From Alphaproteobacteria bacterium (GTDB lineage: Bacteria; Pseudomonadota; Alphaproteobacteria; UBA7887), in NCBI GenBank assembly GCA_965216755.1, contig CBDCGL010000011.1:224001-288000 (forward strand): a stretch of 64,000 bases of DNA, in the 5' to 3' direction. Made by a program: the position numbers and the translations under genes. Shown piece after piece: positions 1-64,000 of the stretch; the stretch's first letter is position 1; each line of letters begins with the position of its first letter. Below the pieces are notes generated by a model, which saw only the letters and a program-made list of their open reading frames with translations, made no database searches and was not told the DNA's origin.

Positions 1-1
1 A

Positions 2-904
2 CAGCGGCAAGGGCGATTGGGGACGTTTGCGCCTATTTTCGGTCAGGAAGCGACATTGGCGGGTGTGGCTCTAGCCATGGATCCAAGACAAGACTGGGCC
101 GTACCGCAATATCGAGAACTTCCAGTTCAGATCCACCAGGGATTGCCCCTGGAATCCATCGTGCTCTATCGGCGTGGCCATCCCGATGGTGGTATCATAC
201 CAGAGGGCGTAAACATCATGGCCACGCAAGTCTCGCTTGCCGCGCAAATTCCACACGCTGTGGGTCTCGCGTGGGGGCTGAAGAAAAAGGGCAGCAAAGG
301 CGTCGTTGCCGTATTCTTCGGCGACGGTGCGTCTTCCGAGGGCGATTTCCACGAATCCTGCAACCTCGCGGGGTTGGTCGAAGCGCCCGTGATCTTTGTC
401 TTGCAAAATAATCAGTGGGCCATTTCGACGCCGCGCAGCATCCAAAGCGCCGGGTCTGATCTGGCATCGCGCGCGGCGGCCTATGGTTTTCCCGGCGTTT
501 CTGTCGACGGCAACGATCTATTTGCCATGCATACGGTCATGGCCGACGCCGTTGCGCGTGGGCGTGCTGGCGACGGGGCTACGTTGATAGAGGCCCACAC
601 TTATCGCATGGGCATGCACACCACGGCTGACGATCCAACGCGATATGTCGATCCCGCGGAACGCGAACGTTGGGGCAAGAAAGATCCGATCGAACGCGTG
701 CAAAAATACCTGACGGCGAAAGGGAAATGGGACGACGACACTGCCACCCAATGGCAAGACGAAATCTCGGAACAGGTTGAGGCTGCATTCGCTAAGGCCG
801 ACGCGCATCCACAGGCTAAGGCCGACGCCCTTTATGAGCACGTCTTTGCTGAACCCACCGTCACGTTGCGGCGCCAGCGCGCGGCTCACCTCGGCGCGCA
901 ATAG
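2..904 (+). CDS. pdhA: 2-oxoacid (pyruvate/branched-chain) dehydrogenase E1 alpha subunit, 5'-truncated by the window edge
   Basis: Frame is open from base 2 (QRQGRLGTFAP). TPP motif GDGASSEGDFHE...NN and HTTADDP are present. First gene of an E1a-E1b-E2-E3 cluster. Confidence 0.88.
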   Translation, partial: QRQGRLGTFAPIFGQEATLAGVALAMDPRQDWAVPQYRELPVQIHQGLPLESIVLYRRGHPDGGIIPEGVNIMATQVSLAAQIPHAVGLAWGLKKKGSKGVVAVFFGDGASSEGDFHESCNLAGLVEAPVIFVLQNNQWAISTPRSIQSAGSDLASRAAAYGFPGVSVDGNDLFAMHTVMADAVARGRAGDGATLIEAHTYRMGMHTTADDPTRYVDPAERERWGKKDPIERVQKYLTAKGKWDDDTATQWQDEISEQVEAAFAKADAHPQAKADALYEHVFAEPTVTLRRQRAAHLGAQ

Positions 905-915
905 GGGAGTTTTCG

Positions 916-1896
916 ATGCCTCAAATGAATATGGTCGAAGCGATCCGCAGCGGTTTGCGCCAGGAAATGGAACGCGACGAACGTGTCTTATTGATGGGCG
1001 AGGATGTCGGCCATCTGGGCGGCGTTTTTCGCGTCACGGACGGTTTGCAGCAATTTTTTGGATCGCAGCGGGTGATTGACACACCTCTGGCGGAGAGCGT
1101 GATTACCGGTTCGGCGCTCGGCCTGGCCCTTGCGGGTTGGGTGCCGATTGTTGAAATTCAGTTTCTGGGTTTCACTCAGCAATGTTATCACCAGATCAAT
1201 CAGCAGATCGCGCGGGTTCGATTCCGGACCCGTGGCTGTCATTCGGCGCCGATCACGATCCGGTCACCGTTCGGCGGTTGCGTGCGCACACCTGAGTTTC
1301 ATTCCGATTCCATGGAGCAGACCTTCGTCCAGTCTTCGGGGCTAAAGGTCGTCATGCCGGCCAATCCTTACGACGCCAAGGGACTGCTTGCGTCGGCCAT
1401 TCGCGACCCTGATCCGGTGCTCTATCTAGAACCGTTACGCGGCTATCGGTTGATCACGGGCGAAGTCCCCAACGATGACTATACGATTCCGTTTGGCGAG
1501 CTGCGCACGGTGCGTGAAGGCACTGATGTCACGTTGGTCGCGTGGAGCCAGTCCGTGCCGGTTGCCGAGCAGGCTGCCGAGATGGTCGCTGAAAAAGGTA
1601 TCAGCGCGCATGTTGTGGATTTGCGGACTCTTGTTCCGCTCGACGAAGAGGGCTTGGTCGCCGCGGTCGAGCGCACGGGCCGCTGCGTCATTGTCCACGA
1701 ATCGCAAGCCACGTCCGGTTTTGGGGCCGAAGTCATCGCGCTGCTGCAAGAACAAGCGTTTTATTCACTAGAGGCGCCGCTTCGCCGTGTCACAGCGCCG
1801 GACGTGCCATATCCCATGCCTGCGGTCGAGGATTTCTTTGTTCCCGATCCGGAGCGTGTTGTGCAGGCCATTGAAGAAACCATGGCGGATCAATGA
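916..1896 (+). CDS. pdhB: 2-oxoacid dehydrogenase E1 beta subunit
   Basis: Motifs GEDVG..GGVFRVTDGL, DTPLAES, EFHSDS and DLRTLVPLD; RBS GGGGAG upstream. Confidence 0.9.
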   Translation: MPQMNMVEAIRSGLRQEMERDERVLLMGEDVGHLGGVFRVTDGLQQFFGSQRVIDTPLAESVITGSALGLALAGWVPIVEIQFLGFTQQCYHQINQQIARVRFRTRGCHSAPITIRSPFGGCVRTPEFHSDSMEQTFVQSSGLKVVMPANPYDAKGLLASAIRDPDPVLYLEPLRGYRLITGEVPNDDYTIPFGELRTVREGTDVTLVAWSQSVPVAEQAAEMVAEKGISAHVVDLRTLVPLDEEGLVAAVERTGRCVIVHESQATSGFGAEVIALLQEQAFYSLEAPLRRVTAPDVPYPMPAVEDFFVPDPERVVQAIEETMADQ

Positions 1897-3146
1897 GCGA
1901 TTATGAATTCAAGCTGCCGGACATCGGCGAGGGCCTGAGCGAGGGCGAAATCGTCCATTGGCATGTCGGACCGGGTGACTCGGTGAAGGCCGATCAGACG
2001 ATTGTCGACGTTCAAACCGATAAGGCTGTCGTGGAGATTCCTGCGCCGGTCGCTGGCGTCATCAAGACTCTCGGTGGCGATCCCGGTGATGTGTTGCCGA
2101 TCGGTAGTCTGCTCGTGGTCATCGATTCGAATGTGTCGCCGCCGCCGGCCTCGGCGGCGCACGCTGCGCCCGCGCCTTCGGGACCGGCAACCGAAACACC
2201 GCCGTCTGCTGCGCCCGCACTGTCCGCATCCGCACTGCCGGTCAATGGCGGTCGGCGACGTGTGCTGGCGAGCCCGGCAACGCGCAAATTCGCCGTCGAA
2301 CAAGGGGTTGACCTGACGACGATCACGGGCACGGGCAATCGCGGGCAGATCACCAAAGATGATGTGCGCCGTGCCGCTGCGGGCGGTGCGCCGGCTGTCG
2401 CATCGGGCGCGCCAATGCCAAGCAAACCAATTGTGCCGGTAGAAGGTGCTGATCGTGCGGAGCCGCTTCGAGGCCTGCGGCGTCAAATTGCCGTAACCAT
2501 GGCGGAGGCCTGGCGCGAAATTCCGCATATTCTGACAACGCTCGATATCGATGCCGCCAATTTGGTCGCGGCGCGTGCGGCTTTGGTTGAGGAATTGGCG
2601 CAGGCGGGTGTCAAGCCCAGCTATATGCCATTGATCATGAAGGCTGCGGCCGCGGCGCTGCGGCGCTATCCGACATTCAACGCCAGTCTCGACATGGCCG
2701 GTCAGCAAATCATCTTTCGCCATCGCGTCAATATCGGTTTTGCCGCGGCGACGCCGGATGGTCTGATCGTTCCAGTCGTTCACGATGTGGACCGTAAGCC
2801 GTTGCTCACGCTGGTTCAGGAAATCAACGCGCTTGCCGAGGCGGCTCGCGCCCGCAAGATCACGGTTGATCAACTGCAAGGCGGGACATTTACGATATCC
2901 AACTATGGCAGCTATGGCGGGCAATTTGGCACACCGATCATTCGCCCGCCCGAAGTGGCGATCTTGGGCGTTGGTGCCATTCGCGATGCAGTCGTACCCG
3001 TCGACGGCGCGCCGGCCGTACGCAAGATCATGACCCTAGTCGTTTCGACCGATCATCGCTTGAACGATGGCGAACATCTTGGTCAGTTTGCCGGCGCGAT
3101 CGCCGATTACCTGCGTGAGCCCGTGCGATTGCTGGGGCAACTCTGA
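1893..3146 (+). CDS. pdhC: Dihydrolipoamide acyltransferase E2
   Basis: Lipoyl domain (LPDIGEG...QTDKA), E3-binding ASPATRK, catalytic DHRLNDG; ATGA overlap with the upstream gene. Confidence 0.9.
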   Translation: MSDYEFKLPDIGEGLSEGEIVHWHVGPGDSVKADQTIVDVQTDKAVVEIPAPVAGVIKTLGGDPGDVLPIGSLLVVIDSNVSPPPASAAHAAPAPSGPATETPPSAAPALSASALPVNGGRRRVLASPATRKFAVEQGVDLTTITGTGNRGQITKDDVRRAAAGGAPAVASGAPMPSKPIVPVEGADRAEPLRGLRRQIAVTMAEAWREIPHILTTLDIDAANLVAARAALVEELAQAGVKPSYMPLIMKAAAAALRRYPTFNASLDMAGQQIIFRHRVNIGFAAATPDGLIVPVVHDVDRKPLLTLVQEINALAEAARARKITVDQLQGGTFTISNYGSYGGQFGTPIIRPPEVAILGVGAIRDAVVPVDGAPAVRKIMTLVVSTDHRLNDGEHLGQFAGAIADYLREPVRLLGQL

Positions 3147-4567
3147 TGGTTGTTGGCCAGATCGCGGAACCGGTCGATTTTGTGGTCGTTGGGGCCGGGC
3201 CGGGTGGATACGCGGCGGCGTTGCGGGCCAGTCAGCTCGGCCGGAAGGTGTTGCTCGTAGACCGCGACGGTGCCGACGGAGTCGGGGGAGTTTGTCTCCG
3301 CGTTGGGTGCATTCCCAGCAAAGCTTTGATCGAGGTAGCCGATTTGGCCGAAAGGGCGCGCGACGCGTCGCGTTTTGGCGTGGATGTCGATGTAAAGGGC
3401 GTCGACATGGCGCAATTCCAGAAATGGAAGACAGGTGTGGTCGACGGCCTGACGGGTGGTGTGCGCGGGCTGCTCGACAAAGCCGGCGTTGACGTCGCGC
3501 GTGGTACGTTTCGTTTCACTGGTCCCGATCGCGGCGTCATTACGCCGGAAGGCGAGGATCAACTGCGCTTCATCAAATTCAAGGATCTGGTTTTGGCCAC
3601 AGGGTCGCGGCCGGTTGAGCTCTGTGAATTGCCGTTCGACGACGAGACCATTCTCGATTCGACCGGCGCCCTTGCCCTGAAGCGACTTCCGAAGACACTG
3701 GCGATTGTGGGTGCCGGCTATATCGGTCTCGAAATCGGCATTGCTTTGGCGAAACTCGGATCCAAGGTCACGATCGTCGAGGCCGAAGATCGGATACTGC
3801 CGACCATGGATCGACGCCTCGCGCGACCGGTTGCGACGACCCTATCAAAACTGGATATCGACATCCGTCTGAAGGCGCGTGCCCAGGGGCAAAGCCGGGG
3901 CAAGCTTGTGATCAAGGGATCAGACGGCGATGAAAAGATCGCCGCCGAATGCATCATCGTCGCCGTCGGCCGTCGTCCAAACACCGATGACCTGAGTTTG
4001 GGGGAGGTCAGACTAAATCCGGGCGAAGACGGCTTGCTGCAAGTGGCTGCCGATCGGCGTATGGCGCCGCATATCGCGGCGATCGGCGACATTACGCCGG
4101 GGCCCGCATTAGCGCATAAAGCCACGGCGGAAGCGATCGTCGCGGCCGAAGCCCTTTGTGGGCAAAAGACGGCTTTCCAGCCGCAAGTAATCCCGGCCGT
4201 GGTTTTCGCCGATCCGGAAATTGCCACGGTCGGCTTGAGTGTTGACGATGCGAAATCGGACGGAATCGATGCACAGGCAACCATGTTCCCGCTCAGCGCC
4301 TCGGGCCGTGCCAAAACTTTGGGTACGCAAGACGGTTTTTTGCAGCTGGTTAGCGACACCGCGGATGGACGCGTGATCGGTGTCCACATTGTCGGTCCGC
4401 ATGCCTCGGATTTAATTGGTGAGGGTGCATTGGCGATTGAGATGGGGGCGACGCAGGAAGATTTGGCATTGACCATTCACGCCCACCCGACCTTGGGCGA
4501 GCTTTATCCTGAAGCTGCTCACTTGGCTCTTGGACAGCCCATTCACATGGCGTTGACGCACCGATAG
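3146..4567 (+). CDS. lpdA: Dihydrolipoamide dehydrogenase E3
   Basis: Motifs GAGPGGY, GGVCLRVGCIPSK redox disulfide, GAGYIG and HAHPTLGE. Confidence 0.93.
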   Translation: MVVGQIAEPVDFVVVGAGPGGYAAALRASQLGRKVLLVDRDGADGVGGVCLRVGCIPSKALIEVADLAERARDASRFGVDVDVKGVDMAQFQKWKTGVVDGLTGGVRGLLDKAGVDVARGTFRFTGPDRGVITPEGEDQLRFIKFKDLVLATGSRPVELCELPFDDETILDSTGALALKRLPKTLAIVGAGYIGLEIGIALAKLGSKVTIVEAEDRILPTMDRRLARPVATTLSKLDIDIRLKARAQGQSRGKLVIKGSDGDEKIAAECIIVAVGRRPNTDDLSLGEVRLNPGEDGLLQVAADRRMAPHIAAIGDITPGPALAHKATAEAIVAAEALCGQKTAFQPQVIPAVVFADPEIATVGLSVDDAKSDGIDAQATMFPLSASGRAKTLGTQDGFLQLVSDTADGRVIGVHIVGPHASDLIGEGALAIEMGATQEDLALTIHAHPTLGELYPEAAHLALGQPIHMALTHR

Positions 4568-4598
4568 CCGACGTTCGGCCGTAACCGGAAGGAGCCCC

Positions 4599-5816
4599 AT
4601 GCAGCCGTTGCTGACCGGTATGCGCATCGTCGAAGGCTCGGCGTTTATCGCCGCACCCATGTGCGGCATGACGCTTGCCCAGCTTGGCGCCGATGTTATC
4701 CGGTTCGATCAGATTGGCGGCGGCTTGGATTATCGGCGCTGGCCTGTAACCAAAGACAATGTCAGCATCTATTGGGCCGAAATGAACAAGGGCAAGCGTT
4801 CATTTGCTGTTGATTTACGGTCCGATCGAGGGCGTGAGCTGGTCACCCAATTGATTTGTGCTGGCGGCGATGGTAGCGGCATCTTTTCGACCAACCTGCC
4901 CGCCCGTGGCTGGTTGTCCTATGAATCGTTGAAACGGCACCGCGATGATTTGATCCAACTGGCGATCATCGGCGATCGCCACGGCGCCACGGCTGTGGAC
5001 TATACGGTGAACAGCCGCGTTGGTTTTCCGACCATGACCGGTTATCCGGACGATGATCGACCGATCAACCACATTCTGCCTGCATGGGACAATATCACCG
5101 CCTACCAAGCAGCGCTCAGCCTGCTTGCCGCCGATCGTCATCGGCGTCTGACGGGGCAGGGGCAATATGTCGAGATCGCCTTGGCCGATGTCGCGCTGGC
5201 AACGATGGGCCACCTTGGCTTTATCGGCGAAGTCATGGTCAATGACGTGGAGCGTCCGCGGGTCGGCACCGATATCTATGGGTCGTATGGCCGAGATGTG
5301 CTGACCGCCGACAATGTGCGCGTCATGGTCGTATCGGTCAGCCCACGGCAATGGCGCGGGTTGCTGGCCGCGACCCACAGCACTGACGCGATCGGCGAGC
5401 TCGCCGCCAGGCGGGGTCTGAATTTCGATCGGGAAGGCGATCGCTATGCGGCGCGCGACGATATCACGGCCATCTTGCAGACCTGGGTCGGCCGCCATAT
5501 CTACGACGACGTTGCCCGGGCGTTCGATAGCAGCGGCGTGTGCTGGGGCCGCTTTCAGACTGTGCGCGAACTTGTGCGCGATGACCCGGATGTCAGCACG
5601 GACAATCCAATATTCGATATGGTCGACCAGCCTGACATTGGCCGCTATCTGGTTCCAGGCCAACCGATGAGCTTCTCCGCCGTCGAACGCGCACCTGCCA
5701 CACCCGCACCGCGGTTGGGCGAACACACCGACGAAATTCTTGCTGAAGACCTTGGCCTGACCAGCGCCGAAATCGGTATTCTCCACGACCAGGGCGTCGT
5801 TGCGAAATCACGGTGA
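4599..5816 (+). CDS. mct: Family III CoA transferase, mesaconyl-CoA C1:C4 transferase (2-methylfumaryl-CoA isomerase)-like
   Basis: EGSAFIAAPMCGMTLAQLGADVIRFDQIGGGLDYRRWP, NKGKRS and LPAWD (catalytic Asp) resemble Chloroflexus Mct as recalled. Confidence 0.78.
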   Translation: MQPLLTGMRIVEGSAFIAAPMCGMTLAQLGADVIRFDQIGGGLDYRRWPVTKDNVSIYWAEMNKGKRSFAVDLRSDRGRELVTQLICAGGDGSGIFSTNLPARGWLSYESLKRHRDDLIQLAIIGDRHGATAVDYTVNSRVGFPTMTGYPDDDRPINHILPAWDNITAYQAALSLLAADRHRRLTGQGQYVEIALADVALATMGHLGFIGEVMVNDVERPRVGTDIYGSYGRDVLTADNVRVMVVSVSPRQWRGLLAATHSTDAIGELAARRGLNFDREGDRYAARDDITAILQTWVGRHIYDDVARAFDSSGVCWGRFQTVRELVRDDPDVSTDNPIFDMVDQPDIGRYLVPGQPMSFSAVERAPATPAPRLGEHTDEILAEDLGLTSAEIGILHDQGVVAKSR

Positions 5817-5927
5817 CAGTTTTATTACGGTGACAGTTTGCTAAATACGAGTGAACAAACTAACGTAAGTATCATGTGTGGAATTTGCGTATTTAGTAAA
5901 CTGTCACCGTAATAAAACTGTCACCGT
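5810..5927. repeat. 118-bp palindromic element with 40-bp inverted arms, each arm containing two ACGGTGACAGTTT units
   Basis: 5810-5849 ACGGTGACAGTTTTATTACGGTGACAGTTTGCTAAATACG matches the reverse complement of 5888-5927 with 1 mismatch; AT-rich 38-bp spacer. Confidence 0.92.
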
Positions 5928-6676
5928 AAATCCGTGCTTCCCGACAGCAACTGCGTTAGCGACCGTGACAAGCCTTTTGTCGACTTTGCGGGCGGTGTCG
6001 CGAATGAACCCTTGGTTGCGGGCCGCGGACCAAGTCTCACCAGCGTTTCGGCATGGCTAACCGCGCAGCTGACCCCATCAAGTAGCGGCACGGGGACCGC
6101 GTCGGCGCGTTCCCGGGCCAGGCCGGCCAGCGGCCCGCCACCCAATATCACGATTTCGGCACCATCTTCGGCGACGGTCTTGTTGCATAATGAGATAATC
6201 AGTTCGCCAAGTTGTTCCTTGGCGCGCCCGATATCCGGTATCGGCACGTCGAGACACCGCACCGCCGCCAAACGTCCGGCGAGACCATGTTCCTGGGCAC
6301 ATTCCTCGAACCAACGCCCGAGCCGGGGTGTCAGGGCGACAATTGAATAACGCCGGCCAAATGGCCACGCATTTAATAGCGCCGCTTCGGCGAGGCCAAC
6401 GACAGGAATGTCCAGGAGTTCGCGGGCGGCCGCGAGGCCGGGGTCGCCAAACGCGGAGATGATCGCCGCGTTATAGGTCGCGCTGTGTTCCGCCAAGCAA
6501 TCGAGCACCGCGTGGGCCGCGATCGCCGCTTCGACGCGATTCTCAATGTAAGCCGCGCCGAACCGCGCCGTCACCGCGTCCACGGTTGTTTCCGGTGCGG
6601 CCGCGCGCCGCGCTTCGTCGGCCATTCGCGCGGTCACCGTTTCGGTGACGTTGGGATTGACCAGCAGCAATTTCAC
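5921..6676 (-). CDS. Asp/Glu/hydantoin racemase family protein
   Basis: Motifs LLVNPN, AFGDPGL..ARE, PVVGLAEAA and LGGGPLAG. Confidence 0.85.
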   Translation of the reverse strand: MKLLLVNPNVTETVTARMADEARRAAAPETTVDAVTARFGAAYIENRVEAAIAAHAVLDCLAEHSATYNAAIISAFGDPGLAAARELLDIPVVGLAEAALLNAWPFGRRYSIVALTPRLGRWFEECAQEHGLAGRLAAVRCLDVPIPDIGRAKEQLGELIISLCNKTVAEDGAEIVILGGGPLAGLARERADAVPVPLLDGVSCAVSHAETLVRLGPRPATKGSFATPPAKSTKGLSRSLTQLLSGSTDLR

Positions 6677-6694
6677 GGCGCGCTCGCGATCGGC

Positions 6695-8581
6695 CTACTC
6701 GGCGGCTTGGGCTTTGCCCATCCAATTCTGGAAGACCGGCGTCTTCGGCGGGTCTATGTGGGTCTCCTCTTTACAGTGTTGCTTCAGCTCGTCCACCGAA
6801 CCGCCGAAATCAAAGATTTCGGTCTTGCCACGTTCCGACGCCAGCCTGCGTCGCAAGGCCTCTGTTGCGCGCTCGTCCACGCTGAGGTCCTTTTTCAGTA
6901 CGACTCCATAACGCCGCGCACCGTCTGCGGTCACGATCCCGCGACGGGCATCGAGAGCCACCTTGTCGGCGTCGCGCTTTAGCGGGTCACCCCAACCGCC
7001 GCCGCCCCAAGTGTTGAAATAGAGCGTATCGCCCGGTGCGACTTTCAACCGGTCGCATTTTGATGGCATCCATTCGCTGCTGCCGTCGGCGCGCACCATC
7101 AGTTTGGTGCTGCGTCGGCCGGGCAAACCGCCATTGACTCCCCAAGGATGGGTCAGCCAACGGTCATCGTGGATCGAGATCTCGCCGGGCTCCAAGAACT
7201 GATAGCCCATGGATAAGCCATTGCCGCCCCGATGCAGGCCCGGGCCACCACTGTCCGCGATAGTCTCGAACTTGACGATACGGAGCGGGAAATAGGCCTC
7301 CAGGAATTCGTTGGGAACGTTGGTAAAGGCTGGCCATAGGGAATGACCATCAGGGCCATCGCCGGCGGGTCGCCCTGGAATTCCACCAAAACCGATTTGG
7401 TAGAGCTGATACCACTCCCCATCCTTGTTGTAGCCCGAATACATGAAATGCGGACTGTCGGAAAATCCGGCCGCGCACAACGCGTCGGGCGAACCCTGCC
7501 CCAGCAATCCGCTCATGATATCGAAAATGCGGGCCAGCAGATGGGTGCGCGAGCTGAGCGCGGCTGGGCGGATTGGCTTCAAGATCGTGCCACGCGGAAT
7601 GTGCACATCGACCAAATCATAAAACCCGTCATTGAACAGGATTTGCGGGTCAAACAGATTGATGAAGAACGCGCCGAGGAACATTTTGAACATTTCCTCG
7701 TTGAGCAAGAAATTCACCGAGCTGATCGACTGCGGGTCGGTGCCTTCAAAATCGAAAATGACACGATCGCCCTCGCGCCACATGGCACAAGCGATCTTGT
7801 ATGGCCCCATACCCATACCATCGTCGTCAATATAGTCTTCGAAATACTGCTTCGTCTCCGGAACCACGTTTTTCAAAATTGCGCCCATCGCGCGTTTGTT
7901 GCGCTCTAGCATTTCGCCCATGGCGGCGACGAACATGTCGACGCCAAAGCGATCGACCATCTCCAAGACGCGCCGTTCGGCCAGGCGCATGGCGGCCACC
8001 AGGGCGTTGAAGTCCGACCTGTTCCACTCCGGCATGCGGCAGTTGCGCAGTATGAGTTCCAAGATCTCTTCGTTCAGTACGCCCTTGCGGATGATCTTAA
8101 CCGGTGGAATCTGAACCCCTTCTTCAAAAATCTGAGCCGCATCGGTCGGCAGACTCCCTGGCACTTTGCCGCCGATATCGGTCATATGCCCAAACATGGC
8201 TGCCCAGGCAACAATGCGCCCATCAATGTAGATTGGCATCATCATCAACCAGTCATTGAGGTGGCTGATCGCGCCGTTGCATGTATAAGGATCGTTGGTC
8301 AGGAAGATATCGCCTTCCTCGATCGTACCCTCGTAGCCCTGTTGGAAGCCCCAGAAGAACGATCCGAACTGGCCAACAACCATTTTGCCTTCCGGGTTGG
8401 CGATCATCGGGAAGGCGTCATGTTGTTCGCGTATCCCGGGCGACATGGCCGTGCGGAATAGAACGGCGTCCATTTCGCTGCGTGCATTTCTGAGGGCATT
8501 CTCGACAATGTCGAGCGTTATCGGGTCGACTTCGACGCTCGTAAAGGGCGCCGTGTTTGTCTGAATAATTTTCGCGGGCAT
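6695..8581 (-). CDS. Hydantoinase B / oxoprolinase (ATP-dependent lactamase) beta subunit
   Basis: Motifs DPITLDIVENAL, RTAMSPGIRE, TNDPY...SHLND, HMTDIGG, DSGGPG and GGGGWGDP. Confidence 0.92.
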   Translation of the reverse strand: MPAKIIQTNTAPFTSVEVDPITLDIVENALRNARSEMDAVLFRTAMSPGIREQHDAFPMIANPEGKMVVGQFGSFFWGFQQGYEGTIEEGDIFLTNDPYTCNGAISHLNDWLMMMPIYIDGRIVAWAAMFGHMTDIGGKVPGSLPTDAAQIFEEGVQIPPVKIIRKGVLNEEILELILRNCRMPEWNRSDFNALVAAMRLAERRVLEMVDRFGVDMFVAAMGEMLERNKRAMGAILKNVVPETKQYFEDYIDDDGMGMGPYKIACAMWREGDRVIFDFEGTDPQSISSVNFLLNEEMFKMFLGAFFINLFDPQILFNDGFYDLVDVHIPRGTILKPIRPAALSSRTHLLARIFDIMSGLLGQGSPDALCAAGFSDSPHFMYSGYNKDGEWYQLYQIGFGGIPGRPAGDGPDGHSLWPAFTNVPNEFLEAYFPLRIVKFETIADSGGPGLHRGGNGLSMGYQFLEPGEISIHDDRWLTHPWGVNGGLPGRRSTKLMVRADGSSEWMPSKCDRLKVAPGDTLYFNTWGGGGWGDPLKRDADKVALDARRGIVTADGARRYGVVLKKDLSVDERATEALRRRLASERGKTEIFDFGGSVDELKQHCKEETHIDPPKTPVFQNWMGKAQAAE

Positions 8582-8593
8582 GGCGGCGGTCCC

Positions 8594-10984
8594 CTAATCG
8601 GCCGGACGAATGAGAATATTGGACACCTGATCGACCTCACCGACATGGTCCGGCAGAACCAACGTGGTCGAATCCATTTCGGTCACAACCGCGGGGCCTC
8701 TTATCCGGTCGCCAGCCAACAACTTAGACCGGTCATAGATCTTTGCCGGATGTTCGCCGCCGTCGACAAACACTCTCGATGTCTCATAGACCGCGTGCGC
8801 GCCGTCGTTGCCGCCGGCGGCCAGCGTTTCCGCCTTGGCGAGGCTTTCACGCCCTTGGACGATCGCGCGCAGATTGTAGAGCTCGCGCTCGGCATCCATC
8901 GAAAACGTAAATAACTGCTCGTGCAACTTGTCAAAGCGTTGCGCGATTTCACCGAGCCCGCCGCCGGCATAGTCCTCCGGCGTGATATCCACGGTCAGTC
9001 GCATGCCTTGGCCCGCATATCTCAGGTCGACCTGGTACATCGTGGTTTGCTCGTCACGCGGCACGCCTTCATCGTCCAGCGTGGCCGAAGCGGCGGTGGC
9101 GAGATCTTCAAGAATGCCGTGGACCTCCGCGTCGCTGGTATCCGATATGCGCCGGACGAATGTCCGCGACGCTTCATCGCGTACGCGCGTCGTCGCGTCG
9201 CCATAGGCACACAACACACCCGGTCCGGGGGGGATGACGACCGGCCACGAACCCATGAGCTTGCCCAGCGCGTTGGCGTGCAGTGGGCCCGCGCCGCCGA
9301 AGCCGACCAAGGCGAAGTCGCGCGGGTCAAAACCTTGCTCGACGGAAACCAGGCGCAGCGCCCCGAACATGTTTTCGTTGACGATATTGACGATGCCTTC
9401 GGCCGCTTCCATCAACGGCAATCCCATGGCGTCGGCGATTTTGGCGACGGCCTCTTCAGCTTTGTCGCGGTCAATAAGCATGTCGCCGCCAAGTTTTGCC
9501 GTTGCCGGCAGATAGCCGAGCACGACGTTGGCATCCGTCACTGTCGGTTCGGTGCCACCGCGACCATAGGCGGCGGGGCCGGGTTCGGCCCCAGCGCTTT
9601 GTGGCCCGACGCGGAGCGCCTTGGTGAGCTCCGGGACATAGGCGATTGAGCCGCCGCCCGCTCCAACCGTGCGGACATCGATTGAAGACGCGCGTACGGT
9701 CACGTCCGCGACCCGGGTCTCGCGCCGTGTCTGCGCCACGCCCCCTTGAATCAGCGCAACATCGGTTGACGTACCGCCCATATCGAATGTCAGTAAATCC
9801 GTGAAGCCGGCCTGTTTGGCCATCCAAATTGCGCCCGAGACGCCGCCCGCCGGTCCACTCATCAATAGATTAACGGGGGTCGCCTTAGCCGCCTCGGCTG
9901 ACGCCAGGCCACCGTCCGACCGCAAAACGTGGAGTTGTACGCCGTTCATGCGTTTGTTGAGCTCGGCATGAAGGTTTTCGACATACGTCGATACGACAGG
10001 CCGAATGTACGAGTTCACGACCGTGGTTTCGGTCCGTTCATACTCGTACATTTCGGGCACAACTTCCGACGAAATTGAAATCGGCACGTTCGGCATGATT
10101 TGCGCGGCGATCGCGCGGACTTTTTCTTCGTGGGCGCCACTCGCATAAGCGTTCATAAGCGACACTGTCAGCGCTTCAACGCCTTCGGCCCGGAGCCGGT
10201 TCAGATCCTCGCGCAGCTTGGCCTCATCCAAGGGTTCGACGATCTCACCTTTGGCACCTGTGCGCTCATTGGCCTCGATGGTCAATTCCAACGGCGCCAA
10301 CGGATCAGCTTTGTTGTAGATCACCCATCCACCGAGACCGCCAGGCACATAAGATCGGGCAATTTGCAGTATCTGCCGATAGCCCTTGGTGGTCACCAAC
10401 CCAACCCGCGCGCCGCTGGCGGTGAGTACTGTATTTGTCGCAACTGTCGTGCCATGCATGACATGGCCGATAGCTGTAGCTTCGATTCCGGCGTAGTCGC
10501 AGATCCGTTCGATCCCGTTCAAGACGCCGATCGACGAGTCCTGCGGTGTCGACGGGACCTTTGCTGTATAGGTGTGTCCCGTCTTTTCCTCGATTAGCAA
10601 CAAGTCGGTGAAAGTACCGCCGACGTCAACGCCAAGCTGGTACTGGCCGCCCGCGGTTGGGCGCCGCCGTGGTTTCGCCGTCGGCTCGGGGCGCGGCGGC
10701 GCGGGCCGCGCTGTGGTCGGCGCTCGCGCGTCGATCTTGCGTGGCGCGGGCCTTGGCGCTGCTGGTTTTTCCCGGGTACGTGGGGTTTCGACTGGCGCGA
10801 CCGGTGGGGCCACACTCGGTGATGATACGGGAGCCACTGGCGGCGTGGAGACCGGACCGCCGGCAGGCGCAGGCGATCGCGGCGCCGATCGGCCGCCAGT
10901 ACGACCGAGCTTGTCAAATTCTTGGGCGATATCGGCGAGTTGCTTGTCGAACCAACTCGTGCCGTTGCCTGAGTTCTTCGCCAT
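8594..10984 (-). CDS. Hydantoinase A / oxoprolinase alpha subunit with a ~110-aa Pro-rich N-terminal extension
   Basis: Motifs GVDVGGTFTD, HGTTVATN, SGPAGG, DMGGTSTD and GAGGGS. Confidence 0.92.
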   Translation of the reverse strand: MAKNSGNGTSWFDKQLADIAQEFDKLGRTGGRSAPRSPAPAGGPVSTPPVAPVSSPSVAPPVAPVETPRTREKPAAPRPAPRKIDARAPTTARPAPPRPEPTAKPRRRPTAGGQYQLGVDVGGTFTDLLLIEEKTGHTYTAKVPSTPQDSSIGVLNGIERICDYAGIEATAIGHVMHGTTVATNTVLTASGARVGLVTTKGYRQILQIARSYVPGGLGGWVIYNKADPLAPLELTIEANERTGAKGEIVEPLDEAKLREDLNRLRAEGVEALTVSLMNAYASGAHEEKVRAIAAQIMPNVPISISSEVVPEMYEYERTETTVVNSYIRPVVSTYVENLHAELNKRMNGVQLHVLRSDGGLASAEAAKATPVNLLMSGPAGGVSGAIWMAKQAGFTDLLTFDMGGTSTDVALIQGGVAQTRRETRVADVTVRASSIDVRTVGAGGGSIAYVPELTKALRVGPQSAGAEPGPAAYGRGGTEPTVTDANVVLGYLPATAKLGGDMLIDRDKAEEAVAKIADAMGLPLMEAAEGIVNIVNENMFGALRLVSVEQGFDPRDFALVGFGGAGPLHANALGKLMGSWPVVIPPGPGVLCAYGDATTRVRDEASRTFVRRISDTSDAEVHGILEDLATAASATLDDEGVPRDEQTTMYQVDLRYAGQGMRLTVDITPEDYAGGGLGEIAQRFDKLHEQLFTFSMDAERELYNLRAIVQGRESLAKAETLAAGGNDGAHAVYETSRVFVDGGEHPAKIYDRSKLLAGDRIRGPAVVTEMDSTTLVLPDHVGEVDQVSNILIRPAD

Positions 10985-11003
10985 TTAACGTGTCCCGATT
11001 TCG

Positions 11004-11648
11004 CTAGTTGTTACGGCGACGCCATTGTTCAATCCAGTCGATCGCGTGATCGGCAGTGATGACGTCACAATAACGCCGCCCAACGTCGCGAAGATTATCT
11101 TGGTGCGGCCTTTCATCGTGATCGCCCACGCAATCTTCTGGCACAATTGTGCGGAATCCCCACTGAAAGCTGTCAATGACCGAGGCGCGAACGCAACCAG
11201 ACGTCACACAACCCGTGACAATCACAGTGTCAACGTGTTGCTTCAACAAATAAGCCGTTGCAGGAGTTTGAAAGAAAATGGACGCGCCGGACTTGCGCAT
11301 GGCCACGTCGTAACCGGGGTCGAATATGCGTGGGTCGAATTTGGTCGACGGGTGGCCTTCGATGAGATCCTCAGTGACCGTCGTGACCTTCCAATAGGGC
11401 ATATCCTCCCGCGAGTTGTAGGCCGTATAGCACGTCGCGACGGGAACGCCGCTGCGTCGCGCCACCTCCAGCAAGCGGGCTGTATTGTTGACCGCGCGAT
11501 CAATCAATGGCGCACCGCCAAGTTTGTATGCCGGGTCCGTGAATGCAGTCTGAAAGTCGACCACGACGATTCCGGCCTTCTGACCGAAACCAATTTCCGT
11601 ACCTCCGTAGGTGCGTTCTTGGTAGATCTCCGTCGATGAATCCGTCAC
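11004..11648 (-). CDS. Isochorismatase/cysteine hydrolase family amidase (N-carbamoylsarcosine/maleamate amidase-like)
   Basis: Catalytic triad motifs VVDFQ, K.GASIF and GCVTSGCVRASVID; RBS GGGAGGA before the GTG start. Confidence 0.85.
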   Translation of the reverse strand: MTDSSTEIYQERTYGGTEIGFGQKAGIVVVDFQTAFTDPAYKLGGAPLIDRAVNNTARLLEVARRSGVPVATCYTAYNSREDMPYWKVTTVTEDLIEGHPSTKFDPRIFDPGYDVAMRKSGASIFFQTPATAYLLKQHVDTVIVTGCVTSGCVRASVIDSFQWGFRTIVPEDCVGDHDERPHQDNLRDVGRRYCDVITADHAIDWIEQWRRRNN

Positions 11649-11739
11649 CGTGTCCTCCCTTTGGCTCGCCGCTGGCCGGTGTCAAGCGGTTATGGTCGCT
11701 AGGTTATAGCAGGGATTTTGGCGGAGCTCTTTGATTCCA

Positions 11740-12459
11740 ATGGAGATGATGAAACTGGACATTGCCGGCGATGCGCGACGGGCGTTTGACGTGCTGGCGC
11801 GCGGCGGAATTGCGATCCTTCCGATGGACGTTGGCTATTCGCTGATCGGTGGCTCCGACGTCGCGTTAGAGACCATATTCCAGACGAAGAAGCGCGCTGG
11901 GTCAAAGCTGAACGCCATGCTCGGCGACAATACACTGCAACACGAGCTCCAGATACTGGATCAGCGCGGATGGGAGATCGTTGACGCCATTATCGGCGAC
12001 TATGATCTCCCGCTTGGCGCCATCGCGCCCGCGCGAATGGATCATCCCATTCTTCGGAAAATGAGCTCCGATGCGCTTCGGCGTTCAACCAGATTAGACA
12101 CGGTCTTGATGCTACTCAATGCTGGTCATTTTCATGCGGAGATCTGTCGGTTTAGCCGAGAGGCCGTGCATCCGCTGTTCGGTTCGTCGGCGAACCTGTC
12201 GCTTTCCGGTACAAAGTTCCTGGTATCCGATATTGAGCCAGAACTACGGGCGATCGCCGACATCGTCATCGATCACGGTCTGCGCAAGTATCATCTCTAC
12301 CGAGCGTCCTCGACACTTCTTGATCTGAAAACCTTGGACGTCGTGCGCTATGGCTCCTGCTTTGAACTGATCGCGGATATCCTCAAACGCCATTTCAAAA
12401 TTGAACTCCCACCGCCGCCGCCGGGGTACTTGCACACACTGATCGCCGATCGCCTATAG
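11740..12459 (+). CDS. Atypical Sua5/YciO/YrdC family protein (copy 1)
   Basis: GGIAILPMDVGY, KKR and GSSANLS resemble the YrdC KxR and SxN motifs; start codon uncertain (11731-11749). Confidence 0.72.
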   Translation: MEMMKLDIAGDARRAFDVLARGGIAILPMDVGYSLIGGSDVALETIFQTKKRAGSKLNAMLGDNTLQHELQILDQRGWEIVDAIIGDYDLPLGAIAPARMDHPILRKMSSDALRRSTRLDTVLMLLNAGHFHAEICRFSREAVHPLFGSSANLSLSGTKFLVSDIEPELRAIADIVIDHGLRKYHLYRASSTLLDLKTLDVVRYGSCFELIADILKRHFKIELPPPPPGYLHTLIADRL

Positions 12460-12485
12460 ATACGACTCAAGGAAGGGTAGGCTTC

Positions 12486-13202
12486 ATGGACATGTTCGAA
12501 GGGCGGAATATCGCGACTGACGCGCGGCGCATACTTGATACGGTGGCCGCCGGCGGGGTCGCGATCTTTCCCTTGACCGTGGGCTACGGCATGGTAGGCC
12601 ACACCAAGGCTGCCGTCGCGCGCATCTATGAGGCCAAGGCACGCAGTTTCGGCAAACCGTGCGGCATGTTCGCAAACTGGGAATTGTTTATGGAAATCAG
12701 CGATGTTGATGACCAACGCCGCAACATTGTCCGCACGATCATCGACATGCACAATTTGCCGTTTTCAATCGTCGCGCCATTTCGACAAAACCATCCTTTG
12801 ATCCAATCGTTAGACGCATACGCACTCGCGAACGCCAGCAAGTCGGGCACGATGGACTTACTCATGAATGCCGGTGCGCTGCACGATGCCGTCGCGCAAG
12901 GCGCCCGCGGGCGTGGGATGGCGGTCGTCGGGTCTTCTGCCAATCGTTCATTGACAGGAAGCAAATTTCGACTCGAAGACGTTGAGGACCAGGTGCGGGC
13001 CGCTGCCGATCTTTGCATTGATTACGGTCTCAGCCGGTATCACAACGACGAAGGCTTGGGCAGCTCGATTATCGATCTGATCAGTTTTGAAACCATCCGC
13101 GTCGGCTGTGTCTATGATCAAATCTGTCAAATTCTGTTGGACGAACACGCAATCGACCTCAAGGCTATCGGCATGGCCGGCCGAGATCCACAAACTAAAT
13201 AG
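12486..13202 (+). CDS. Atypical Sua5/YciO/YrdC family protein (copy 2)
   Basis: Motifs GGVAIFPLTVGYG, AKARSFGKP, GSSANRS and SSIIDL...IRVG; clear paralogue of the upstream gene. Confidence 0.75.
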   Translation: MDMFEGRNIATDARRILDTVAAGGVAIFPLTVGYGMVGHTKAAVARIYEAKARSFGKPCGMFANWELFMEISDVDDQRRNIVRTIIDMHNLPFSIVAPFRQNHPLIQSLDAYALANASKSGTMDLLMNAGALHDAVAQGARGRGMAVVGSSANRSLTGSKFRLEDVEDQVRAAADLCIDYGLSRYHNDEGLGSSIIDLISFETIRVGCVYDQICQILLDEHAIDLKAIGMAGRDPQTK

Positions 13203-13330
13203 TGTCCGGCTATCAGCTCGGACCATCAATTTCGATCGTGCTGGGGTCGCCAAGGAAACGCCGCCTTGCTAGGTTATGGCCACGGACGCATGAGACTTAC
13301 AATTGCGAACAAGCCGGAAGGAGACCGCCA

Positions 13331-14851
13331 ATGGCGCAGGTTGTGTCGTTCCAAGAACCGATGGAGCAACTGGTCCGCTTTGTCGAGGATACCGCCCCGG
13401 ATCACATGGTTGCGGCAGCGCAAGAGCGTCTGAACGCGGGCGTGCAACCCCGCGACCTGCTCGCGGCGGCGGGTCTCGCCGTTAGTCGATCGACGGAGTT
13501 ACCGCCTTCGCATCACGGTGGACCCGTGCATCCGGTCTGCGGCCTTTCTGCGTTGAACGGATTGACCGAGCGGCTTTCCGGCAAACGTGGATTCCTGCCG
13601 ACGATTCAAGGCCTTGCCTTGGCAAACAGACATATTCACGCGCCAGAAATGGGGCCGGCGGCCATGGCTGTTGTCGACGTCGATGACTTGGTGAAGCTAG
13701 GCAAGAAAACAGTTCTCGACGGATTTCGAGATGCCTTGCACGCACGTGTGGCACCGACGGCCATTCGTCACATGATCGCGCTCACCAAAATGGCGACGCC
13801 CGGGGAAATCATGGAGGGCCTTCTGAGCGTGGCACTGCCCCGTAACGCCCTCGACGATCATTACTTTCTGTACGTGGTTTACGCGTTTCGCGCCCTCGAC
13901 GATCTGGGCTGGGAACATGCCGGCGTCATGCTGCGGCCGCCCGTGCAGTTTCTTACCCGCCACCCGATGATGGAACATGGCGACGGCATGCGCGGTCAGA
14001 TCATCGCCGATGGCATCGCCCTGTACCGTGCTTTCACAGACTTGGAGTCGGCGCTTGACCAGAGTGGTCTGGTTGACTCGCCGCCACCTTTCGATACCAA
14101 TGCCGGCGAATCCCGCGCGATCGATTTGCTCGCAGACGAAATCGCCTTGATCGAGGCGATCCCGAATGTCTCGACATTGCTAATCGATGCCATGGTTGGT
14201 GGACTCTCGATTATGGGTACTTTGGAAGCGATGTCAATCGGCGGTGGCCGACGCTATTTGCGGTCCGACAGTGGCAATCCGTTCGATGTCCATATTCACA
14301 CCGGGGTCAATGCCCGTCGGTATCTACTGGGCTTGCCCGATTTGTCATTGCGCACCAAACTGTTGGCATTGCTGTCTTGGGGGCAGGGCTATGAGGTACG
14401 CCATTTGGATCGCACAATGCGTCACCCCGTCGGTGCCGATCCGCATCAATTGGCGCGTCTGCCACGACGCGACCAAACAACTCTACTCGATGCAATTGCG
14501 GAAGATCTAGCCAGTCTACCGGTTGTCGATCTCACCGCGCTGACGGGATCAATTGCTGACCTGGTTGCCCCGCAGGCATTGGCACACACGATCGCGCTGG
14601 CACAACAATACGCCCAGGCCGGCCATGATCCGGATCCATTCTTCGCGCTAATGGCTGATTTGGTCTGTCACGACGACCAATCCGAAATGCACGCGTACAA
14701 AATGCAGCAGGCCGCCTATGAGGAATACCAGGCGACGCGGGATCCGTTCCGGTGGGTGCACATAGTATCCGCCGCGCGCCATCTTGCTGTGATCATGCAA
14801 ATGCGTCCGCGAACGGTCTATCCGCAGGCTTTGAAACTATTGCCCGCGTAG
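13331..14851 (+). CDS. Uncharacterised helical, His-rich protein (~506 aa)
   Basis: Long ORF; AAGGAG RBS before the ATG at 13331; His motifs HHGGPVH, DDHYF, DVHIHTG and EMHAYK. Confidence 0.75.
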   Translation: MAQVVSFQEPMEQLVRFVEDTAPDHMVAAAQERLNAGVQPRDLLAAAGLAVSRSTELPPSHHGGPVHPVCGLSALNGLTERLSGKRGFLPTIQGLALANRHIHAPEMGPAAMAVVDVDDLVKLGKKTVLDGFRDALHARVAPTAIRHMIALTKMATPGEIMEGLLSVALPRNALDDHYFLYVVYAFRALDDLGWEHAGVMLRPPVQFLTRHPMMEHGDGMRGQIIADGIALYRAFTDLESALDQSGLVDSPPPFDTNAGESRAIDLLADEIALIEAIPNVSTLLIDAMVGGLSIMGTLEAMSIGGGRRYLRSDSGNPFDVHIHTGVNARRYLLGLPDLSLRTKLLALLSWGQGYEVRHLDRTMRHPVGADPHQLARLPRRDQTTLLDAIAEDLASLPVVDLTALTGSIADLVAPQALAHTIALAQQYAQAGHDPDPFFALMADLVCHDDQSEMHAYKMQQAAYEEYQATRDPFRWVHIVSAARHLAVIMQMRPRTVYPQALKLLPA

Positions 14852-15997
14852 TGGCCTGAAGAACGCGCGGATCTCCTCGACCAGGGCATCGGGCTGCTCC
14901 ATGGCGGCAAAATGCCCGCCGCGATCCCGCACGGTCCAACGCTGAATGTCGGTATACACCTGCTCGGCGAGCGAGCGCGTGGGCCGCAAGATCTCGCAGG
15001 GAAATTCGCAATAGCCGGTGGGGACGTCGATGGTGGCACCTTCGGGGATTGGCCAAGGACTGTGCATGCGGGCGTAATACGGCCAAAACGACGAGCCGAT
15101 CGCGCCGGTAAACCAATACAAGCTGATATTGCCGAGCAACTGATCTTTGCTGAAGACCGACTCGATGTTGCCATTGCAGTCCGACCATGCGCGGAATTTT
15201 TCACTGATCCAAGCCGCCAAGCCGGCTGGTGAATCGGTCAATCCAAAAGCAAGGGTTTGAGGCCGCGTTCCCTGGATCCATTGATACCCGGTTTCATCCT
15301 TCAGCCATGCTGCCAATTCATCCAGATATTTCTGTTCTTCCGCCGATGGATCGGCCAACATCTTCGGGTCGCGGCGAAGTGGCATCAGGTTCAAATGGAT
15401 CCCCAGGCAATGGGCGGCGTCGACCAGCCCAAGCCGCGAGGTAATAAATGACCCCCAATCGCCGCCCTGGGCCCCGTAGCGTTGATAGCCCAGCACCTCG
15501 CCCATGAGACCGGCAAAACAATCGACGATAGCCTCGACGCCGAACCTCTCTTGTCCAGGCTGGAATGATAGTCCGTAGCCCGGCAGCGACGGCGCCACGA
15601 CTGTGAACGCATCGGCCGGGTCGGCGCCATGGCGCGCCGGGTCCGTCAACTTCGGAATAATGTCAACGAACTCGAAGACCGAACCCGGCCAGCCATGCGA
15701 CAGCAGTAAGGGCATGGGGGCCGGGCCCTGGCCCGAGACATGCAGGTAGTGCACGTCGATCCCGTGCAGCGGCACTTTGAATTGCGGAAAGGCGTTGAGT
15801 CGCGCTTCCTGCGCGCGCCAGTCAAACTCATGGCCCCAATAGTCGATGAGCTTGCGAAGCCAGGTGACGTCGGTGCCATAGGCCCAGGGTTCACCCGGCG
15901 CTTGGTCCGGGTAACGTGTCCCTGCCAATCTCTGTTTAAGGTCGGCAATGGCGTCATCGGATACTGCTAGTGCAAACGGTTTCGGCGTGGCGCTCAT
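14837..15997 (-). CDS. Epoxide hydrolase (microsomal/EHN type alpha/beta hydrolase)
   Basis: Motifs FDWRAQEARLN, HGWPGS, GGDWGS nucleophile and GGHFAAME. Confidence 0.92.
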   Translation of the reverse strand: MSATPKPFALAVSDDAIADLKQRLAGTRYPDQAPGEPWAYGTDVTWLRKLIDYWGHEFDWRAQEARLNAFPQFKVPLHGIDVHYLHVSGQGPAPMPLLLSHGWPGSVFEFVDIIPKLTDPARHGADPADAFTVVAPSLPGYGLSFQPGQERFGVEAIVDCFAGLMGEVLGYQRYGAQGGDWGSFITSRLGLVDAAHCLGIHLNLMPLRRDPKMLADPSAEEQKYLDELAAWLKDETGYQWIQGTRPQTLAFGLTDSPAGLAAWISEKFRAWSDCNGNIESVFSKDQLLGNISLYWFTGAIGSSFWPYYARMHSPWPIPEGATIDVPTGYCEFPCEILRPTRSLAEQVYTDIQRWTVRDRGGHFAAMEQPDALVEEIRAFFRPLRGQ

Positions 15998-16005
15998 GTA
16001 TCGTT

Positions 16006-16791
16006 CTACCTGAAGGTTAAGCTAACGGTTCCCAAAACACCGAAATTGGCGATCACTTCAGTGCCAGCACGAACAGGCAGGGGCTCAAGACACGTACCGG
16101 TGGTGATGACCTGCCCAGCTCGCAAAGAAATATTGAGTGACGAAAGTTCGTTGACGATCCACGTCAGCGCAATGAGCGGGCCGTCGAGTACGTTGGCGCC
16201 TGTGCCCTCGCGCGTGACCGAACCGACGACCGAACCGGTGACCTTGTGTGTGGCAAGGTCAAGATTGCGCCAAATATCGGGTGCCTCGGGCCCCAACACG
16301 AACTCGTGGGCACACGCATTATCGGCGATTAATTGGGGTGCGCCGACCGTCGCAAAGTCCTCGAATCGCGAGTCGGGAATTTCCAGCGCGGGATGCAAAG
16401 CATCAATCGCTGCCAACAGATCATCAACGTCGTAGGGCTCTCGTCGGGCGGGCAAATCTTGACCTAAGCGGAACGCAAACTCGGGTTCGGCGACGCCCAT
16501 GTGGTTGCGGCCGAATTCCAATCGCGCGCCATGGCCAAAGGCCCTCTCCGCGAGCAACCGTCCCGCGAGCGGACCATCAACGCCAATATGTGACTGCCCG
16601 GCGCGGCTTGTTGCAGCGATTTTCCAGCCGAACAGAGGCTTTGCGCTGCGCGCTTCCAGCGTGGCTTGAATGGCATAGCCATCCTGTCGCGAAGCAGGCC
16701 GCGTATCGGCCGGCAACGCAGCCATAGAGTCGCCATCCTGCCAGTGGCGCCACAACCTATCGGCCGCGTCTCTGACCGCCTCAGGATTCAC
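16006..16791 (-). CDS. FAH-superfamily hydratase/decarboxylase (MhpD-like)
   Basis: Motifs GWKIAATS, EPEFAF, LEIPDSR, ADNA and GQVITTGT. Confidence 0.85.
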   Translation of the reverse strand: MNPEAVRDAADRLWRHWQDGDSMAALPADTRPASRQDGYAIQATLEARSAKPLFGWKIAATSRAGQSHIGVDGPLAGRLLAERAFGHGARLEFGRNHMGVAEPEFAFRLGQDLPARREPYDVDDLLAAIDALHPALEIPDSRFEDFATVGAPQLIADNACAHEFVLGPEAPDIWRNLDLATHKVTGSVVGSVTREGTGANVLDGPLIALTWIVNELSSLNISLRAGQVITTGTCLEPLPVRAGTEVIANFGVLGTVSLTFR

Positions 16792-16896
16792 GCGTTGAAT
16801 TCCGTAAGTTCGACATTTGCTGCTGGCTTGACGCCAGCCCCAGGGCGTTTACCCATTTGGGCCATGCGGGCAGCGAACATAGCTGAGGCGGCCAGA

Positions 16897-17190
16897 CTAG
16901 GCGTCGGTTTCACCGAAATAGCGAATGCTGGGCGGCGCGCCAAACATTTCCGCCATTTCTCCGAGCATGCCGGATTCGGTGCGCCAGGCCAAATATTTCT
17001 CGTAGTGCGGCTTCGATTCCCACTTTTCGACCAAGACCAAAACATTCGGGTTGTCCTGGTTCTGATACGTGTCGACGCCAATGCAACCATCATAGGTGCG
17101 GGTGTCCGGCAAAATGTCTTTAAACTTTTGCAGCAGATCGTTGCCGGCGCCGTCCTTCGCGGTCACTTCAAGCATCACCATCACCGCCAT
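16897..17190 (-). CDS. Antibiotic biosynthesis monooxygenase (ABM) family protein
   Basis: 97 aa with LPDTRTYDGCIG...VEKWESKPHYEKYLAWR; RBS GGAGGA. Confidence 0.82.
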   Translation of the reverse strand: MAVMVMLEVTAKDGAGNDLLQKFKDILPDTRTYDGCIGVDTYQNQDNPNVLVLVEKWESKPHYEKYLAWRTESGMLGEMAEMFGAPPSIRYFGETDA

Positions 17191-17331
17191 GTTGTCCTCC
17201 CCTGGAGAGCAATTTCAAACTGCGTCAAGATGACACATCATAAGGACAGATCTAGCAGCGGACCAAACACATGCGCAAGCCTCATGACGGGAGCGTGATC
17301 CGCGGGCCAGTCGGATTCGGTAGGTAGACCT

Positions 17332-18807
17332 GTGGATACAACATTGTCTTTGGGCGCGGTTCCCGCCCACTACGCGAGCACTTTAGGGCCGGATACTGTA
17401 TGCCTCACCTATCCGGACGGTGCGCTCACCTGGCTGGAACTGGACATGCGAACCAATCAGCGTGCGCGGGCTTTTTCGGATTTGGGTGTCGGTCAAGATG
17501 ATTTCGTGACCATTGCGTTGCCCAACGGGTCGCTGTTTCACGAGACCACGTTCGCCTTGTGGAAGTTGGGCGCGACGCCGCACGTCGTCTCTTCGAAATT
17601 GCCAGACCCGGAACTGCGGGCGATTGCGGATCTCCTAAAGCCGAAGCTGATTGTCGGCGTCGATCAAGCGGTGACGCCAAACCATCGTGTGGTGCCAGCG
17701 GATCTTGCGACCGCTAGCCACGCATCTGGCAGCATGCCGCTGCGCGTCGCGAAGCACTGGAAAGCTATGTCCAGCGGCGGCTCGACCGGCCAGCCAAAAA
17801 TCATAGTCGACCACAACCCCGCGAAGGTGGAACCGGATGAGTGGTTCTTGGACATGCCATTGCGTGGATGCGTCCTGAATCCCGGGCCGCTTTATCACAA
17901 TGCTCCCTTCATTTTTTCACACTATGGACTGTTTCGCGGCAACCACGTGGTTGGCATGTCAAAATTCGACGCCTTGGAATCCTTGCGACTGGTCGAAAAG
18001 TACAGGCCTTCGTGGGTGATGATGGTGCCGACGATGATGCATCGTATTTGGCGTTTGGAGGAACCGGAGCGGACCCAATTTGATACGTCCAGCCTTGACA
18101 TCGTCGCCCATGTCGCGGCACCGATGCCGGCGTGGTTGAAAGAAAAGTGGATTGAATGGCTTGGGCCGGAAAGGGTCTATGAACTCTATGGTGCGACAGA
18201 AGGCACTGGGGCAACTTGGATTAGTGGCACCGAATGGCTGGCGCATAAGGGTTCCGTGGGGAAGTTTATCCGCGGCGCACGGGTGAAAATCCTGGGCGAA
18301 GACGGCCGCGAATGCGCGCCCCGCGAAATCGGCGAGGTTTTCCTCATGCCAGAGGGCGGACCGGGCAGCACATATCATTACATCGGCGGCGAGCCAAGAA
18401 GCGTGGCCGGTGGTTGGGAGTCGGTTGGTGATATTGGATGGCTCGATGACGACGGATACTTGTATTTGGCCGACCGTCGCACGGATCTGATCATTTCCGG
18501 CGGCGCCAATATCTATCCGGCCGAGGTGGAATCAGCCTTGGCCGAACATCCGGCTGTCGACACCGCTGTTGTAATTGGGTTGCCAGACGATGACCTCGGC
18601 CAAATCGTTCATGCGATCATTTTTGCGCACGAGGCGTGGCGTGATCGCATAACGGGTGAAATGTTGTGTGAATTCGTAGAGCAAAAACTGGTGCGCTATA
18701 AAACACCACGGACGTATGAGTTTGTCGCGGAATCACTACGAGATGACGCCGGAAAGGTGCGGCGTCCGCAATTGCGCGCGGAACGACTTGCGCACCTGTC
18801 AGCTTAA
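17332..18807 (+). CDS. AMP-binding acyl-CoA ligase
   Basis: Motifs SSGGSTGQPK, YGATE, GDIGWLDDDGYLY, IISGGANIYPAEVE and GKVRR. Confidence 0.9.
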   Translation: MDTTLSLGAVPAHYASTLGPDTVCLTYPDGALTWLELDMRTNQRARAFSDLGVGQDDFVTIALPNGSLFHETTFALWKLGATPHVVSSKLPDPELRAIADLLKPKLIVGVDQAVTPNHRVVPADLATASHASGSMPLRVAKHWKAMSSGGSTGQPKIIVDHNPAKVEPDEWFLDMPLRGCVLNPGPLYHNAPFIFSHYGLFRGNHVVGMSKFDALESLRLVEKYRPSWVMMVPTMMHRIWRLEEPERTQFDTSSLDIVAHVAAPMPAWLKEKWIEWLGPERVYELYGATEGTGATWISGTEWLAHKGSVGKFIRGARVKILGEDGRECAPREIGEVFLMPEGGPGSTYHYIGGEPRSVAGGWESVGDIGWLDDDGYLYLADRRTDLIISGGANIYPAEVESALAEHPAVDTAVVIGLPDDDLGQIVHAIIFAHEAWRDRITGEMLCEFVEQKLVRYKTPRTYEFVAESLRDDAGKVRRPQLRAERLAHLSA

Positions 18808-18808
18808 G

Positions 18809-19272
18809 CTAGAGCGCTTTCCGACCATATTGAATCAATTCTGTTTGCGGTCCGGCGCGGCGGTCCACAAGAAGGGCGACGCAGCGCGATGCTCGTGTCC
18901 CGAAACCGCAGTTCGTCACGTCTGACCCCAGGCGCCTTACGAACTTCGGTTGCGTCAGGACACGAGCCGAATATTTGGATCTCGTGCGGTTCACGGATCG
19001 GACGTTCGCTCTGGTGCTCGATGCGAGATCAAGCGAACGTCCGATCCACCGCACGAGCGCATCGGGCAAGTCGTCCGACCAATGCGGTCGTCCACATGGA
19101 TTCCCATTGGGGGACGCCTGCCGGTCGCAAACCCGCAGGGCCGGGCGCATTTGTGACAATCTCGACGGCGATGTCCTTCGCCGTATGCCCGATACGGCCT
19201 GCGGACATCGACTTGATCTTGTCATAAAATCGCTCCGGCAGAATGGTTCAATATGGTCGGAAAGCGCTCTAG
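18809..19272. mobile_element. 464-bp non-autonomous MITE-like repeat, copy 1
   Basis: Perfect 26-bp terminal IRs CTAGAGCGCTTTCCGACCATATTGAA / TTCAATATGGTCGGAAAGCGCTCTAG; a closely similar inverted copy lies at 52583-53046. Confidence 0.9.
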
Positions 19273-20147
19273 TCGCGCGATCTCAAAGAACCCCAGTTGC
19301 CGCTTTCAATGTCACCGATTACCAATTTGCGCGTTTCCGTATCCGAAAGGTTCTTAGCCGCATCCATCGCCGCACCGCGAAGTCTTTCGGCTTCGTCTTT
19401 GTTGCCATTGATCGCCGCAGCCCGCGCCAACGCTTCTTGGCTGTAGACAAGGTCGAACGGTAACAAGTCATCTGTGTTGACCTGCGTCATTGCTGCGCAT
19501 TGTTGGGCGTAACGCTGGGCCTCTGTTCCGATGCCGAGTTCCGCGTAGACCCGCGCAAGCAACCAAAGCCCACGTTGATGGTGTACCGCGGTGCCGGCCG
19601 TCATCCAATGCGCGTGTGATGCATGGGCCGCGTGTATCATCTCGCTATTGTCCTCGTTTGAGCGCTTTGCGTTGGCCAACAGCTCCCACACCCGGTTGTT
19701 GAAGCGCACCGCTTCGCGGCGGGGGCGATCTTTCTCGGGGTCGGTTGCGTCGCCAACTTCGGAATCAGTTTCGAACAACGCGAATACCGCGCCAACTGGA
19801 TCTTGGACCACGCAAAATCGGCGCCCGGCCATGGGTTTCGGCGGCACAACAATCTCACCGCCCAGGTCGCGGCACCTGGCGACACTGGTTTCCAGATCTG
19901 TGACGGCGATGTAATTCAACCACACGGGCGGCAAATCGGCATTTGCACCTCGGGCGTGACAGATGCCGGCTGTTGGCTGTGTGTGCCCGGGTATGTGGGC
20001 GCTATAGTCCGCGTAGAGGCCCATATCATGATCCGCAAAAGTCCACCCGACGACCGTTTCATAAAAGGCACGCAGCTTCTCCGCGTCGGGCACCGTCAAA
20101 TCGCTCCAGAAAATGCTACCTGGCTTCGGCTTGTTGAAATCGCTCAT
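19269..20147 (-). CDS. VOC/glyoxalase domain fused to a helical TPR-like domain
   Basis: N-terminal half has WSDLTVPDA..LRAFY..VVGW, WLNYIAVTDL and DPVGA; C-terminal half has FNNRVWELL...MIHAAHASHAHW. Confidence 0.8.
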   Translation of the reverse strand: MSDFNKPKPGSIFWSDLTVPDAEKLRAFYETVVGWTFADHDMGLYADYSAHIPGHTQPTAGICHARGANADLPPVWLNYIAVTDLETSVARCRDLGGEIVVPPKPMAGRRFCVVQDPVGAVFALFETDSEVGDATDPEKDRPRREAVRFNNRVWELLANAKRSNEDNSEMIHAAHASHAHWMTAGTAVHHQRGLWLLARVYAELGIGTEAQRYAQQCAAMTQVNTDDLLPFDLVYSQEALARAAAINGNKDEAERLRGAAMDAAKNLSDTETRKLVIGDIESGNWGSLRSRD

Positions 20148-20245
20148 ATCGAATCCTGTTTCAAATGAGTCGCGCGTTTGAACTTGGGCGGGCTATGGTG
20201 GCCGATGTTCACGAAAGAGATCCGATTTTGCAATCGTAGGAAGCA

Positions 20246-21355
20246 ATGACCGATCGTCAGCCACCATTTCGTGCCGATCATGTTGGGAGTCTGCTCAGAC
20301 CGCCAGAATTGGTTGCGGCGCGCGCCAAGTTTGCGAGTGGTGCCTTAGACGCCGTCGCACTTCGCGCGGTTGAGGATCAATCCGTTGCGGCTGTTATTGT
20401 GAAGCAAGAGGCGGTCGGCTTGCGCGGAATCACCGATGGCGAATATCGTCGTTCTATGTGGCATTTCGACTTTTTGCGCGAATTCGATGGGGTTGAGGAA
20501 GTCACCGCGCCGCACGGCATAAAGTTTCAAGGCGACTTGGAGACCAAGCCTGTTGGGCTGCGGGTCAATGGCAGAATCACATATGGTGGCCACAGTTTCA
20601 TTGATGATTTTGATTTTGTGCGGTCGCGCACGCATCGCATCGCCAAGCAAACGATTCCATCTCCAAGCGTCTTGCATTTTCGCGGCGGCCGACCGGCGAT
20701 CAGTACCGCCACGTATCCGGACCTTGGACCGTTTTTTGCGGACCTTGGAAACGCGTTTGCTGATGTCGTTGAGGCCTTCGCCGACGCTGGCTGCCGCTAT
20801 TTGCAACTTGATGACACCAACTTCGCGTATCTATGCGATCCGGAACAATGTGAAGCATCCCGGGCGCGTGGCGACAACCCTGACGCGCTGCCAGCGATCT
20901 ATGCGAAGCTGATCAACGGCGCTCTGTCGACCCGACCAGCGGACATGCGCGTGACCATGCACCTATGCCGTGGAAATTTTCGATCCTCTTGGATTTCGTC
21001 AGGCGGATATGAGCCGGTCGCGGAATGCTTGTTCAACGATGTGAACGTCGATGGCTACTTTCTTGAATATGACAGTGATCGCGCCGGCAACTTTGAGCCA
21101 CTGCGATTCGTACCGAAAAACAAAGTCGTCGTGCTCGGTCTCATCACGTCAAAATCCGGCGCGCTTGAATCCCCCGACGTAATTCGGCGGCGTATCGATG
21201 AGGCAGCCAAGTTCGTACCACTCGATCAGATTTGCCTCAGTCCTCAATGTGGGTTTGCAAGCACCGAGGAGGGCAACTTGCTGACCGAAGATCAGCAGTG
21301 GCGTAAGCTTGACCTCACCGTACAGATCGCCGACGCTGTGTGGGGCGGCAATTAA
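20246..21355 (+). CDS. Cobalamin-independent methionine synthase II-like protein (single Meth_synt_2 domain)
   Basis: Motifs RADHVGSLLRP, TDGEYRR, HLCRGN, FLEYD and SPQCGFAS (Zn ligands). Confidence 0.9.
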   Translation: MTDRQPPFRADHVGSLLRPPELVAARAKFASGALDAVALRAVEDQSVAAVIVKQEAVGLRGITDGEYRRSMWHFDFLREFDGVEEVTAPHGIKFQGDLETKPVGLRVNGRITYGGHSFIDDFDFVRSRTHRIAKQTIPSPSVLHFRGGRPAISTATYPDLGPFFADLGNAFADVVEAFADAGCRYLQLDDTNFAYLCDPEQCEASRARGDNPDALPAIYAKLINGALSTRPADMRVTMHLCRGNFRSSWISSGGYEPVAECLFNDVNVDGYFLEYDSDRAGNFEPLRFVPKNKVVVLGLITSKSGALESPDVIRRRIDEAAKFVPLDQICLSPQCGFASTEEGNLLTEDQQWRKLDLTVQIADAVWGGN

Positions 21356-21371
21356 GACGGGGAGCACAGCC

Positions 21372-22049
21372 ATGCGGCCTCTTTCTTGCGCACGTCGCGC
21401 GTTGACCCGGCGGTCGATCTTGGGTGGCCTGACGGTCGGACTGGCCGCTGCGGCGGCATCACGCGTTGCCGGTGCCGCTTGCGGCGGGAATACGCCAAGG
21501 CAGGCCACGGGTCCATTTTATCCGCGGGTTATCAAGGAAGCCGATTGGGATTTGACCCATGTCGCGGGCGGCACCGGGCGCGCCGAAGGTTCGGTGATCG
21601 AGGTGGTCGGACAAGTTCGCGATGCCCAGTGCAGGCCCATCGCGGACGCTGTCGTTGAGGTTTGGCAAGCCAATGCCGCGGGCCGTTACGACCATCCCGC
21701 CGATCCCACTGATCGGCCATTGGATCCCAATTTTCAGTCATATGCGCGGCTGGTGGCGGATCGGAACGGTGAGTATCGATTCATCACCGTGAAACCCGGA
21801 CCCTATCCGCTTGGATTTGTCTCGGACGGTGCGGACGCCTGGCGCACACCCCACATTCACTTCAAGATCCATGGCGCGGTTGGTCAGAAATTGACCACGC
21901 AGATGTATTTCGCCGGCGAGGAACTAAACGAGACTGACATCTTGCTTCGGGATGTTCCGATCTCGCAACGCGCATTGCTCGTCGTGCCGTTCGACAGTGC
22001 AAGCGCCACCGGGCTGCCGCGCGGGCGCTTCGACGTGGCGCTGGCATAA
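21372..22049 (+). CDS. Intradiol ring-cleavage dioxygenase (protocatechuate 3,4-dioxygenase-like) with Tat signal
   Basis: Twin-arginine leader TRRSILGG; motifs GPFYP, EVWQANAAGRY.H, KPGPY and RTPHIHF (Fe ligands). Confidence 0.87.
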   Translation: MRPLSCARRALTRRSILGGLTVGLAAAAASRVAGAACGGNTPRQATGPFYPRVIKEADWDLTHVAGGTGRAEGSVIEVVGQVRDAQCRPIADAVVEVWQANAAGRYDHPADPTDRPLDPNFQSYARLVADRNGEYRFITVKPGPYPLGFVSDGADAWRTPHIHFKIHGAVGQKLTTQMYFAGEELNETDILLRDVPISQRALLVVPFDSASATGLPRGRFDVALA

Positions 22050-22083
22050 GGCCGGCCTCGGCCGCCGCCGGGTACGTCGGCTC

Positions 22084-24276
22084 ATGAAGTTGTTCTCCAA
22101 CCGGCATCGCCCTGTACATATGGGCGGCTATCCCCTTGAGCGGCTAAAGCGCGTGGGCCTGGACAAATTACGCGAAGGTCCGCGCGCATTCGAACCAGCT
22201 TCACGGGATGCCACGCTGCTCGGTTCGGTCGGTCAAGTGGACCGAATCTATCTGGAGTTGTTTGCCAAATACCGGGATGGTCCGGTGGCGCCGCGGCGCG
22301 CACCCATCGATGTTGACCCTGAAACTATCGCTCACGACCTGAAAGCGGCCGGGTACTTTCTTGATGCCACCATGATGGGGGCATGCGATCTGCCGCGCGA
22401 CGCGTGGGCCGTGGTGACTGCGGTTGACGCGGATCAACGTCACGCCTTGGTCGTACTTGTTGAGCATGGGCGACCTGTTGAAAGCGCGAATGCGGCATCG
22501 GCTTGGATCAAGAACAGCGACACCCTGCGTAGCACAATGCGGGCTCTCGAAATCGCCAATGTGCTGGCGGGCTATATTCGCAATCTCGGTTGGGGCGCCA
22601 AGTCCCATGCGGTCTCGTGTAGCGACGTCGACATCGACCGGCTCGTTGTGCGCAGCGGCTTGGGGGAATGGCAGCGCAATCGTGTCGTCAACCCATTTCT
22701 CGGCGACCGGTTTGCTGCGGCAATTGTCACGACGGTGTTGCCGATTGCACCCGACTTGCCGCTGGCACCACGGCGCCTGTGGGATCGCGGACCGGCGTTT
22801 TGGTTTGGTCTCGCTGGCGCTGTGCCGGAGCTTGAACGTCGTGACGAACGGCGCCGACCGTCCCATTGGAGCCGCTATCCAATGGAACGGATCAAAACGA
22901 AAGATCGCCCGACGACATTGATTATCGACGAAGAAGTGCCACGCGTATCCAAGCGCGCCGCGTTTTTCGAGCGCGCTTTGCGCGGCGACCTGGGACCAAA
23001 GGCGCAAGCCGAAAGGACCCGTTTTGCGGTCAAACACCCGTTGACTTTTGCCATGCGCGGCATGCAAGCCAGCATGGTGCCAATGCAAGACGGCCCGATC
23101 GCCCAGACACGAGCGCATGGAACAGACGACGCCGACGCTAACGCGCGCGCGGTCAAAGCGCTTTGTTATTGGATGGGCGTCGACCTGGCTGGTATCTGCG
23201 CGATTCCCCGGTATGCCTGGTTTTCGCACAAAGAAAACGGGACGCCGATCACCCCCTACCACAAGAACGCCATCGTAATTCTGATTGACCAGGGCTTCGA
23301 AACAATGGAAGGGGCTAGCGGTGATGATTGGATGTCGGGGTCGCAATCGATGCGTGGCTATATGCGTGGCGCCGAGATTACCGGAATTGTCGCCGAGCAC
23401 ATCCGCAGTCTTGGCTATGGCGCCCGCGCGCAAACCAACATTGACAGCGACGTCCTACATATCCCGCTCATTTTGCGGGCCGGCCTGGGCGAGATGAGCC
23501 GTATCGGCGAACTCGTGCTCAATCCTTATGTCGGACCACGTTTCAAGTCGGCGGCAATAACAACCGATTTGCCGCTAACCGCAGACAAGCCGATCGATTT
23601 TGGTCTCCAGGACATGTGCGCAAAGTGCAACAAATGTGCGCGGGAATGTCCCTGTGATGCGATTCCGTGGGGACACAAGATCATGTTCAATGGCTATGAG
23701 ACATGGAAACCCGATGTCGAACGCTGTGCGCGCTACCGACTCACCAATCCCAAGGGCGCCGCCTGTGGCCGCTGCATGAAAACATGCCCATACAATCATG
23801 AGGGCCTTCTATATCACCGTTTTTTCTTGTGGTTGGCGATACACATACCGGCGTTGCGCGGCTGGATCGCGCGACTAGACGATCGCATCGGCAACGGCCG
23901 TCGCAATTTGGTCAAGAAATGGTGGCGCGACCTCGAGTGGCATCGCGACGGATATGCGGTAACGCCACGGGGGGGTACCAATGCGCGGGATATCAATCTG
24001 ATGCGTAAGGTGGATCCTAGCAAACAGAAATTGGCACTCTACCCTGCTGACGCCATGCCGGTACCCAATGACACAAACCCGCAAATCGTCGATCGCAAAA
24101 GGGCTTTGGCGGCTGCCGCGCAGATCGAGTCGCCAGCCGAGGCAACGCGGCGGCGCGCGCAATATGGCGCCATGCCAAGCCAATATGTCGCCAGGCCACC
24201 GCATGCCGGCGGTCCGCGGGGGCCCGAAGTTGAGGCCGGGCGATCCGGACTTGCGGAACCTGTCACCAAGCGATGA
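22084..24276 (+). CDS. rdhA: Catabolic (non-respiratory) cobalamin-dependent reductive dehalogenase, NpRdhA-like
   Basis: N-terminus MKLFSNRHRPVHMGGYPLERL; duplicated B12 fold; DQGFETMEGASGDDW.S.SQSMRGYMRG; GLGEMSRIG; two 4Fe-4S motifs CAKCNKCARECP and C..CGRCMKTCP; no Tat signal. Confidence 0.92.
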   Translation: MKLFSNRHRPVHMGGYPLERLKRVGLDKLREGPRAFEPASRDATLLGSVGQVDRIYLELFAKYRDGPVAPRRAPIDVDPETIAHDLKAAGYFLDATMMGACDLPRDAWAVVTAVDADQRHALVVLVEHGRPVESANAASAWIKNSDTLRSTMRALEIANVLAGYIRNLGWGAKSHAVSCSDVDIDRLVVRSGLGEWQRNRVVNPFLGDRFAAAIVTTVLPIAPDLPLAPRRLWDRGPAFWFGLAGAVPELERRDERRRPSHWSRYPMERIKTKDRPTTLIIDEEVPRVSKRAAFFERALRGDLGPKAQAERTRFAVKHPLTFAMRGMQASMVPMQDGPIAQTRAHGTDDADANARAVKALCYWMGVDLAGICAIPRYAWFSHKENGTPITPYHKNAIVILIDQGFETMEGASGDDWMSGSQSMRGYMRGAEITGIVAEHIRSLGYGARAQTNIDSDVLHIPLILRAGLGEMSRIGELVLNPYVGPRFKSAAITTDLPLTADKPIDFGLQDMCAKCNKCARECPCDAIPWGHKIMFNGYETWKPDVERCARYRLTNPKGAACGRCMKTCPYNHEGLLYHRFFLWLAIHIPALRGWIARLDDRIGNGRRNLVKKWWRDLEWHRDGYAVTPRGGTNARDINLMRKVDPSKQKLALYPADAMPVPNDTNPQIVDRKRALAAAAQIESPAEATRRRAQYGAMPSQYVARPPHAGGPRGPEVEAGRSGLAEPVTKR

Positions 24277-25205
24277 GTCGTACGGCACTGATCGGGGTCG
24301 ATTGGGGAACCACGTCGTTTCGCGCCTATCGCATCGCCGACGACGGTGAGGTCCTGGAGGCACTCGAAGCGGCGCTTGGCATTTTAAGAGTCAGTGACCG
24401 CTCTTTCGAGAAGGCTTTCGAAGTCAAGCTTGAGTCGTGGCTCGATGCGGAGCCTTCGGCACCGATCTTGATCGCGGGCATGATCACAAGCCGGCAGGGG
24501 TGGATTGAAACCGACTATTTGCGTTGTCCCGCGGGTTGCGAGGAATTGGCGGCAGTATTGGCACGGTTGGAAACAAAGAGGGGTCGCAGGCTCCACTTTG
24601 TAACCGGGCTTACGACAGTCGACGCCGCCGGCATGCCTGATGTCATGCGTGGTGAGGAGACCCAAGTGGTCGGTGCCTGGGCCGATGATCGCCAAAGTGG
24701 CCTGGTGGTATTACCGGGAACCCATTCCAAGTGGGTTTTGATCGAAGGGGGCAAGATCGTGCGATTCGCCACATTCATGACCGGCGAAGTTTATGGGGCT
24801 CTCAAAGATCATACGATCTTGGGGCGCCTTATGACCGGCGATGTCGATGACGCTGCGGCGTTCAAACGCGGCGTGGACGATGGTTTTGACAATGATCCCG
24901 CGCGCGGCGGATTGCTACGGCGTCTGTTCGGGGTGCGTTCCCATGGGTTGGTCGGTAACATGTCCGGCGAAGTGTTGAGCAGCTATCTATCAGGTCTTCT
25001 AATCGGATCCGAAATCCGGGAAGCTTTGTCAGGCCTTGGGTCGCGGCTCGACAAGGGATTGGTGACCGTAATCGCGAGCGAGGCGTTGTTGCGGCGCTAT
25101 GCGCGGGCGCTCTCGTATCTCCAACGGTCATATGAACTGGTCGATGGCGATGCTTCGGCGCGCGGGCTTTACCGCATCGCCGGCGTTGCCAAGCTGTTCG
25201 GCTGA
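24273..25205 (+). CDS. dgoK: 2-dehydro-3-deoxygalactonokinase
   Basis: Motifs DWGTTSFRA, GMITSRQGW, DVMRGEETQ, PGTHSKW and TFMTGE; ATGA overlap with rdhA. Confidence 0.92.
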   Translation: MSRTALIGVDWGTTSFRAYRIADDGEVLEALEAALGILRVSDRSFEKAFEVKLESWLDAEPSAPILIAGMITSRQGWIETDYLRCPAGCEELAAVLARLETKRGRRLHFVTGLTTVDAAGMPDVMRGEETQVVGAWADDRQSGLVVLPGTHSKWVLIEGGKIVRFATFMTGEVYGALKDHTILGRLMTGDVDDAAAFKRGVDDGFDNDPARGGLLRRLFGVRSHGLVGNMSGEVLSSYLSGLLIGSEIREALSGLGSRLDKGLVTVIASEALLRRYARALSYLQRSYELVDGDASARGLYRIAGVAKLFG

Positions 25206-25217
25206 CGATAAGCGCGG

Positions 25218-25952
25218 TTAAATCAGGTCGGCGCGGCCGCCTTCGGCGTGCGAAATATCCTGTTCCGCAATCAGCGAAATGACGTCAAACGTGCGATCAA
25301 TATGCTGGCCCAACAATTTCGCGGCCTTGTCGCAGTCTTTGTCGAGTGTCGCCTCGTAAATCGCCTGGTGCTCCGCGTGAACATCGCGCGGCACAGACTT
25401 GTCTACCAATGCAAAGCGACGGTAACGCTCTGATTGTTGAAGCAGGATGTTTCGGAAGTACAGCAGCCAATTGTTGCGACACGCGGCTGTCAGCGCGCGA
25501 TGAAATGCCAGATTTCTCGCTTCCCACTCGTCGCTGACACCTTTTGCATCGTCCGCGAGACGTTCCTCCACCTTGGCGAGCCTATGATAAGCGGCAACGA
25601 CGTCTGCTTCCCATTCGTCGTCTCCATTCGTGATCGACTCGCGCAAAGCCTCCATTTCCAGCAACCGTCGCATGTCGGTGATGTCCTTGAGATCTGAGAG
25701 CGATAGCGGCGCCACGCGAAAGCCACGTTGACCTTCGGAAATCACCAAGGCATCGCCGACCAAGCGCAACAAAGCCTCGCGTAGCGTACTGGCGCCGATG
25801 CTATAGGAATCACGCAGCCGCTCGATTCGCAATTTGCTGCCTGGTTCTAGGGTCCCGTCCAAGATGTCGTGACGGATACGTTCATAAACCGACTCAACGA
25901 CGGTCTTGGTCACCCGCGTCGGTATTTCTTGAGTCTTTTGAGAAACGTTCAT
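25218..25952 (-). CDS. GntR/FCD family transcriptional regulator
   Basis: wHTH region (IRHDILDG.L.PGSKL...STLREAL, QRGFRV) plus FCD domain (NLAFHRAL, EHQAI); divergent from dmpK. Confidence 0.9.
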   Translation of the reverse strand: MNVSQKTQEIPTRVTKTVVESVYERIRHDILDGTLEPGSKLRIERLRDSYSIGASTLREALLRLVGDALVISEGQRGFRVAPLSLSDLKDITDMRRLLEMEALRESITNGDDEWEADVVAAYHRLAKVEERLADDAKGVSDEWEARNLAFHRALTAACRNNWLLYFRNILLQQSERYRRFALVDKSVPRDVHAEHQAIYEATLDKDCDKAAKLLGQHIDRTFDVISLIAEQDISHAEGGRADLI

Positions 25953-25995
25953 TCTGGGCTGCCGTTCGGTCGGTCTGACGATCACGAGAATGCTA

Positions 25996-26101
25996 CTCGA
26001 TTTTCGAGAATGAGCAACATAATTCGAAAATATATGAAATTTCATTAAAAACAAAAAATATCGAAATTTTCGTTGACAGACGATATCTGTGGGTGTGAAC
26101 T
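25996..26101. promoter_or_regulatory. Divergent gntR/dmpK control region with candidate operators and a sigma70-like promoter
   Basis: CTCGATTTTCGAG at 25996-26008 and TCGAAATTTTCG at 26061-26072; TTGACA at 26073, then 17 bp, then TGAACT; AT-rich. Confidence 0.5.
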
Positions 26102-26194
26102 CACCTCAACGCCTCGCGCAAGAAGGCCTGAAATTGACAACCACATATGTGCCGACAGGCCACAACGAGTTGTCAGCGTTGTAGGGGAAGAGGA

Positions 26195-26503
26195 ATGTCC
26201 GCGGTGGCTGCATGCCAAACCGAATGGGGCCGAGCCTTCATCAAAGTGACCGGTGTCCGTCGCGACCGTTTCGTCGAGTTCTCATTTTGGCTCAACGACG
26301 AAGATCTTAGCGTCGAACTTGTCATGCCTTATCCCGAATTCCAGGAATTCTGCAAAGCGCGGCAGGCGACCCTCGTGTCGCCTGACCAAGCGGCGCGGGT
26401 TCCATTTGAACAGCTTCAATGGCGCTTCCGGGAACCGCAAACCGATCCGACGCCCGAAGCCAAATCGCGTCAAGGACATGACCCAAGGGAGGATGTCTCG
26501 TGA
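26195..26503 (+). CDS. dmpK: Phenol hydroxylase assembly subunit P0
   Basis: FVEFSF.....LSVELVMP..EFQEFC; first gene of the operon. Confidence 0.85.
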   Translation: MSAVAACQTEWGRAFIKVTGVRRDRFVEFSFWLNDEDLSVELVMPYPEFQEFCKARQATLVSPDQAARVPFEQLQWRFREPQTDPTPEAKSRQGHDPREDVS

Positions 26504-27504
26504 CAATTGAAATCAAGACGCTGAGCCTGGAACCTCGGCGTCAGACTTATTCGCATATTGCACGCCGCTTTGGCAGCGACCGCCCGGCGTCGCGCTACGA
26601 AGAAGGTGTGCTCGATGTCCAGGCCACCGACCATTTTCACTATCGGCCCTTGTGGGCGCCGGAGTATGAGATTTTCGACGCACGCCGTACCGCGATCGAG
26701 ATGGCGGACTGGTACGAATTGCGCGATCCGCGCCAGCTGTATTACGCCACCTACTGCATTGCGCGTTCCGGACTCAACCAAGTCACTGAACAGAATTTCG
26801 CGTTTATCGAAAAACGCGACATGCTTGCCAGTATTGACAGCACTTGGTTGTCAACGGCCCAGGAATACCTCGTGCCGCTCCGCCACTACGAGTGGGGCGC
26901 GAACATGAACAGCAGCTTGATCGCCGATTGGGGATACGGCACTGCGCTTACGGCGGCGGCGATTTTCAGCGCCGGCGACCGTTTGGGCATGGCACAGATC
27001 CTGGGTCGTGTCGGTTTGGCCATCGACGGCAACAGCGGAACCTCACTCGACCAAGCGAAAGAAGCCTGGCTCACGGGCGCGCAGTGGCAGAAGCTGCGCC
27101 AATTGGTCGAAGACAGTTTCGTGGTGCAGGATTGGTTCGAGACGTTCGTTGCACAAAACCTGGCGATGGATGGCATCGTCCACCCGCTCGTCTTTGGCGT
27201 GTTTGACCGCACCGGGCAGGCTCATGGCGGAGCCGCCTTGTCGATGGTTTGCGAATTCATGCCGACCTGGTACGCCGACCAGTCGCGATGGGTCGATGCC
27301 GTTATCAAGCGCGCAGCCGCGGAATCGGCAGATAACAAATCCGCTTTGGAAAGCTGGTTGCAAACCTGGAGCGAACGCGCGATCGAGGCCGCGCAGCCGT
27401 TGGCACGACACGTGCTCGGCCAAGCCGGCGACGATGCAGTCTTTGGCCTTCGCGCCGATCTCAATGCCCGTGCCCAAAAACTGGGCTTGGATATCGGCTC
27501 GTAA
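26500..27504 (+). CDS. dmpL: Phenol hydroxylase beta subunit P1
   Basis: Motifs MTIEIKT, RRFG.DRPASRYEEG, FHYRPLW and DPRQLYY. Confidence 0.93.
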   Translation: MTIEIKTLSLEPRRQTYSHIARRFGSDRPASRYEEGVLDVQATDHFHYRPLWAPEYEIFDARRTAIEMADWYELRDPRQLYYATYCIARSGLNQVTEQNFAFIEKRDMLASIDSTWLSTAQEYLVPLRHYEWGANMNSSLIADWGYGTALTAAAIFSAGDRLGMAQILGRVGLAIDGNSGTSLDQAKEAWLTGAQWQKLRQLVEDSFVVQDWFETFVAQNLAMDGIVHPLVFGVFDRTGQAHGGAALSMVCEFMPTWYADQSRWVDAVIKRAAAESADNKSALESWLQTWSERAIEAAQPLARHVLGQAGDDAVFGLRADLNARAQKLGLDIGS

Positions 27505-27510
27505 AGGAGA

Positions 27511-27786
27511 GTGACGATGGCACGCAATGTATCCATTACGCTGCAAAACACGTCGGATGCCAGGCCAATTATCGAGGCCATCACGGAAGATAACCCGACG
27601 GCGGAAGTCAACAATTTTCCGGCGATGGTCAAGATCGACTGTCCGGCACGATTGGTGGTCCGGCGCGACAGCGTTGAGAACAAGATTGGTCGAGAATGGG
27701 ACCTGCAGGAGTTGCATCTCAGCCTGATCTCGCTGGCTGGCAATATCGACGAGGACGACGACGAGTTCGTCCTTGCTTGGAACTAG
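27511..27786 (+). CDS. dmpM: Phenol hydroxylase regulatory subunit P2
   Basis: Motifs IIEAI..DNP, PAMVKID and LISLAGNIDEDDD; start may be 27517. Confidence 0.92.
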   Translation: MTMARNVSITLQNTSDARPIIEAITEDNPTAEVNNFPAMVKIDCPARLVVRRDSVENKIGREWDLQELHLSLISLAGNIDEDDDEFVLAWN

Positions 27787-27801
27787 AGAAGGAGAGGCGC
27801 A

Positions 27802-29319
27802 ATGAGCACTCCTAAGAAACTGGGCCTCAAAAAGCGTTACGCGCTGATGACACGCGGCCTCGGTTGGGACACCACCTATCAACCGATGGATAAGGTGTTT
27901 CCCTACGACAAATTCGAAGGCATCAAGATCCATGATTGGGAGGCCTGGGAAGATCCGTTCCGGCTGACCATGGACGCATATTGGAAGTTCCAAGCCGAAA
28001 AGGAACGCAAGCTATACGCGGTAATCGACAGCTTTGCCCAGAACAACGGCCAGCTCGGGCTGACCGATGCCCGATACATCAACGCGGTCAAGCTATTCAT
28101 CACGGGCGTATCGCCATTGGAATACCAGGCGCATCGGCACTTCGCCCATATCGGGCGGCATCTCCGAGGTGTCGGGCCACGGATCGCGGGCCAAATGCAA
28201 TCGCTTGATGAATTGCGACATGCCCAAACGCAGATCCACACAATAAGTCACTACAACAAGTATTTCGACGGGATGCATGATTTCCGCCATATGCATGACC
28301 GCGTTTGGTACCTGTCGGTGCCAAAGTCGTTCTTTGACGATGCGGTCACCGCGGGCCCGTTTGAATTCATGACCTCGATTTCGTTTGCGTTCGAATATGT
28401 GCTGACCAACTTACTGTTTGTGCCGTTCATGTCCGGCGCGGCCTATAATGGTGACCTGGCCACCGTAACATTTGGTTTTTCGGCACAGTCCGATGAATCG
28501 CGCCACATGACGCTTGGTCTTGAGGTGATCAAGTTCATGCTTGAGCAGGACGAGGGCAATGTGCCGATCGTCCAGCGTTGGATCGACAAGTGGTTCTGGC
28601 GCGGCTACCGCCTGTTGTCGCTGGTCGGCATGATGATGGACTACATGCTGCCAAAGAAGATCATGTCTTGGTCAGAGGCCTGGGAGATGTATTTCGAGGA
28701 AGCCGGCGGCGCCCTGTTCGAAGATTTGGCACGCTATGGCATCCGTCCGCCGAAATATGCTGATGTGGCAAACAAAGAGAAATCTCGCATCTCGCATGAA
28801 GTCTGGGCAATCTTCTATCAATACACCCATGCAGCCGCGTTCCACACGTGGGACATCGATGACGAGCACAAGAATTGGCTGTCGGAGAAGTATCCGGAAA
28901 CGTTTGATCGCCACTATCGACCACGGCTCGACATGTGGGCGGATATGTCCAAACAGGGTCAACGTTACTACAACAACGCACTACCGCAATTGTGCACGAC
29001 CTGTCAGATCCCGATGGGCTTTACCGAACCCGACGATCCAACCACGATCTGCTTCCGGTCCAGCGAGTATAACGGTGACCGTTATCATTTCTGCTCGGAT
29101 GGCTGCAAGGACATATTCGACAATGAGCCGGAAAAATATGTCCAGTCTTGGTTGCCGGTGCATCAAATATTTCAAGGTAATTGTGGCGGTGCCGAGATCG
29201 GTGACGTCCTGAATTGGTACCACCTGAATCTTGGTACGGACAACATGGCCTACGAGGGTTCGCCGGAGCAAGAAATGTGGTCCCGGTGGGTCCGCGATCG
29301 GCAGAAGGTGGCCAGCTAA
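27802..29319 (+). CDS. dmpN: Phenol hydroxylase diiron alpha subunit P3
   Basis: WEDPFRLTMDAYW; two EXXH motifs (DELRH, DESRH); YHS-like FCSDGCK. Confidence 0.96.
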   Translation: MSTPKKLGLKKRYALMTRGLGWDTTYQPMDKVFPYDKFEGIKIHDWEAWEDPFRLTMDAYWKFQAEKERKLYAVIDSFAQNNGQLGLTDARYINAVKLFITGVSPLEYQAHRHFAHIGRHLRGVGPRIAGQMQSLDELRHAQTQIHTISHYNKYFDGMHDFRHMHDRVWYLSVPKSFFDDAVTAGPFEFMTSISFAFEYVLTNLLFVPFMSGAAYNGDLATVTFGFSAQSDESRHMTLGLEVIKFMLEQDEGNVPIVQRWIDKWFWRGYRLLSLVGMMMDYMLPKKIMSWSEAWEMYFEEAGGALFEDLARYGIRPPKYADVANKEKSRISHEVWAIFYQYTHAAAFHTWDIDDEHKNWLSEKYPETFDRHYRPRLDMWADMSKQGQRYYNNALPQLCTTCQIPMGFTEPDDPTTICFRSSEYNGDRYHFCSDGCKDIFDNEPEKYVQSWLPVHQIFQGNCGGAEIGDVLNWYHLNLGTDNMAYEGSPEQEMWSRWVRDRQKVAS

Positions 29320-29334
29320 CGGCATTGAATAATC

Positions 29335-29363
29335 GGGCGGCGCAAGTGACGTTCGCGCCGCCC
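29335..29363 (+). other. Intercistronic hairpin after dmpN
   Basis: GGGCGGCGC-N11-GCGCCGCCC. Confidence 0.5.
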
Positions 29364-29385
29364 CGGATCACCAGGGAGGGTCGAT

Positions 29386-29748
29386 ATGGCCGTCGTTGCA
29401 CTTCAAGAAAACTACAAGGGTGAAGTCCGAGACAGAATTGAGAACTTCCACGGGAATCAACTCGTCTATTTCCATTGGGAAGATCACCTTATGTTTTGCG
29501 CTGCCCTGGCATTTCCATTTCCACCCGATATGCCATTTGGCGCAGTGACTGGTGAGGTTTTGCCAACATTCTACGGACTGCATCCGGATTGGGACAACGT
29601 GGATTGGGCGATCGTCCGCTGGACTGTGGACGGCGCGCCCTTCACGCCGGATCCTAAGAAGAGCCTCAAAGATAACGGGATTTCGCACAAATCACTGCTG
29701 CGGTTTTGGACGCCTGGTTTAGAGGGCTACCAAGGCAGCAAGAGTTAG
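29386..29748 (+). CDS. dmpO: Phenol hydroxylase gamma subunit P4
   Basis: Motifs ENFHGNQL, WEDHLMFCA, PDMPFG and HKSLLRF.TPGL.G. Confidence 0.93.
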   Translation: MAVVALQENYKGEVRDRIENFHGNQLVYFHWEDHLMFCAALAFPFPPDMPFGAVTGEVLPTFYGLHPDWDNVDWAIVRWTVDGAPFTPDPKKSLKDNGISHKSLLRFWTPGLEGYQGSKS

Positions 29749-29780
29749 CGGCCCATACCGGCCATCGCGATGACTGAGGT

Positions 29781-30848
29781 GTGGCAATGCATAGTCTGAC
29801 AATAGAGCCAATTGGCGAGACGGTCGATGTTGCCGATGGTCAGAGCATTCTCGATGCCTGCTTGCGTGCGGGTGTGTGGCTGCCGCACGCGTGTTGCCAC
29901 GGACTTTGTGGCACGTGCAAGGTCGAGATATTGGACGGCGAGGTTGACCATCGCGATGCGTCGTCCTTTGCATTGATGGATTTCGAGCGCGACGAAGGCA
30001 AAACATTGGCGTGCTGCGGGACATTGGCGTCTGATGCTACGATTGAGGCTGAAATAGACGAGGATCCCGACGCCCAGTATTTTTCGGTACGGGATCATAG
30101 CGCCGCCGTCATTGCCTACGAAGACGTGACACCGGATGTGCGCGTGATACGATTACGGGTTGATGGCGACGGCGTGGCGTTTCAACCGGGGCAGTACATA
30201 AACCTTGAAGTCCCGGGTACCGACAAGCCGCGCGCATTTTCGATGGCGCAATCGCCTGGCGAACAAAACCGTATCGAGCTACATATCCGGCGTGTTGAAG
30301 GGGGCCAAGCCACGGGCTGGTTGCACAGCCACATTCAACTGGGGCAGAAGCTGTCTTTCTCAGGGCCGTATGGGCGCTTCTTCGTACGCAAATCCAAGGA
30401 GAAGCCGCTGTTGTTTCTCGCCGGCGGTTCAGGTCTGTCGTCACCAAAGTCCATGATACTGGATCTTCTCGAACAGGGCTGCACACAACCGATCACGCTG
30501 ATCCACGGCGTGCGGGGCCGGAAAGATCTTTATTGTGGGGCGTTGTTTGAGCGTTTGGCCCGAGAGCATGACAATCTTCGTTATGTGGCGGCGCTGTCTG
30601 CCCCGGATCCGAGCGACGACTGGTCCGGGGAGACCGGTTTTGTGCATGACGTTGCCGCCCGGCTCTTTGATGGCAAGTTCGCCGGCAGCGTCGCTTATCT
30701 ATGTGGCCCACCGCCGATGATCGAAGCGTGTATTCGCACATTGATGAAAGGTCGGCTTTTTGAGCGTGACATCTTCACAGAGAAGTTTGTCACCCTTGGC
30801 GACGGCGACGCGGCATTGGCACGCAGTCCGCTATTCAAACGCATATGA
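29781..30848 (+). CDS. dmpP: Phenol hydroxylase NADH reductase P5
   Basis: 2Fe-2S motif ACCHGLCGTCK; RAFS, AGGSGLSSPKSM, CGPPPM and C-terminal RSPLFKRI. Confidence 0.94.
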   Translation: MAMHSLTIEPIGETVDVADGQSILDACLRAGVWLPHACCHGLCGTCKVEILDGEVDHRDASSFALMDFERDEGKTLACCGTLASDATIEAEIDEDPDAQYFSVRDHSAAVIAYEDVTPDVRVIRLRVDGDGVAFQPGQYINLEVPGTDKPRAFSMAQSPGEQNRIELHIRRVEGGQATGWLHSHIQLGQKLSFSGPYGRFFVRKSKEKPLLFLAGGSGLSSPKSMILDLLEQGCTQPITLIHGVRGRKDLYCGALFERLAREHDNLRYVAALSAPDPSDDWSGETGFVHDVAARLFDGKFAGSVAYLCGPPPMIEACIRTLMKGRLFERDIFTEKFVTLGDGDAALARSPLFKRI

Positions 30849-30858
30849 GCGCCGCGCG

Positions 30859-31200
30859 ATGACGGAAGTGGCATACATTATAACCATTGCAGGGCAAGAC
30901 GGGGCATTTGCCTGTCCAACCACCGAGCGTGTTCTTCTGGCCATGGAGCGAAGTGGCCGCAAGATGATCCCGGTTGGCTGCCGAGGTGGTGGCTGCGGAT
31001 TTTGCAAAGTGCGCGTGTTGGGTGGGCGTTATCACACGGGCCGCATGAGCAGTGCGCATATCAGTGAATCTGAGCAAGCTACAGGATATGCCCTGGCTTG
31101 TCGTATCTACCCGGAAAGCGATCTGTTGTTGCAGGTTATCGGGCCTAAACCAAGACAGGGCTGGCGGGTGCGCAATGCAGCGGCCAATGCCGCCCCATGA
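30859..31200 (+). CDS. dmpQ: XylT-type 2Fe-2S ferredoxin
   Basis: PVGCRGGGCGFCKV...MS..H...LACR; directly upstream of the catechol 2,3-dioxygenase. Confidence 0.9.
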   Translation: MTEVAYIITIAGQDGAFACPTTERVLLAMERSGRKMIPVGCRGGGCGFCKVRVLGGRYHTGRMSSAHISESEQATGYALACRIYPESDLLLQVIGPKPRQGWRVRNAAANAAP

Positions 31201-31224
31201 CATTGATGGAAGGAGCGCAGTGAA

Positions 31225-32145
31225 ATGGCAATTACCGGAGTCCTACGGCCTGGGTTCGTACAAATTCGCGTCCTCGATATGGAAGAGGCCAAGAATCATT
31301 ACTGCCAGATTATGGGTCTTAAGGAGGTGAGCACGGGGGCCGACGGTCGCGTCTATCTTCGCGCGTCGGATGAATTCGATCGGCACAGCATCGTTCTCCG
31401 CGAGGCCGATGCGGCCGGTATGGATGTCATGGCATTCAAGGTTGCGCGAGATGCGGACCTCGACGATTTTTCGGCGCGCATTCGTGATTGGGGTGTCAGT
31501 GTCGATCAAGTGGAAGCCGGCGAACAACCTGGCGTCGGGCGGCGAATCGGTTTTGCAATTCCGAGCGGGCACCGCATCGAGCTTTATGCATCTATGGAAC
31601 AATCGCCAAATTGCCCACAAACGACCAATCCAGAAGTTTGGCAAGACCCGCCCGCCGGTATGAAGATCAACCGCTTCGACCACTGCCTCCTCTACGGACC
31701 AAATATTCCCGAAGTCACACGCTTTTTCGAAGAGGCGTTGGACTTTGCCTTGGCTGAGAAAGTCGACACGCCGGATGGCACGATCGCGGTTTGGCTCACA
31801 TGCTCAAACAAGGCGCATGACGTAGCGTTCGTCAATCATGAGGAACCAAATAAATTCCACCACGCCGCATTCATGCTGGAAGATTGGAACGACATCGGCT
31901 ATGCCGCGGACATCATGGCGCGCTACGACGTGTCGATCGACATCGGCCCGACCAGGCATGGCATCACGCGCGGTCAGACGATCTACTATTTCGATCCGTC
32001 CGGCAATCGCAACGAAGTGTTCGCTGGCGGCTATTTCTACTATCCGGACAACCCGACCCGGACTTGGACCGCCGACAAACTCGGCAAGGGCATTTTCTAT
32101 TATGAGCGTGAGCTCAACGACCGATTTCTGGGCGTCGTAACATAG
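31225..32145 (+). CDS. dmpB: Catechol 2,3-dioxygenase
   Basis: Motifs GVLRPG, FDHCLLYG, KFHHAAF and GPTRHGITRGQTIYYFDPSGNRNE. Confidence 0.95.
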   Translation: MAITGVLRPGFVQIRVLDMEEAKNHYCQIMGLKEVSTGADGRVYLRASDEFDRHSIVLREADAAGMDVMAFKVARDADLDDFSARIRDWGVSVDQVEAGEQPGVGRRIGFAIPSGHRIELYASMEQSPNCPQTTNPEVWQDPPAGMKINRFDHCLLYGPNIPEVTRFFEEALDFALAEKVDTPDGTIAVWLTCSNKAHDVAFVNHEEPNKFHHAAFMLEDWNDIGYAADIMARYDVSIDIGPTRHGITRGQTIYYFDPSGNRNEVFAGGYFYYPDNPTRTWTADKLGKGIFYYERELNDRFLGVVT

Positions 32146-32164
32146 CTTGCTCAACGGTTTTTCG

Positions 32165-32204
32165 GGGGCGGTGAACCTGCAAAGCAGGGCAACCGCCCCT
32201 TTAT
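32165..32204 (+). terminator. Hairpin / possible intrinsic terminator or attenuator after dmpB
   Basis: GGGGCGGT...CCTGC-AAA-GCAGG...ACCGCCCC followed by TTTAT. Confidence 0.5.
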
Positions 32205-32260
32205 AGACGCAATGTTCGGTGGCCGACTCGCCTAGCGATCGCCGAAGAGGATGATGTGTG

Positions 32261-33757
32261 ATGTCTGAATTAGCGACGGCTGATTTGGCCGAGGAATCGC
32301 TTGGCCGTGTCTCAAATTTCATAAACGGCGCGTATTCATCAGCGCCGGGTCGTTCGTTCAAAAATGTGAGTCCGGTAGACGGACGCACGGTTTCCTTGGT
32401 CGAAGAAGCGTCGGCGGCCGACGTTGATCGTGCGGTCGAAGCGGCGCGCGCGGCATTGTCGGGGGACTGGGCACATCTGTCGGTTGCGAATAGATCGCAG
32501 CTTCTGCATCGTGTCGCAGAAGAAATCGAACGACGCTTTGACGCGTTTCTGGAAGCCGAGATTGCGGATACAGGAAAACCGCGCAGCTTGGCCGCGACGA
32601 TCGACATTCCGCGCGGTGCCGCCAACTTCAAAGTGTTTGCCGACATGGTCAAGAACGTGCCGTCGGAAACGTTCGAGATGGCAACCCCAGATGGCCGTGG
32701 CGCGTTGAACTACGCCGTCCGGGTTCCCAAAGGTGTCATCGGCGTCATATGCCCATGGAACCTGCCGCTACTGCTCATGACGTGGAAGGTGGGGCCGGCG
32801 CTGGCTTGCGGCAATACCGTTGTTGTTAAGCCGTCAGAGGAGACGCCGTCCACGGCAACATTGCTCGGTGAAGTCATGAACAGCGTCGGCGTTCCGCGCG
32901 GCGTCTACAATGTCATCCATGGATTTGGGCCGAATTCGGCCGGTGAGTTCCTGACCCGACATCCTGGCGTTGACGCAATAACGTTCACAGGTGAGACGCG
33001 GACCGGCGAGGCAATTATGGCCGCGGCGGCAAAAGGGGTCCGCGACGTGTCGTTTGAGCTGGGTGGCAAGAACGCGGCGATCGCTTTTGCGGACTGCGAT
33101 CTCGACGCGGCGTTGGAGGGGACGGCCCGATCGGCGTTCGCCAATTGCGGGCAGGTTTGCCTCGGCACGGAGCGCGTCTATGTTGAACGACCGCTCTTTG
33201 AGAAGTTTGTCGCCGGCTTAGCCGATCGGGCACGCGCGTTGAAGCCCGGTGCGCCATTCGACTCGGATACGAACCTTGGTCCCCTCATCAGCCGAGAGCA
33301 TAGAGACAAAGTTCTGTGCTATTACGAAAGAGCGGTACGCGATGGCGCGACCGTCGTAACCGGTGGCGGCACCCCGCAAATGCCTCCCAATTTGGTGCAT
33401 GGGGCCTGGGTCGAACCGACCATTTGGACCGGCCTGCCAGACGATTCACCGGTCATTCGAGAAGAGATATTTGGGCCTTGCTGCCATATCCGGCCATTCG
33501 ATACCGAACAAGAAGCGATCGATTTGGCGAACGATACGCCGTATGGTTTGGCATCGGCAATTTGGACTGGCAATCTTGGCCGTGGGCACCGTGTGGCGCG
33601 TCAGGTCCATGTTGGGATCACGTGGGTGAACAGTTGGTTCTTGCGTGACTTGCGTACGCCGTTTGGTGGCGCCAAGCAGTCGGGCATCGGCCGAGAGGGC
33701 GGCGTTCACTCTTTGGAGTTCTATACCGAATTGCGCAATGTCTGCGTGAAGCTTTGA
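32261..33757 (+). CDS. dmpC: 2-hydroxymuconic semialdehyde dehydrogenase
   Basis: Motifs PWNLPLLLMTWK, FTGETRTG, FELGGKN, GQVCL and WFLRDLRTPFGG. Confidence 0.95.
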   Translation: MSELATADLAEESLGRVSNFINGAYSSAPGRSFKNVSPVDGRTVSLVEEASAADVDRAVEAARAALSGDWAHLSVANRSQLLHRVAEEIERRFDAFLEAEIADTGKPRSLAATIDIPRGAANFKVFADMVKNVPSETFEMATPDGRGALNYAVRVPKGVIGVICPWNLPLLLMTWKVGPALACGNTVVVKPSEETPSTATLLGEVMNSVGVPRGVYNVIHGFGPNSAGEFLTRHPGVDAITFTGETRTGEAIMAAAAKGVRDVSFELGGKNAAIAFADCDLDAALEGTARSAFANCGQVCLGTERVYVERPLFEKFVAGLADRARALKPGAPFDSDTNLGPLISREHRDKVLCYYERAVRDGATVVTGGGTPQMPPNLVHGAWVEPTIWTGLPDDSPVIREEIFGPCCHIRPFDTEQEAIDLANDTPYGLASAIWTGNLGRGHRVARQVHVGITWVNSWFLRDLRTPFGGAKQSGIGREGGVHSLEFYTELRNVCVKL

Positions 33758-33767
33758 GGCAAACCGA

Positions 33768-34562
33768 ATGGCAATTGATTCGTCAAAAGTTGAAATAGCT
33801 GCGCGCCAGCTGCGCGTCGCCGCGGAACAGGGCGAGCCCTGCGATCCGGTTCGGGCGTTGATCGGCGATGACAATCTTGGCGCCGCGTACGCCGTTCAAG
33901 ATTTGAACACGGCCGCCGCGATCGAGAACGGGCGGCGCCTGGTCGGGCGCAAGATCGGGCTGACGGCCAAGGTCGTGCAGGCACAGTTCAACGTCGACAG
34001 CCCCGACTACGGCATGTTGTTTGCCGATATGGATGTGCCGGAGGGCGAGGAAATTCCGTGGCGAGGATTGATGCAACCCAAGGCGGAAGCAGAGATCGCT
34101 TTTGTCCTCGGTGCCGACCTCGACCAGGAACAGCTCACAAGCGCGGATGCCATGAACGCAATTGCGTATGCGGTCGCCGCGATCGAAATCGTCGACAGTC
34201 GGATCAAGGATTGGCAGATCGGGATCACCGATACCGTTGCCGACAACGCGTCCGCCGGCCTCTTCGTACTGGGCAATCAGCCCCGGAAGCTGGGCGAGTT
34301 CGATCCCAGATTGTGCGGCATGGTTATGGAATGTCGCGGCGAACCGATTTCGGTCGGTGCAGGTGTTGCCTGTTTGGGGAGCCCGATTAGTTCCGCACTT
34401 TGGCTTGCCAAGATGATGGCCAAGGTGGGGCGCCCGCTAGCCGCGGGTGATATCATCTTGTCGGGCGCACTCGGACCGATGGCGCCGATCTCGCCTGGCG
34501 ATGTCATTGAGACGCGCATCTCCGGTCTTGGCTCGGTACGTGCCGCATTTTCCTGGGATTAA
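33768..34562 (+). CDS. dmpE: 2-oxopent-4-enoate hydratase
   Basis: Motifs [29 protein letters not shown] and SGALGPM. Confidence 0.9.
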
Positions 34563-34566
34563 GGCT

Positions 34567-35505
34567 ATGAAGACAAAAGTTGCTATCATCGGCTCCGGAA
34601 ATATCGGCACCGATCTGATGATCAAGATATTGCGCACGTCAAATACGCTAGACGTGGCCGCCATGGTCGGGATTGATCCGCAGTCCGATGGGTTGGCGCG
34701 CGCCGCCCGCATGGGTGTCGCCACCACTGACAAAGGCGTCGACGGCCTTCTCGCCATGCCGGTGTTTCACGACGTGCGCATCGTGTTCGACGCGACATCG
34801 GCGCGCGCCCACGCGCGACACAGTGAAGTTTGCCTTAACCATGGCAAGCAGATGATCGATTTGACGCCGGCGGCGATCGGCCCCTATGTCGTACCCGTGG
34901 TCAATATGACCGCACATTTCGACAAACCCAATCTCAATATGGTTACATGCGGTGGCCAAGCAACTATTCCTATGGTTGCGGCGGTGCGTCGGGTTGCCAC
35001 ACGCGTCCCCTATGCTGAGATCGTGGCGTCGATTTCATCACGCTCTGCCGGCCCAGGTACGCGGGCCAACATTGACGAATTCACGCAAACCACGGCCCGC
35101 GGCATCGAGACCGTGGGTGGCGCTGAACGCGGCAAGGCAATCATTGTTCTCAATCCGGCCGAGCCGCCGATGATTATGCGCGACAGCGTATTCGTTTTGA
35201 GTGAGGGCGCCGAACCGGAACAGATCGACGAGTCAATTGCCGCGATGGTCGAAGACGTCCAGGCCTATGTGCCAGGATACCGACTCAAACAGGATGTTCA
35301 GTTCGAGCGTATTGGCAACAACCAGCCGATCCGTATTCCAGACTTCGGCGAGTTTTCTGGCTTGAAAGCGTCAGTTTTTCTTGAGGTTGAAGGCGCGGGT
35401 CATTATCTGCCTAACTATGCTGGAAATCTCGATATCATGACGTCGGCGGCCCTGAAGACCGCTGAGAATTTCGTCGCCATGCATTTGGCTGGAGAAGCCG
35501 CATGA
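34567..35505 (+). CDS. dmpF: Acetaldehyde dehydrogenase (acylating)
   Basis: Motifs [34 protein letters not shown] and YAGNLDIMT. Confidence 0.95.
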
Positions 35506-36542
35506 CAAATTCCAATCGGCCCGGGCGAAAGCTCTATATCCAAGATGTCACCTTGCGCGATGGTATGCACGCGATCCGCCACCAATACGGCATTGATCAC
35601 GTCCGGGCGATCGCGCGTGCGCTAGACGATGCAAGAGTCGACAGCACGGAAGTTGCGCATGGCGATGGACTTTCCGGATCAAGTTTCAACTATGGGTTTG
35701 GCGCCCATACGGATTGGGAATGGATCGAGGCGGTTGCCGATGAATTGAGTTACACGAAGCTCGCGACATTGTTAATTCCGGGCATTGGGACCGTCGAGGA
35801 CTTGGACCGCGCTTATGGTCACGGCGTTCGCTCGGTTCGTGTGGCGACACATTGCACCGAAGCGGATATTTCGAAGCAGCATATCGAACACGCGCGTGAT
35901 CTCGGCATGGATGTCGCCGGGTTCTTGATGATGGCGCACATGATCCCCGGCAAAGAGCTCGCCAAGCAAGCCAAGCTCATGGAAACTTATGGCGCGCATT
36001 GCGTCTATGTCACCGATAGTGGCGGCGCTCTTTTGCTGGACGATGTTGCGGAACGTTTTGACGCCTACAACGATGTTCTCAAGCCCGAGACCGAACGGGG
36101 GATCCACGCCCACCACAATCTCAGTTTTGGTGTCGCAAACTCCGTGATCGCTGTTGAACATGGCGCCATTCGGGTTGACGCATCTTTGGCGGGAATGGGC
36201 GCTGGTGCGGGCAACGCGCCGTTAGAGGTCTTCATTGCAGTTGCTGAGCGCATGGGCTGGGATCACGGCTGCGATCTCTACAAGATCATGGATGCCGCCG
36301 ACGAACTGGTGCGACCGTTACAGGACCGCCCGGTCCGTGTAGATCGCGAGACCTTGGCGTTGGGCTATGCCGGCGTCTACTCCAGTTTCTTGCGCCACGC
36401 GGAACGGGCGTCTGAGATGTACGGCATCGATACGCGCGAAATTTTGGTGGAACTCGGCCGCCGGCGCATGGTCGGTGGGCAGGAGGATATGATCGTTGAC
36501 GTGGCGCTTGATCTCGTGAAGCAAAAAGAAGCCGTGGCATGA
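35502..36542 (+). CDS. dmpG: 4-hydroxy-2-oxovalerate aldolase
   Basis: Motifs [29 protein letters not shown] and VGGQEDMI. Confidence 0.95.
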
Positions 36543-37309
36543 CCGATCTGGCAAGACTAGCCGAACAAGTCGATGAGGCCGCCCGTGCGGCAACGGCGAT
36601 TCCGCAACTCACCCACAACACACCGCTTACGGGCGACGACGGCTACGCGATCCAGGCCTTGTCGATGGCGCGACGCTATGCCCGTGGCGAACGACGGATC
36701 GGTGTTAAGATGGGGTTGACCAGCCGCGCGAAGATGGTGCAAGTCGGCGTTGACGAAGCGGTGTGGGGGCGGCTGACCGATGCCATGCGCATTGACGATG
36801 GCGGACGTGTTTCGATGACAAGTTACGTCCACCCGCGCGTTGAACCAGAAGTCGCTTTTCTCATGAAACGGCCACTTGCCGGGAATGTGAGTGCGGCGGA
36901 AGCGATGGATGCGGTCGAGGCCATTGCGCCGGCAATGGAAATAATTGATTCCCGATACGAGAATTTCAAATTCACACTGGCGGATGTGGTTGCCGACAAT
37001 TCGTCGTCGTCGGGGTTTGTGGTCGGCAATTGGCGATCGCCCGATCTCGACATATCCAACCTGGGCATGGTCTTGGAATTCGATGGCCGACCGGTACAAA
37101 TTGGATCATCGGCGGCAATTTTGGGTCATCCTGTGCGATCTCTGGTGGCTGCCGCGCGGGCCGTGGCACGCTGGGGCGAGCAACTTGAAAAGGGATGGAT
37201 TGTTCTGGCGGGTGCCGCCACCGCGGCCCAGCCACTCGTGGCGGGCGTGTCGGTGCGCGCGGATGTGGAGAGCCTGGGTCGCGTCGCGTTTGATGTTTTG
37301 CCACAATGA
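36539..37309 (+). CDS. dmpH: 4-oxalocrotonate decarboxylase
   Basis: Motifs [29 protein letters not shown] and ADNSSS. Confidence 0.9.
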
Positions 37310-38204
37310 CCCATGACGATCGAATCAAACGCGAATGAGCTGATATCCGGGTCAGCCGGTGCCTGTTTCTCGAGATGATTGCAGGAACGCAACCGCTTCC
37401 TCGACCAGGTCTTCTGACTGTTCTTTGACCTGAGCCATCGTGCCGCGCAGTGCCTCCGCCGACTCGCTGCTGGTTCTGGCGCCGGAGCTGACTTCCTGCA
37501 TGTTATCCGCAACTTCTTGAGACCCGCTCGCCGCGTTCTGAATGTTCGAGCTGATTTCGGCCGTTGTCGCTTCTTGCTCGGTAATCGCTGAGGCAATTGC
37601 GCCCGAAATCTCCTTGATCTGATGGACCGTCGTTTCCAACTTCTCGATCGTCGAGACTGTGTTGCCGGTTGCGTCTTGCATTGCTCGTACCTGGTGGGCG
37701 ATATCTTCCGTGGCTTTTGCGGTCTGGCCAGCGAGTGACTTAACCTCTGACGCGACGACGGAGAACCCTTTGCCGGCTTCGCCGGCGCGCGCGGCCTCTA
37801 TCGTGGCGTTCAGCGCCAACAAATTCGTTTGACCCGCGATTGTATTAATCAGGTCCAAGACCTCATTAATGCTGCCGGCGGCCTGCGATAACGTCAGGAC
37901 GACCTCTTTGGTATCGGTCATGCGATCTGCAGCATCGGACGTGATATCATTCGCATGCGTGATCTGACGATTGATCTCGGTAATTGACGCCAACATCTCT
38001 TCCGATGCTGCGGCAAGGGCTTGCATGCTTGCCGTTGTTTCCTCGACTGCCGCGGCGACTGTTGTACTGCGTTGGCTGGCGTCGTCGGCGTTGTCCGATA
38101 CGATTCCGATGGAACCGTTCATATCGAAGATTGCCGCGGCGATTTCTCGGATATTGTCGACAAGCCTTTCCGTTAGGGCCGTAAAGTCGTCCACCTTTTG
38201 ACCC

Positions 38205-39881
38205 TGGCTGTGTGAAAACGCGATGGGTGATACGATTCATCGGTTGGCTGCGCGGGGGATCGTATGAAGCGCTTTATCGAGGGTATCGATCGCGATCAAA
38301 CGACGCTTTTTCCTGAGCGGTTGGAAGATTGGGTGGGCGAGGACAATCCGGTTCGCGTAATCGATTTCTTTGTCAGCGAACTGGATCTTGGCGATCTGGG
38401 GTTCGATGGTGTCGAACCGAAGGTGACGGGTCGACCAGCGTATCACCCGTCGATGTTGCTGAAGCTCTATGTGTACGGCTATCTAAATTGGGTCCAGTCG
38501 AGTCGTCGGTTGGAGCGCGAGGCGGGCCGCAATGTCGAGGTGATGTGGTTAACCGGTCGTTTGGTACCGGATCACAAGACGATTGCCGACTTCCGCAAGG
38601 ACAATGGTTCGGCGATCCGCACGGTCTGCTCCGAGTTTGTCGAGTTGTGCCGCCGGATCGGATTGTTGGCGACGGCGAGCGTGGCCATTGATGGTTCCAA
38701 GTTCAAGGCGGTCAACAACCGGGACCGGAACTTCACCAAGGCAAAGATGGCGCGGCGAATGAAGCAGATCGAGGAAAGCGTCGCTCGTTATCTCGATCAA
38801 CTGGATAGCGCCGACCGCCAGGAACCGACAGATGAGATTGAGTCTCGGATCACGCGTCTTCACGAGAAGATCGACAAACTGCGCGAGGAGATGGATCGCC
38901 TTAACGCCTTGGATGTCCAGATGATGGACTCGCCCGACGAACAAATCTCGCTGACGGATCCCGATGCCCGTTCCATGGCAACCAGTGGCAGGGGCTCTGG
39001 TGTTGTCGGTTACAACGTTCAGGCCGCAGTGGAGACCGATCATCACTTGATCATCGCGCATGACGTGATCCAGAGCGGTAGTGACCGGGCCTCGTTAGCG
39101 CCGATGGCGGAACAGGCCAAGGCGGCGCTCGGGGTCGATGACCTCGATGTCGTTGCCGACAGAGGCTATTTCAGTTCCGAGCAGATCAAGGAGTGTGCCG
39201 ATGCCGGTATCACGCCAACGCTGCCGAAGCCGATGACAACGGGCATCAAGGCCAGTGGGCGGTTCGGTAAGCAAGACTTTCGCTATAGGGTCGACCAGGA
39301 CGTGTACATATGTCCCGCTGGCCAGACGCTGTCATTCGTTTCCCACAAGCGACAAAGGGGCGGTCCCGATCTAAGGCGATACGCGACCAAGGACTGCGGA
39401 GCCTGCCCGATGAAGGCACGGTGTACTACCAGCACCGGGCGGGTGATCACGCGCTGGGAGCATGAATATCTATTAGAGGACGTGCAGCGCCGCCTCGACG
39501 AGAACCCACAGGCCATGCGCATCCGCCGCGAGACCGTCGAGCACCCGTTCGGGACCATTAAAATGCGGATGGGCGCCACCCATTTCCTGATGAAGCGGCT
39601 GAAAAACGTCAAAACGGAAATCGCTCTGGCCGTCCTCGCCTACAATCTCACCCGCGTCATTAACATCATGGGCGTGGGACCACTGATGACCGCAATGAGG
39701 GCATAGGCAAAGCCCATTTGCGAGCCCTGTTCGGGGGCCCGGCTAACCAACCACTCCCAAACCCGTCAGTAGAGCTCGAGCGACCGCACAGACGGCAATC
39801 GGCGGATTGCTCGGATCCTGCTCTTGCCAATCCCCGCATGCCGTACGGCAAATATCATCGCGCGCGTTTTTACACGCCCAA
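38205..39881 (+). mobile_element. IS1182 family insertion sequence
   Basis: Imperfect IRs TGGCTGTGTGAAAACGCG / CGCGTTTTTACACGCCCAA; flanking direct repeat GACC(C) at 38200 and 39882. Confidence 0.88.
38264..39706 (+). CDS. IS1182 family transposase
   Basis: Motifs GRPAYHP..LLKLYVYGY, SSRRLE, PDHKTIADFR, IDGSK, ADRGY and VEHPFGTIK. Confidence 0.93.
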   Translation: MKRFIEGIDRDQTTLFPERLEDWVGEDNPVRVIDFFVSELDLGDLGFDGVEPKVTGRPAYHPSMLLKLYVYGYLNWVQSSRRLEREAGRNVEVMWLTGRLVPDHKTIADFRKDNGSAIRTVCSEFVELCRRIGLLATASVAIDGSKFKAVNNRDRNFTKAKMARRMKQIEESVARYLDQLDSADRQEPTDEIESRITRLHEKIDKLREEMDRLNALDVQMMDSPDEQISLTDPDARSMATSGRGSGVVGYNVQAAVETDHHLIIAHDVIQSGSDRASLAPMAEQAKAALGVDDLDVVADRGYFSSEQIKECADAGITPTLPKPMTTGIKASGRFGKQDFRYRVDQDVYICPAGQTLSFVSHKRQRGGPDLRRYATKDCGACPMKARCTTSTGRVITRWEHEYLLEDVQRRLDENPQAMRIRRETVEHPFGTIKMRMGATHFLMKRLKNVKTEIALAVLAYNLTRVINIMGVGPLMTAMRA

Positions 39882-40438
39882 GACCCATATTGGCCGTAGC
39901 ATTGTTGATGTGTTCGGACGTGCGGAGGTACTCGCCTTGCAGGCCGGAATGAACGACTTTGCGGTAGTATATATTCTGGCTGACTGCATCCAAGCTTGCA
40001 CCGGCTTCTCGGACAAACGCATCCGACACATCGGCGAAGTCGTTGATGGCGTGTTTCAGCGTTGCCAGCGGGTCGGTTTCATCAATCCCGATCAACCTAG
40101 CTTCGAAGTTGCCTTTGCGGAGTTCGCGCAGGACATCGGTCATCGCCGCGACTTCTCGCTCTTGGCTGGCCAGCCGGTTTTCGACTTGGCTCAACGCCGC
40201 GTTAAGTGTGTCGGCCAGTTCGGCCGCCGCGCCTTCCAATGATGACGTGTCGACACGTGCCGCAAGATCGCCGGCGGCAAGTTGCCGGCAGCAATCCACA
40301 AGTGCCTCAAGTGACGGCAATAGTGCAGTATCAGAGCGTGAGAACAAATGCATCGTAAGTCGTTCCCTGGTCGGCAAGCATCGATTGTAAGAGTTTGGTC
40401 GATTTCTCGAGTCCGACCTTTCGGTCCGTATGTTTGTT

Positions 40439-41740
40439 GGTCCAGCCCGGAGACATAGGTAACAGTTTGTACCTAAGACATGGGTGACAACCACGCGCCG
40501 AACGGGTTGTCGAGGGGTTGCAGGGTTCTCTGTTCAAGATCGACGTAACCGAGATCATAGTGCATGAAGCTGACGAGCCAAATGGCGTCGTCAACTTCCT
40601 TGATGCCGAGCCTTTGCCCCGCGAGCACGGTTGAGACATTGATTTTTTTGCGGTGCAAGCAGATGCGGCCGCAATTGGTAACCAGGATGTCGCGATCGTG
40701 AAAGGGGTAGGCGAGCTCTGGGACGCCGGTATAGGGCCGGGTTGAGGGTTTGTAGACCTCGTCTGGTGGTTTCATGTCCAGGGCCTGGTGGGGTCGTTCC
40801 GTGTTGAATTCGTCAACGAAGGCATCGAAGCGTGCTTGCTGCTGCAGGCTGTTCATGCCGGGCGGCCGTGTGGCTTCCTTTTTCAAAGTAAGGTGGAGGC
40901 GCTCGTGTCGGCCATTTTCTTGGGGATGGCCTGGTTTGATGCGCTCGATCTGAATGCCGAGGCGTAGCCACCAGACGGAGAGCTTGGAGAGATTGAACAA
41001 ACCGTTGGGGCTGGCGAAGGGTACGCCATTGTCCGATCTGATGGCGGCGGGCAGGCCACGTTCAGCAAACAGGCGTTCGAAGGCGGTGAGAGTGAGATCT
41101 TGCTTTGTCGACTCGAGAGCTTCGCACATCAGGACGAAGCGCGAGGCATGGTCGGTAACGGTCAAGGGGTAACAATACCGCCGGTTGCCGAGTCTGAACT
41201 CGCCTTTGAAGTCGGTGCACCACAAATCATTGGGTGCGGTGCCAGCGGACACGGGTGTGCCTTTGGCTCTTCGGCGGGGCCGGCCTTTGCGTTTGACCAG
41301 GCCGTGCCGGTCGAGGACGGCATGAACGGTACTTTGGGCTGGGATGCGGACATCCCCGGCCAGGCGGCGGACGAGCAGCTCACGGATCTTGCGTGCGCCC
41401 CAATGGGGTTTCTCCTTTTTGAAGCGGATGATCAGGCTTTCGACCTGTGCCGGCAATTGGTTGGCATAGCGAACCGGCCGGCGGGAGCGGTCGCAGAGGG
41501 CTTCGAGCCCGTGCTCCTTGTAGCGATTGTAGATTTTGTAGCCTGTCTTGCGCGAGATACCGAACTGACGGCAGACATCGCTCATTGGCTCGCCCTCTAA
41601 CAGGCGGGCGACAAAACGTAGACGTTCTTCCATGACCGAACTCTCTTTCCACGGCATCAACACCTCCGGCCCCACGAATTCGGCCAAAAGTGTTACCCAT
41701 GTGTCCGGTACAAAACGTCACCTATCTCTCAGGTCGGTCA
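40439..41740 (-). mobile_element. IS481 family insertion sequence
   Basis: Ends carry repeated GA(C/G)AT(A/G)GGT(A/G)AC motifs in inverted orientation; GTT is present on both flanks (40436-40438 and 41741-41743). Confidence 0.85.
40473..41687 (-). CDS. IS481 family transposase
   Basis: MPWKE..VMEER, HTH, WGARKI, WCTDFKG, RSDNG.PF and PQENGRHER (DDE); true start probably MPWKE near 41657. Confidence 0.92.
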   Translation of the reverse strand: MAEFVGPEVLMPWKESSVMEERLRFVARLLEGEPMSDVCRQFGISRKTGYKIYNRYKEHGLEALCDRSRRPVRYANQLPAQVESLIIRFKKEKPHWGARKIRELLVRRLAGDVRIPAQSTVHAVLDRHGLVKRKGRPRRRAKGTPVSAGTAPNDLWCTDFKGEFRLGNRRYCYPLTVTDHASRFVLMCEALESTKQDLTLTAFERLFAERGLPAAIRSDNGVPFASPNGLFNLSKLSVWWLRLGIQIERIKPGHPQENGRHERLHLTLKKEATRPPGMNSLQQQARFDAFVDEFNTERPHQALDMKPPDEVYKPSTRPYTGVPELAYPFHDRDILVTNCGRICLHRKKINVSTVLAGQRLGIKEVDDAIWLVSFMHYDLGYVDLEQRTLQPLDNPFGAWLSPMS

Positions 41741-42633
41741 GTTCTCTTCGCCCAGAAGTTTCCTGTAGATGGGTTTTATCGTTTCGACCTTCTCAGGATC
41801 GGGTTTGCGCCGGTTTGAGTGGTAACCGATAATGTTTTCCTGGCTATCGAAGCTGGGCGTGACATGCGCAAAGACCCAGTAGAAATCACCGTTCCTGGCA
41901 GCGTTGATCACATACGCAAATATCTCTTTCTTCGCGGCGATTTGGTCCCACAACAGCTTAAGGACGCAGCGCGGCATGTCTGGATGGCGGACAACGCTGT
42001 GTGGGGCCCCAATTATTTCTTTTTCGTCGTAATCGGCGACGCGCAGAAAAACACCGTTGGCGTAGGTGATCTTACCGTTCATGTCGGTTTTGCTGACGAT
42101 GAATTCGTCGGGCGCAAAGGTGCGTTCGTGGCCTGTCAGGACGGCACGGTCGAGCTTTCTGGCCATGTCTAGGTCTCCTGGTCATTCTCTTTGGAAGGAG
42201 GATTCGGCGACCGCCAAACACAACGAACTCAAGTTGAGATGTTTCCTAACGCCGACATAACCATAGTTGGGTGGAGGTTAACATTGGATTTATTCCTAAC
42301 GCATATAGACTATGCATAAATAATAGACGATGCTGCCTTTTGGCCAAGGCATGTAATGCTCTAAAGTAAACTTTCAGTATTAATTTCGTAATTACAATAT
42401 AGACTTTCTAAGCGGAAGAATAGTATCTAATCATCGTATTGTCTTGTGGTCTCATACTGTTTTTCGTATCCGCCTTAGGTTTTTGGGTGTCCGGGTTGTT
42501 GGTTCGGTCCCTGCGATCGTTCAAGACATTTTCTTGAGCCGCGCACGCCGAGAACTTATAGTCAAGACCTTACTCTGGGCGGGGGAATTATCAGAGTTCA
42601 GGGGCTTTTGCCCGGGACCGACGAGGAGGCGGC

Positions 42634-43440
42634 ATGAGCGACACCGGCGCGCGTGGGCCAACGGCGAGATCGGCATGGCCGGAAATTCGGACAGTATCGA
42701 TGGGCGACGTTGTCGCCATCCTGGCGGCGGGCTTACGGGATTTTCGCGCCGCGCCGCGCCATGGGATTTTGATTGCCGGCATTTATGCGGTGGGTGGATG
42801 GATCCTGGTGCTACTGCTGCTCTATTTGGACCTGCCGTTTATGGTCTATCCGTTGGCGGCCGGATTCGCACTGATCGCCCCATTCATCGCGACGGGATTC
42901 TATGCCATCAGCCGCGCGTTGGAGCGGGGCGATCCGGTCACAATGTCGGCTCTACTTGACGCGTTGCGTGCCGCGGTTCGTAGTGATCTTGGTTGGATGG
43001 CTTTGATCACGGGGTTTTCGTTGTTCATTTGGATGGATATTGCTGCGCTGTTGTTTTTTGGGTTTCTCGGTCTTGATGCACTGAATACCGACGCGTTGTT
43101 GGGGCGCATTTTCATGACGCCGTCTGGGCTCCTCTTTTTGGTGATAGGCAATGCGGCCGGCGCCGTGATTGCTCTGGGGGTGTTCTCAATTTCGGTGACT
43201 TCATTTCCCATGCTCTTCGACCGCGAGGTTGACTTCGTTACGGCGATGATCACGAGTGTGAAGGTCGTTACCGGCAGTCCGCTGCCCATGATCGCTTGGT
43301 GTGCGACCATTGCCGTTCTTGTCGGTTTGTCTCTGCTATCGGGATTTGTGGGATTGTTTATCGTCTTACCGGTACTCGGACATGCGTCATGGCATCTATA
43401 TCGGCGCGCGGTCGGGCCGGCCGCCACGGTGACTGAATAG
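42634..43440 (+). CDS. DUF2189-like integral membrane protein
   Basis: Motifs AGLRDFR, GFALIAPFIATGFYAISR and LPVLGHASWHLYR; multiple hydrophobic segments; RBS GAGGAGG. Confidence 0.82.
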   Translation: MSDTGARGPTARSAWPEIRTVSMGDVVAILAAGLRDFRAAPRHGILIAGIYAVGGWILVLLLLYLDLPFMVYPLAAGFALIAPFIATGFYAISRALERGDPVTMSALLDALRAAVRSDLGWMALITGFSLFIWMDIAALLFFGFLGLDALNTDALLGRIFMTPSGLLFLVIGNAAGAVIALGVFSISVTSFPMLFDREVDFVTAMITSVKVVTGSPLPMIAWCATIAVLVGLSLLSGFVGLFIVLPVLGHASWHLYRRAVGPAATVTE

Positions 43441-43627
43441 TACCGAGGCGATTGCCCACCTGTCGCGGGCTTACCTGGGCACCTCTTGTTCGACTATTAC
43501 CGTAACTTTTTGAAATTCCAGGGTGATCAAGGGCTTGTGCGGTGTTTGCGATCACAGCAGGCCGATATCGCGAGGCATAGACTTACGGTCGAACTCGAAT
43601 GACGATGGCGAACAAAGGACGTGCGCC

Positions 43628-43879
43628 ATGAACGATCTAAACGAAGCCATTCTTGCTTTGATTCTGGCGGCGATGACCGGGATCGGTGCAGATGCCGACA
43701 TATTGGTGAATAAGCCCGGCGAGCCGCCATATCTTGCCCCAAGGGCCGGATATTACGAAACCGATCGGCGCCCCCTGCGGCGCGCATCGAACGAATATGT
43801 TCAATACGAACCATGCCGGATCCAACGCGCGAACGGGCAGGGGTGTTTCGTGACGGGCGCCCAAGTACCTGCGATGTAG
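43628..43879 (+). CDS. Small hypothetical protein, possibly exported
   Basis: AAGGA RBS, hydrophobic N-terminus, two C-terminal Cys; 83 aa. Confidence 0.45.
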   Translation: MNDLNEAILALILAAMTGIGADADILVNKPGEPPYLAPRAGYYETDRRPLRRASNEYVQYEPCRIQRANGQGCFVTGAQVPAM

Positions 43880-43978
43880 TCCCGAGCCTCTTGCCCAAAG
43901 TGCCTTAGATAGGGGGACATCTGTCTGCGCCGTTATGCCCCGGGTGCCCCCTATCCAAGCCGCGTCATGATTTTATCG

Positions 43979-44860
43979 TTAGGCTGCTAATTCTCTAATC
44001 GGTTGGCCGGTTCGTTTCGCAACAGACGCGCGCAGCTTTTGCAGTGCTTTGTGCTCGATCTGCCGCACGCGTTCCTTGCTAATGCCAAGTTCTTTGCCAA
44101 GTTCTTCAAGTGTCACCGCGTTCTCGCGCAAGCGCCGCTCGCTAATGATCGTGCGCTCGCGCGGTGTCAATTCCTCCAAAGCCTTGGCAAGCCATTGGGA
44201 ACGAGTGGCATTGTCACGTATTTCGATGACGACGTCTTCCGGGTTTTGCGAATCGTCTTGCAGAAAATCCTGCCACTCGTCATCGCTCGATTCGCTGACA
44301 TTGGCGTTGAGCGACTGTTCACTTGCCGCCAAACGCATCTCCATTTCCTCGACGTCGTTCACTTTGACGCGAAGCTCCTTGGCAATTTTTGCCTTGCTCT
44401 CTTCGCTCAACCAGCCGTCGACATCATCCGAGTATTTGGCGCGCATTCGACGCAAATTGAAGAATAGGGCTTTTTGGGCTGCAGTCGTGCCGGTTCGCAC
44501 GATTGACCAATTTCGCAAAACGTAATCCTGCATGGAAGAACGTATCCACCACGACGCATACGTGGAGAACCGGATCTCGCGTTCGGGTTCAAATCGAGCG
44601 GCGGCTTGCAGAATGCCGATATTGCCTTCTTGGACGAGATCGCTCATGGGCAAGCCATAATTGCGAAAGCGGGCGGCGATTTTGATCACCAGCCGCGAGT
44701 AAGCGTTGATGAGTTCGTGCAGCGCTTCCTCGTCGTTGTTATTACGCCACCGGCGGGCCAGCTCGAATTCACGCTCGCGGGTCAGCAGCGCGGCCTTCAT
44801 TGACCGGTTGATGTAGCGCCGGTTGGCCTTCTGCGTTTCGGGACTATCAATGTGTGCCAT
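43979..44860 (-). CDS. rpoH: RNA polymerase sigma-32 family factor (RpoH2-like)
   Basis: Motifs DLVQEGNIG, RFSTYASWWIR, RpoH box QKALFFNLR and SKERVRQIE. Confidence 0.9.
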   Translation of the reverse strand: MAHIDSPETQKANRRYINRSMKAALLTREREFELARRWRNNNDEEALHELINAYSRLVIKIAARFRNYGLPMSDLVQEGNIGILQAAARFEPEREIRFSTYASWWIRSSMQDYVLRNWSIVRTGTTAAQKALFFNLRRMRAKYSDDVDGWLSEESKAKIAKELRVKVNDVEEMEMRLAASEQSLNANVSESSDDEWQDFLQDDSQNPEDVVIEIRDNATRSQWLAKALEELTPRERTIISERRLRENAVTLEELGKELGISKERVRQIEHKALQKLRASVAKRTGQPIRELAA

Positions 44861-45588
44861 GTGGAGTCGCACCTAGGTTTCTTTATTGAGCGGAACCGCT
44901 TCCCTTGTGCCGCAGATTGCCTATGCCAACCCGGATGTCGGCCATTGCCCCATGGGGCGTGGTGACCGAGATGCAAGACGTGTTGACCCCCTTGGCGGCC
45001 CGGCGCGTCAATTGGTTGGTTTGTCTTTTAGTGCGCTGACCTGACATTGTGCTGCCGCGAATGTTTGTTTTGTGATGATGGAGATTACACTCGAATATAT
45101 TTTCCAATCAATAATAAAAACAAATGAAAACAAGTAAATAAACTTTCTTTGTTTAGGTTTTATTATAATATTCGCAAAAAATTTGACGCGAATTGGCTGG
45201 GCGTTCATGAAAACCGCAGAATTCCGGGATAGCTGGGCGTCATTTTGTCCAGCTGCGCAGCCATGGTTCGCCAGCGAACCAGCGGCTATCTTGATTGCCC
45301 GCAGGTGTGTCTGCGGCAGAAGTCAAGGGGCCATGGTGCGTTTGCACTAGCTGATAGGGTGACATTTCGTGATTGCGGTGACCAATATTGGCCTGTTTGC
45401 CGTCACAGGGTCTCGTCGCGGACATACCGGACAAGCGGTTTACCTTGTCGGCACCAAATGTAAGGTCTTCCGACGATCGGATGATCTACAGTATTTCACG
45501 CTCACATGCGTTCGCAGGACATGCTCTATGCAACTGATATCGATCAATTTGATTTCGTTCAAACACCTCTGTTTGAATGAAGATTGAT

Positions 45589-46314
45589 CTAGCGCGACGA
45601 CTGCACGCAAGCCAGAATGGGCCCCAGCTGGCGCACTCTTCCGAGAACAATGTCGGCCTGGCGAACCGCATCGGTGGCATGCGGTGACCGTAGCCGCGGG
45701 TTCGGCAGAATTGTTGCCAATTGGGCCGCCTGGCGGCGGCTGAGTTGGTCCGCCGAAACGCCGAAATGAGTCGTGGCGGCCCGTTCAATTCCGTATATGC
45801 CCGGGCCCCATTCGGCGATGTTCAAATAGATCTCAAGAATCCTGGATTTCGGCCAAAATGCCTCGATCAGGACCGTGAAATAGGCCTCGAGGCCTTTGCG
45901 GAAGAAACTTCGACCTGGCCACAGGAACAGGTTTTTGGCCGTTTGCATGGTGATTGTGCTCGCGCCTCTGAGCCGCTCACCGCGCCGATAGCCTTGATAG
46001 GCCTCGCGAATTGCCGACCAATCAAATCCCCAATGCTGGCAAAAAAGATTATCTTCGCGCGCAATAACCGATTCCGCGACCGACGGTGTAATCTCCGCTA
46101 ATCGTACCCACTTTTTGTCAATGGTATGTCCCTCTGTCGCGCGAATGAGCATAAGAGGTGTCAGCGGAGGCGGAACAAATCGATATGCGGTGACCGCCAG
46201 GGCGGGCCCGAGCACGGCGATAGCGATACATATGGCGATCACTCGGCGCCAAGGCCGCCGTGCGGAGTTGCGACCCGGTCGCTGTTTGTGGTTGTCAACT
46301 TGATTGGCCCGCAT
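45589..46314 (-). CDS. mtgA: Monofunctional peptidoglycan transglycosylase
   Basis: Motifs ED..FC.H.GFD, RGASTITMQTAKNLFL, RKGLE and YLNIAEWG; start uncertain. Confidence 0.9.
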   Translation of the reverse strand: MRANQVDNHKQRPGRNSARRPWRRVIAICIAIAVLGPALAVTAYRFVPPPLTPLMLIRATEGHTIDKKWVRLAEITPSVAESVIAREDNLFCQHWGFDWSAIREAYQGYRRGERLRGASTITMQTAKNLFLWPGRSFFRKGLEAYFTVLIEAFWPKSRILEIYLNIAEWGPGIYGIERAATTHFGVSADQLSRRQAAQLATILPNPRLRSPHATDAVRQADIVLGRVRQLGPILACVQSSR

Positions 46315-46488
46315 TGATGACTCTATACGCCACGAGGGTCCGGTGCTAAGAAGCAAATCTTTGGTGTCACGTTGTGTGTCTGGCATTCAGTCGGCTCGAT
46401 GAAAGCGCAAAGGAAACGAAACCAATCCACTGTTGGTCAGTTTCGTAAGGGAGCTCGCGAGGGTGCGGCCCGGTTTGGGAGCTTGACA

Positions 46489-47364
46489 ATGCATCTAGGT
46501 CTTTCGTCGCGAATTCGTGCGCATCTCGTTCGCGCGGCATTGGGTCAGGTTCAGAGGCTGATAGGCGCGCGACTTGTTGGCCCTTTCATTGCCATCCAGG
46601 TGGCGCTCTCTATAGCTTCGAAAACGTTGGGTGCAGCCAGTTTTCCGCTGGATATCGACGTCTATGCCGGTGGTTTGCATGTGGTGTCCGGGCGCGCCCA
46701 AGTCGAGCTTGAGCATGAGACCTACGCGATCGACGTAGACCTTGAGTTGGTCGGCCTTATCAGTATCTTCGTGCCATGGGAATCGCGTGTCCACGCTGAT
46801 GGCAAGAGATCCCAGTCATTGATCGAGCCACGCAATTACATCGCTAGATCTGGTGAATCCGATGACCTCGACTACCGTCACATGACGCGCGAGAACGGCA
46901 TTTGGCGCGTTGTTGAGGCGAACCCGCCAGCCATTCACTCCGGCGGTTGGTTGGGCCATTCCTTGACCGAAGGTGCGGTCGATCCGCTCAGCGCATTGAT
47001 CGCATTAATCGCCGCGTTCGACATTGGTCGTGATTGTGTCGACGTCGTACCGGTTTACGATGGCAAGAGGCGGTTTGACCTGGCGGCAAGAATGGTCGGA
47101 AAGGCCGTCTTGAAACCCGGTCGGCTATCCCGATTTTCAGGCAGCGCCTTGGTGTGTGACGTGGAAGTGAGACGCATCGCCGGCTTTGATTCAGAACGGG
47201 GAGCAGGGTCCTGGTTTTGGCGCGGGGATGGACGCGGCACGGAGCCATTGCGCGTCTGGATCGCGCGGTTACGAGCCGACCTTCCGCCCCTGCCGGTAAA
47301 AGCCAAAGTCAGCAGCCGGTTTGGGACTGTCGTTGCGCATTTTAAGCATGCTGATGGGCGCTAG
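46489..47364 (+). CDS. DUF3108-like exported protein
   Basis: Motifs VYAGG, AVDPLSA, VYDGKRRFDL and RVWIA......PVK; start uncertain. Confidence 0.65.
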   Translation: MHLGLSSRIRAHLVRAALGQVQRLIGARLVGPFIAIQVALSIASKTLGAASFPLDIDVYAGGLHVVSGRAQVELEHETYAIDVDLELVGLISIFVPWESRVHADGKRSQSLIEPRNYIARSGESDDLDYRHMTRENGIWRVVEANPPAIHSGGWLGHSLTEGAVDPLSALIALIAAFDIGRDCVDVVPVYDGKRRFDLAARMVGKAVLKPGRLSRFSGSALVCDVEVRRIAGFDSERGAGSWFWRGDGRGTEPLRVWIARLRADLPPLPVKAKVSSRFGTVVAHFKHADGR

Positions 47365-47634
47365 AACCTTGGCACCGAGCGCCGCTTGGTAGCTCTTAGA
47401 TTAGTTGAGAAACAGATTGTCAATATATTGATATCGAACTATTCTGGCAGATGTGGTATCATTTTTTTTGTTCGTAGATCCTATGGTTGGCGTTACAGTC
47501 CTGTCGCAGAGGGTAACCTGTGGCGTCGACCAAGTGGACGTGACGCTGGAATCGGTCCAAGCGCTGGACGGATTCATGGAGTGACAAGTGGGCCGCGCGA
47601 GCACAATATTGGCGTCGAATAGGCGGACGTAGAA

Positions 47635-48933
47635 GTGGTTTTGTTGCGCTATATCGGTGAAGACGGGCGCGAACACGAGCTCGATAGCGCACAGGCGTTG
47701 GTGCGCGCCATTGCCGATGGTGACATCGTGGATAGCACGCTGGTGCGTGTGCCGGAGCATGATCGCTGGATGCGGGCCGACGACCACCCCGAATTCGTCA
47801 GTCTTAAGCAGCAAAACAAACGCACAGTGAATAGACGCTTCGCTGGCGGCGGCGAAGACGCACCCGTGCCCGATTTCACCACGTTGCGAAAGCTCAATCG
47901 AACCGGTTCAAGTCGCCCAGCTGGGCCCGTAACGTCTGCCGGGCCCGTAACGTCGGGTGGACCGGGCCATCGCCGCGCGGCCGACCGGGCGGAAAGCTCG
48001 ACCAGTCCTCTTGTCGAAGACCGGATCGAACCGACCTTGGGCCGTCCCATGCCATCCGATATTTCAAAGGTCGTCGATAATGATATCGACCCGCCGCCGA
48101 CCGTTCGCGCAAAGGGGCGCGATGAGCGCATTTCACTGTTTGTGCCGAAATCACCGCCGCTCAAGCCGGTCGAAGATGTCGCGGACCTGGAAATCGAGGA
48201 AGAGCAACAGCAATCCATTTTTCTGCCGTCTGAGGCGCGCGATATCGAAACGAGCATCGACCGCTTTAACCGTTGGCTGATCGTTCAGGCGGTGCTGTCG
48301 GCTCTGCCGGTGCTGATGATCGCGTATATGGCGCTCATGTCTGAATCAATTTCGAATGCGCTCGCATATTACGGTTGGGGGCGATTACCGGCGGTCGGTT
48401 TGCCGCCATTTAACCGGCTCGAAGGTTGGGGGCCGTTGTTGGGTGTTTTGGTGCCGGTCCTAGCTGCGTGCGTATTCCTGATTGCGATGAGCCGGGCCCA
48501 AACCATAGCGTCGAAATTGCTTATTTACGGCTACAGATGGAGTTTTCGCTGGACTGTTCTGTCGCTGTTTGTGCCGATCGTTAATCTCTACCGGCCATGG
48601 TTGGGCCTTGGCGAGATCTACCGGTCGCTGGTTAACTCGGCGCGCGATCGAGAAATCGGCGTGTCGTGGCGCTATGGTTTCAGTGACTTGACCTGCTTGG
48701 TGGCGGTCATCTGGTTCGGCACGGTCATATCGATAATTGCCCTGTATCAAGCCTATGCCGTTGGCGTTGAGTTCAATAGCACGCTGTTCAGCCTTCTTAT
48801 GCTCGAGATGGTGGTACGACTTCTGTTTGCAGTGGTGCCCTTTGTGTATTTGTTGAAAGTGCGCGATGCCATGGTCGAAATGCGGGATACGATTGTCAGG
48901 CATCGAACTGCGGAGACGGACCATTTTTCCTAA
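47635..48933 (+). CDS. Membrane protein: short N-terminal GYF_2-like domain, disordered linker and DUF4328-like TM domain
   Basis: W....FVPIVNLYRPW motif; four hydrophobic segments. Confidence 0.6.
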   Translation: MVLLRYIGEDGREHELDSAQALVRAIADGDIVDSTLVRVPEHDRWMRADDHPEFVSLKQQNKRTVNRRFAGGGEDAPVPDFTTLRKLNRTGSSRPAGPVTSAGPVTSGGPGHRRAADRAESSTSPLVEDRIEPTLGRPMPSDISKVVDNDIDPPPTVRAKGRDERISLFVPKSPPLKPVEDVADLEIEEEQQQSIFLPSEARDIETSIDRFNRWLIVQAVLSALPVLMIAYMALMSESISNALAYYGWGRLPAVGLPPFNRLEGWGPLLGVLVPVLAACVFLIAMSRAQTIASKLLIYGYRWSFRWTVLSLFVPIVNLYRPWLGLGEIYRSLVNSARDREIGVSWRYGFSDLTCLVAVIWFGTVISIIALYQAYAVGVEFNSTLFSLLMLEMVVRLLFAVVPFVYLLKVRDAMVEMRDTIVRHRTAETDHFS

Positions 48934-48994
48934 GGCGCCACTTATCCTAGGGCGAAAGGTCGGCGTTGGCGGGTGTCTTGACCCTCGCTCAACC

Positions 48995-49843
48995 TCAGTC
49001 CACGTCTAGATCAAGCAAAAAGTTTGGCCGAGCAAAAGCACCCGCGTGAATTGCCGGGTTGTAGTATCGCGTGTGTAGGTCCAAAGCCTGGTACCGATCG
49101 GTGAGGGCATCGAAATCAAGCAGTGCCAGGTCTCGTGAGTCGGACGCCCAGCCATATGCCATGTCTCCGCCGATATATGTCGGTACTGGCGACAAATAAA
49201 ACCCGCTGTAACGGTACAAAGTACGAAATGCCGTCAGCGAGTTCCTGTATTCGTCAAGTTGGTAAGCTGGCGTACCATTCTGAGTAGCCAAAATGCCGCT
49301 GTTTGTGAGACAGCGTTGACATTGCGCGTAGAAGCTTTGCTCGAATAGAACGGTGCCGGGGCCAATCGGATCGGTGGAATCTATGATAATGACATCGAAT
49401 TTCTGATCGGTTTTACGGACAAACTTCGCGCCATCACCAACAATCAATCGCGTCCGTGGATCGTCAAATGCGCCGTTCGACAGCGTCGGCAGGTGGCGCC
49501 GGCACAATGCCACGACTTCGCCATCAAGGTCGACAAGCGTGGCGCTCACCACCGGGTGTCGCAAAACCTCACGAAGACCGCCGCCATCGCCGCCGCCGAT
49601 AATCAAGATGTCGCGCGGGTTTCCATGGGCGACCAACGGAACATGGACGAGCATTTCGTGATAGTAGAACTCGTCGGCTTCCGTGGTTTGCAATACGTCG
49701 TCGAGCACCAATACGCCGCCGAGCACGTCACTTCGAAAAATCTCAATCTTCTGAAACGCAGTCTTGCCCAAATGGATCGGCTCATCGATCCGAACCCCTT
49801 GGCGCAAGCCGCTGTGTAGGCGCTCCGTATACCAAGATGTCAT
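48995..49843 (-). CDS. speE: Spermidine synthase (polyamine aminopropyltransferase)
   Basis: Motifs QTTEADEF.YHEML.H, IIGGGDGG and DVIIIDSTDP; ATGA overlap with speD. Confidence 0.93.
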   Translation of the reverse strand: MTSWYTERLHSGLRQGVRIDEPIHLGKTAFQKIEIFRSDVLGGVLVLDDVLQTTEADEFYYHEMLVHVPLVAHGNPRDILIIGGGDGGGLREVLRHPVVSATLVDLDGEVVALCRRHLPTLSNGAFDDPRTRLIVGDGAKFVRKTDQKFDVIIIDSTDPIGPGTVLFEQSFYAQCQRCLTNSGILATQNGTPAYQLDEYRNSLTAFRTLYRYSGFYLSPVPTYIGGDMAYGWASDSRDLALLDFDALTDRYQALDLHTRYYNPAIHAGAFARPNFLLDLDVD

Positions 49844-50265
49844 GCTAACTCTCCGCGCATAAATTCCTGTACTTCGATTCGCCCTGGGCGAAACACACTT
49901 TCCAAAACTGGTATGGCATTTCGCGGTGAGGCGCGCCCGCACATGAAAAGGTCGATGGCGACAAAATTGCATTCGGGCCAGGTATGCACGCTGATATGAG
50001 ATTCGGCCAATACAGCAATGCCGGTGACGCCATCGCCGTCAGGATAATGATGCAATTCGATCTGCAACAGTCGCGCGTTTGCTGCCATCGCGGCCCGCCG
50101 CAGCGCTGTCCTTACGATGTCGATGTCAGATAGGTTGTTAGCATCCCACATGTCCACCAATAGGTGAATGCCCGCAAATCTTCGTCCATTTCGCTCAATC
50201 AGATACTGAAGGGGCCGCGCCACCTCGCATTGTTCTATCGGCTCGCTTTCATCCGCTTGGGTCAA
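49840..50265 (-). CDS. speD: S-adenosylmethionine decarboxylase proenzyme
   Basis: G.HLLVD and GVTG...LAESHISVHTWPE (self-cleavage ESH), DLFMCG. Confidence 0.93.
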   Translation of the reverse strand: MTQADESEPIEQCEVARPLQYLIERNGRRFAGIHLLVDMWDANNLSDIDIVRTALRRAAMAANARLLQIELHHYPDGDGVTGIAVLAESHISVHTWPECNFVAIDLFMCGRASPRNAIPVLESVFRPGRIEVQEFMRGELA

Positions 50266-50511
50266 TCAACTCCTCCATGTGTCCCGAAGTCTCTGCTCAC
50301 ATGCTGCCGTGGTCGCCGCGACCAAATTCGACAGCACGTCGTTTGGCTTTCCGTCCAGCAGCGCCGGCCCCAAAATGCTTCGCAGTCGAACAAAATGCAA
50401 TGTGTTTGCGGCTGTCTCACGGAACCATGCGCGGATTTCGTTACGGCTCCTCAGCCGAAAGCCGAATGCGCGGCCGGGTAGACCTGCCCGTCCACGGCCG
50501 CTCGATGGACA

Positions 50512-50922
50512 TTATCCAAGGGCGCCCCTAAAAACATACCTCTTATCGAGTTGATATTTGATGACATAGCCGACACACAGTCCAAGAACAGCGCCAACTT
50601 CGCGCATAAAGTCGGTTTTCCAGATGAACCAGAATCCAGTTTCGGCGCCCCAGAAGATGGCTGTCGTGATGGCCCCCATCAATGTATACAAGCCGAATTT
50701 GCGCGTGTGCGCGAGTAGCCCGGACGAAAGATCGCCAAATATCCAGCGCTTATCCAGAAGATATTTGAGCAATAGGCCAACCGCGGTGCCCACCGCAATT
50801 GCCAACGCTAGCGCGTGCGACCCTTCGTACGTCCACAACGACACGCGTTGCGCGGCGAGATTCGCGAATGTTGCGACGGCGGCAAAAAGGGCATATCGAA
50901 GCGTGAGTTGCTTCAGGGTCAC
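50512..50922 (-). CDS. GtrA family flippase-like protein
   Basis: Motifs RYALFA..AT.ANL, KY.LDKRWIF and KYQLDKRYVF; GTG start overlaps the ubiA stop codon. Confidence 0.85.
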   Translation of the reverse strand: MTLKQLTLRYALFAAVATFANLAAQRVSLWTYEGSHALALAIAVGTAVGLLLKYLLDKRWIFGDLSSGLLAHTRKFGLYTLMGAITTAIFWGAETGFWFIWKTDFMREVGAVLGLCVGYVIKYQLDKRYVFRGALG

Positions 50923-52376
50923 AAAAAAGTTCCGGCGATCCCGCACAGTAGGACCGCAACGCCACACGCAATACTGATTTTGTCGCTGACCGCAAACACA
51001 ACCGGATCGTCATTCATGTTCCCGCGCTGTGCGATCAGGATAATCCGGCTGATCCAATACAAAAGGATCGGGCAGGCGAACCATAACAAGTAAGGCGACG
51101 CGTAAAGTACCAATACCTCGGGGCTACTGATATAGAGCGCCAGAACCAAGACGGAATTGTAACCGGCCGCCATGGCCATCATCGTGATGACCGGTAAATC
51201 CTCAACACCATAGTTTCGGCCCCATATGTTTGAACCCCCTGATTGTTTCTTGTCAACAAGCTCTATTTGCCGTTTCACAGCTGCGAGGGATAGAAACAGA
51301 AACCCGGAAAAAGCTAGCATCCATGGGGATAAAATTACGTCCGTTGCGGCGGCTCCAGCAACGACACGCAGTGTATAGAGGGCCGCGAGCACAAAGATAT
51401 CAATAATAAAATATCTCTTGAGTTCCAGAGAATATAGTAGTGTTAGGAAATAATAAATTCCCAATGTTAAGAATAAATCTGGTGTGGCAAAGAAAACACA
51501 AAGTATGACGGCGGAAAATAGCAAAATTATCGTCAGGCCGACGCCATGCGCGATGGGGATTAGTCCTGCGGCGAATGGTCGTTTGGATTTGCGCGGGTGC
51601 TTTCGATCGGCTGACAAGTCAAGGAGATCGTTCAGAATATACACGCTCGATGCGGTCAAACTAAAGATGATGAAAGCGAAGATCGCCATTGTGAGCGCAC
51701 CCTGCTCGAAACGGTGCGCCGCGATGACAGGCAGAAAAACCAGGATATTCTTTAGCCATTGGTGCGGCCTGAGAGCCGCCGCATAGTATCGGACCCTTTC
51801 GCGGATGCCCGTGGGCGGGCAAAGATTGCGGACGTCATCTGAGACACGCGCGACCGCGGCGCGCAGTGCGTGCGAAACGTTGAATGTTATCGCCTGATTG
51901 GCTCTCGCCCAGACCGCCAAATCCACCGGTGCGTCCGCCGCATAGTCAAACTTCTTCTCGCCAAATCGGTTGACCAGGAATTCTGCTTTTGTGGCCCCGC
52001 CCAAATTTCGATTGCCATCGGACCCATGGGCTTCATCGAAACAACCCAAATGTTGGGCCACGGCGTCAACGAGTTTCTGATCTGACGCCGACACCAAGAT
52101 CACTTTACGTCCATGCCGCCGTGCTTCTGAAATTAGCGCAAGCGCCTCGTCTCGATAGGGCAGGGTCGCGGCGTCAATATTGGTATGAGCGGCAATGCGT
52201 GATTTGAAAGCCGCCTTACCGCCAAGCAGGTATCTGGGTAGTCTTGCGATATTCAAGTAGTTGTTGGAAACAAACTGCAAGACGCTCTCATGCAAAAGGT
52301 CGGTTCGGATCAAAGTATTGTCCAAATCGACGACGAGAACGGTGTTGTTGCTGCTCATGTCCGCGGAATATCTCAT
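50919..52376 (-). CDS. UbiA family prenyltransferase with N-terminal HAD-like domain (decaprenyl-phosphate phosphoribosyltransferase-like)
   Basis: Motifs VVDLDNTL, RPHQWLKN, YILNDLLD..ADR.HPRK..RPFA and DDPVVFA. The ORF-track start at 52880 runs into the MITE. Confidence 0.88.
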   Translation of the reverse strand: MRYSADMSSNNTVLVVDLDNTLIRTDLLHESVLQFVSNNYLNIARLPRYLLGGKAAFKSRIAAHTNIDAATLPYRDEALALISEARRHGRKVILVSASDQKLVDAVAQHLGCFDEAHGSDGNRNLGGATKAEFLVNRFGEKKFDYAADAPVDLAVWARANQAITFNVSHALRAAVARVSDDVRNLCPPTGIRERVRYYAAALRPHQWLKNILVFLPVIAAHRFEQGALTMAIFAFIIFSLTASSVYILNDLLDLSADRKHPRKSKRPFAAGLIPIAHGVGLTIILLFSAVILCVFFATPDLFLTLGIYYFLTLLYSLELKRYFIIDIFVLAALYTLRVVAGAAATDVILSPWMLAFSGFLFLSLAAVKRQIELVDKKQSGGSNIWGRNYGVEDLPVITMMAMAAGYNSVLVLALYISSPEVLVLYASPYLLWFACPILLYWISRIILIAQRGNMNDDPVVFAVSDKISIACGVAVLLCGIAGTFL

Positions 52377-52582
52377 TTCCCTTGAGAACAAGTTAGAGCC
52401 GTTTCGGACAATAAGGAGCCGATTTTGCGGCGATGGGAACTGTAATTCTGATTCTGCCTCACGGCGAAATGCGCGGTAAGATATGGTCTCGCGGTGTGGC
52501 GGTATGGAAAGACCGTAGGTGGTGATCGCAACTATGCCCAAGTGACAAGAACGGCGAACGCAACATGCATCCCTGGGATCAG

Positions 52583-53046
52583 TTAGAGCGCTTTCCAACC
52601 ATACTGGACCATTCTGCCGGAGCGATTTTACGACAAGATCAAGTCGATGTCCGCATGGCGTATCGGGCATATGGCTAAGGACATCGCCGTCGAGATTGTC
52701 GCAAAAGAGCCCGGCCCTGCGGGTTTGCGACCGGCGGGCGTCCCCCAATGGGAATCCATGTGGACGACCACATTGGTCGGCGGACTTGCCCGATGCGCTC
52801 GTGCGGTGGATTGCACGTTCGCTTGATCTCGCAGCGAGCACCAGAGCGAACGTCCGATCCGTGAACCGCACGAGATCCAAATATTCGGCTCGTGTCCTGA
52901 CGAAATCGAAGTTCGTAAGGTGCCTGGGGTCAGACGTGACGAACTTCGGTTTCAGGACACGAGCATCGCGCTGCGTCGCCCTTCTTGTGGACCGCCGCGC
53001 CGGACCCCAAACAGAATTGATTCAATATGGTCGGAAAGCGCTCTAA
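52583..53046. mobile_element. 464-bp MITE-like repeat, copy 2 (inverted relative to copy 1)
   Basis: TTAGAGCGCTTTCCAACCATA...TATGGTCGGAAAGCGCTCTAA; collinear with the reverse complement of 18809-19272. Confidence 0.9.
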
Positions 53047-53634
53047 CCACGAAATGACGCTGGCCAGGCATTACAGTCTGGCCAGCGTCAGTCGATGAGG
53101 TGAGGTGCGAATGGACGACGTCACTATGGTCGATTGCGGCGAAGGGCGAAGTGATCGCGATCACCGTCGGATGGGGTATTCGATCTCAGGGTACAATGGC
53201 ACGGAATTGTCGACCATCTGGCTTGCGGCTGTTTGAACTGGTCATGCGGCCCCACACTGGCGCGAATGAAACGCCCATATCCTCCGCTACTGCGAAGAAA
53301 AGCCTACATACAAGCCTGAAACATCCGGAAGGATTTCATAGGTTTAGTGGGGGCTGTACCGTCGGCGCGGTGGGAACCATGCGGGCGCCAACAATCGCGA
53401 GTTAGCGAGTCTTAAACATAAATCGCGTAGACCGAACCATTGGAAAGGGCGTCGAAACTGGCTTGCTCAAATCCGCCATGGTACAGCCGCCAAAAGCAGT
53501 CATTGTTTTTGGCAGATTCCGTGCAAAATGAAGAGATCGATTGGCATGCTGATCTACCTCCCACGCTCGGTTTAGTGGTGAAGTCGTCAAAAGCATCTAC
53601 GTTTCGATTTATTTGATTGAACTTGTAGCGGCCG

Positions 53635-55626
53635 ATGTCCCAACAAAAATTCGAACCTAGTATTGTCGAAGAACAGGTTACGGGTATTCCACAACAAATT
53701 TCGGACGCTGGGGCGTTTTGCCGTGCATTCCTGGACTGCAATCCTCTGCCGTCTGCGGTGTGCCACTGCGATGACGGCAGTGTCGTCTACGCCAATAAAC
53801 ACTTGCGCGATGTCTTCGCGCTCGAAACTGCCCAGATGACTTCGACTTCACTTGCGCAGTTCTTTAAAGCTCCGAACGGCTTTGAGTCGTTGATGAATGC
53901 CGTGGCGGGCCAGGAAGCCAGCGATGCACGCGAGACCGAGTTCGTGCGTGGCGACCAGACCGAATTTTGGGCGCTGGTGTCTGCCCAAAAACTTTCGTTT
54001 GGCGATCGACCGTGTTTGGTGATTGTCATCAACGACCTCAACGATATCAAGCGAAGTCAACGGGCCTTGAGGAATAGCGAGGCGCGTGCACGACGTGCGC
54101 ATGATCGCCTTATCGAAGCACTCGATTGCATCTCTGATGCTTTCGCCCTTTTTGGTAAGGACGATCGGATGGTACTCTGCAATGCGAACTACAAGCGTTT
54201 CCATCCAAATATTGCCGACATCTTGGTGCCAGGTGTTCAATTCGAAACATTATTGAACAGGCAACTCGATTCAGGCGCGCTTCGAATTGGCGACGGTACA
54301 CGTGCGGAGACGTATGATCGCCGCATGGCAATGCATCGCGGAGAACGCGGGCTCTACGAAATCGAGCTGGACGATGGCCGGTGGTTGCTTAGCAACGAGC
54401 GTTCGACCCAAGACGGCGGCACGGTACTTGTGCAAACCGATATTACGGAACTAAAGCACAACCAGCAGGCCGTCGAACTGGCGCATGAAAGGTTGGTGGG
54501 GGCTTTGGAAGCGCTGCCCGCCATGCTTTTCCTTTATGGCGCGGATAACCGGTTGGCTCTTACAAACAGCGCCGCAAGGTCGGAAGACAGTCCGTGGCGC
54601 GATTTCGCTGTCGTCGGAACGAAATTCGAGGACGTTGCGCGCGCGTTCCACGGCAGTTCGCAAAACCGTGCGCCGGTCGCGAGCGGCCACGGGAATATTG
54701 ACCAACCCCAAGGGGAGAACACGAACGCGCATCAAGAGTTTGAACACAGACTATCCGACGGACGCACGTTTCGCGTGCTCGCGCGGCCCCTGCCGGACGG
54801 CGGCGCAATCAAACTGCACATCGATGTAAGCAAACAAAAGCGGATCGAGGATGAACTGAGGCGCGCGAAAGAAGTCGCCGAATCAACGGATCGCGCGAAG
54901 TCCGTTTTTCTCGCGCAAATCAGCCATGAGCTCCGAACGCCACTCAACGCGATATTGGGATACGCAAACCTGATCGATCGCGCGACGAAGGCTGCGGCCC
55001 AAATGCCCGGCTCGCCGGGCGCGACAAGATGCGGCGAATATGCCCGACTGATAAGAGCGAGTGGCCAGCACCTTTTGCAGCTGATCAATGATGTTTTGGA
55101 CATGGCGCAATCGGAAAGCGGCAACCTCCATCTCCGCGACGAGATCGTGGACCTCTACGAAACCGCGCAAACATGTGTTGACATGCTGCACGAAAGGGCG
55201 CGCGCCACTGACATCAAACTGGATGCGGCTCTTGAAGCCAACTTGCCGCTGATCAGGGGTGACGCGCGGCGCATCAGGCAAATACTGATCAATTTGCTCG
55301 GCAACGCGATCAAGTTCACGCCAGCTGGCGGAGGTGTCTCCGTCAATATTTACCAACTGCCCAATCGCGATATTGCCATCAAAGTTTCGGACACAGGAAT
55401 TGGTATGCGAACCGAAGATATTCCGAAGGCGCTGACCCCATTCGTGCAGTTGGAGTCAGGACTTGATCGCCGCTATGAGGGGACCGGACTTGGGTTACCG
55501 CTGACCAAGAACTTGGTCGAACTCCATGACGGCAAAATGACGATCGTGTCGGCGTTGAATGAAGGGACAACGACGACGGTAACGCTACCCGCAGAGCGAA
55601 CGCTCTCGCCTAATGACCGCCGTTGA
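53635..55626 (+). CDS. Cytoplasmic multi-PAS sensor histidine kinase (PleC/DivJ-like clade)
   Basis: Three PAS-like repeats; H-box SHELRTPLNAILG, N-box NLLGNAIKFT, DTGIG and GTGLGL. Confidence 0.9.
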   Translation: MSQQKFEPSIVEEQVTGIPQQISDAGAFCRAFLDCNPLPSAVCHCDDGSVVYANKHLRDVFALETAQMTSTSLAQFFKAPNGFESLMNAVAGQEASDARETEFVRGDQTEFWALVSAQKLSFGDRPCLVIVINDLNDIKRSQRALRNSEARARRAHDRLIEALDCISDAFALFGKDDRMVLCNANYKRFHPNIADILVPGVQFETLLNRQLDSGALRIGDGTRAETYDRRMAMHRGERGLYEIELDDGRWLLSNERSTQDGGTVLVQTDITELKHNQQAVELAHERLVGALEALPAMLFLYGADNRLALTNSAARSEDSPWRDFAVVGTKFEDVARAFHGSSQNRAPVASGHGNIDQPQGENTNAHQEFEHRLSDGRTFRVLARPLPDGGAIKLHIDVSKQKRIEDELRRAKEVAESTDRAKSVFLAQISHELRTPLNAILGYANLIDRATKAAAQMPGSPGATRCGEYARLIRASGQHLLQLINDVLDMAQSESGNLHLRDEIVDLYETAQTCVDMLHERARATDIKLDAALEANLPLIRGDARRIRQILINLLGNAIKFTPAGGGVSVNIYQLPNRDIAIKVSDTGIGMRTEDIPKALTPFVQLESGLDRRYEGTGLGLPLTKNLVELHDGKMTIVSALNEGTTTTVTLPAERTLSPNDRR

Positions 55627-55730
55627 AATATGTCACCCTGCCGGGCACGCGCTGTTCTTTCGAACCGGCAAGGCCTTGTACGGCACCACGGTCTTAATTG
55701 CTGTGCCGGCAACCAGCTCTTCCTATCGTG

Positions 55731-58316
55731 TTATCGAACGACAAGCCGGCAATTGCCCGAGCGCGATTTCAGAGCATCGCACAAGGCACGTGCATTGGCT
55801 TCCGTCATGGGCCCAGCTCGCAATCGATAGAACGTACCCTTCTCTGGTCCAAGGTCGGCACGTTGAATATCCAAGCGCTGGTCTTGAAGTAAATCCGGGA
55901 ACATTTGGGTCAATCTGTTCCATTCGCGCTCTTGCTCGGTGGGATCCGGGGAGCGGACGGACGCGATTTGAACCATGTGGGTCCCAATCTCGACCCCTGA
56001 GGCCACATTCGATGCGCCCCCTGCCGGAACAGATTGCGAAGGTGCGACTACCGTTGTTGCGGCCAGATCTGGCTGCGTCGGATCAGGCAGGACCGGAGCT
56101 GGCAGCGTCGCGTCTGGCAGTGTCGGTTCCGGCAGCGTTGGCTCAGGCAAAGCCCGATCCGGCACGTTGGTCGGCGTATCCGGAAGTGAGATCGCTGCCA
56201 CGGGTGGGTCCAGGGCCGCCATAGGTCTATCTGTCGCTGGTGGTGGCAATTCCGACTGCAGCGTATGATCGATCGGCGGCGACGTCGCCGATGTAGCGGA
56301 AACCGGCGGTGCAGGGGCTGGCGTCACAACAGCGGGCGCGGTTTGGGCCCCGGGATTGCTGTCCACTGGCGGCGCAGCTTGCATCGGTTGCGATGTGGAT
56401 TGCGGATCAGCGACCCCGGACTCTCTTTGCACTGGCGCACTCGGTGGTGGGATCACGGGCGTGGGTGGCCGCTCCACCACATCTGGTGCCGGAACTACGG
56501 GCGCTTGCGCGCCACTGACAGCCGGCTGTACTGCCGCTGTCGGCGCTGTGGCCACGGGTGGCGCAATTGCGGCAACTTCCACCGCGGTCGACGGCGTGGT
56601 TGACGGGATCGCCGACTCGCTTGGTATATCAATCGATTGCTCGGGACCAGCGGGGATCTGCGGCTGTCTGCTTGGCGGCACTGTTGCGGCCCCAGCGGCG
56701 ACGGGTTGCGGCGGTGCGGCCGGCGCTTCGGCGACCACAATTTGTCCGGTATCTCTGTCCGTCAACGATCCGGTTGGTGCGCGAGATCCAGCTGGGGGCG
56801 TGGCGACCGGACTTGGTGTCGTTGGTTGGGGCGCCGCGGCGACGACTTGTTGCGCATTTCCAAGGTCTCGGTCTCTAATCGTGCCGGTCGCGGACGGCAA
56901 CGCTTGATTGATTTGGGGGGCCGTTTGAGAAGTCGCGGGGGCCGCGGCGACAGTTGTTGGCGCCGCTGTCGCGGGTCCGACCGTTGCCGGGGTGACCGCC
57001 GTTGGTTGGTTTGTCGCGGTTGCTGGCGCGGCGCCCTGCGGCTGGGGCGACTGGGCCTGAGCTTGCGGCGGTTGCGCCACGGCGACGGACTGCGTGACCG
57101 CCGGGGGTTGGCTTGGTATCTCAGCCACGACCGTTTCCGACGGCGCCACGGTGGTCCTGGATGACGCCGTTGGTTCCGGCAGCGGTGGTTGGGGGCGGCC
57201 CGTAGCGGGGTTCGCCCCGCTTGCAGGTGGGATCGACGGCGCTGGCAAAGCAGCCGTATCCGCGACCGCGGTAGGCGCCGGCAAAGTTGGCTCGGGCAGG
57301 GGGGGTTGACTGCTTGCCTGCGGCACGCCCGTTTGCGCTCCGGCGACGGTGCCCGGTTCTGTCGGCGCGTTTGCGCGAGACGTTGTGGGTTGCGCCCCCA
57401 CCGGCGCCTGAGTCGGGACAGCATTTGCCGCAATATCGCCGGTGGGCGGGCTTTGGGGCGGAGCCTGCGCCACGACGGGTGCCGCCGCGGTCAGAGCATC
57501 CACGCGTCCGCGGGCGGCGATGACATTAGGATGTTCGTTGCCGACCATCGGCACCCAAATATCAATGGCCCGTTGATACAGGTTTCTTGCCTCGTCACCT
57601 TGGCCCAGCGATTCATAAACCGACGCAAGGTTGTACGCCGTCATAGCCAAACGCCGATCAGTCGGGCCAACTGACGTTTCGAGAATCCCAATCGAGCGCG
57701 TAAGCAATTGTTTTGCCTGCTCAAATTCTCCTTGTGCCGCATACACGGCGCTGAAATTGCTCAACACTTGGGCGACATTCGGATCCGCCGGACCCAGGGC
57801 CGATTCGAGAATGGTGAGAAGCCGTTGATAAAGCGGAATGGCCTCCGAATATCGGCCTTGGGCGCCGTATAGGGTACTGAGGTAACTGAGCGCGTTCGCA
57901 AGGCCAAGATCCGTCGGCCCCAGTGTCTTTTCCTGAATTTCCAGCAGTCGGACATAGAGCGGCTCGGCGTTTTCATAGCGTCCTTGTGCCCAATATAGTT
58001 CGGCCAAATTGAGCATATGCGCGGCGGTGTTGAGGCTGTCCGGGCCAAATTCGAGCTCACTTAGCCGCACCGCATTCAGAAGGTAAGGCAACGCTTCGTC
58101 ATATTTGCCTTGCTCGTACAAGGCCACACCTTGCTCGTTGTTGCTTTTCAGTTCGGGCGAAGACGCTGGCTCTTGCGCGGTTGCCCAGCCGATGCTGCCA
58201 AATAGCAACAGGCCGACGACGATCACCCTTGCTCCACAAGCACAAGCGTTTGCCGGCCGCCGCCAAAGCGCAATCCGGCGACAGTCACCAAGCTTTCGTG
58301 CTAAGATTTCAAACAT
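55731..58316 (-). CDS. Exported TPR + long Pro/Ala/Thr linker + SPOR domain protein
   Basis: Kinesin-light-chain-like TPRs (NLAELY..QGRY..AEPLY); C-terminal VQIASV...ADLG.EKGTFYRLRAGP...ALC..LK....C; start uncertain. Confidence 0.8.
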   Translation of the reverse strand: MFEILARKLGDCRRIALWRRPANACACGARVIVVGLLLFGSIGWATAQEPASSPELKSNNEQGVALYEQGKYDEALPYLLNAVRLSELEFGPDSLNTAAHMLNLAELYWAQGRYENAEPLYVRLLEIQEKTLGPTDLGLANALSYLSTLYGAQGRYSEAIPLYQRLLTILESALGPADPNVAQVLSNFSAVYAAQGEFEQAKQLLTRSIGILETSVGPTDRRLAMTAYNLASVYESLGQGDEARNLYQRAIDIWVPMVGNEHPNVIAARGRVDALTAAAPVVAQAPPQSPPTGDIAANAVPTQAPVGAQPTTSRANAPTEPGTVAGAQTGVPQASSQPPLPEPTLPAPTAVADTAALPAPSIPPASGANPATGRPQPPLPEPTASSRTTVAPSETVVAEIPSQPPAVTQSVAVAQPPQAQAQSPQPQGAAPATATNQPTAVTPATVGPATAAPTTVAAAPATSQTAPQINQALPSATGTIRDRDLGNAQQVVAAAPQPTTPSPVATPPAGSRAPTGSLTDRDTGQIVVAEAPAAPPQPVAAGAATVPPSRQPQIPAGPEQSIDIPSESAIPSTTPSTAVEVAAIAPPVATAPTAAVQPAVSGAQAPVVPAPDVVERPPTPVIPPPSAPVQRESGVADPQSTSQPMQAAPPVDSNPGAQTAPAVVTPAPAPPVSATSATSPPIDHTLQSELPPPATDRPMAALDPPVAAISLPDTPTNVPDRALPEPTLPEPTLPDATLPAPVLPDPTQPDLAATTVVAPSQSVPAGGASNVASGVEIGTHMVQIASVRSPDPTEQEREWNRLTQMFPDLLQDQRLDIQRADLGPEKGTFYRLRAGPMTEANARALCDALKSRSGNCRLVVR

Positions 58317-58706
58317 CGTCAACGGACTTTCCAGCCTGAATCTGAGGCAGACGAGTGGCACCCAGGCAAAATCGCGCGCATGACCGCTCGAATTGAATTC
58401 CGGTATCCAACTGCGGCGGCGGCCATCTTGCCATATCTCATCGGGCGGGTGTGTATAGCCTTACGAGAAACGTACAAAACCCAAGCATAGCGCGAAAATA
58501 TGCCAGAAATCATAAGAATAGTCACGATATCGGCGGACCAGATACGTGAATGCGTGGCTCGGGCAGCGCTGGTGTTGGGGTCGTACCGCGCGGCGTCAGT
58601 TCGTTTGGCGTCATTTTCACGTTCGTGCTCTTAGATTTCAGATCCGAGGCATTATTTAAAGAGACGACTTGGGGACAAGATATGAACAGGCGAAGGACGT
58701 CGTGGC

Positions 58707-59297
58707 ATGCAGTTTCGTCGTGAGTTAGTTGCGGCATATGTGACTTTCCAGGATTACCGCACTTTCGTCGCTCTTGTCTGGCTGGTGAGCCTGTACTTGG
58801 TGGTGGCCACAAACGCCGCGCCGGCACATGCGCAAGAGAGCGAATATACACTTGGCACCGGTGATTCGTTACGGGTAACCGTTTTTGGGCACACGGACCT
58901 TTCCGGCGACTTTCAAGTCGGGGCAAGCGGTTATGTGGCGATGCCGTTGATTGGCGAGATCGCCGCGCGCGGCCGAACCGCGCGCGAGCTTGAAGCGGCA
59001 ATCGTCGGCGCCCTAAAGCCAGACTATCTGAAGAACCCGCGGGTCGGCGTCGAGGTCACCAACTATCGGCCATTTTACATCATTGGCGAGGTCAAGGCGC
59101 CCGGCAGTTACGCTTACGTTAGCGGTATGCGGGTGGTCAACGCCGTCGCCCTGGCCGGTGGATTTACCTACAGGGCGCGCGAAAACAGTCTTTTCATCAC
59201 GCGCGCGACTACAGGCACCAACGAGAAAGAGCCGGCCGATCAAAATACGGTTGTCCTCCCCGGCGACATTATCGAAGTACCGGAGCGATTTTTCTGA
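58707..59297 (+). CDS. Polysaccharide export protein (Poly_export + SLBB, short Wza/OPX-like)
   Basis: Motifs YTLGTGD.LRVTVFG, MPLIG, GEVKAPG.Y, AVALAGG and PGDII.VPERFF. Confidence 0.9.
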   Translation: MQFRRELVAAYVTFQDYRTFVALVWLVSLYLVVATNAAPAHAQESEYTLGTGDSLRVTVFGHTDLSGDFQVGASGYVAMPLIGEIAARGRTARELEAAIVGALKPDYLKNPRVGVEVTNYRPFYIIGEVKAPGSYAYVSGMRVVNAVALAGGFTYRARENSLFITRATTGTNEKEPADQNTVVLPGDIIEVPERFF

Positions 59298-59612
59298 CCG
59301 ACGACGCGCAAATACCTGCAGCGGACTAAGGGCGCAGTGTTGGTCTCGTAATTGCGTAGTTCGACCGCTTCCGAGAACCAAAAATTCATTTTTGCCCGCG
59401 ACAACTCTATCTCTGATCGCGATTCCGGTGTCCGGACACTGGCGCCCAAGCAACGTCCTTTTTTTTGCTTCAAGCGGGCAAGCAGTTGTTAAGGTAATTG
59501 GAGAATTGTCTCTGATGGAACATGAACTTCGACTGGCGGTCGATGGCCGAGCCGGTCGACAAGCAACAAACGCATTGGCTGTCTCATTCGTGAACAAGGG
59601 GACGTCTCACCC

Positions 59613-60959
59613 GTGAATAAAACACCTCACTCGTGCCAGTATCGCGCCGGGTGGCTGGCGGCTTTGGTCGGGGGGGGCCGTTGCCAGGTGAAGTCGTTCG
59701 AGCGTTCCCTGGTGAAACGACGCAAAGCAATTCTTCTGGGCCTTTTTCTCGCGTTTCTTTGGCCCATCGCGGCGACCGCCGCAGGAACGACCGTGCCGAA
59801 AAGCAAGGCCACGGGGATCGATCTGTTCGTCGCAGGCTCTTACGAACAGGCCCTGCCACATTTTCTTGCGGCTTTGCAGACAAGCGTCATAGAGACCGGT
59901 GCAGAGAGTGCGCAGACGACGTCCCTGTTGAGTGAACTCAGTGACTTGTACTGGTTTGAAGGCCGATATGACGAAGCTGAGTCCTTGTACACACAATATT
60001 TGGCGAGTCTGGAGGCGCGGCTCGGGCCGAATGACAGCGGTCTCGCGCAGGTTCTGAGTTATTTGAGTACCTTATACGGTGCTACCGGGCGCTATGACGA
60101 GGCCGAACGGAATTTTGAAAGGTCGCTCGGCATCTTGGCGTCAGCGGAACCCGAAGACGATCCTCGCACCGCGATGGCCGCGTACAACTTGGCGACCGTG
60201 TACGAATTCAGTGGACGCCAGGAAGACGCCGCGGATCTTTACAGCCAGGCTTTAGATATTTGGATCCCTGCTCTGGGGCCGAATCACCCCAATGTTGTCT
60301 CCGCTCGTACGCGATTGGCTAAGCTGCGCAAAACAACCGAGGGCCAAGCAAGGTCACCGTATGCGCCGAGCCAGGTGATACCTGCGGCAGTGAGTTCGGA
60401 CCTCTCCGAGGTGAAAGACACGGATACGGCATCAGATGCACCAGGAAAGCCGGCTGAAGTCCAGCACCGGGAAGAATTAGAGGTTTCAGCCGGTACTGAC
60501 GGGTCTGGGAAGCCGGACGGGCGGCCTGAACCGGCTGGGCAAGAAGCCCAGGCCGTTGAAGCGGCCGGGGCTGTGGCCGCCGGGCCTCAGGAACCCGGGG
60601 CGCACCAGCCCGCGCCGGCAACCGATTCGGCTCCCGCGGCGCTTGACGTCACAACCGACACTGCCGCCCTAGGTCAGAGCGCGGCGTATTCGAGCGGCGA
60701 TGAGGCCGGTTACCGAGTCCATTTGGCGTCTGTCTTCAATGCCGATCGTGTCGCGCAAGAGCGCGAGTGGTCAAGGCTCCGCGATATGTATCCGGATCTG
60801 CTTGCGGATCTGGACCTGACGATCGTCAAGGTCGATCTGGGTCCGGAAAAGGGTCTCTATCATCGCATCATGGCCGGGCCCCTGACCGACGAAACGGCGC
60901 CAGCGCTTTGCGCGGAGCTTGCCAAGCGTGGTGCCTGGTGCCAAGCCGTCGAAAAGTAG
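59613..60959 (+). CDS. Exported TPR + SPOR domain protein (paralogue of 55731-58316)
   Basis: Shares LSYLSTLYGA.GRY, AYNLA.VYE, EREW.RL..M.PDLL and DLGPEKG with the upstream paralogue; true start probably near 59688-59712. Confidence 0.8.
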   Translation: MNKTPHSCQYRAGWLAALVGGGRCQVKSFERSLVKRRKAILLGLFLAFLWPIAATAAGTTVPKSKATGIDLFVAGSYEQALPHFLAALQTSVIETGAESAQTTSLLSELSDLYWFEGRYDEAESLYTQYLASLEARLGPNDSGLAQVLSYLSTLYGATGRYDEAERNFERSLGILASAEPEDDPRTAMAAYNLATVYEFSGRQEDAADLYSQALDIWIPALGPNHPNVVSARTRLAKLRKTTEGQARSPYAPSQVIPAAVSSDLSEVKDTDTASDAPGKPAEVQHREELEVSAGTDGSGKPDGRPEPAGQEAQAVEAAGAVAAGPQEPGAHQPAPATDSAPAALDVTTDTAALGQSAAYSSGDEAGYRVHLASVFNADRVAQEREWSRLRDMYPDLLADLDLTIVKVDLGPEKGLYHRIMAGPLTDETAPALCAELAKRGAWCQAVEK

Positions 60960-61028
60960 GCTGATACGGGGGCTCCTTCCGCCCTCGTGAGCCGGTCCGG
61001 TCCAGCGTGCCATGATGAATCCGTCGGC

Positions 61029-61233
61029 GAGAGCGGATCACGGTCAATTGCGTTCACATGAGATCCAAAGATTCGGCTTGTGCCCCGACGAATCCGAAGT
61101 TCGTATGGTGCATGGGTCAGACGTGACGAATTTCGGATTCGGGACACGAGCATCGCGCTGCGTGGCGCTTCGTGAGGATCGCCGCGCGGGACCCCGAACA
61201 GAATTGATTCAATTTAGTCGAAAAGTGCTCTAG
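61029..61233. repeat. ~205-bp shorter, diverged member of the MITE family (copy 3)
   Basis: Aligns with about 52842-53046 (GGGTCAGACGTGACGAA..., GGACACGAGCATCGCGCTGCGT, ACAGAATTGATTCAAT...GCTCTAG). Confidence 0.85.
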
Positions 61234-62150
61234 CCGCCGGAGTCTGGCAGCGGCCCCAGGTGTCTGGCCCAGTGCCGCATGATTTCCAAGCCGAATGATG
61301 TCACCGGCGCGGACGGCCCGCGTACGGTACCCATCGGGATACCCAGACGCTGGGCAAGCAACCGCTTACCGTAGGCGATGAAGTTCTCGACCGATGACAT
61401 CATAAAGACGATCAAGGGGAGGAGCTCCTGGTGGAGCTTTTCGGCCTCCGCCCAATCCTCCGCTCGGCCTCGTTGAATAAGCTCATAGATGCGCACCTGG
61501 GGATCAAAAAGGTCCGGAGCAGGAATGCAGCCAACGCACCCCGCCCTCAAAGAATCCGGCAGCTGCAGGCCACCATAGCCATTGAAAATGTCGAAGGCGC
61601 CGTTGCAGTCTTCAATCAGCTGGTGGACGTAAGTGGCAGGACCCTCGGCCTTCAAAAGGCAGATATTCGGATGCTGACTGTTAAGTGATTTGAGCGCAGC
61701 GTTGGAAAGGCTTGTCGACAACAGCCCCGGAGCGTTCTGGATTGCCAACGGTATTTCCGCACGCTCGGCGACGCTGCCAAAGAAACGTACATATTCAATT
61801 TCAGCCACACCGGCGATCGATGGCGGCTGCAAAATGGCCCAGTCGGCTCCCGCCGCCTTGGCGGCCGCAACAAAAGAAATCTGACCTGGAACGCTCGGTT
61901 CCCCAACCGTCACGGCATAGGGCACGCGACCGGCGATATCCTCAGCAACCCAATCGACAAGCTGTCGCCTTTCGTTGACGTCCAACTTGCCGACTTCGGT
62001 CGCCAATCCCATCACGGCGATACCATGCGCGCCTGCGCCAATACAACCTTCGACTTGGCGGCGCATAGCGCTTCGATCCAGCTTGCCGGCTGAATCAAAG
62101 AAACTATACAAGATCGGATAAATGCCATGAAAACGCGTGTTCGTTGTCAT
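61230..62150 (-). CDS. DHDPS/NAL family aldolase or dehydratase
   Basis: GIYPIL..FF, GLATE, IQNAP and Schiff-base Lys in LKAE; non-canonical motifs mean this is not DapA. Confidence 0.85.
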   Translation of the reverse strand: MTTNTRFHGIYPILYSFFDSAGKLDRSAMRRQVEGCIGAGAHGIAVMGLATEVGKLDVNERRQLVDWVAEDIAGRVPYAVTVGEPSVPGQISFVAAAKAAGADWAILQPPSIAGVAEIEYVRFFGSVAERAEIPLAIQNAPGLLSTSLSNAALKSLNSQHPNICLLKAEGPATYVHQLIEDCNGAFDIFNGYGGLQLPDSLRAGCVGCIPAPDLFDPQVRIYELIQRGRAEDWAEAEKLHQELLPLIVFMMSSVENFIAYGKRLLAQRLGIPMGTVRGPSAPVTSFGLEIMRHWARHLGPLPDSGG

Positions 62151-62890
62151 AGCGGTCACCTCGTCGTAAGCTACCGGGTCGCGGGCCTAGAACCAATGTT
62201 CGGCCCAAAATGGGCACTTGCAATGGCGGCCCGAGCGCAGCCTTTACCACATAACAGTGACTGGGGACACAAAGCCCGGATTATCCACTTCGGACAATCC
62301 GGGCCTCAAGAGTCGTGCGACACTCAGAACATGTGCGGGGGGCATGGCCGAATGTCGACTGTAGCCAAAGTAGCGCCAAACCATGTGCCGATCATGGGTC
62401 ATTTGGACCATCATCTGGTGCGCGTTGCGAACCGGTTTCCATTTTCGCTCCTCTCGATGCTTGTCGGAGAGGATATATCGTCTCGTTTGAAAGGCATCGA
62501 TAGAAATTGTGATCGCAATCACTGCAAAGATCTAAGTAATCGGCGATATTGGCCGCGTTCCATCTTGCTTCCCTGAACTCGCGCTGACGTGGAGACATCT
62601 GCACGTCAGCTTTTTTTTGTTCTCGTATTACGTTTTATTTACCTTTATTCAAATATTATTTTTCGGCGATCTATCTGGTTTTGTTCAATTGCGTGGCGAC
62701 GCCATCACAACATGGGTTTGCTCGTCGCACTAGATCAATCTTCGTTCAAACGGAGGCGTCTGAACAAAGTTAAATTGATCGATATCAAATAGATAAAGCA
62801 TGACATGCCAACGCATGTGAGCGTGAAATGCTCGTTCTTGCGTGGCCCGAGACGGGTCGCCGCAAAACTCATTCTGTGAGGTCTGAAAAT

Positions 62891-63115
62891 ATGGTTTGGG
62901 GTCGGGCGCGTGTGGGGCTGGGAGACCGGTTTACAAAGGTCTCATCCGATCCGTCGACGATCTGGGTCGTCGACCGATTGATTGATCAAGATGGAATGCC
63001 GCAACATGCCGAGCTAATCCGCGCCGACGACGGTAGTGGGTCTATGATTGTCTCTACCTGGACACTGAAGAATAACAAATACTTTCGGTCGGCCTCGGAC
63101 GCACAACAGTCGTGA
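62891..63115 (+). CDS. Small hypothetical protein
   Basis: 74-aa ORF (GDRF.K....IWVV.R....GMP.HA.L) converging on the pilin terminator. Confidence 0.5.
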   Translation: MVWGRARVGLGDRFTKVSSDPSTIWVVDRLIDQDGMPQHAELIRADDGSGSMIVSTWTLKNNKYFRSASDAQQS

Positions 63116-63148
63116 GTTTCGTTTCCATCGTAAAAGGCTGAAACGCAA

Positions 63149-63177
63149 CCGACCGAGGCGAGTTTCGCCTCGGTCGG
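63149..63177. terminator. Strong hairpin between convergent genes (probable terminator)
   Basis: CCGACCGAGGCGA-GTT-TCGCCTCGGTCGG, a perfect 13-bp stem. Confidence 0.75.
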
Positions 63178-63216
63178 CCCGTTGTCGTTGAAAAACTGTT
63201 TGGCTGAAAACGCTGC

Positions 63217-63390
63217 CTATTGCGTCGCCGCGTCGAGCTTGTCGGAGACGGTGCCAAAAACGGCCGACAGGCTGCTGCCCATCGTCGTCAGCGCGCCGAT
63301 CGCGGCAACGGAAACGAGCGCAGCGATCAAGCCGTATTCGATCGCCGTGGCGCCGGCTTCGTCTTGGAGATACCGAGTAAAAGAAGTCAT
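63217..63390 (-). CDS. flp: Flp/Tad type IVb pilin (57 aa, absent from the ORF track)
   Basis: MTSFTRYLQDEAG|ATAIEYGLIAALVSVAAIGALTTMG... with the G|xxxxEY prepilin motif; RBS GGAG upstream. Confidence 0.93.
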   Translation of the reverse strand: MTSFTRYLQDEAGATAIEYGLIAALVSVAAIGALTTMGSSLSAVFGTVSDKLDAATQ

Positions 63391-64000
63391 TGAACACGCT
63401 CCGTGGTAGGTCCGTCGTTAAGAAATCCTGACAGTTTTATCGCACCAACCACTTTGCTGGTCATGCATGCGATCTCTTTATATACTCACGGTTTCACCAA
63501 TTTCAGAGTGATCACTATCACACGTCTTACGTTTTTCTAAATGTATTTATCGTTTGTATATAATTTTCGATAAATTGCGAATTTATATTATGTAATATTA
63601 TTTTTGTATTAGAATAATGTTTGTGGCCTGGTCCTCTGGCGGAATCGCGCTCGCGCTGTCGTACGTGCGATTGCGATTCCGCCGGATCGATTCTCTTGGT
63701 CAGGCAAGCGCTAATAAAGCGTCGCGAGCGTCGCGCCGGTGGCGGGATTGTGAATATGGCGGTAGCGGCCGGTATCGCGGCCGAGTTGTCGATTGTTTTG
63801 ATTCTCAACAACGACGGTTGGCGTACCGGTCGTTGCGCCGACGGCCGTCACAGGGCCGGCGGTGCGGTTCGTGTCTCGACCGACCGTTGGTAGCGCCGCG
63901 ACGTTCACCGTTTCGACGATCGCGGCCGCGTAGGCCGGAGCAGCGTTCTCGAAGTGTACACGATTGCCATTGATGGGTTGGGCTTGCGCGGTCGTTGCGA

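Follow-up and report, generated by a model that had tools for sequence, protein, structure and literature searches.

A stand-alone reductive dehalogenase gene beside a phenol hydroxylase/meta-cleavage operon: probably independent neighbours in an alphaproteobacterial genome

The reductive dehalogenase gene rdhA and the phenol-degrading dmp operon of the studied window, i.e. the whole analysed stretch of 64,000 nucleotides, are most probably (about 70%) two independent modules which became neighbours in one lineage through rearrangement. As the pairing was not found in any further genome of the comparison and no hint of common control was detected, it most likely resulted from genome shuffling. 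A sequence-only reading of the window had proposed a dehalogenate-then-oxidise pathway for halophenols. Its gene identities were right and its chemistry is plausible, but the conserved linkage it called for was not found. The features of the locus are the following:

20246-21355, plus strand: MetE2-type cobalamin-independent methionine-synthase-like gene (PRK06520 subfamily), the first gene of the rdhA run; NF005085, 530 bits (cut-off 313)
21372-22049, plus strand: intradiol dioxygenase with a twin-arginine-like N-terminus; profile match to PF00775
22084-24276, plus strand: rdhA, NpRdhA-type catabolic reductive dehalogenase of 730 aa, stand-alone and non-fused; TIGR02486, phmmer, AF2/Foldseek
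24273-25205, plus strand: dgoK, 2-keto-3-deoxygalactonokinase, with a 4-bp overlap with rdhA; PF05035, 303 bits
25218-25952, minus strand: regulator of the GntR/FCD type which resembles AphS/BphS in its position and operator and is transcribed away from dmpK; domain match
26056-26069, no strand: AphS/BphS-type operator with 1 mismatch to the published 14-bp palindrome; motif scan
26195-30848, plus strand: dmpKLMNOP, multicomponent phenol hydroxylase (dmpK 26195-26503, dmpL 26500-27504, dmpM 27511-27786, dmpN 27802-29319, dmpO 29386-29748, dmpP 29781-30848); PF06099, PF02332 twice, PF02406, PF04663 and reductase models
30859-31200, plus strand: dmpQ, 2Fe-2S ferredoxin; PF00111
31225-32145, plus strand: dmpB, catechol 2,3-dioxygenase; TIGR03211, 422 bits (cut-off 320), best PDB match 1MPY
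32258-37309, plus strand: dmpC, E, F, G and H, dehydrogenase branch of the meta pathway (dmpC 32258-33757, dmpE 33768-34562, dmpF 34567-35505, dmpG 35502-36542, dmpH 36539-37309); NCBIfam profiles

The dehalogenase and the phenol module

RdhA scored 182 bits with the TIGR02486 RDH model (cut-off 160) and matched NpRdhA (4RAS) by phmmer over residues 1-690 with an E-value of 3e-200. The AF2 model (pLDDT 89) aligned with 4RAS in Foldseek at TMq 0.91, TMt 0.95 and 47% identity; both the family score and the fold, including the N-terminal vestigial domain, place the protein in the NpRdhA type. A longer frame of 774 aa is possible from 21952; the start at 22084 aligns with residue 1 of NpRdhA. The two [4Fe-4S] cysteine motifs, C512-x2-C515-x2-C518-x3-C522 and C548...C561-x2-C564-x3-C568, were invariant in all 51 aligned rows. 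S422, Y426, K488 and R552, the residues of phenolate binding and proton donation with roles taken from the work on NpRdhA (PMC7565698), were kept in the window RdhA and in 82 of 82 relatives. The position of NpRdhA K307 is held by R311, which keeps the basic character and is R in 67 of the 82 relatives. No twin arginine was found in the first 60 residues, the highest 19-residue hydropathy was 1.6, and no small ORF for an rdhB anchor was called between rdhA and its neighbours. A C-terminal reductase was absent as well: the protein stops about 40 residues past the NpRdhA match, and the C-terminal tails of four fused plasmid RdhAs measure 332-384 aa. The earlier description of an NpRdhA-like enzyme with two 4Fe-4S motifs and without a Tat peptide, rdhB or fused reductase was confirmed in every part by the motifs, hydropathy, ORF scan and tail. 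Judging from its sequence, RdhA is probably a genuine B12-type dehalogenase which removes bromine from phenols.

The dmpKLMNOPQBCEFGH meta-cleavage operon was likewise verified gene by gene by profile matches. The hydroxylase genes follow the dmpKLMNOP order and are accompanied by the genes of the catechol 2,3-dioxygenase (C23O), the ferredoxin and a lower pathway which has the dehydrogenase branch only and leads to pyruvate and acetyl-CoA. C23O, HMS dehydrogenase, DmpF and DmpG scored above the NCBIfam cut-offs, and DmpE and DmpH below the equivalog cut-offs. DmpB was nearer to XylE, with 327 bits for 1MPY and 263 bits for 5ZNH; XylE-type catechol 2,3-dioxygenases are sensitive to halocatechols. 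The dmp run of the window holds no dmpD, dmpI or dmpR. PF01361 (the dmpI tautomerase) was not found in the host genome G000, with a control matching in 6 of 14, and a DmpD-like query gave only weak matches elsewhere in that genome (26-39% identity).

The gap between the rdhA stop and the dmpK start was determined to be 1.9 kb and contained only dgoK and the minus-strand GntR/FCD gene, as had been claimed. The latter lies tail-to-tail with dgoK at a distance of 12 bp, and its homologues, 49-58% identical, adjoin other dmp operons; gntR belongs to the dmp module and travels with it. A -35-like hexamer at 26073-26078 follows the operator after 3 bp, with no consensus -10, and a sigma-70 promoter is predicted next to the operator at dmpK, although the consensus promoter scan did not call one there. 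Boxes with 1 mismatch to the AphS palindrome occurred 4 times in 4.85 Mb, and of these only the dmpK box fell into one of the 1,733 intergenic stretches with a length of 80-400 bp. No such box was found upstream of metE2, the dioxygenase gene, rdhA or dgoK, where the best matches had 5-7 mismatches. Transcription of the rdhA run is directed against gntR, which makes its cotranscription with dmp impossible. PF06505, the XylR/DmpR activator domain, was not found in the host genome and was matched in five others (G023, G155, G209, G357 and G067), and no -24/-12 box was found in the gntR-dmpK spacer. The dmp operon is apparently controlled by the AphS/BphS-type repressor alone, without a DmpR/sigma-54 activator. 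The same repressor-only layout was seen in four other loci; no description of it was found in a literature search with most subscription papers outside its coverage.

Distribution of the pairing in other genomes

The synteny search suggested by the sequence-only reading revealed no linkage. Dmp genes were present at 0 of the 80 closest rdhA loci, apart from a generic aldehyde dehydrogenase match of 32-39% at 4 loci; at least 6 kb was covered downstream in 50 of these loci and upstream in 47. Conversely, rdhA was detected at 0 of 80 dmpL loci, with at least 2.3 kb covered upstream in 44 and at least 4.5 kb in 36. In all 4 other genomes found to carry both genes (G023, G155, G444 and G702), rdhA and dmp were located on different contigs; the genes of G155 are far from the ends of contigs of 420 and 562 kb, and the two contigs of G444 are short. 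Most of the genomes compared are incomplete MAGs.

The co-occurrence of the two genes was also rare. DmpN was found in 1 of the 80 genomes carrying the closest rdhA. In the host family, RdhA was present in 7 of 22 genomes, with DmpN in none of the 7; nor was DmpN found in 19 other genomes of the order that were at least 85% complete. The window RdhA grouped, with a support of 100, with three RdhAs of a sister genus and one of a further alphaproteobacterial MAG, none of which has DmpN. In a class sample of 400 genomes, RdhA was counted in 36 (fused forms included), DmpN in 10 and both in 2, slightly above the expected 0.9 but not significantly so (odds ratio 2.6, Fisher p 0.22). It speaks against mere coincidence that two given genes come to lie within 5 kb on a 4.85-Mb chromosome by chance only about 0.2% of the time. 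With only 4 other genomes found to have both genes, a rare but real cluster would easily escape detection.

The gene order around rdhA is locally scrambled. The dgoK of the host is split from its usual partner dgoA, about 380 kb off, whereas dgoA adjoins dgoK in 10 of 11 family loci. In the complete genome G011, rdhA, dgoK and the dioxygenase gene are scattered at 1.81, 2.27 and 2.54 Mb, respectively. Homologues of the dioxygenase, which is distinct from the PcaH/PcaG encoded elsewhere in the host genome, occurred in 18 of 22 family genomes and beside rdhA in 0 of 11 loci fetched from relatives.

According to the two-module explanation, rdhA would encode an inherited, solitary cytoplasmic B12/2x[4Fe-4S] dehalogenase common to the closest relatives of the host family. 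By homology with NpRdhA, S422, K488 and R552 would hold the ortho-halophenolate with its halogen in contact with cobalt, Y426 would donate the proton, and a ferredoxin or flavodoxin system encoded elsewhere would supply the electrons. The most likely substrates are compounds of the 2,6-dihalophenol type, 3,5-dibromo-4-hydroxybenzoate among them, from which the enzyme would strip ortho Br or I; resulting 4-hydroxybenzoates would pass to PobA/Pca and phenol, incidentally, to Dmp. The genes gntR and dmpK-H would form a self-contained phenol module, presumably acquired separately, which the repressor bound by the -35 box would keep off until an inducer releases it. Phenol, and probably p-cresol too, would then yield pyruvate and acetyl-CoA by way of catechol and the dehydrogenase branch.

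Alternative readings of the neighbourhood

A tentative but serious possibility, compatible with the two-module explanation, is that RdhA acts on halogenated 4-hydroxybenzoates which proceed to PobA and the protocatechuate ortho pathway, following the BhbA paradigm. The host genome carries pobA, pcaH, pcaG, pcaB and pcaD as an alternative sink, and R311 occupies the position of K307, which in NpRdhA salt-bridges the carboxylate at the active-site entrance, although this contact came from a non-productive pose. On plasmid pOM-1, the neighbours of the fused RdhA are pobA and genes for protocatechuate, and on pBHB, BhbA is next to protocatechuate 4,5-dioxygenase genes. No such clustering was found for the window rdhA: on its contig (C11), rdhA lies at 0.25 Mb, pobA at 1.43 Mb, i.e. 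1.18 Mb away, and pcaHG at 1.86 Mb. PobA-like matches were obtained in 23 of 40 rdhA genomes (14 above the cut-off), which does not amount to a shown enrichment, vs DmpN in 1 of the same 40. In contrast, of the four genomes with the nearest RdhAs that were screened for PobA, G460 had a match and G422, G423 and G441 had none.

Also compatible, yet rather doubtful, is an unselected metabolic hand-over, in which RdhA acts on simple bromo- or iodophenols and phenol passes to Dmp without genetic coupling. Both modules are apparently intact and share a single genome with a completeness of 99.8%, and PMC10463259 gives rates of JtRdhA with 2-iodophenol and 2,4,6-triiodophenol of 72% and 66% of the best rate, respectively. 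However, DmpN was not matched in 79 of the 80 genomes with a close rdhA, which means that RdhA products are not usually drained by phenol oxidation.

The locus could represent a recently assembled halophenol pathway, though this is considered unlikely. The family's solitary RdhA, now beside an incoming repressor-only dmp module, would fully debrominate 2-bromo- and 2,6-dibromophenol, with electrons possibly from DmpP/DmpQ, and thereby enable mineralisation of natural bromophenols through the halocatechol-sensitive meta pathway. Conservation would be missing for a young, selected cluster as well; the GC3 of the dmp genes was within 1.2 SD of the genome mean and therefore gave no compositional sign of a recent arrival. 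If true, this would be the first stand-alone catabolic RdhA with an identified route via phenol and not hydroxybenzoate.

A selected and co-regulated pathway, where RdhA strips ortho halogens to yield phenol for Dmp and spares C23O from 3-halocatechols, is improbable. In its favour, the adjacency is real, all catalytic residues of RdhA are kept, the host genome carries a cobalamin synthesis cluster, 2,6-dihalophenols would, by known chemistry, offer a phenol 2-hydroxylase no free ortho position, and DmpB is nearer to the halocatechol-sensitive XylE. The background chemistry is plausible and in print: catabolic RdhAs are specific for ortho-halophenols (PMC10463259), and 3-chlorocatechol causes the suicide inactivation of C23O (PMC3975901). 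Against it stand the absence of linkage in every comparison, the convergent transcription and the lack of an AphS box before the rdhA run, although a regulator other than the window GntR could co-induce both units. NpRdhA is about 5-fold slower with a monobrominated substrate (PMC7565698), JtRdhA and Ros_A3X954 reportedly turn 2,6-dibromophenol into 2-bromophenol, the precursor of a suicide catechol (PMC13101508), and the para halogen of 2,4,6-tribromophenol would survive ortho-specific enzymes.

It is very unlikely that the functional unit is instead a metE2-dioxygenase-rdhA-dgoK operon with RdhA feeding the adjoining intradiol dioxygenase. The spacing of the four genes by 16, 34 and -4 bp points to a single transcript, one locus out of 80 (L030) has a metE2 fragment at a distance of 170 bp on the upstream side of rdhA, and PMC12219181 mentions galactose degradation genes in the vicinity of cytosolic rdhA-like genes. 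However, the dioxygenase gene and dgoK were found at 0 of 80 rdhA loci and are dispersed in family genomes, and a Tat-like leader is present on the dioxygenase and none on RdhA. The 5' boundary drawn by the sequence-only reading, 20246, coincides with the start of the MetE2-type gene.

A chimeric assembly, conceivable as the source genome was apparently assembled from an uncultured organism like its MAG relatives, is largely refuted: single contigs from 3 runs and 2 samples cross the junction without gaps, including one X2-run contig over 19243-38999 with 1 letter differing from the window and one X3-run contig (second sample, same study) over 19243-27643 with 0, runs which may include the source data of the window, and the junction is not an assembly artefact.

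Significance and comparison with known systems

Stand-alone catabolic RdhAs have no known partner or route, and a functional pairing, which the comparative genomic data do not support, would assign them a role in the aerobic turnover of bromophenols. The uncharacterised RdhA clade, with its invariant Gly at the second-halogen pocket and its spread over Alphaproteobacteria, Burkholderiales and Acidimicrobiia, is a reasonable target for a substrate screen. The second useful outcome is a phenol hydroxylase operon whose control apparently needs only an AphS/BphS-type repressor.

The window RdhA resembles NpRdhA of Nitratireductor pacificus pht-3B (PDB 4RAS, 6ZXU, 6ZXX, 6ZY1) over the full-length fold and in having neither Tat peptide nor reductase fusion. 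The equivalents of NpRdhA F290, F291, F310, S422, M423, Y426, N452, K488 and R552 are kept. In contrast, A419 is replaced by G, a residue found in all of the 82 non-fused relatives, P311 by A and K307 by R. The catabolic RdhA core with the Y/K/R catalytic residues is shared with JtRdhA and with BhbA of Comamonas sp. 7D-2 pBHB (40% identity), the published dehalogenate-then-oxidise case. Both have a C-terminal reductase, whereas no PDOR-like domain was found in the window RdhA. BhbA, which branches separately with a support of 100, has protocatechuate genes and a transporter gene in its cluster, while the window RdhA adjoins a non-conserved phenol/meta operon.

The dmp operon follows the dmpKLMNOPQBC...EFGH order of dmp in Pseudomonas sp. 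CF600 and aph in Comamonas testosteroni TA441. Unlike these, it has no dmpD or dmpI, no XylR/DmpR activator was found in the genome, and the spacer has no -24/-12 box. As in TA441 aph, an AphS-type GntR repressor is divergent from the hydroxylase genes and has a matching operator (PMC6449761); AphS of TA441 acts together with the sigma-54 activator AphR. The class assignment of the window regulator was judged by position and operator, a divergent GntR/FCD gene with the 14-bp palindrome. BphS of Acidovorax sp. KKS102, a GntR repressor with the same operator family as AphS, blocks RNA polymerase at its operator until a meta-cleavage intermediate releases it (PMC10282184). BphS controls biphenyl dioxygenase genes, whereas in the window such repressor logic apparently acts on a multicomponent phenol hydroxylase.

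Structure of the rdhA-dmp junction

The sequence-only reading placed a reductive dehalogenase gene about 2 kb from a phenol hydroxylase/meta-cleavage operon, with only dgoK and a GntR gene between them, and the gene calls and spanning contigs agreed with this arrangement. The main features of the window were the following.

22084-24276, + strand: rdhA, scoring above the TIGR02486 cut-off
26056-26069, gntR-dmpK spacer: copy of the AphS/BphS palindrome, 1 mismatch to the consensus
26195-37309: dmpKLMNOPQBCEFGH

The gap of 1.9 kb between rdhA and dmp held only dgoK and the GntR gene. One contig of the sequencing run X2 crossed 19243-38999 and one of X3, from another sample of the same study, crossed 19243-27643; both runs may include the assembly's own source data. 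Since single X2 and X3 contigs cross the junction, the adjacency is real. The window is positions 224001-288000 of contig C11; the host genome (5.0 Mb, 99.8% complete) has 22 other genomes of its family in the collection.

The genes metE2, a Tat-like intradiol dioxygenase, rdhA and dgoK formed a tight + strand run with gaps of 16, 34 and -4 bp, ending 12 bp from the stop of the minus-strand gntR, which is divergent from dmpK. As the run ends against gntR, rdhA and dmp cannot share a transcript. The surrounding region is shuffled: dgoK (24273-25205) lies about 380 kb from dgoA, which directly follows dgoK in 10 of 11 loci of the family, and the chemoreceptor gene right after dmpH carries insertions of two IS elements. 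GC and GC3 showed no break at the dmp module, and composition thus gives a recent dmp transfer no support. The dmp operon had no dmpD and the PF01361 tautomerase was not found in the host genome; from the biochemistry of CF600, this gene set presumably serves the degradation of phenol and p-cresol rather than that of o- or m-cresol.

Several other features of the window were recorded. The PAS-HAMP-MCP chemoreceptor gene (37352-42166, minus strand) is apparently in three pieces (41738-42166, 39766-40353 and 37352-38194), broken by an IS481-type element, of which the genome has five full copies that are nearly identical, and by a single-copy DDE/DUF772 transposase. The intradiol dioxygenase (21372-22049) carried a twin-arginine-like leader and the Tyr/Tyr/His/His motifs; a paralogue, 58-59% identical, was located at 3551138-3551788 of the same contig, and the family occurred in 18 of the 22 family genomes without fixed neighbours. 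At 11740-14851, two tandem Sua5/YrdC-like genes (weak PF01300), adjoining hydantoinase A/B genes, were followed by a 506-aa protein without a Pfam match.

RdhA and its metabolic context

The description of RdhA as NpRdhA-like, with two 4Fe-4S motifs and no Tat peptide, anchor or fused reductase, was upheld by family score, alignment, model and ORF calls. The protein matched NpRdhA, the Nitratireductor pacificus dehalogenase, over residues 1-690 (E 3e-200), and its AF2 model (pLDDT 89, from a 51-row alignment) superposed on PDB 4RAS with TM 0.91/0.95 and 47% identity. Both cluster motifs were present. Inspection of the sequence revealed no twin arginine, strongly hydrophobic segment or reductase tail, and no small anchor ORF was among the ORFs called next to rdhA.

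From residue 405 onward the numbering coincides with that of NpRdhA in the alignment. S422, M423, Y426, N452, K488 and R552 were identical and F290, F291 and F310 were kept, while A419, P311 and K307 of NpRdhA were replaced by G, A and R, respectively; the roles of the NpRdhA residues are described in PMC7565698. Ninety loci were surveyed, of which 82 non-fused were counted, 4 fused were set apart and 4 (L031, L034, L105, L107) were dropped for short coverage (<560 residues). S422, Y426, K488, R552 and G419 were invariant in all 82 non-fused relatives, and R311, at the position of NpRdhA K307, was found in 67. Since key active-site residues match NpRdhA and are invariant across relatives, the window RdhA very probably functions as a dehalogenase of ortho-halophenols. 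The same residues do not separate simple halophenols from halo-4-hydroxybenzoates as substrates.

The glycine found in 82/82 non-fused relatives where NpRdhA has Ala419 lies in the second-halogen pocket; members of this clade come from Alphaproteobacteria, freshwater Burkholderiales and Acidimicrobiia, and no constant set of genes surrounds their rdhA. A second RdhA-like protein of 336 aa was encoded at about 3.852 Mb of the host contig (L002:1207-2217); with TIGR02486 at 101 bits (below the cut-off of 160) and QueG at 56 bits, it is possibly of a short cytosolic type. In the genome G011, rdhA looks broken, split over two frames (L104, C1 1809420-1811587).

The closest RdhA relatives come from uncultured alphaproteobacterial MAGs. 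In a tree built without NpRdhA itself, the window protein formed a group (support 100) with RdhAs from a sister genus (three) and from a further MAG (one); DmpN was found in none of these genomes. DmpP/DmpQ was considered as a possible electron donor of RdhA; as the closest relatives had no DmpN match, the enzyme must have another donor there.

The cobalamin synthesis cluster of the host gave models over cut-off for cobU/P, cbtA, cobB, cobA, cbiD, cobK, cobJ, cobI, cbiE/T, cobH, cbiB, cobQ and cobO. The genome also carries pobA, pcaH, pcaG, pcaB and pcaD, which gives halo-4-hydroxybenzoates an outlet of the kind known for the fused catabolic RdhA BhbA. In the first 40 rdhA genomes, PobA-like genes were counted in 23 (14 over cut-off) versus DmpN in 1, these being raw counts.

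A dedicated pathway, in which RdhA strips ortho halogens and Dmp then oxidises the phenol, is chemically possible, and the good turnover of 2-iodophenol and triiodophenol by the fused JtRdhA favours halophenol use (PMC10463259). NpRdhA is about five times slower on a monobrominated substrate (PMC7565698); conversion of 2,6-dibromophenol to 2-bromophenol is reported for JtRdhA and Ros_A3X954 (PMC13101508), the latter a shorter RdhA type (motifs at 283-345) that informs on the window protein by analogy only. A 2-halophenol is a source of suicide 3-halocatechol (PMC3975901). By analogy, the protective logic of the pathway would have its weak point here, the monobrominated step being slow and 2-bromophenol a product. 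The route described in PMC13440307 uses TfdB/TcsC, not RdhA.

Linkage of rdhA and dmp in other genomes

Synteny of rdhA and dmp was found in none of 80 rdhA loci, 80 DmpL loci and the four other genomes with both genes. The rdhA loci were the 80 best-matching of 423 RdhA relatives in species-representative genomes, with at least 6 kb downstream in 50 and upstream in 47. Except for a generic aldehyde dehydrogenase match in 4, no dmp genes were detected in them; dgoK and the intradiol dioxygenase were found in 0/80 and the GntR query matched once, at 26%. The dgoK result does not reproduce the galactose degradation genes mentioned beside cytosolic rdhA-like genes in PMC12219181. The only echo of the window's run was a metE2 fragment (L030:3-167, 65% over 55 aa) in a single unrelated MAG, where it precedes rdhA by 170 bp. 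Of 127 metagenomic DmpL relatives, the best 80 were examined, 36 of them with 4.5 kb or more of upstream sequence; rdhA was found in none.

Conserved neighbours of rdhA were also sought. When ORFs of the 80 loci were clustered, an analysis confounded by antisense ORFs, no cluster other than RdhA itself extended beyond 9 loci, and an acyl-CoA ligase in 12/80 was 24-37% identical and generic. The ligase adjoining rdhA in the closest relatives is DmdB-like, and its host orthologue is located elsewhere. A metE2 lying 5 kb beyond gntR in G155 (48% identity), with other genes between, was judged coincidental.

DmpN was present in 1 of the 80 genomes behind the best 80 of 423 rdhA loci, many of them incomplete MAGs. 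In the host family, RdhA occurred in 7/22 and DmpN as a single 32% match in a genome without RdhA; DmpN was found in 0/19 other order genomes at least 85% complete. A class sample of 400 contained RdhA in 36, DmpN in 10 and both in 2, where 0.9 would be expected (Fisher p 0.22, related genomes not being independent); the odds ratio of co-occurrence, 2.6, leans against two independent modules, though it is not significant. In the family of a Hydrogenophaga genome, RdhA was found in 14/401 and DmpN in 1/13 newly tested; the RdhA match of the genome with both (G702, C19) has 4 internal stops and appears broken. In all four other genomes with rdhA and DmpN, the genes lay on different contigs. Eight plasmid records matched RdhA; the four inspected were fused forms and listed no phenol hydroxylase genes within 10-14 kb. 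A literature search reaching few subscription papers found no description of the pairing.

The conservation test is weak, as only 4 comparison genomes have both genes and a selected cluster of recent origin would not yet be conserved. In a given genome carrying both, rdhA and dmp would fall within 5 kb of each other by chance about 0.2% of the time, which counts against coincidence.

Control of dmpK and origin of the locus

Homologues of gntR (49-58% identity) were found at the same place in the dmp loci L108, L111, L155, L226 and L228 and beside dmpR in L102, L139 and L224; because they recur beside other dmp operons, gntR belongs to the dmp module. The palindrome before dmpK was compared with the consensus of PMC6449761. 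Sites with 1 mismatch numbered 4 in 4.85 Mb, that of dmpK being unique among the 1,733 intergenic stretches between 80 and 400 bp long. Allowing up to 3 mismatches gave 8 matches versus 5.2 expected, which leaves the 1-mismatch site as the only informative one. For the four genes of the rdhA run (metE2, the dioxygenase, rdhA, dgoK), the best upstream matches carried 5-7 mismatches. A shared transcript or AphS-type operator of rdhA and dmp was not borne out: the orientation precludes a common transcript, and the box stands at dmpK and not before the rdhA run.

We consider a dedicated halophenol pathway unlikely, as neither conservation nor regulation (AphS-type box, transcript orientation) supports it. 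What is confirmed of the proposed dehalogenate-then-oxidise locus is its genes and their adjacency. An inherited rdhA and a separately acquired dmp module, brought together by rearrangement, explain the locus best. In the simplest history, RdhA would have been present in the lineage first and dmp would have arrived separately, an order that we infer.

XylR_N was not found in the host, G061 or G411, while five other genomes with dmp gave a match. In five loci (the window's own, L108, L111, L226 of G061 and L228 of G411), gntR directly faces dmpK, an AphS box (1-2 mismatches) stands only a few bases from a -35-like sequence, and the gntR-dmpK spacers contained no -24/-12 box. As G061 and G411 share a genus and L108 is nearly identical to L111, the DmpR-free layout amounts to about three independent cases. 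Among the 42 metagenome loci extending 3 kb or more upstream, DmpR was found in 28 and the GntR in 4. The sigma-70 consensus scan gave 6 sites versus 9.7 expected and none at dmpK, whose promoter has no consensus -10; its sigma factor is therefore a presumed one. The terminator scan was at chance level. The phenol hydroxylase operon is rather likely under repressor-only control by an AphS/BphS-type GntR, without DmpR; no description of such an operon was found in a literature search reaching few subscription papers. The rdhA and dmp modules are both of known kinds, and the GntR-facing dmp layout resembles the way in which BphS controls the bph operon of KKS102 (PMC10282184).
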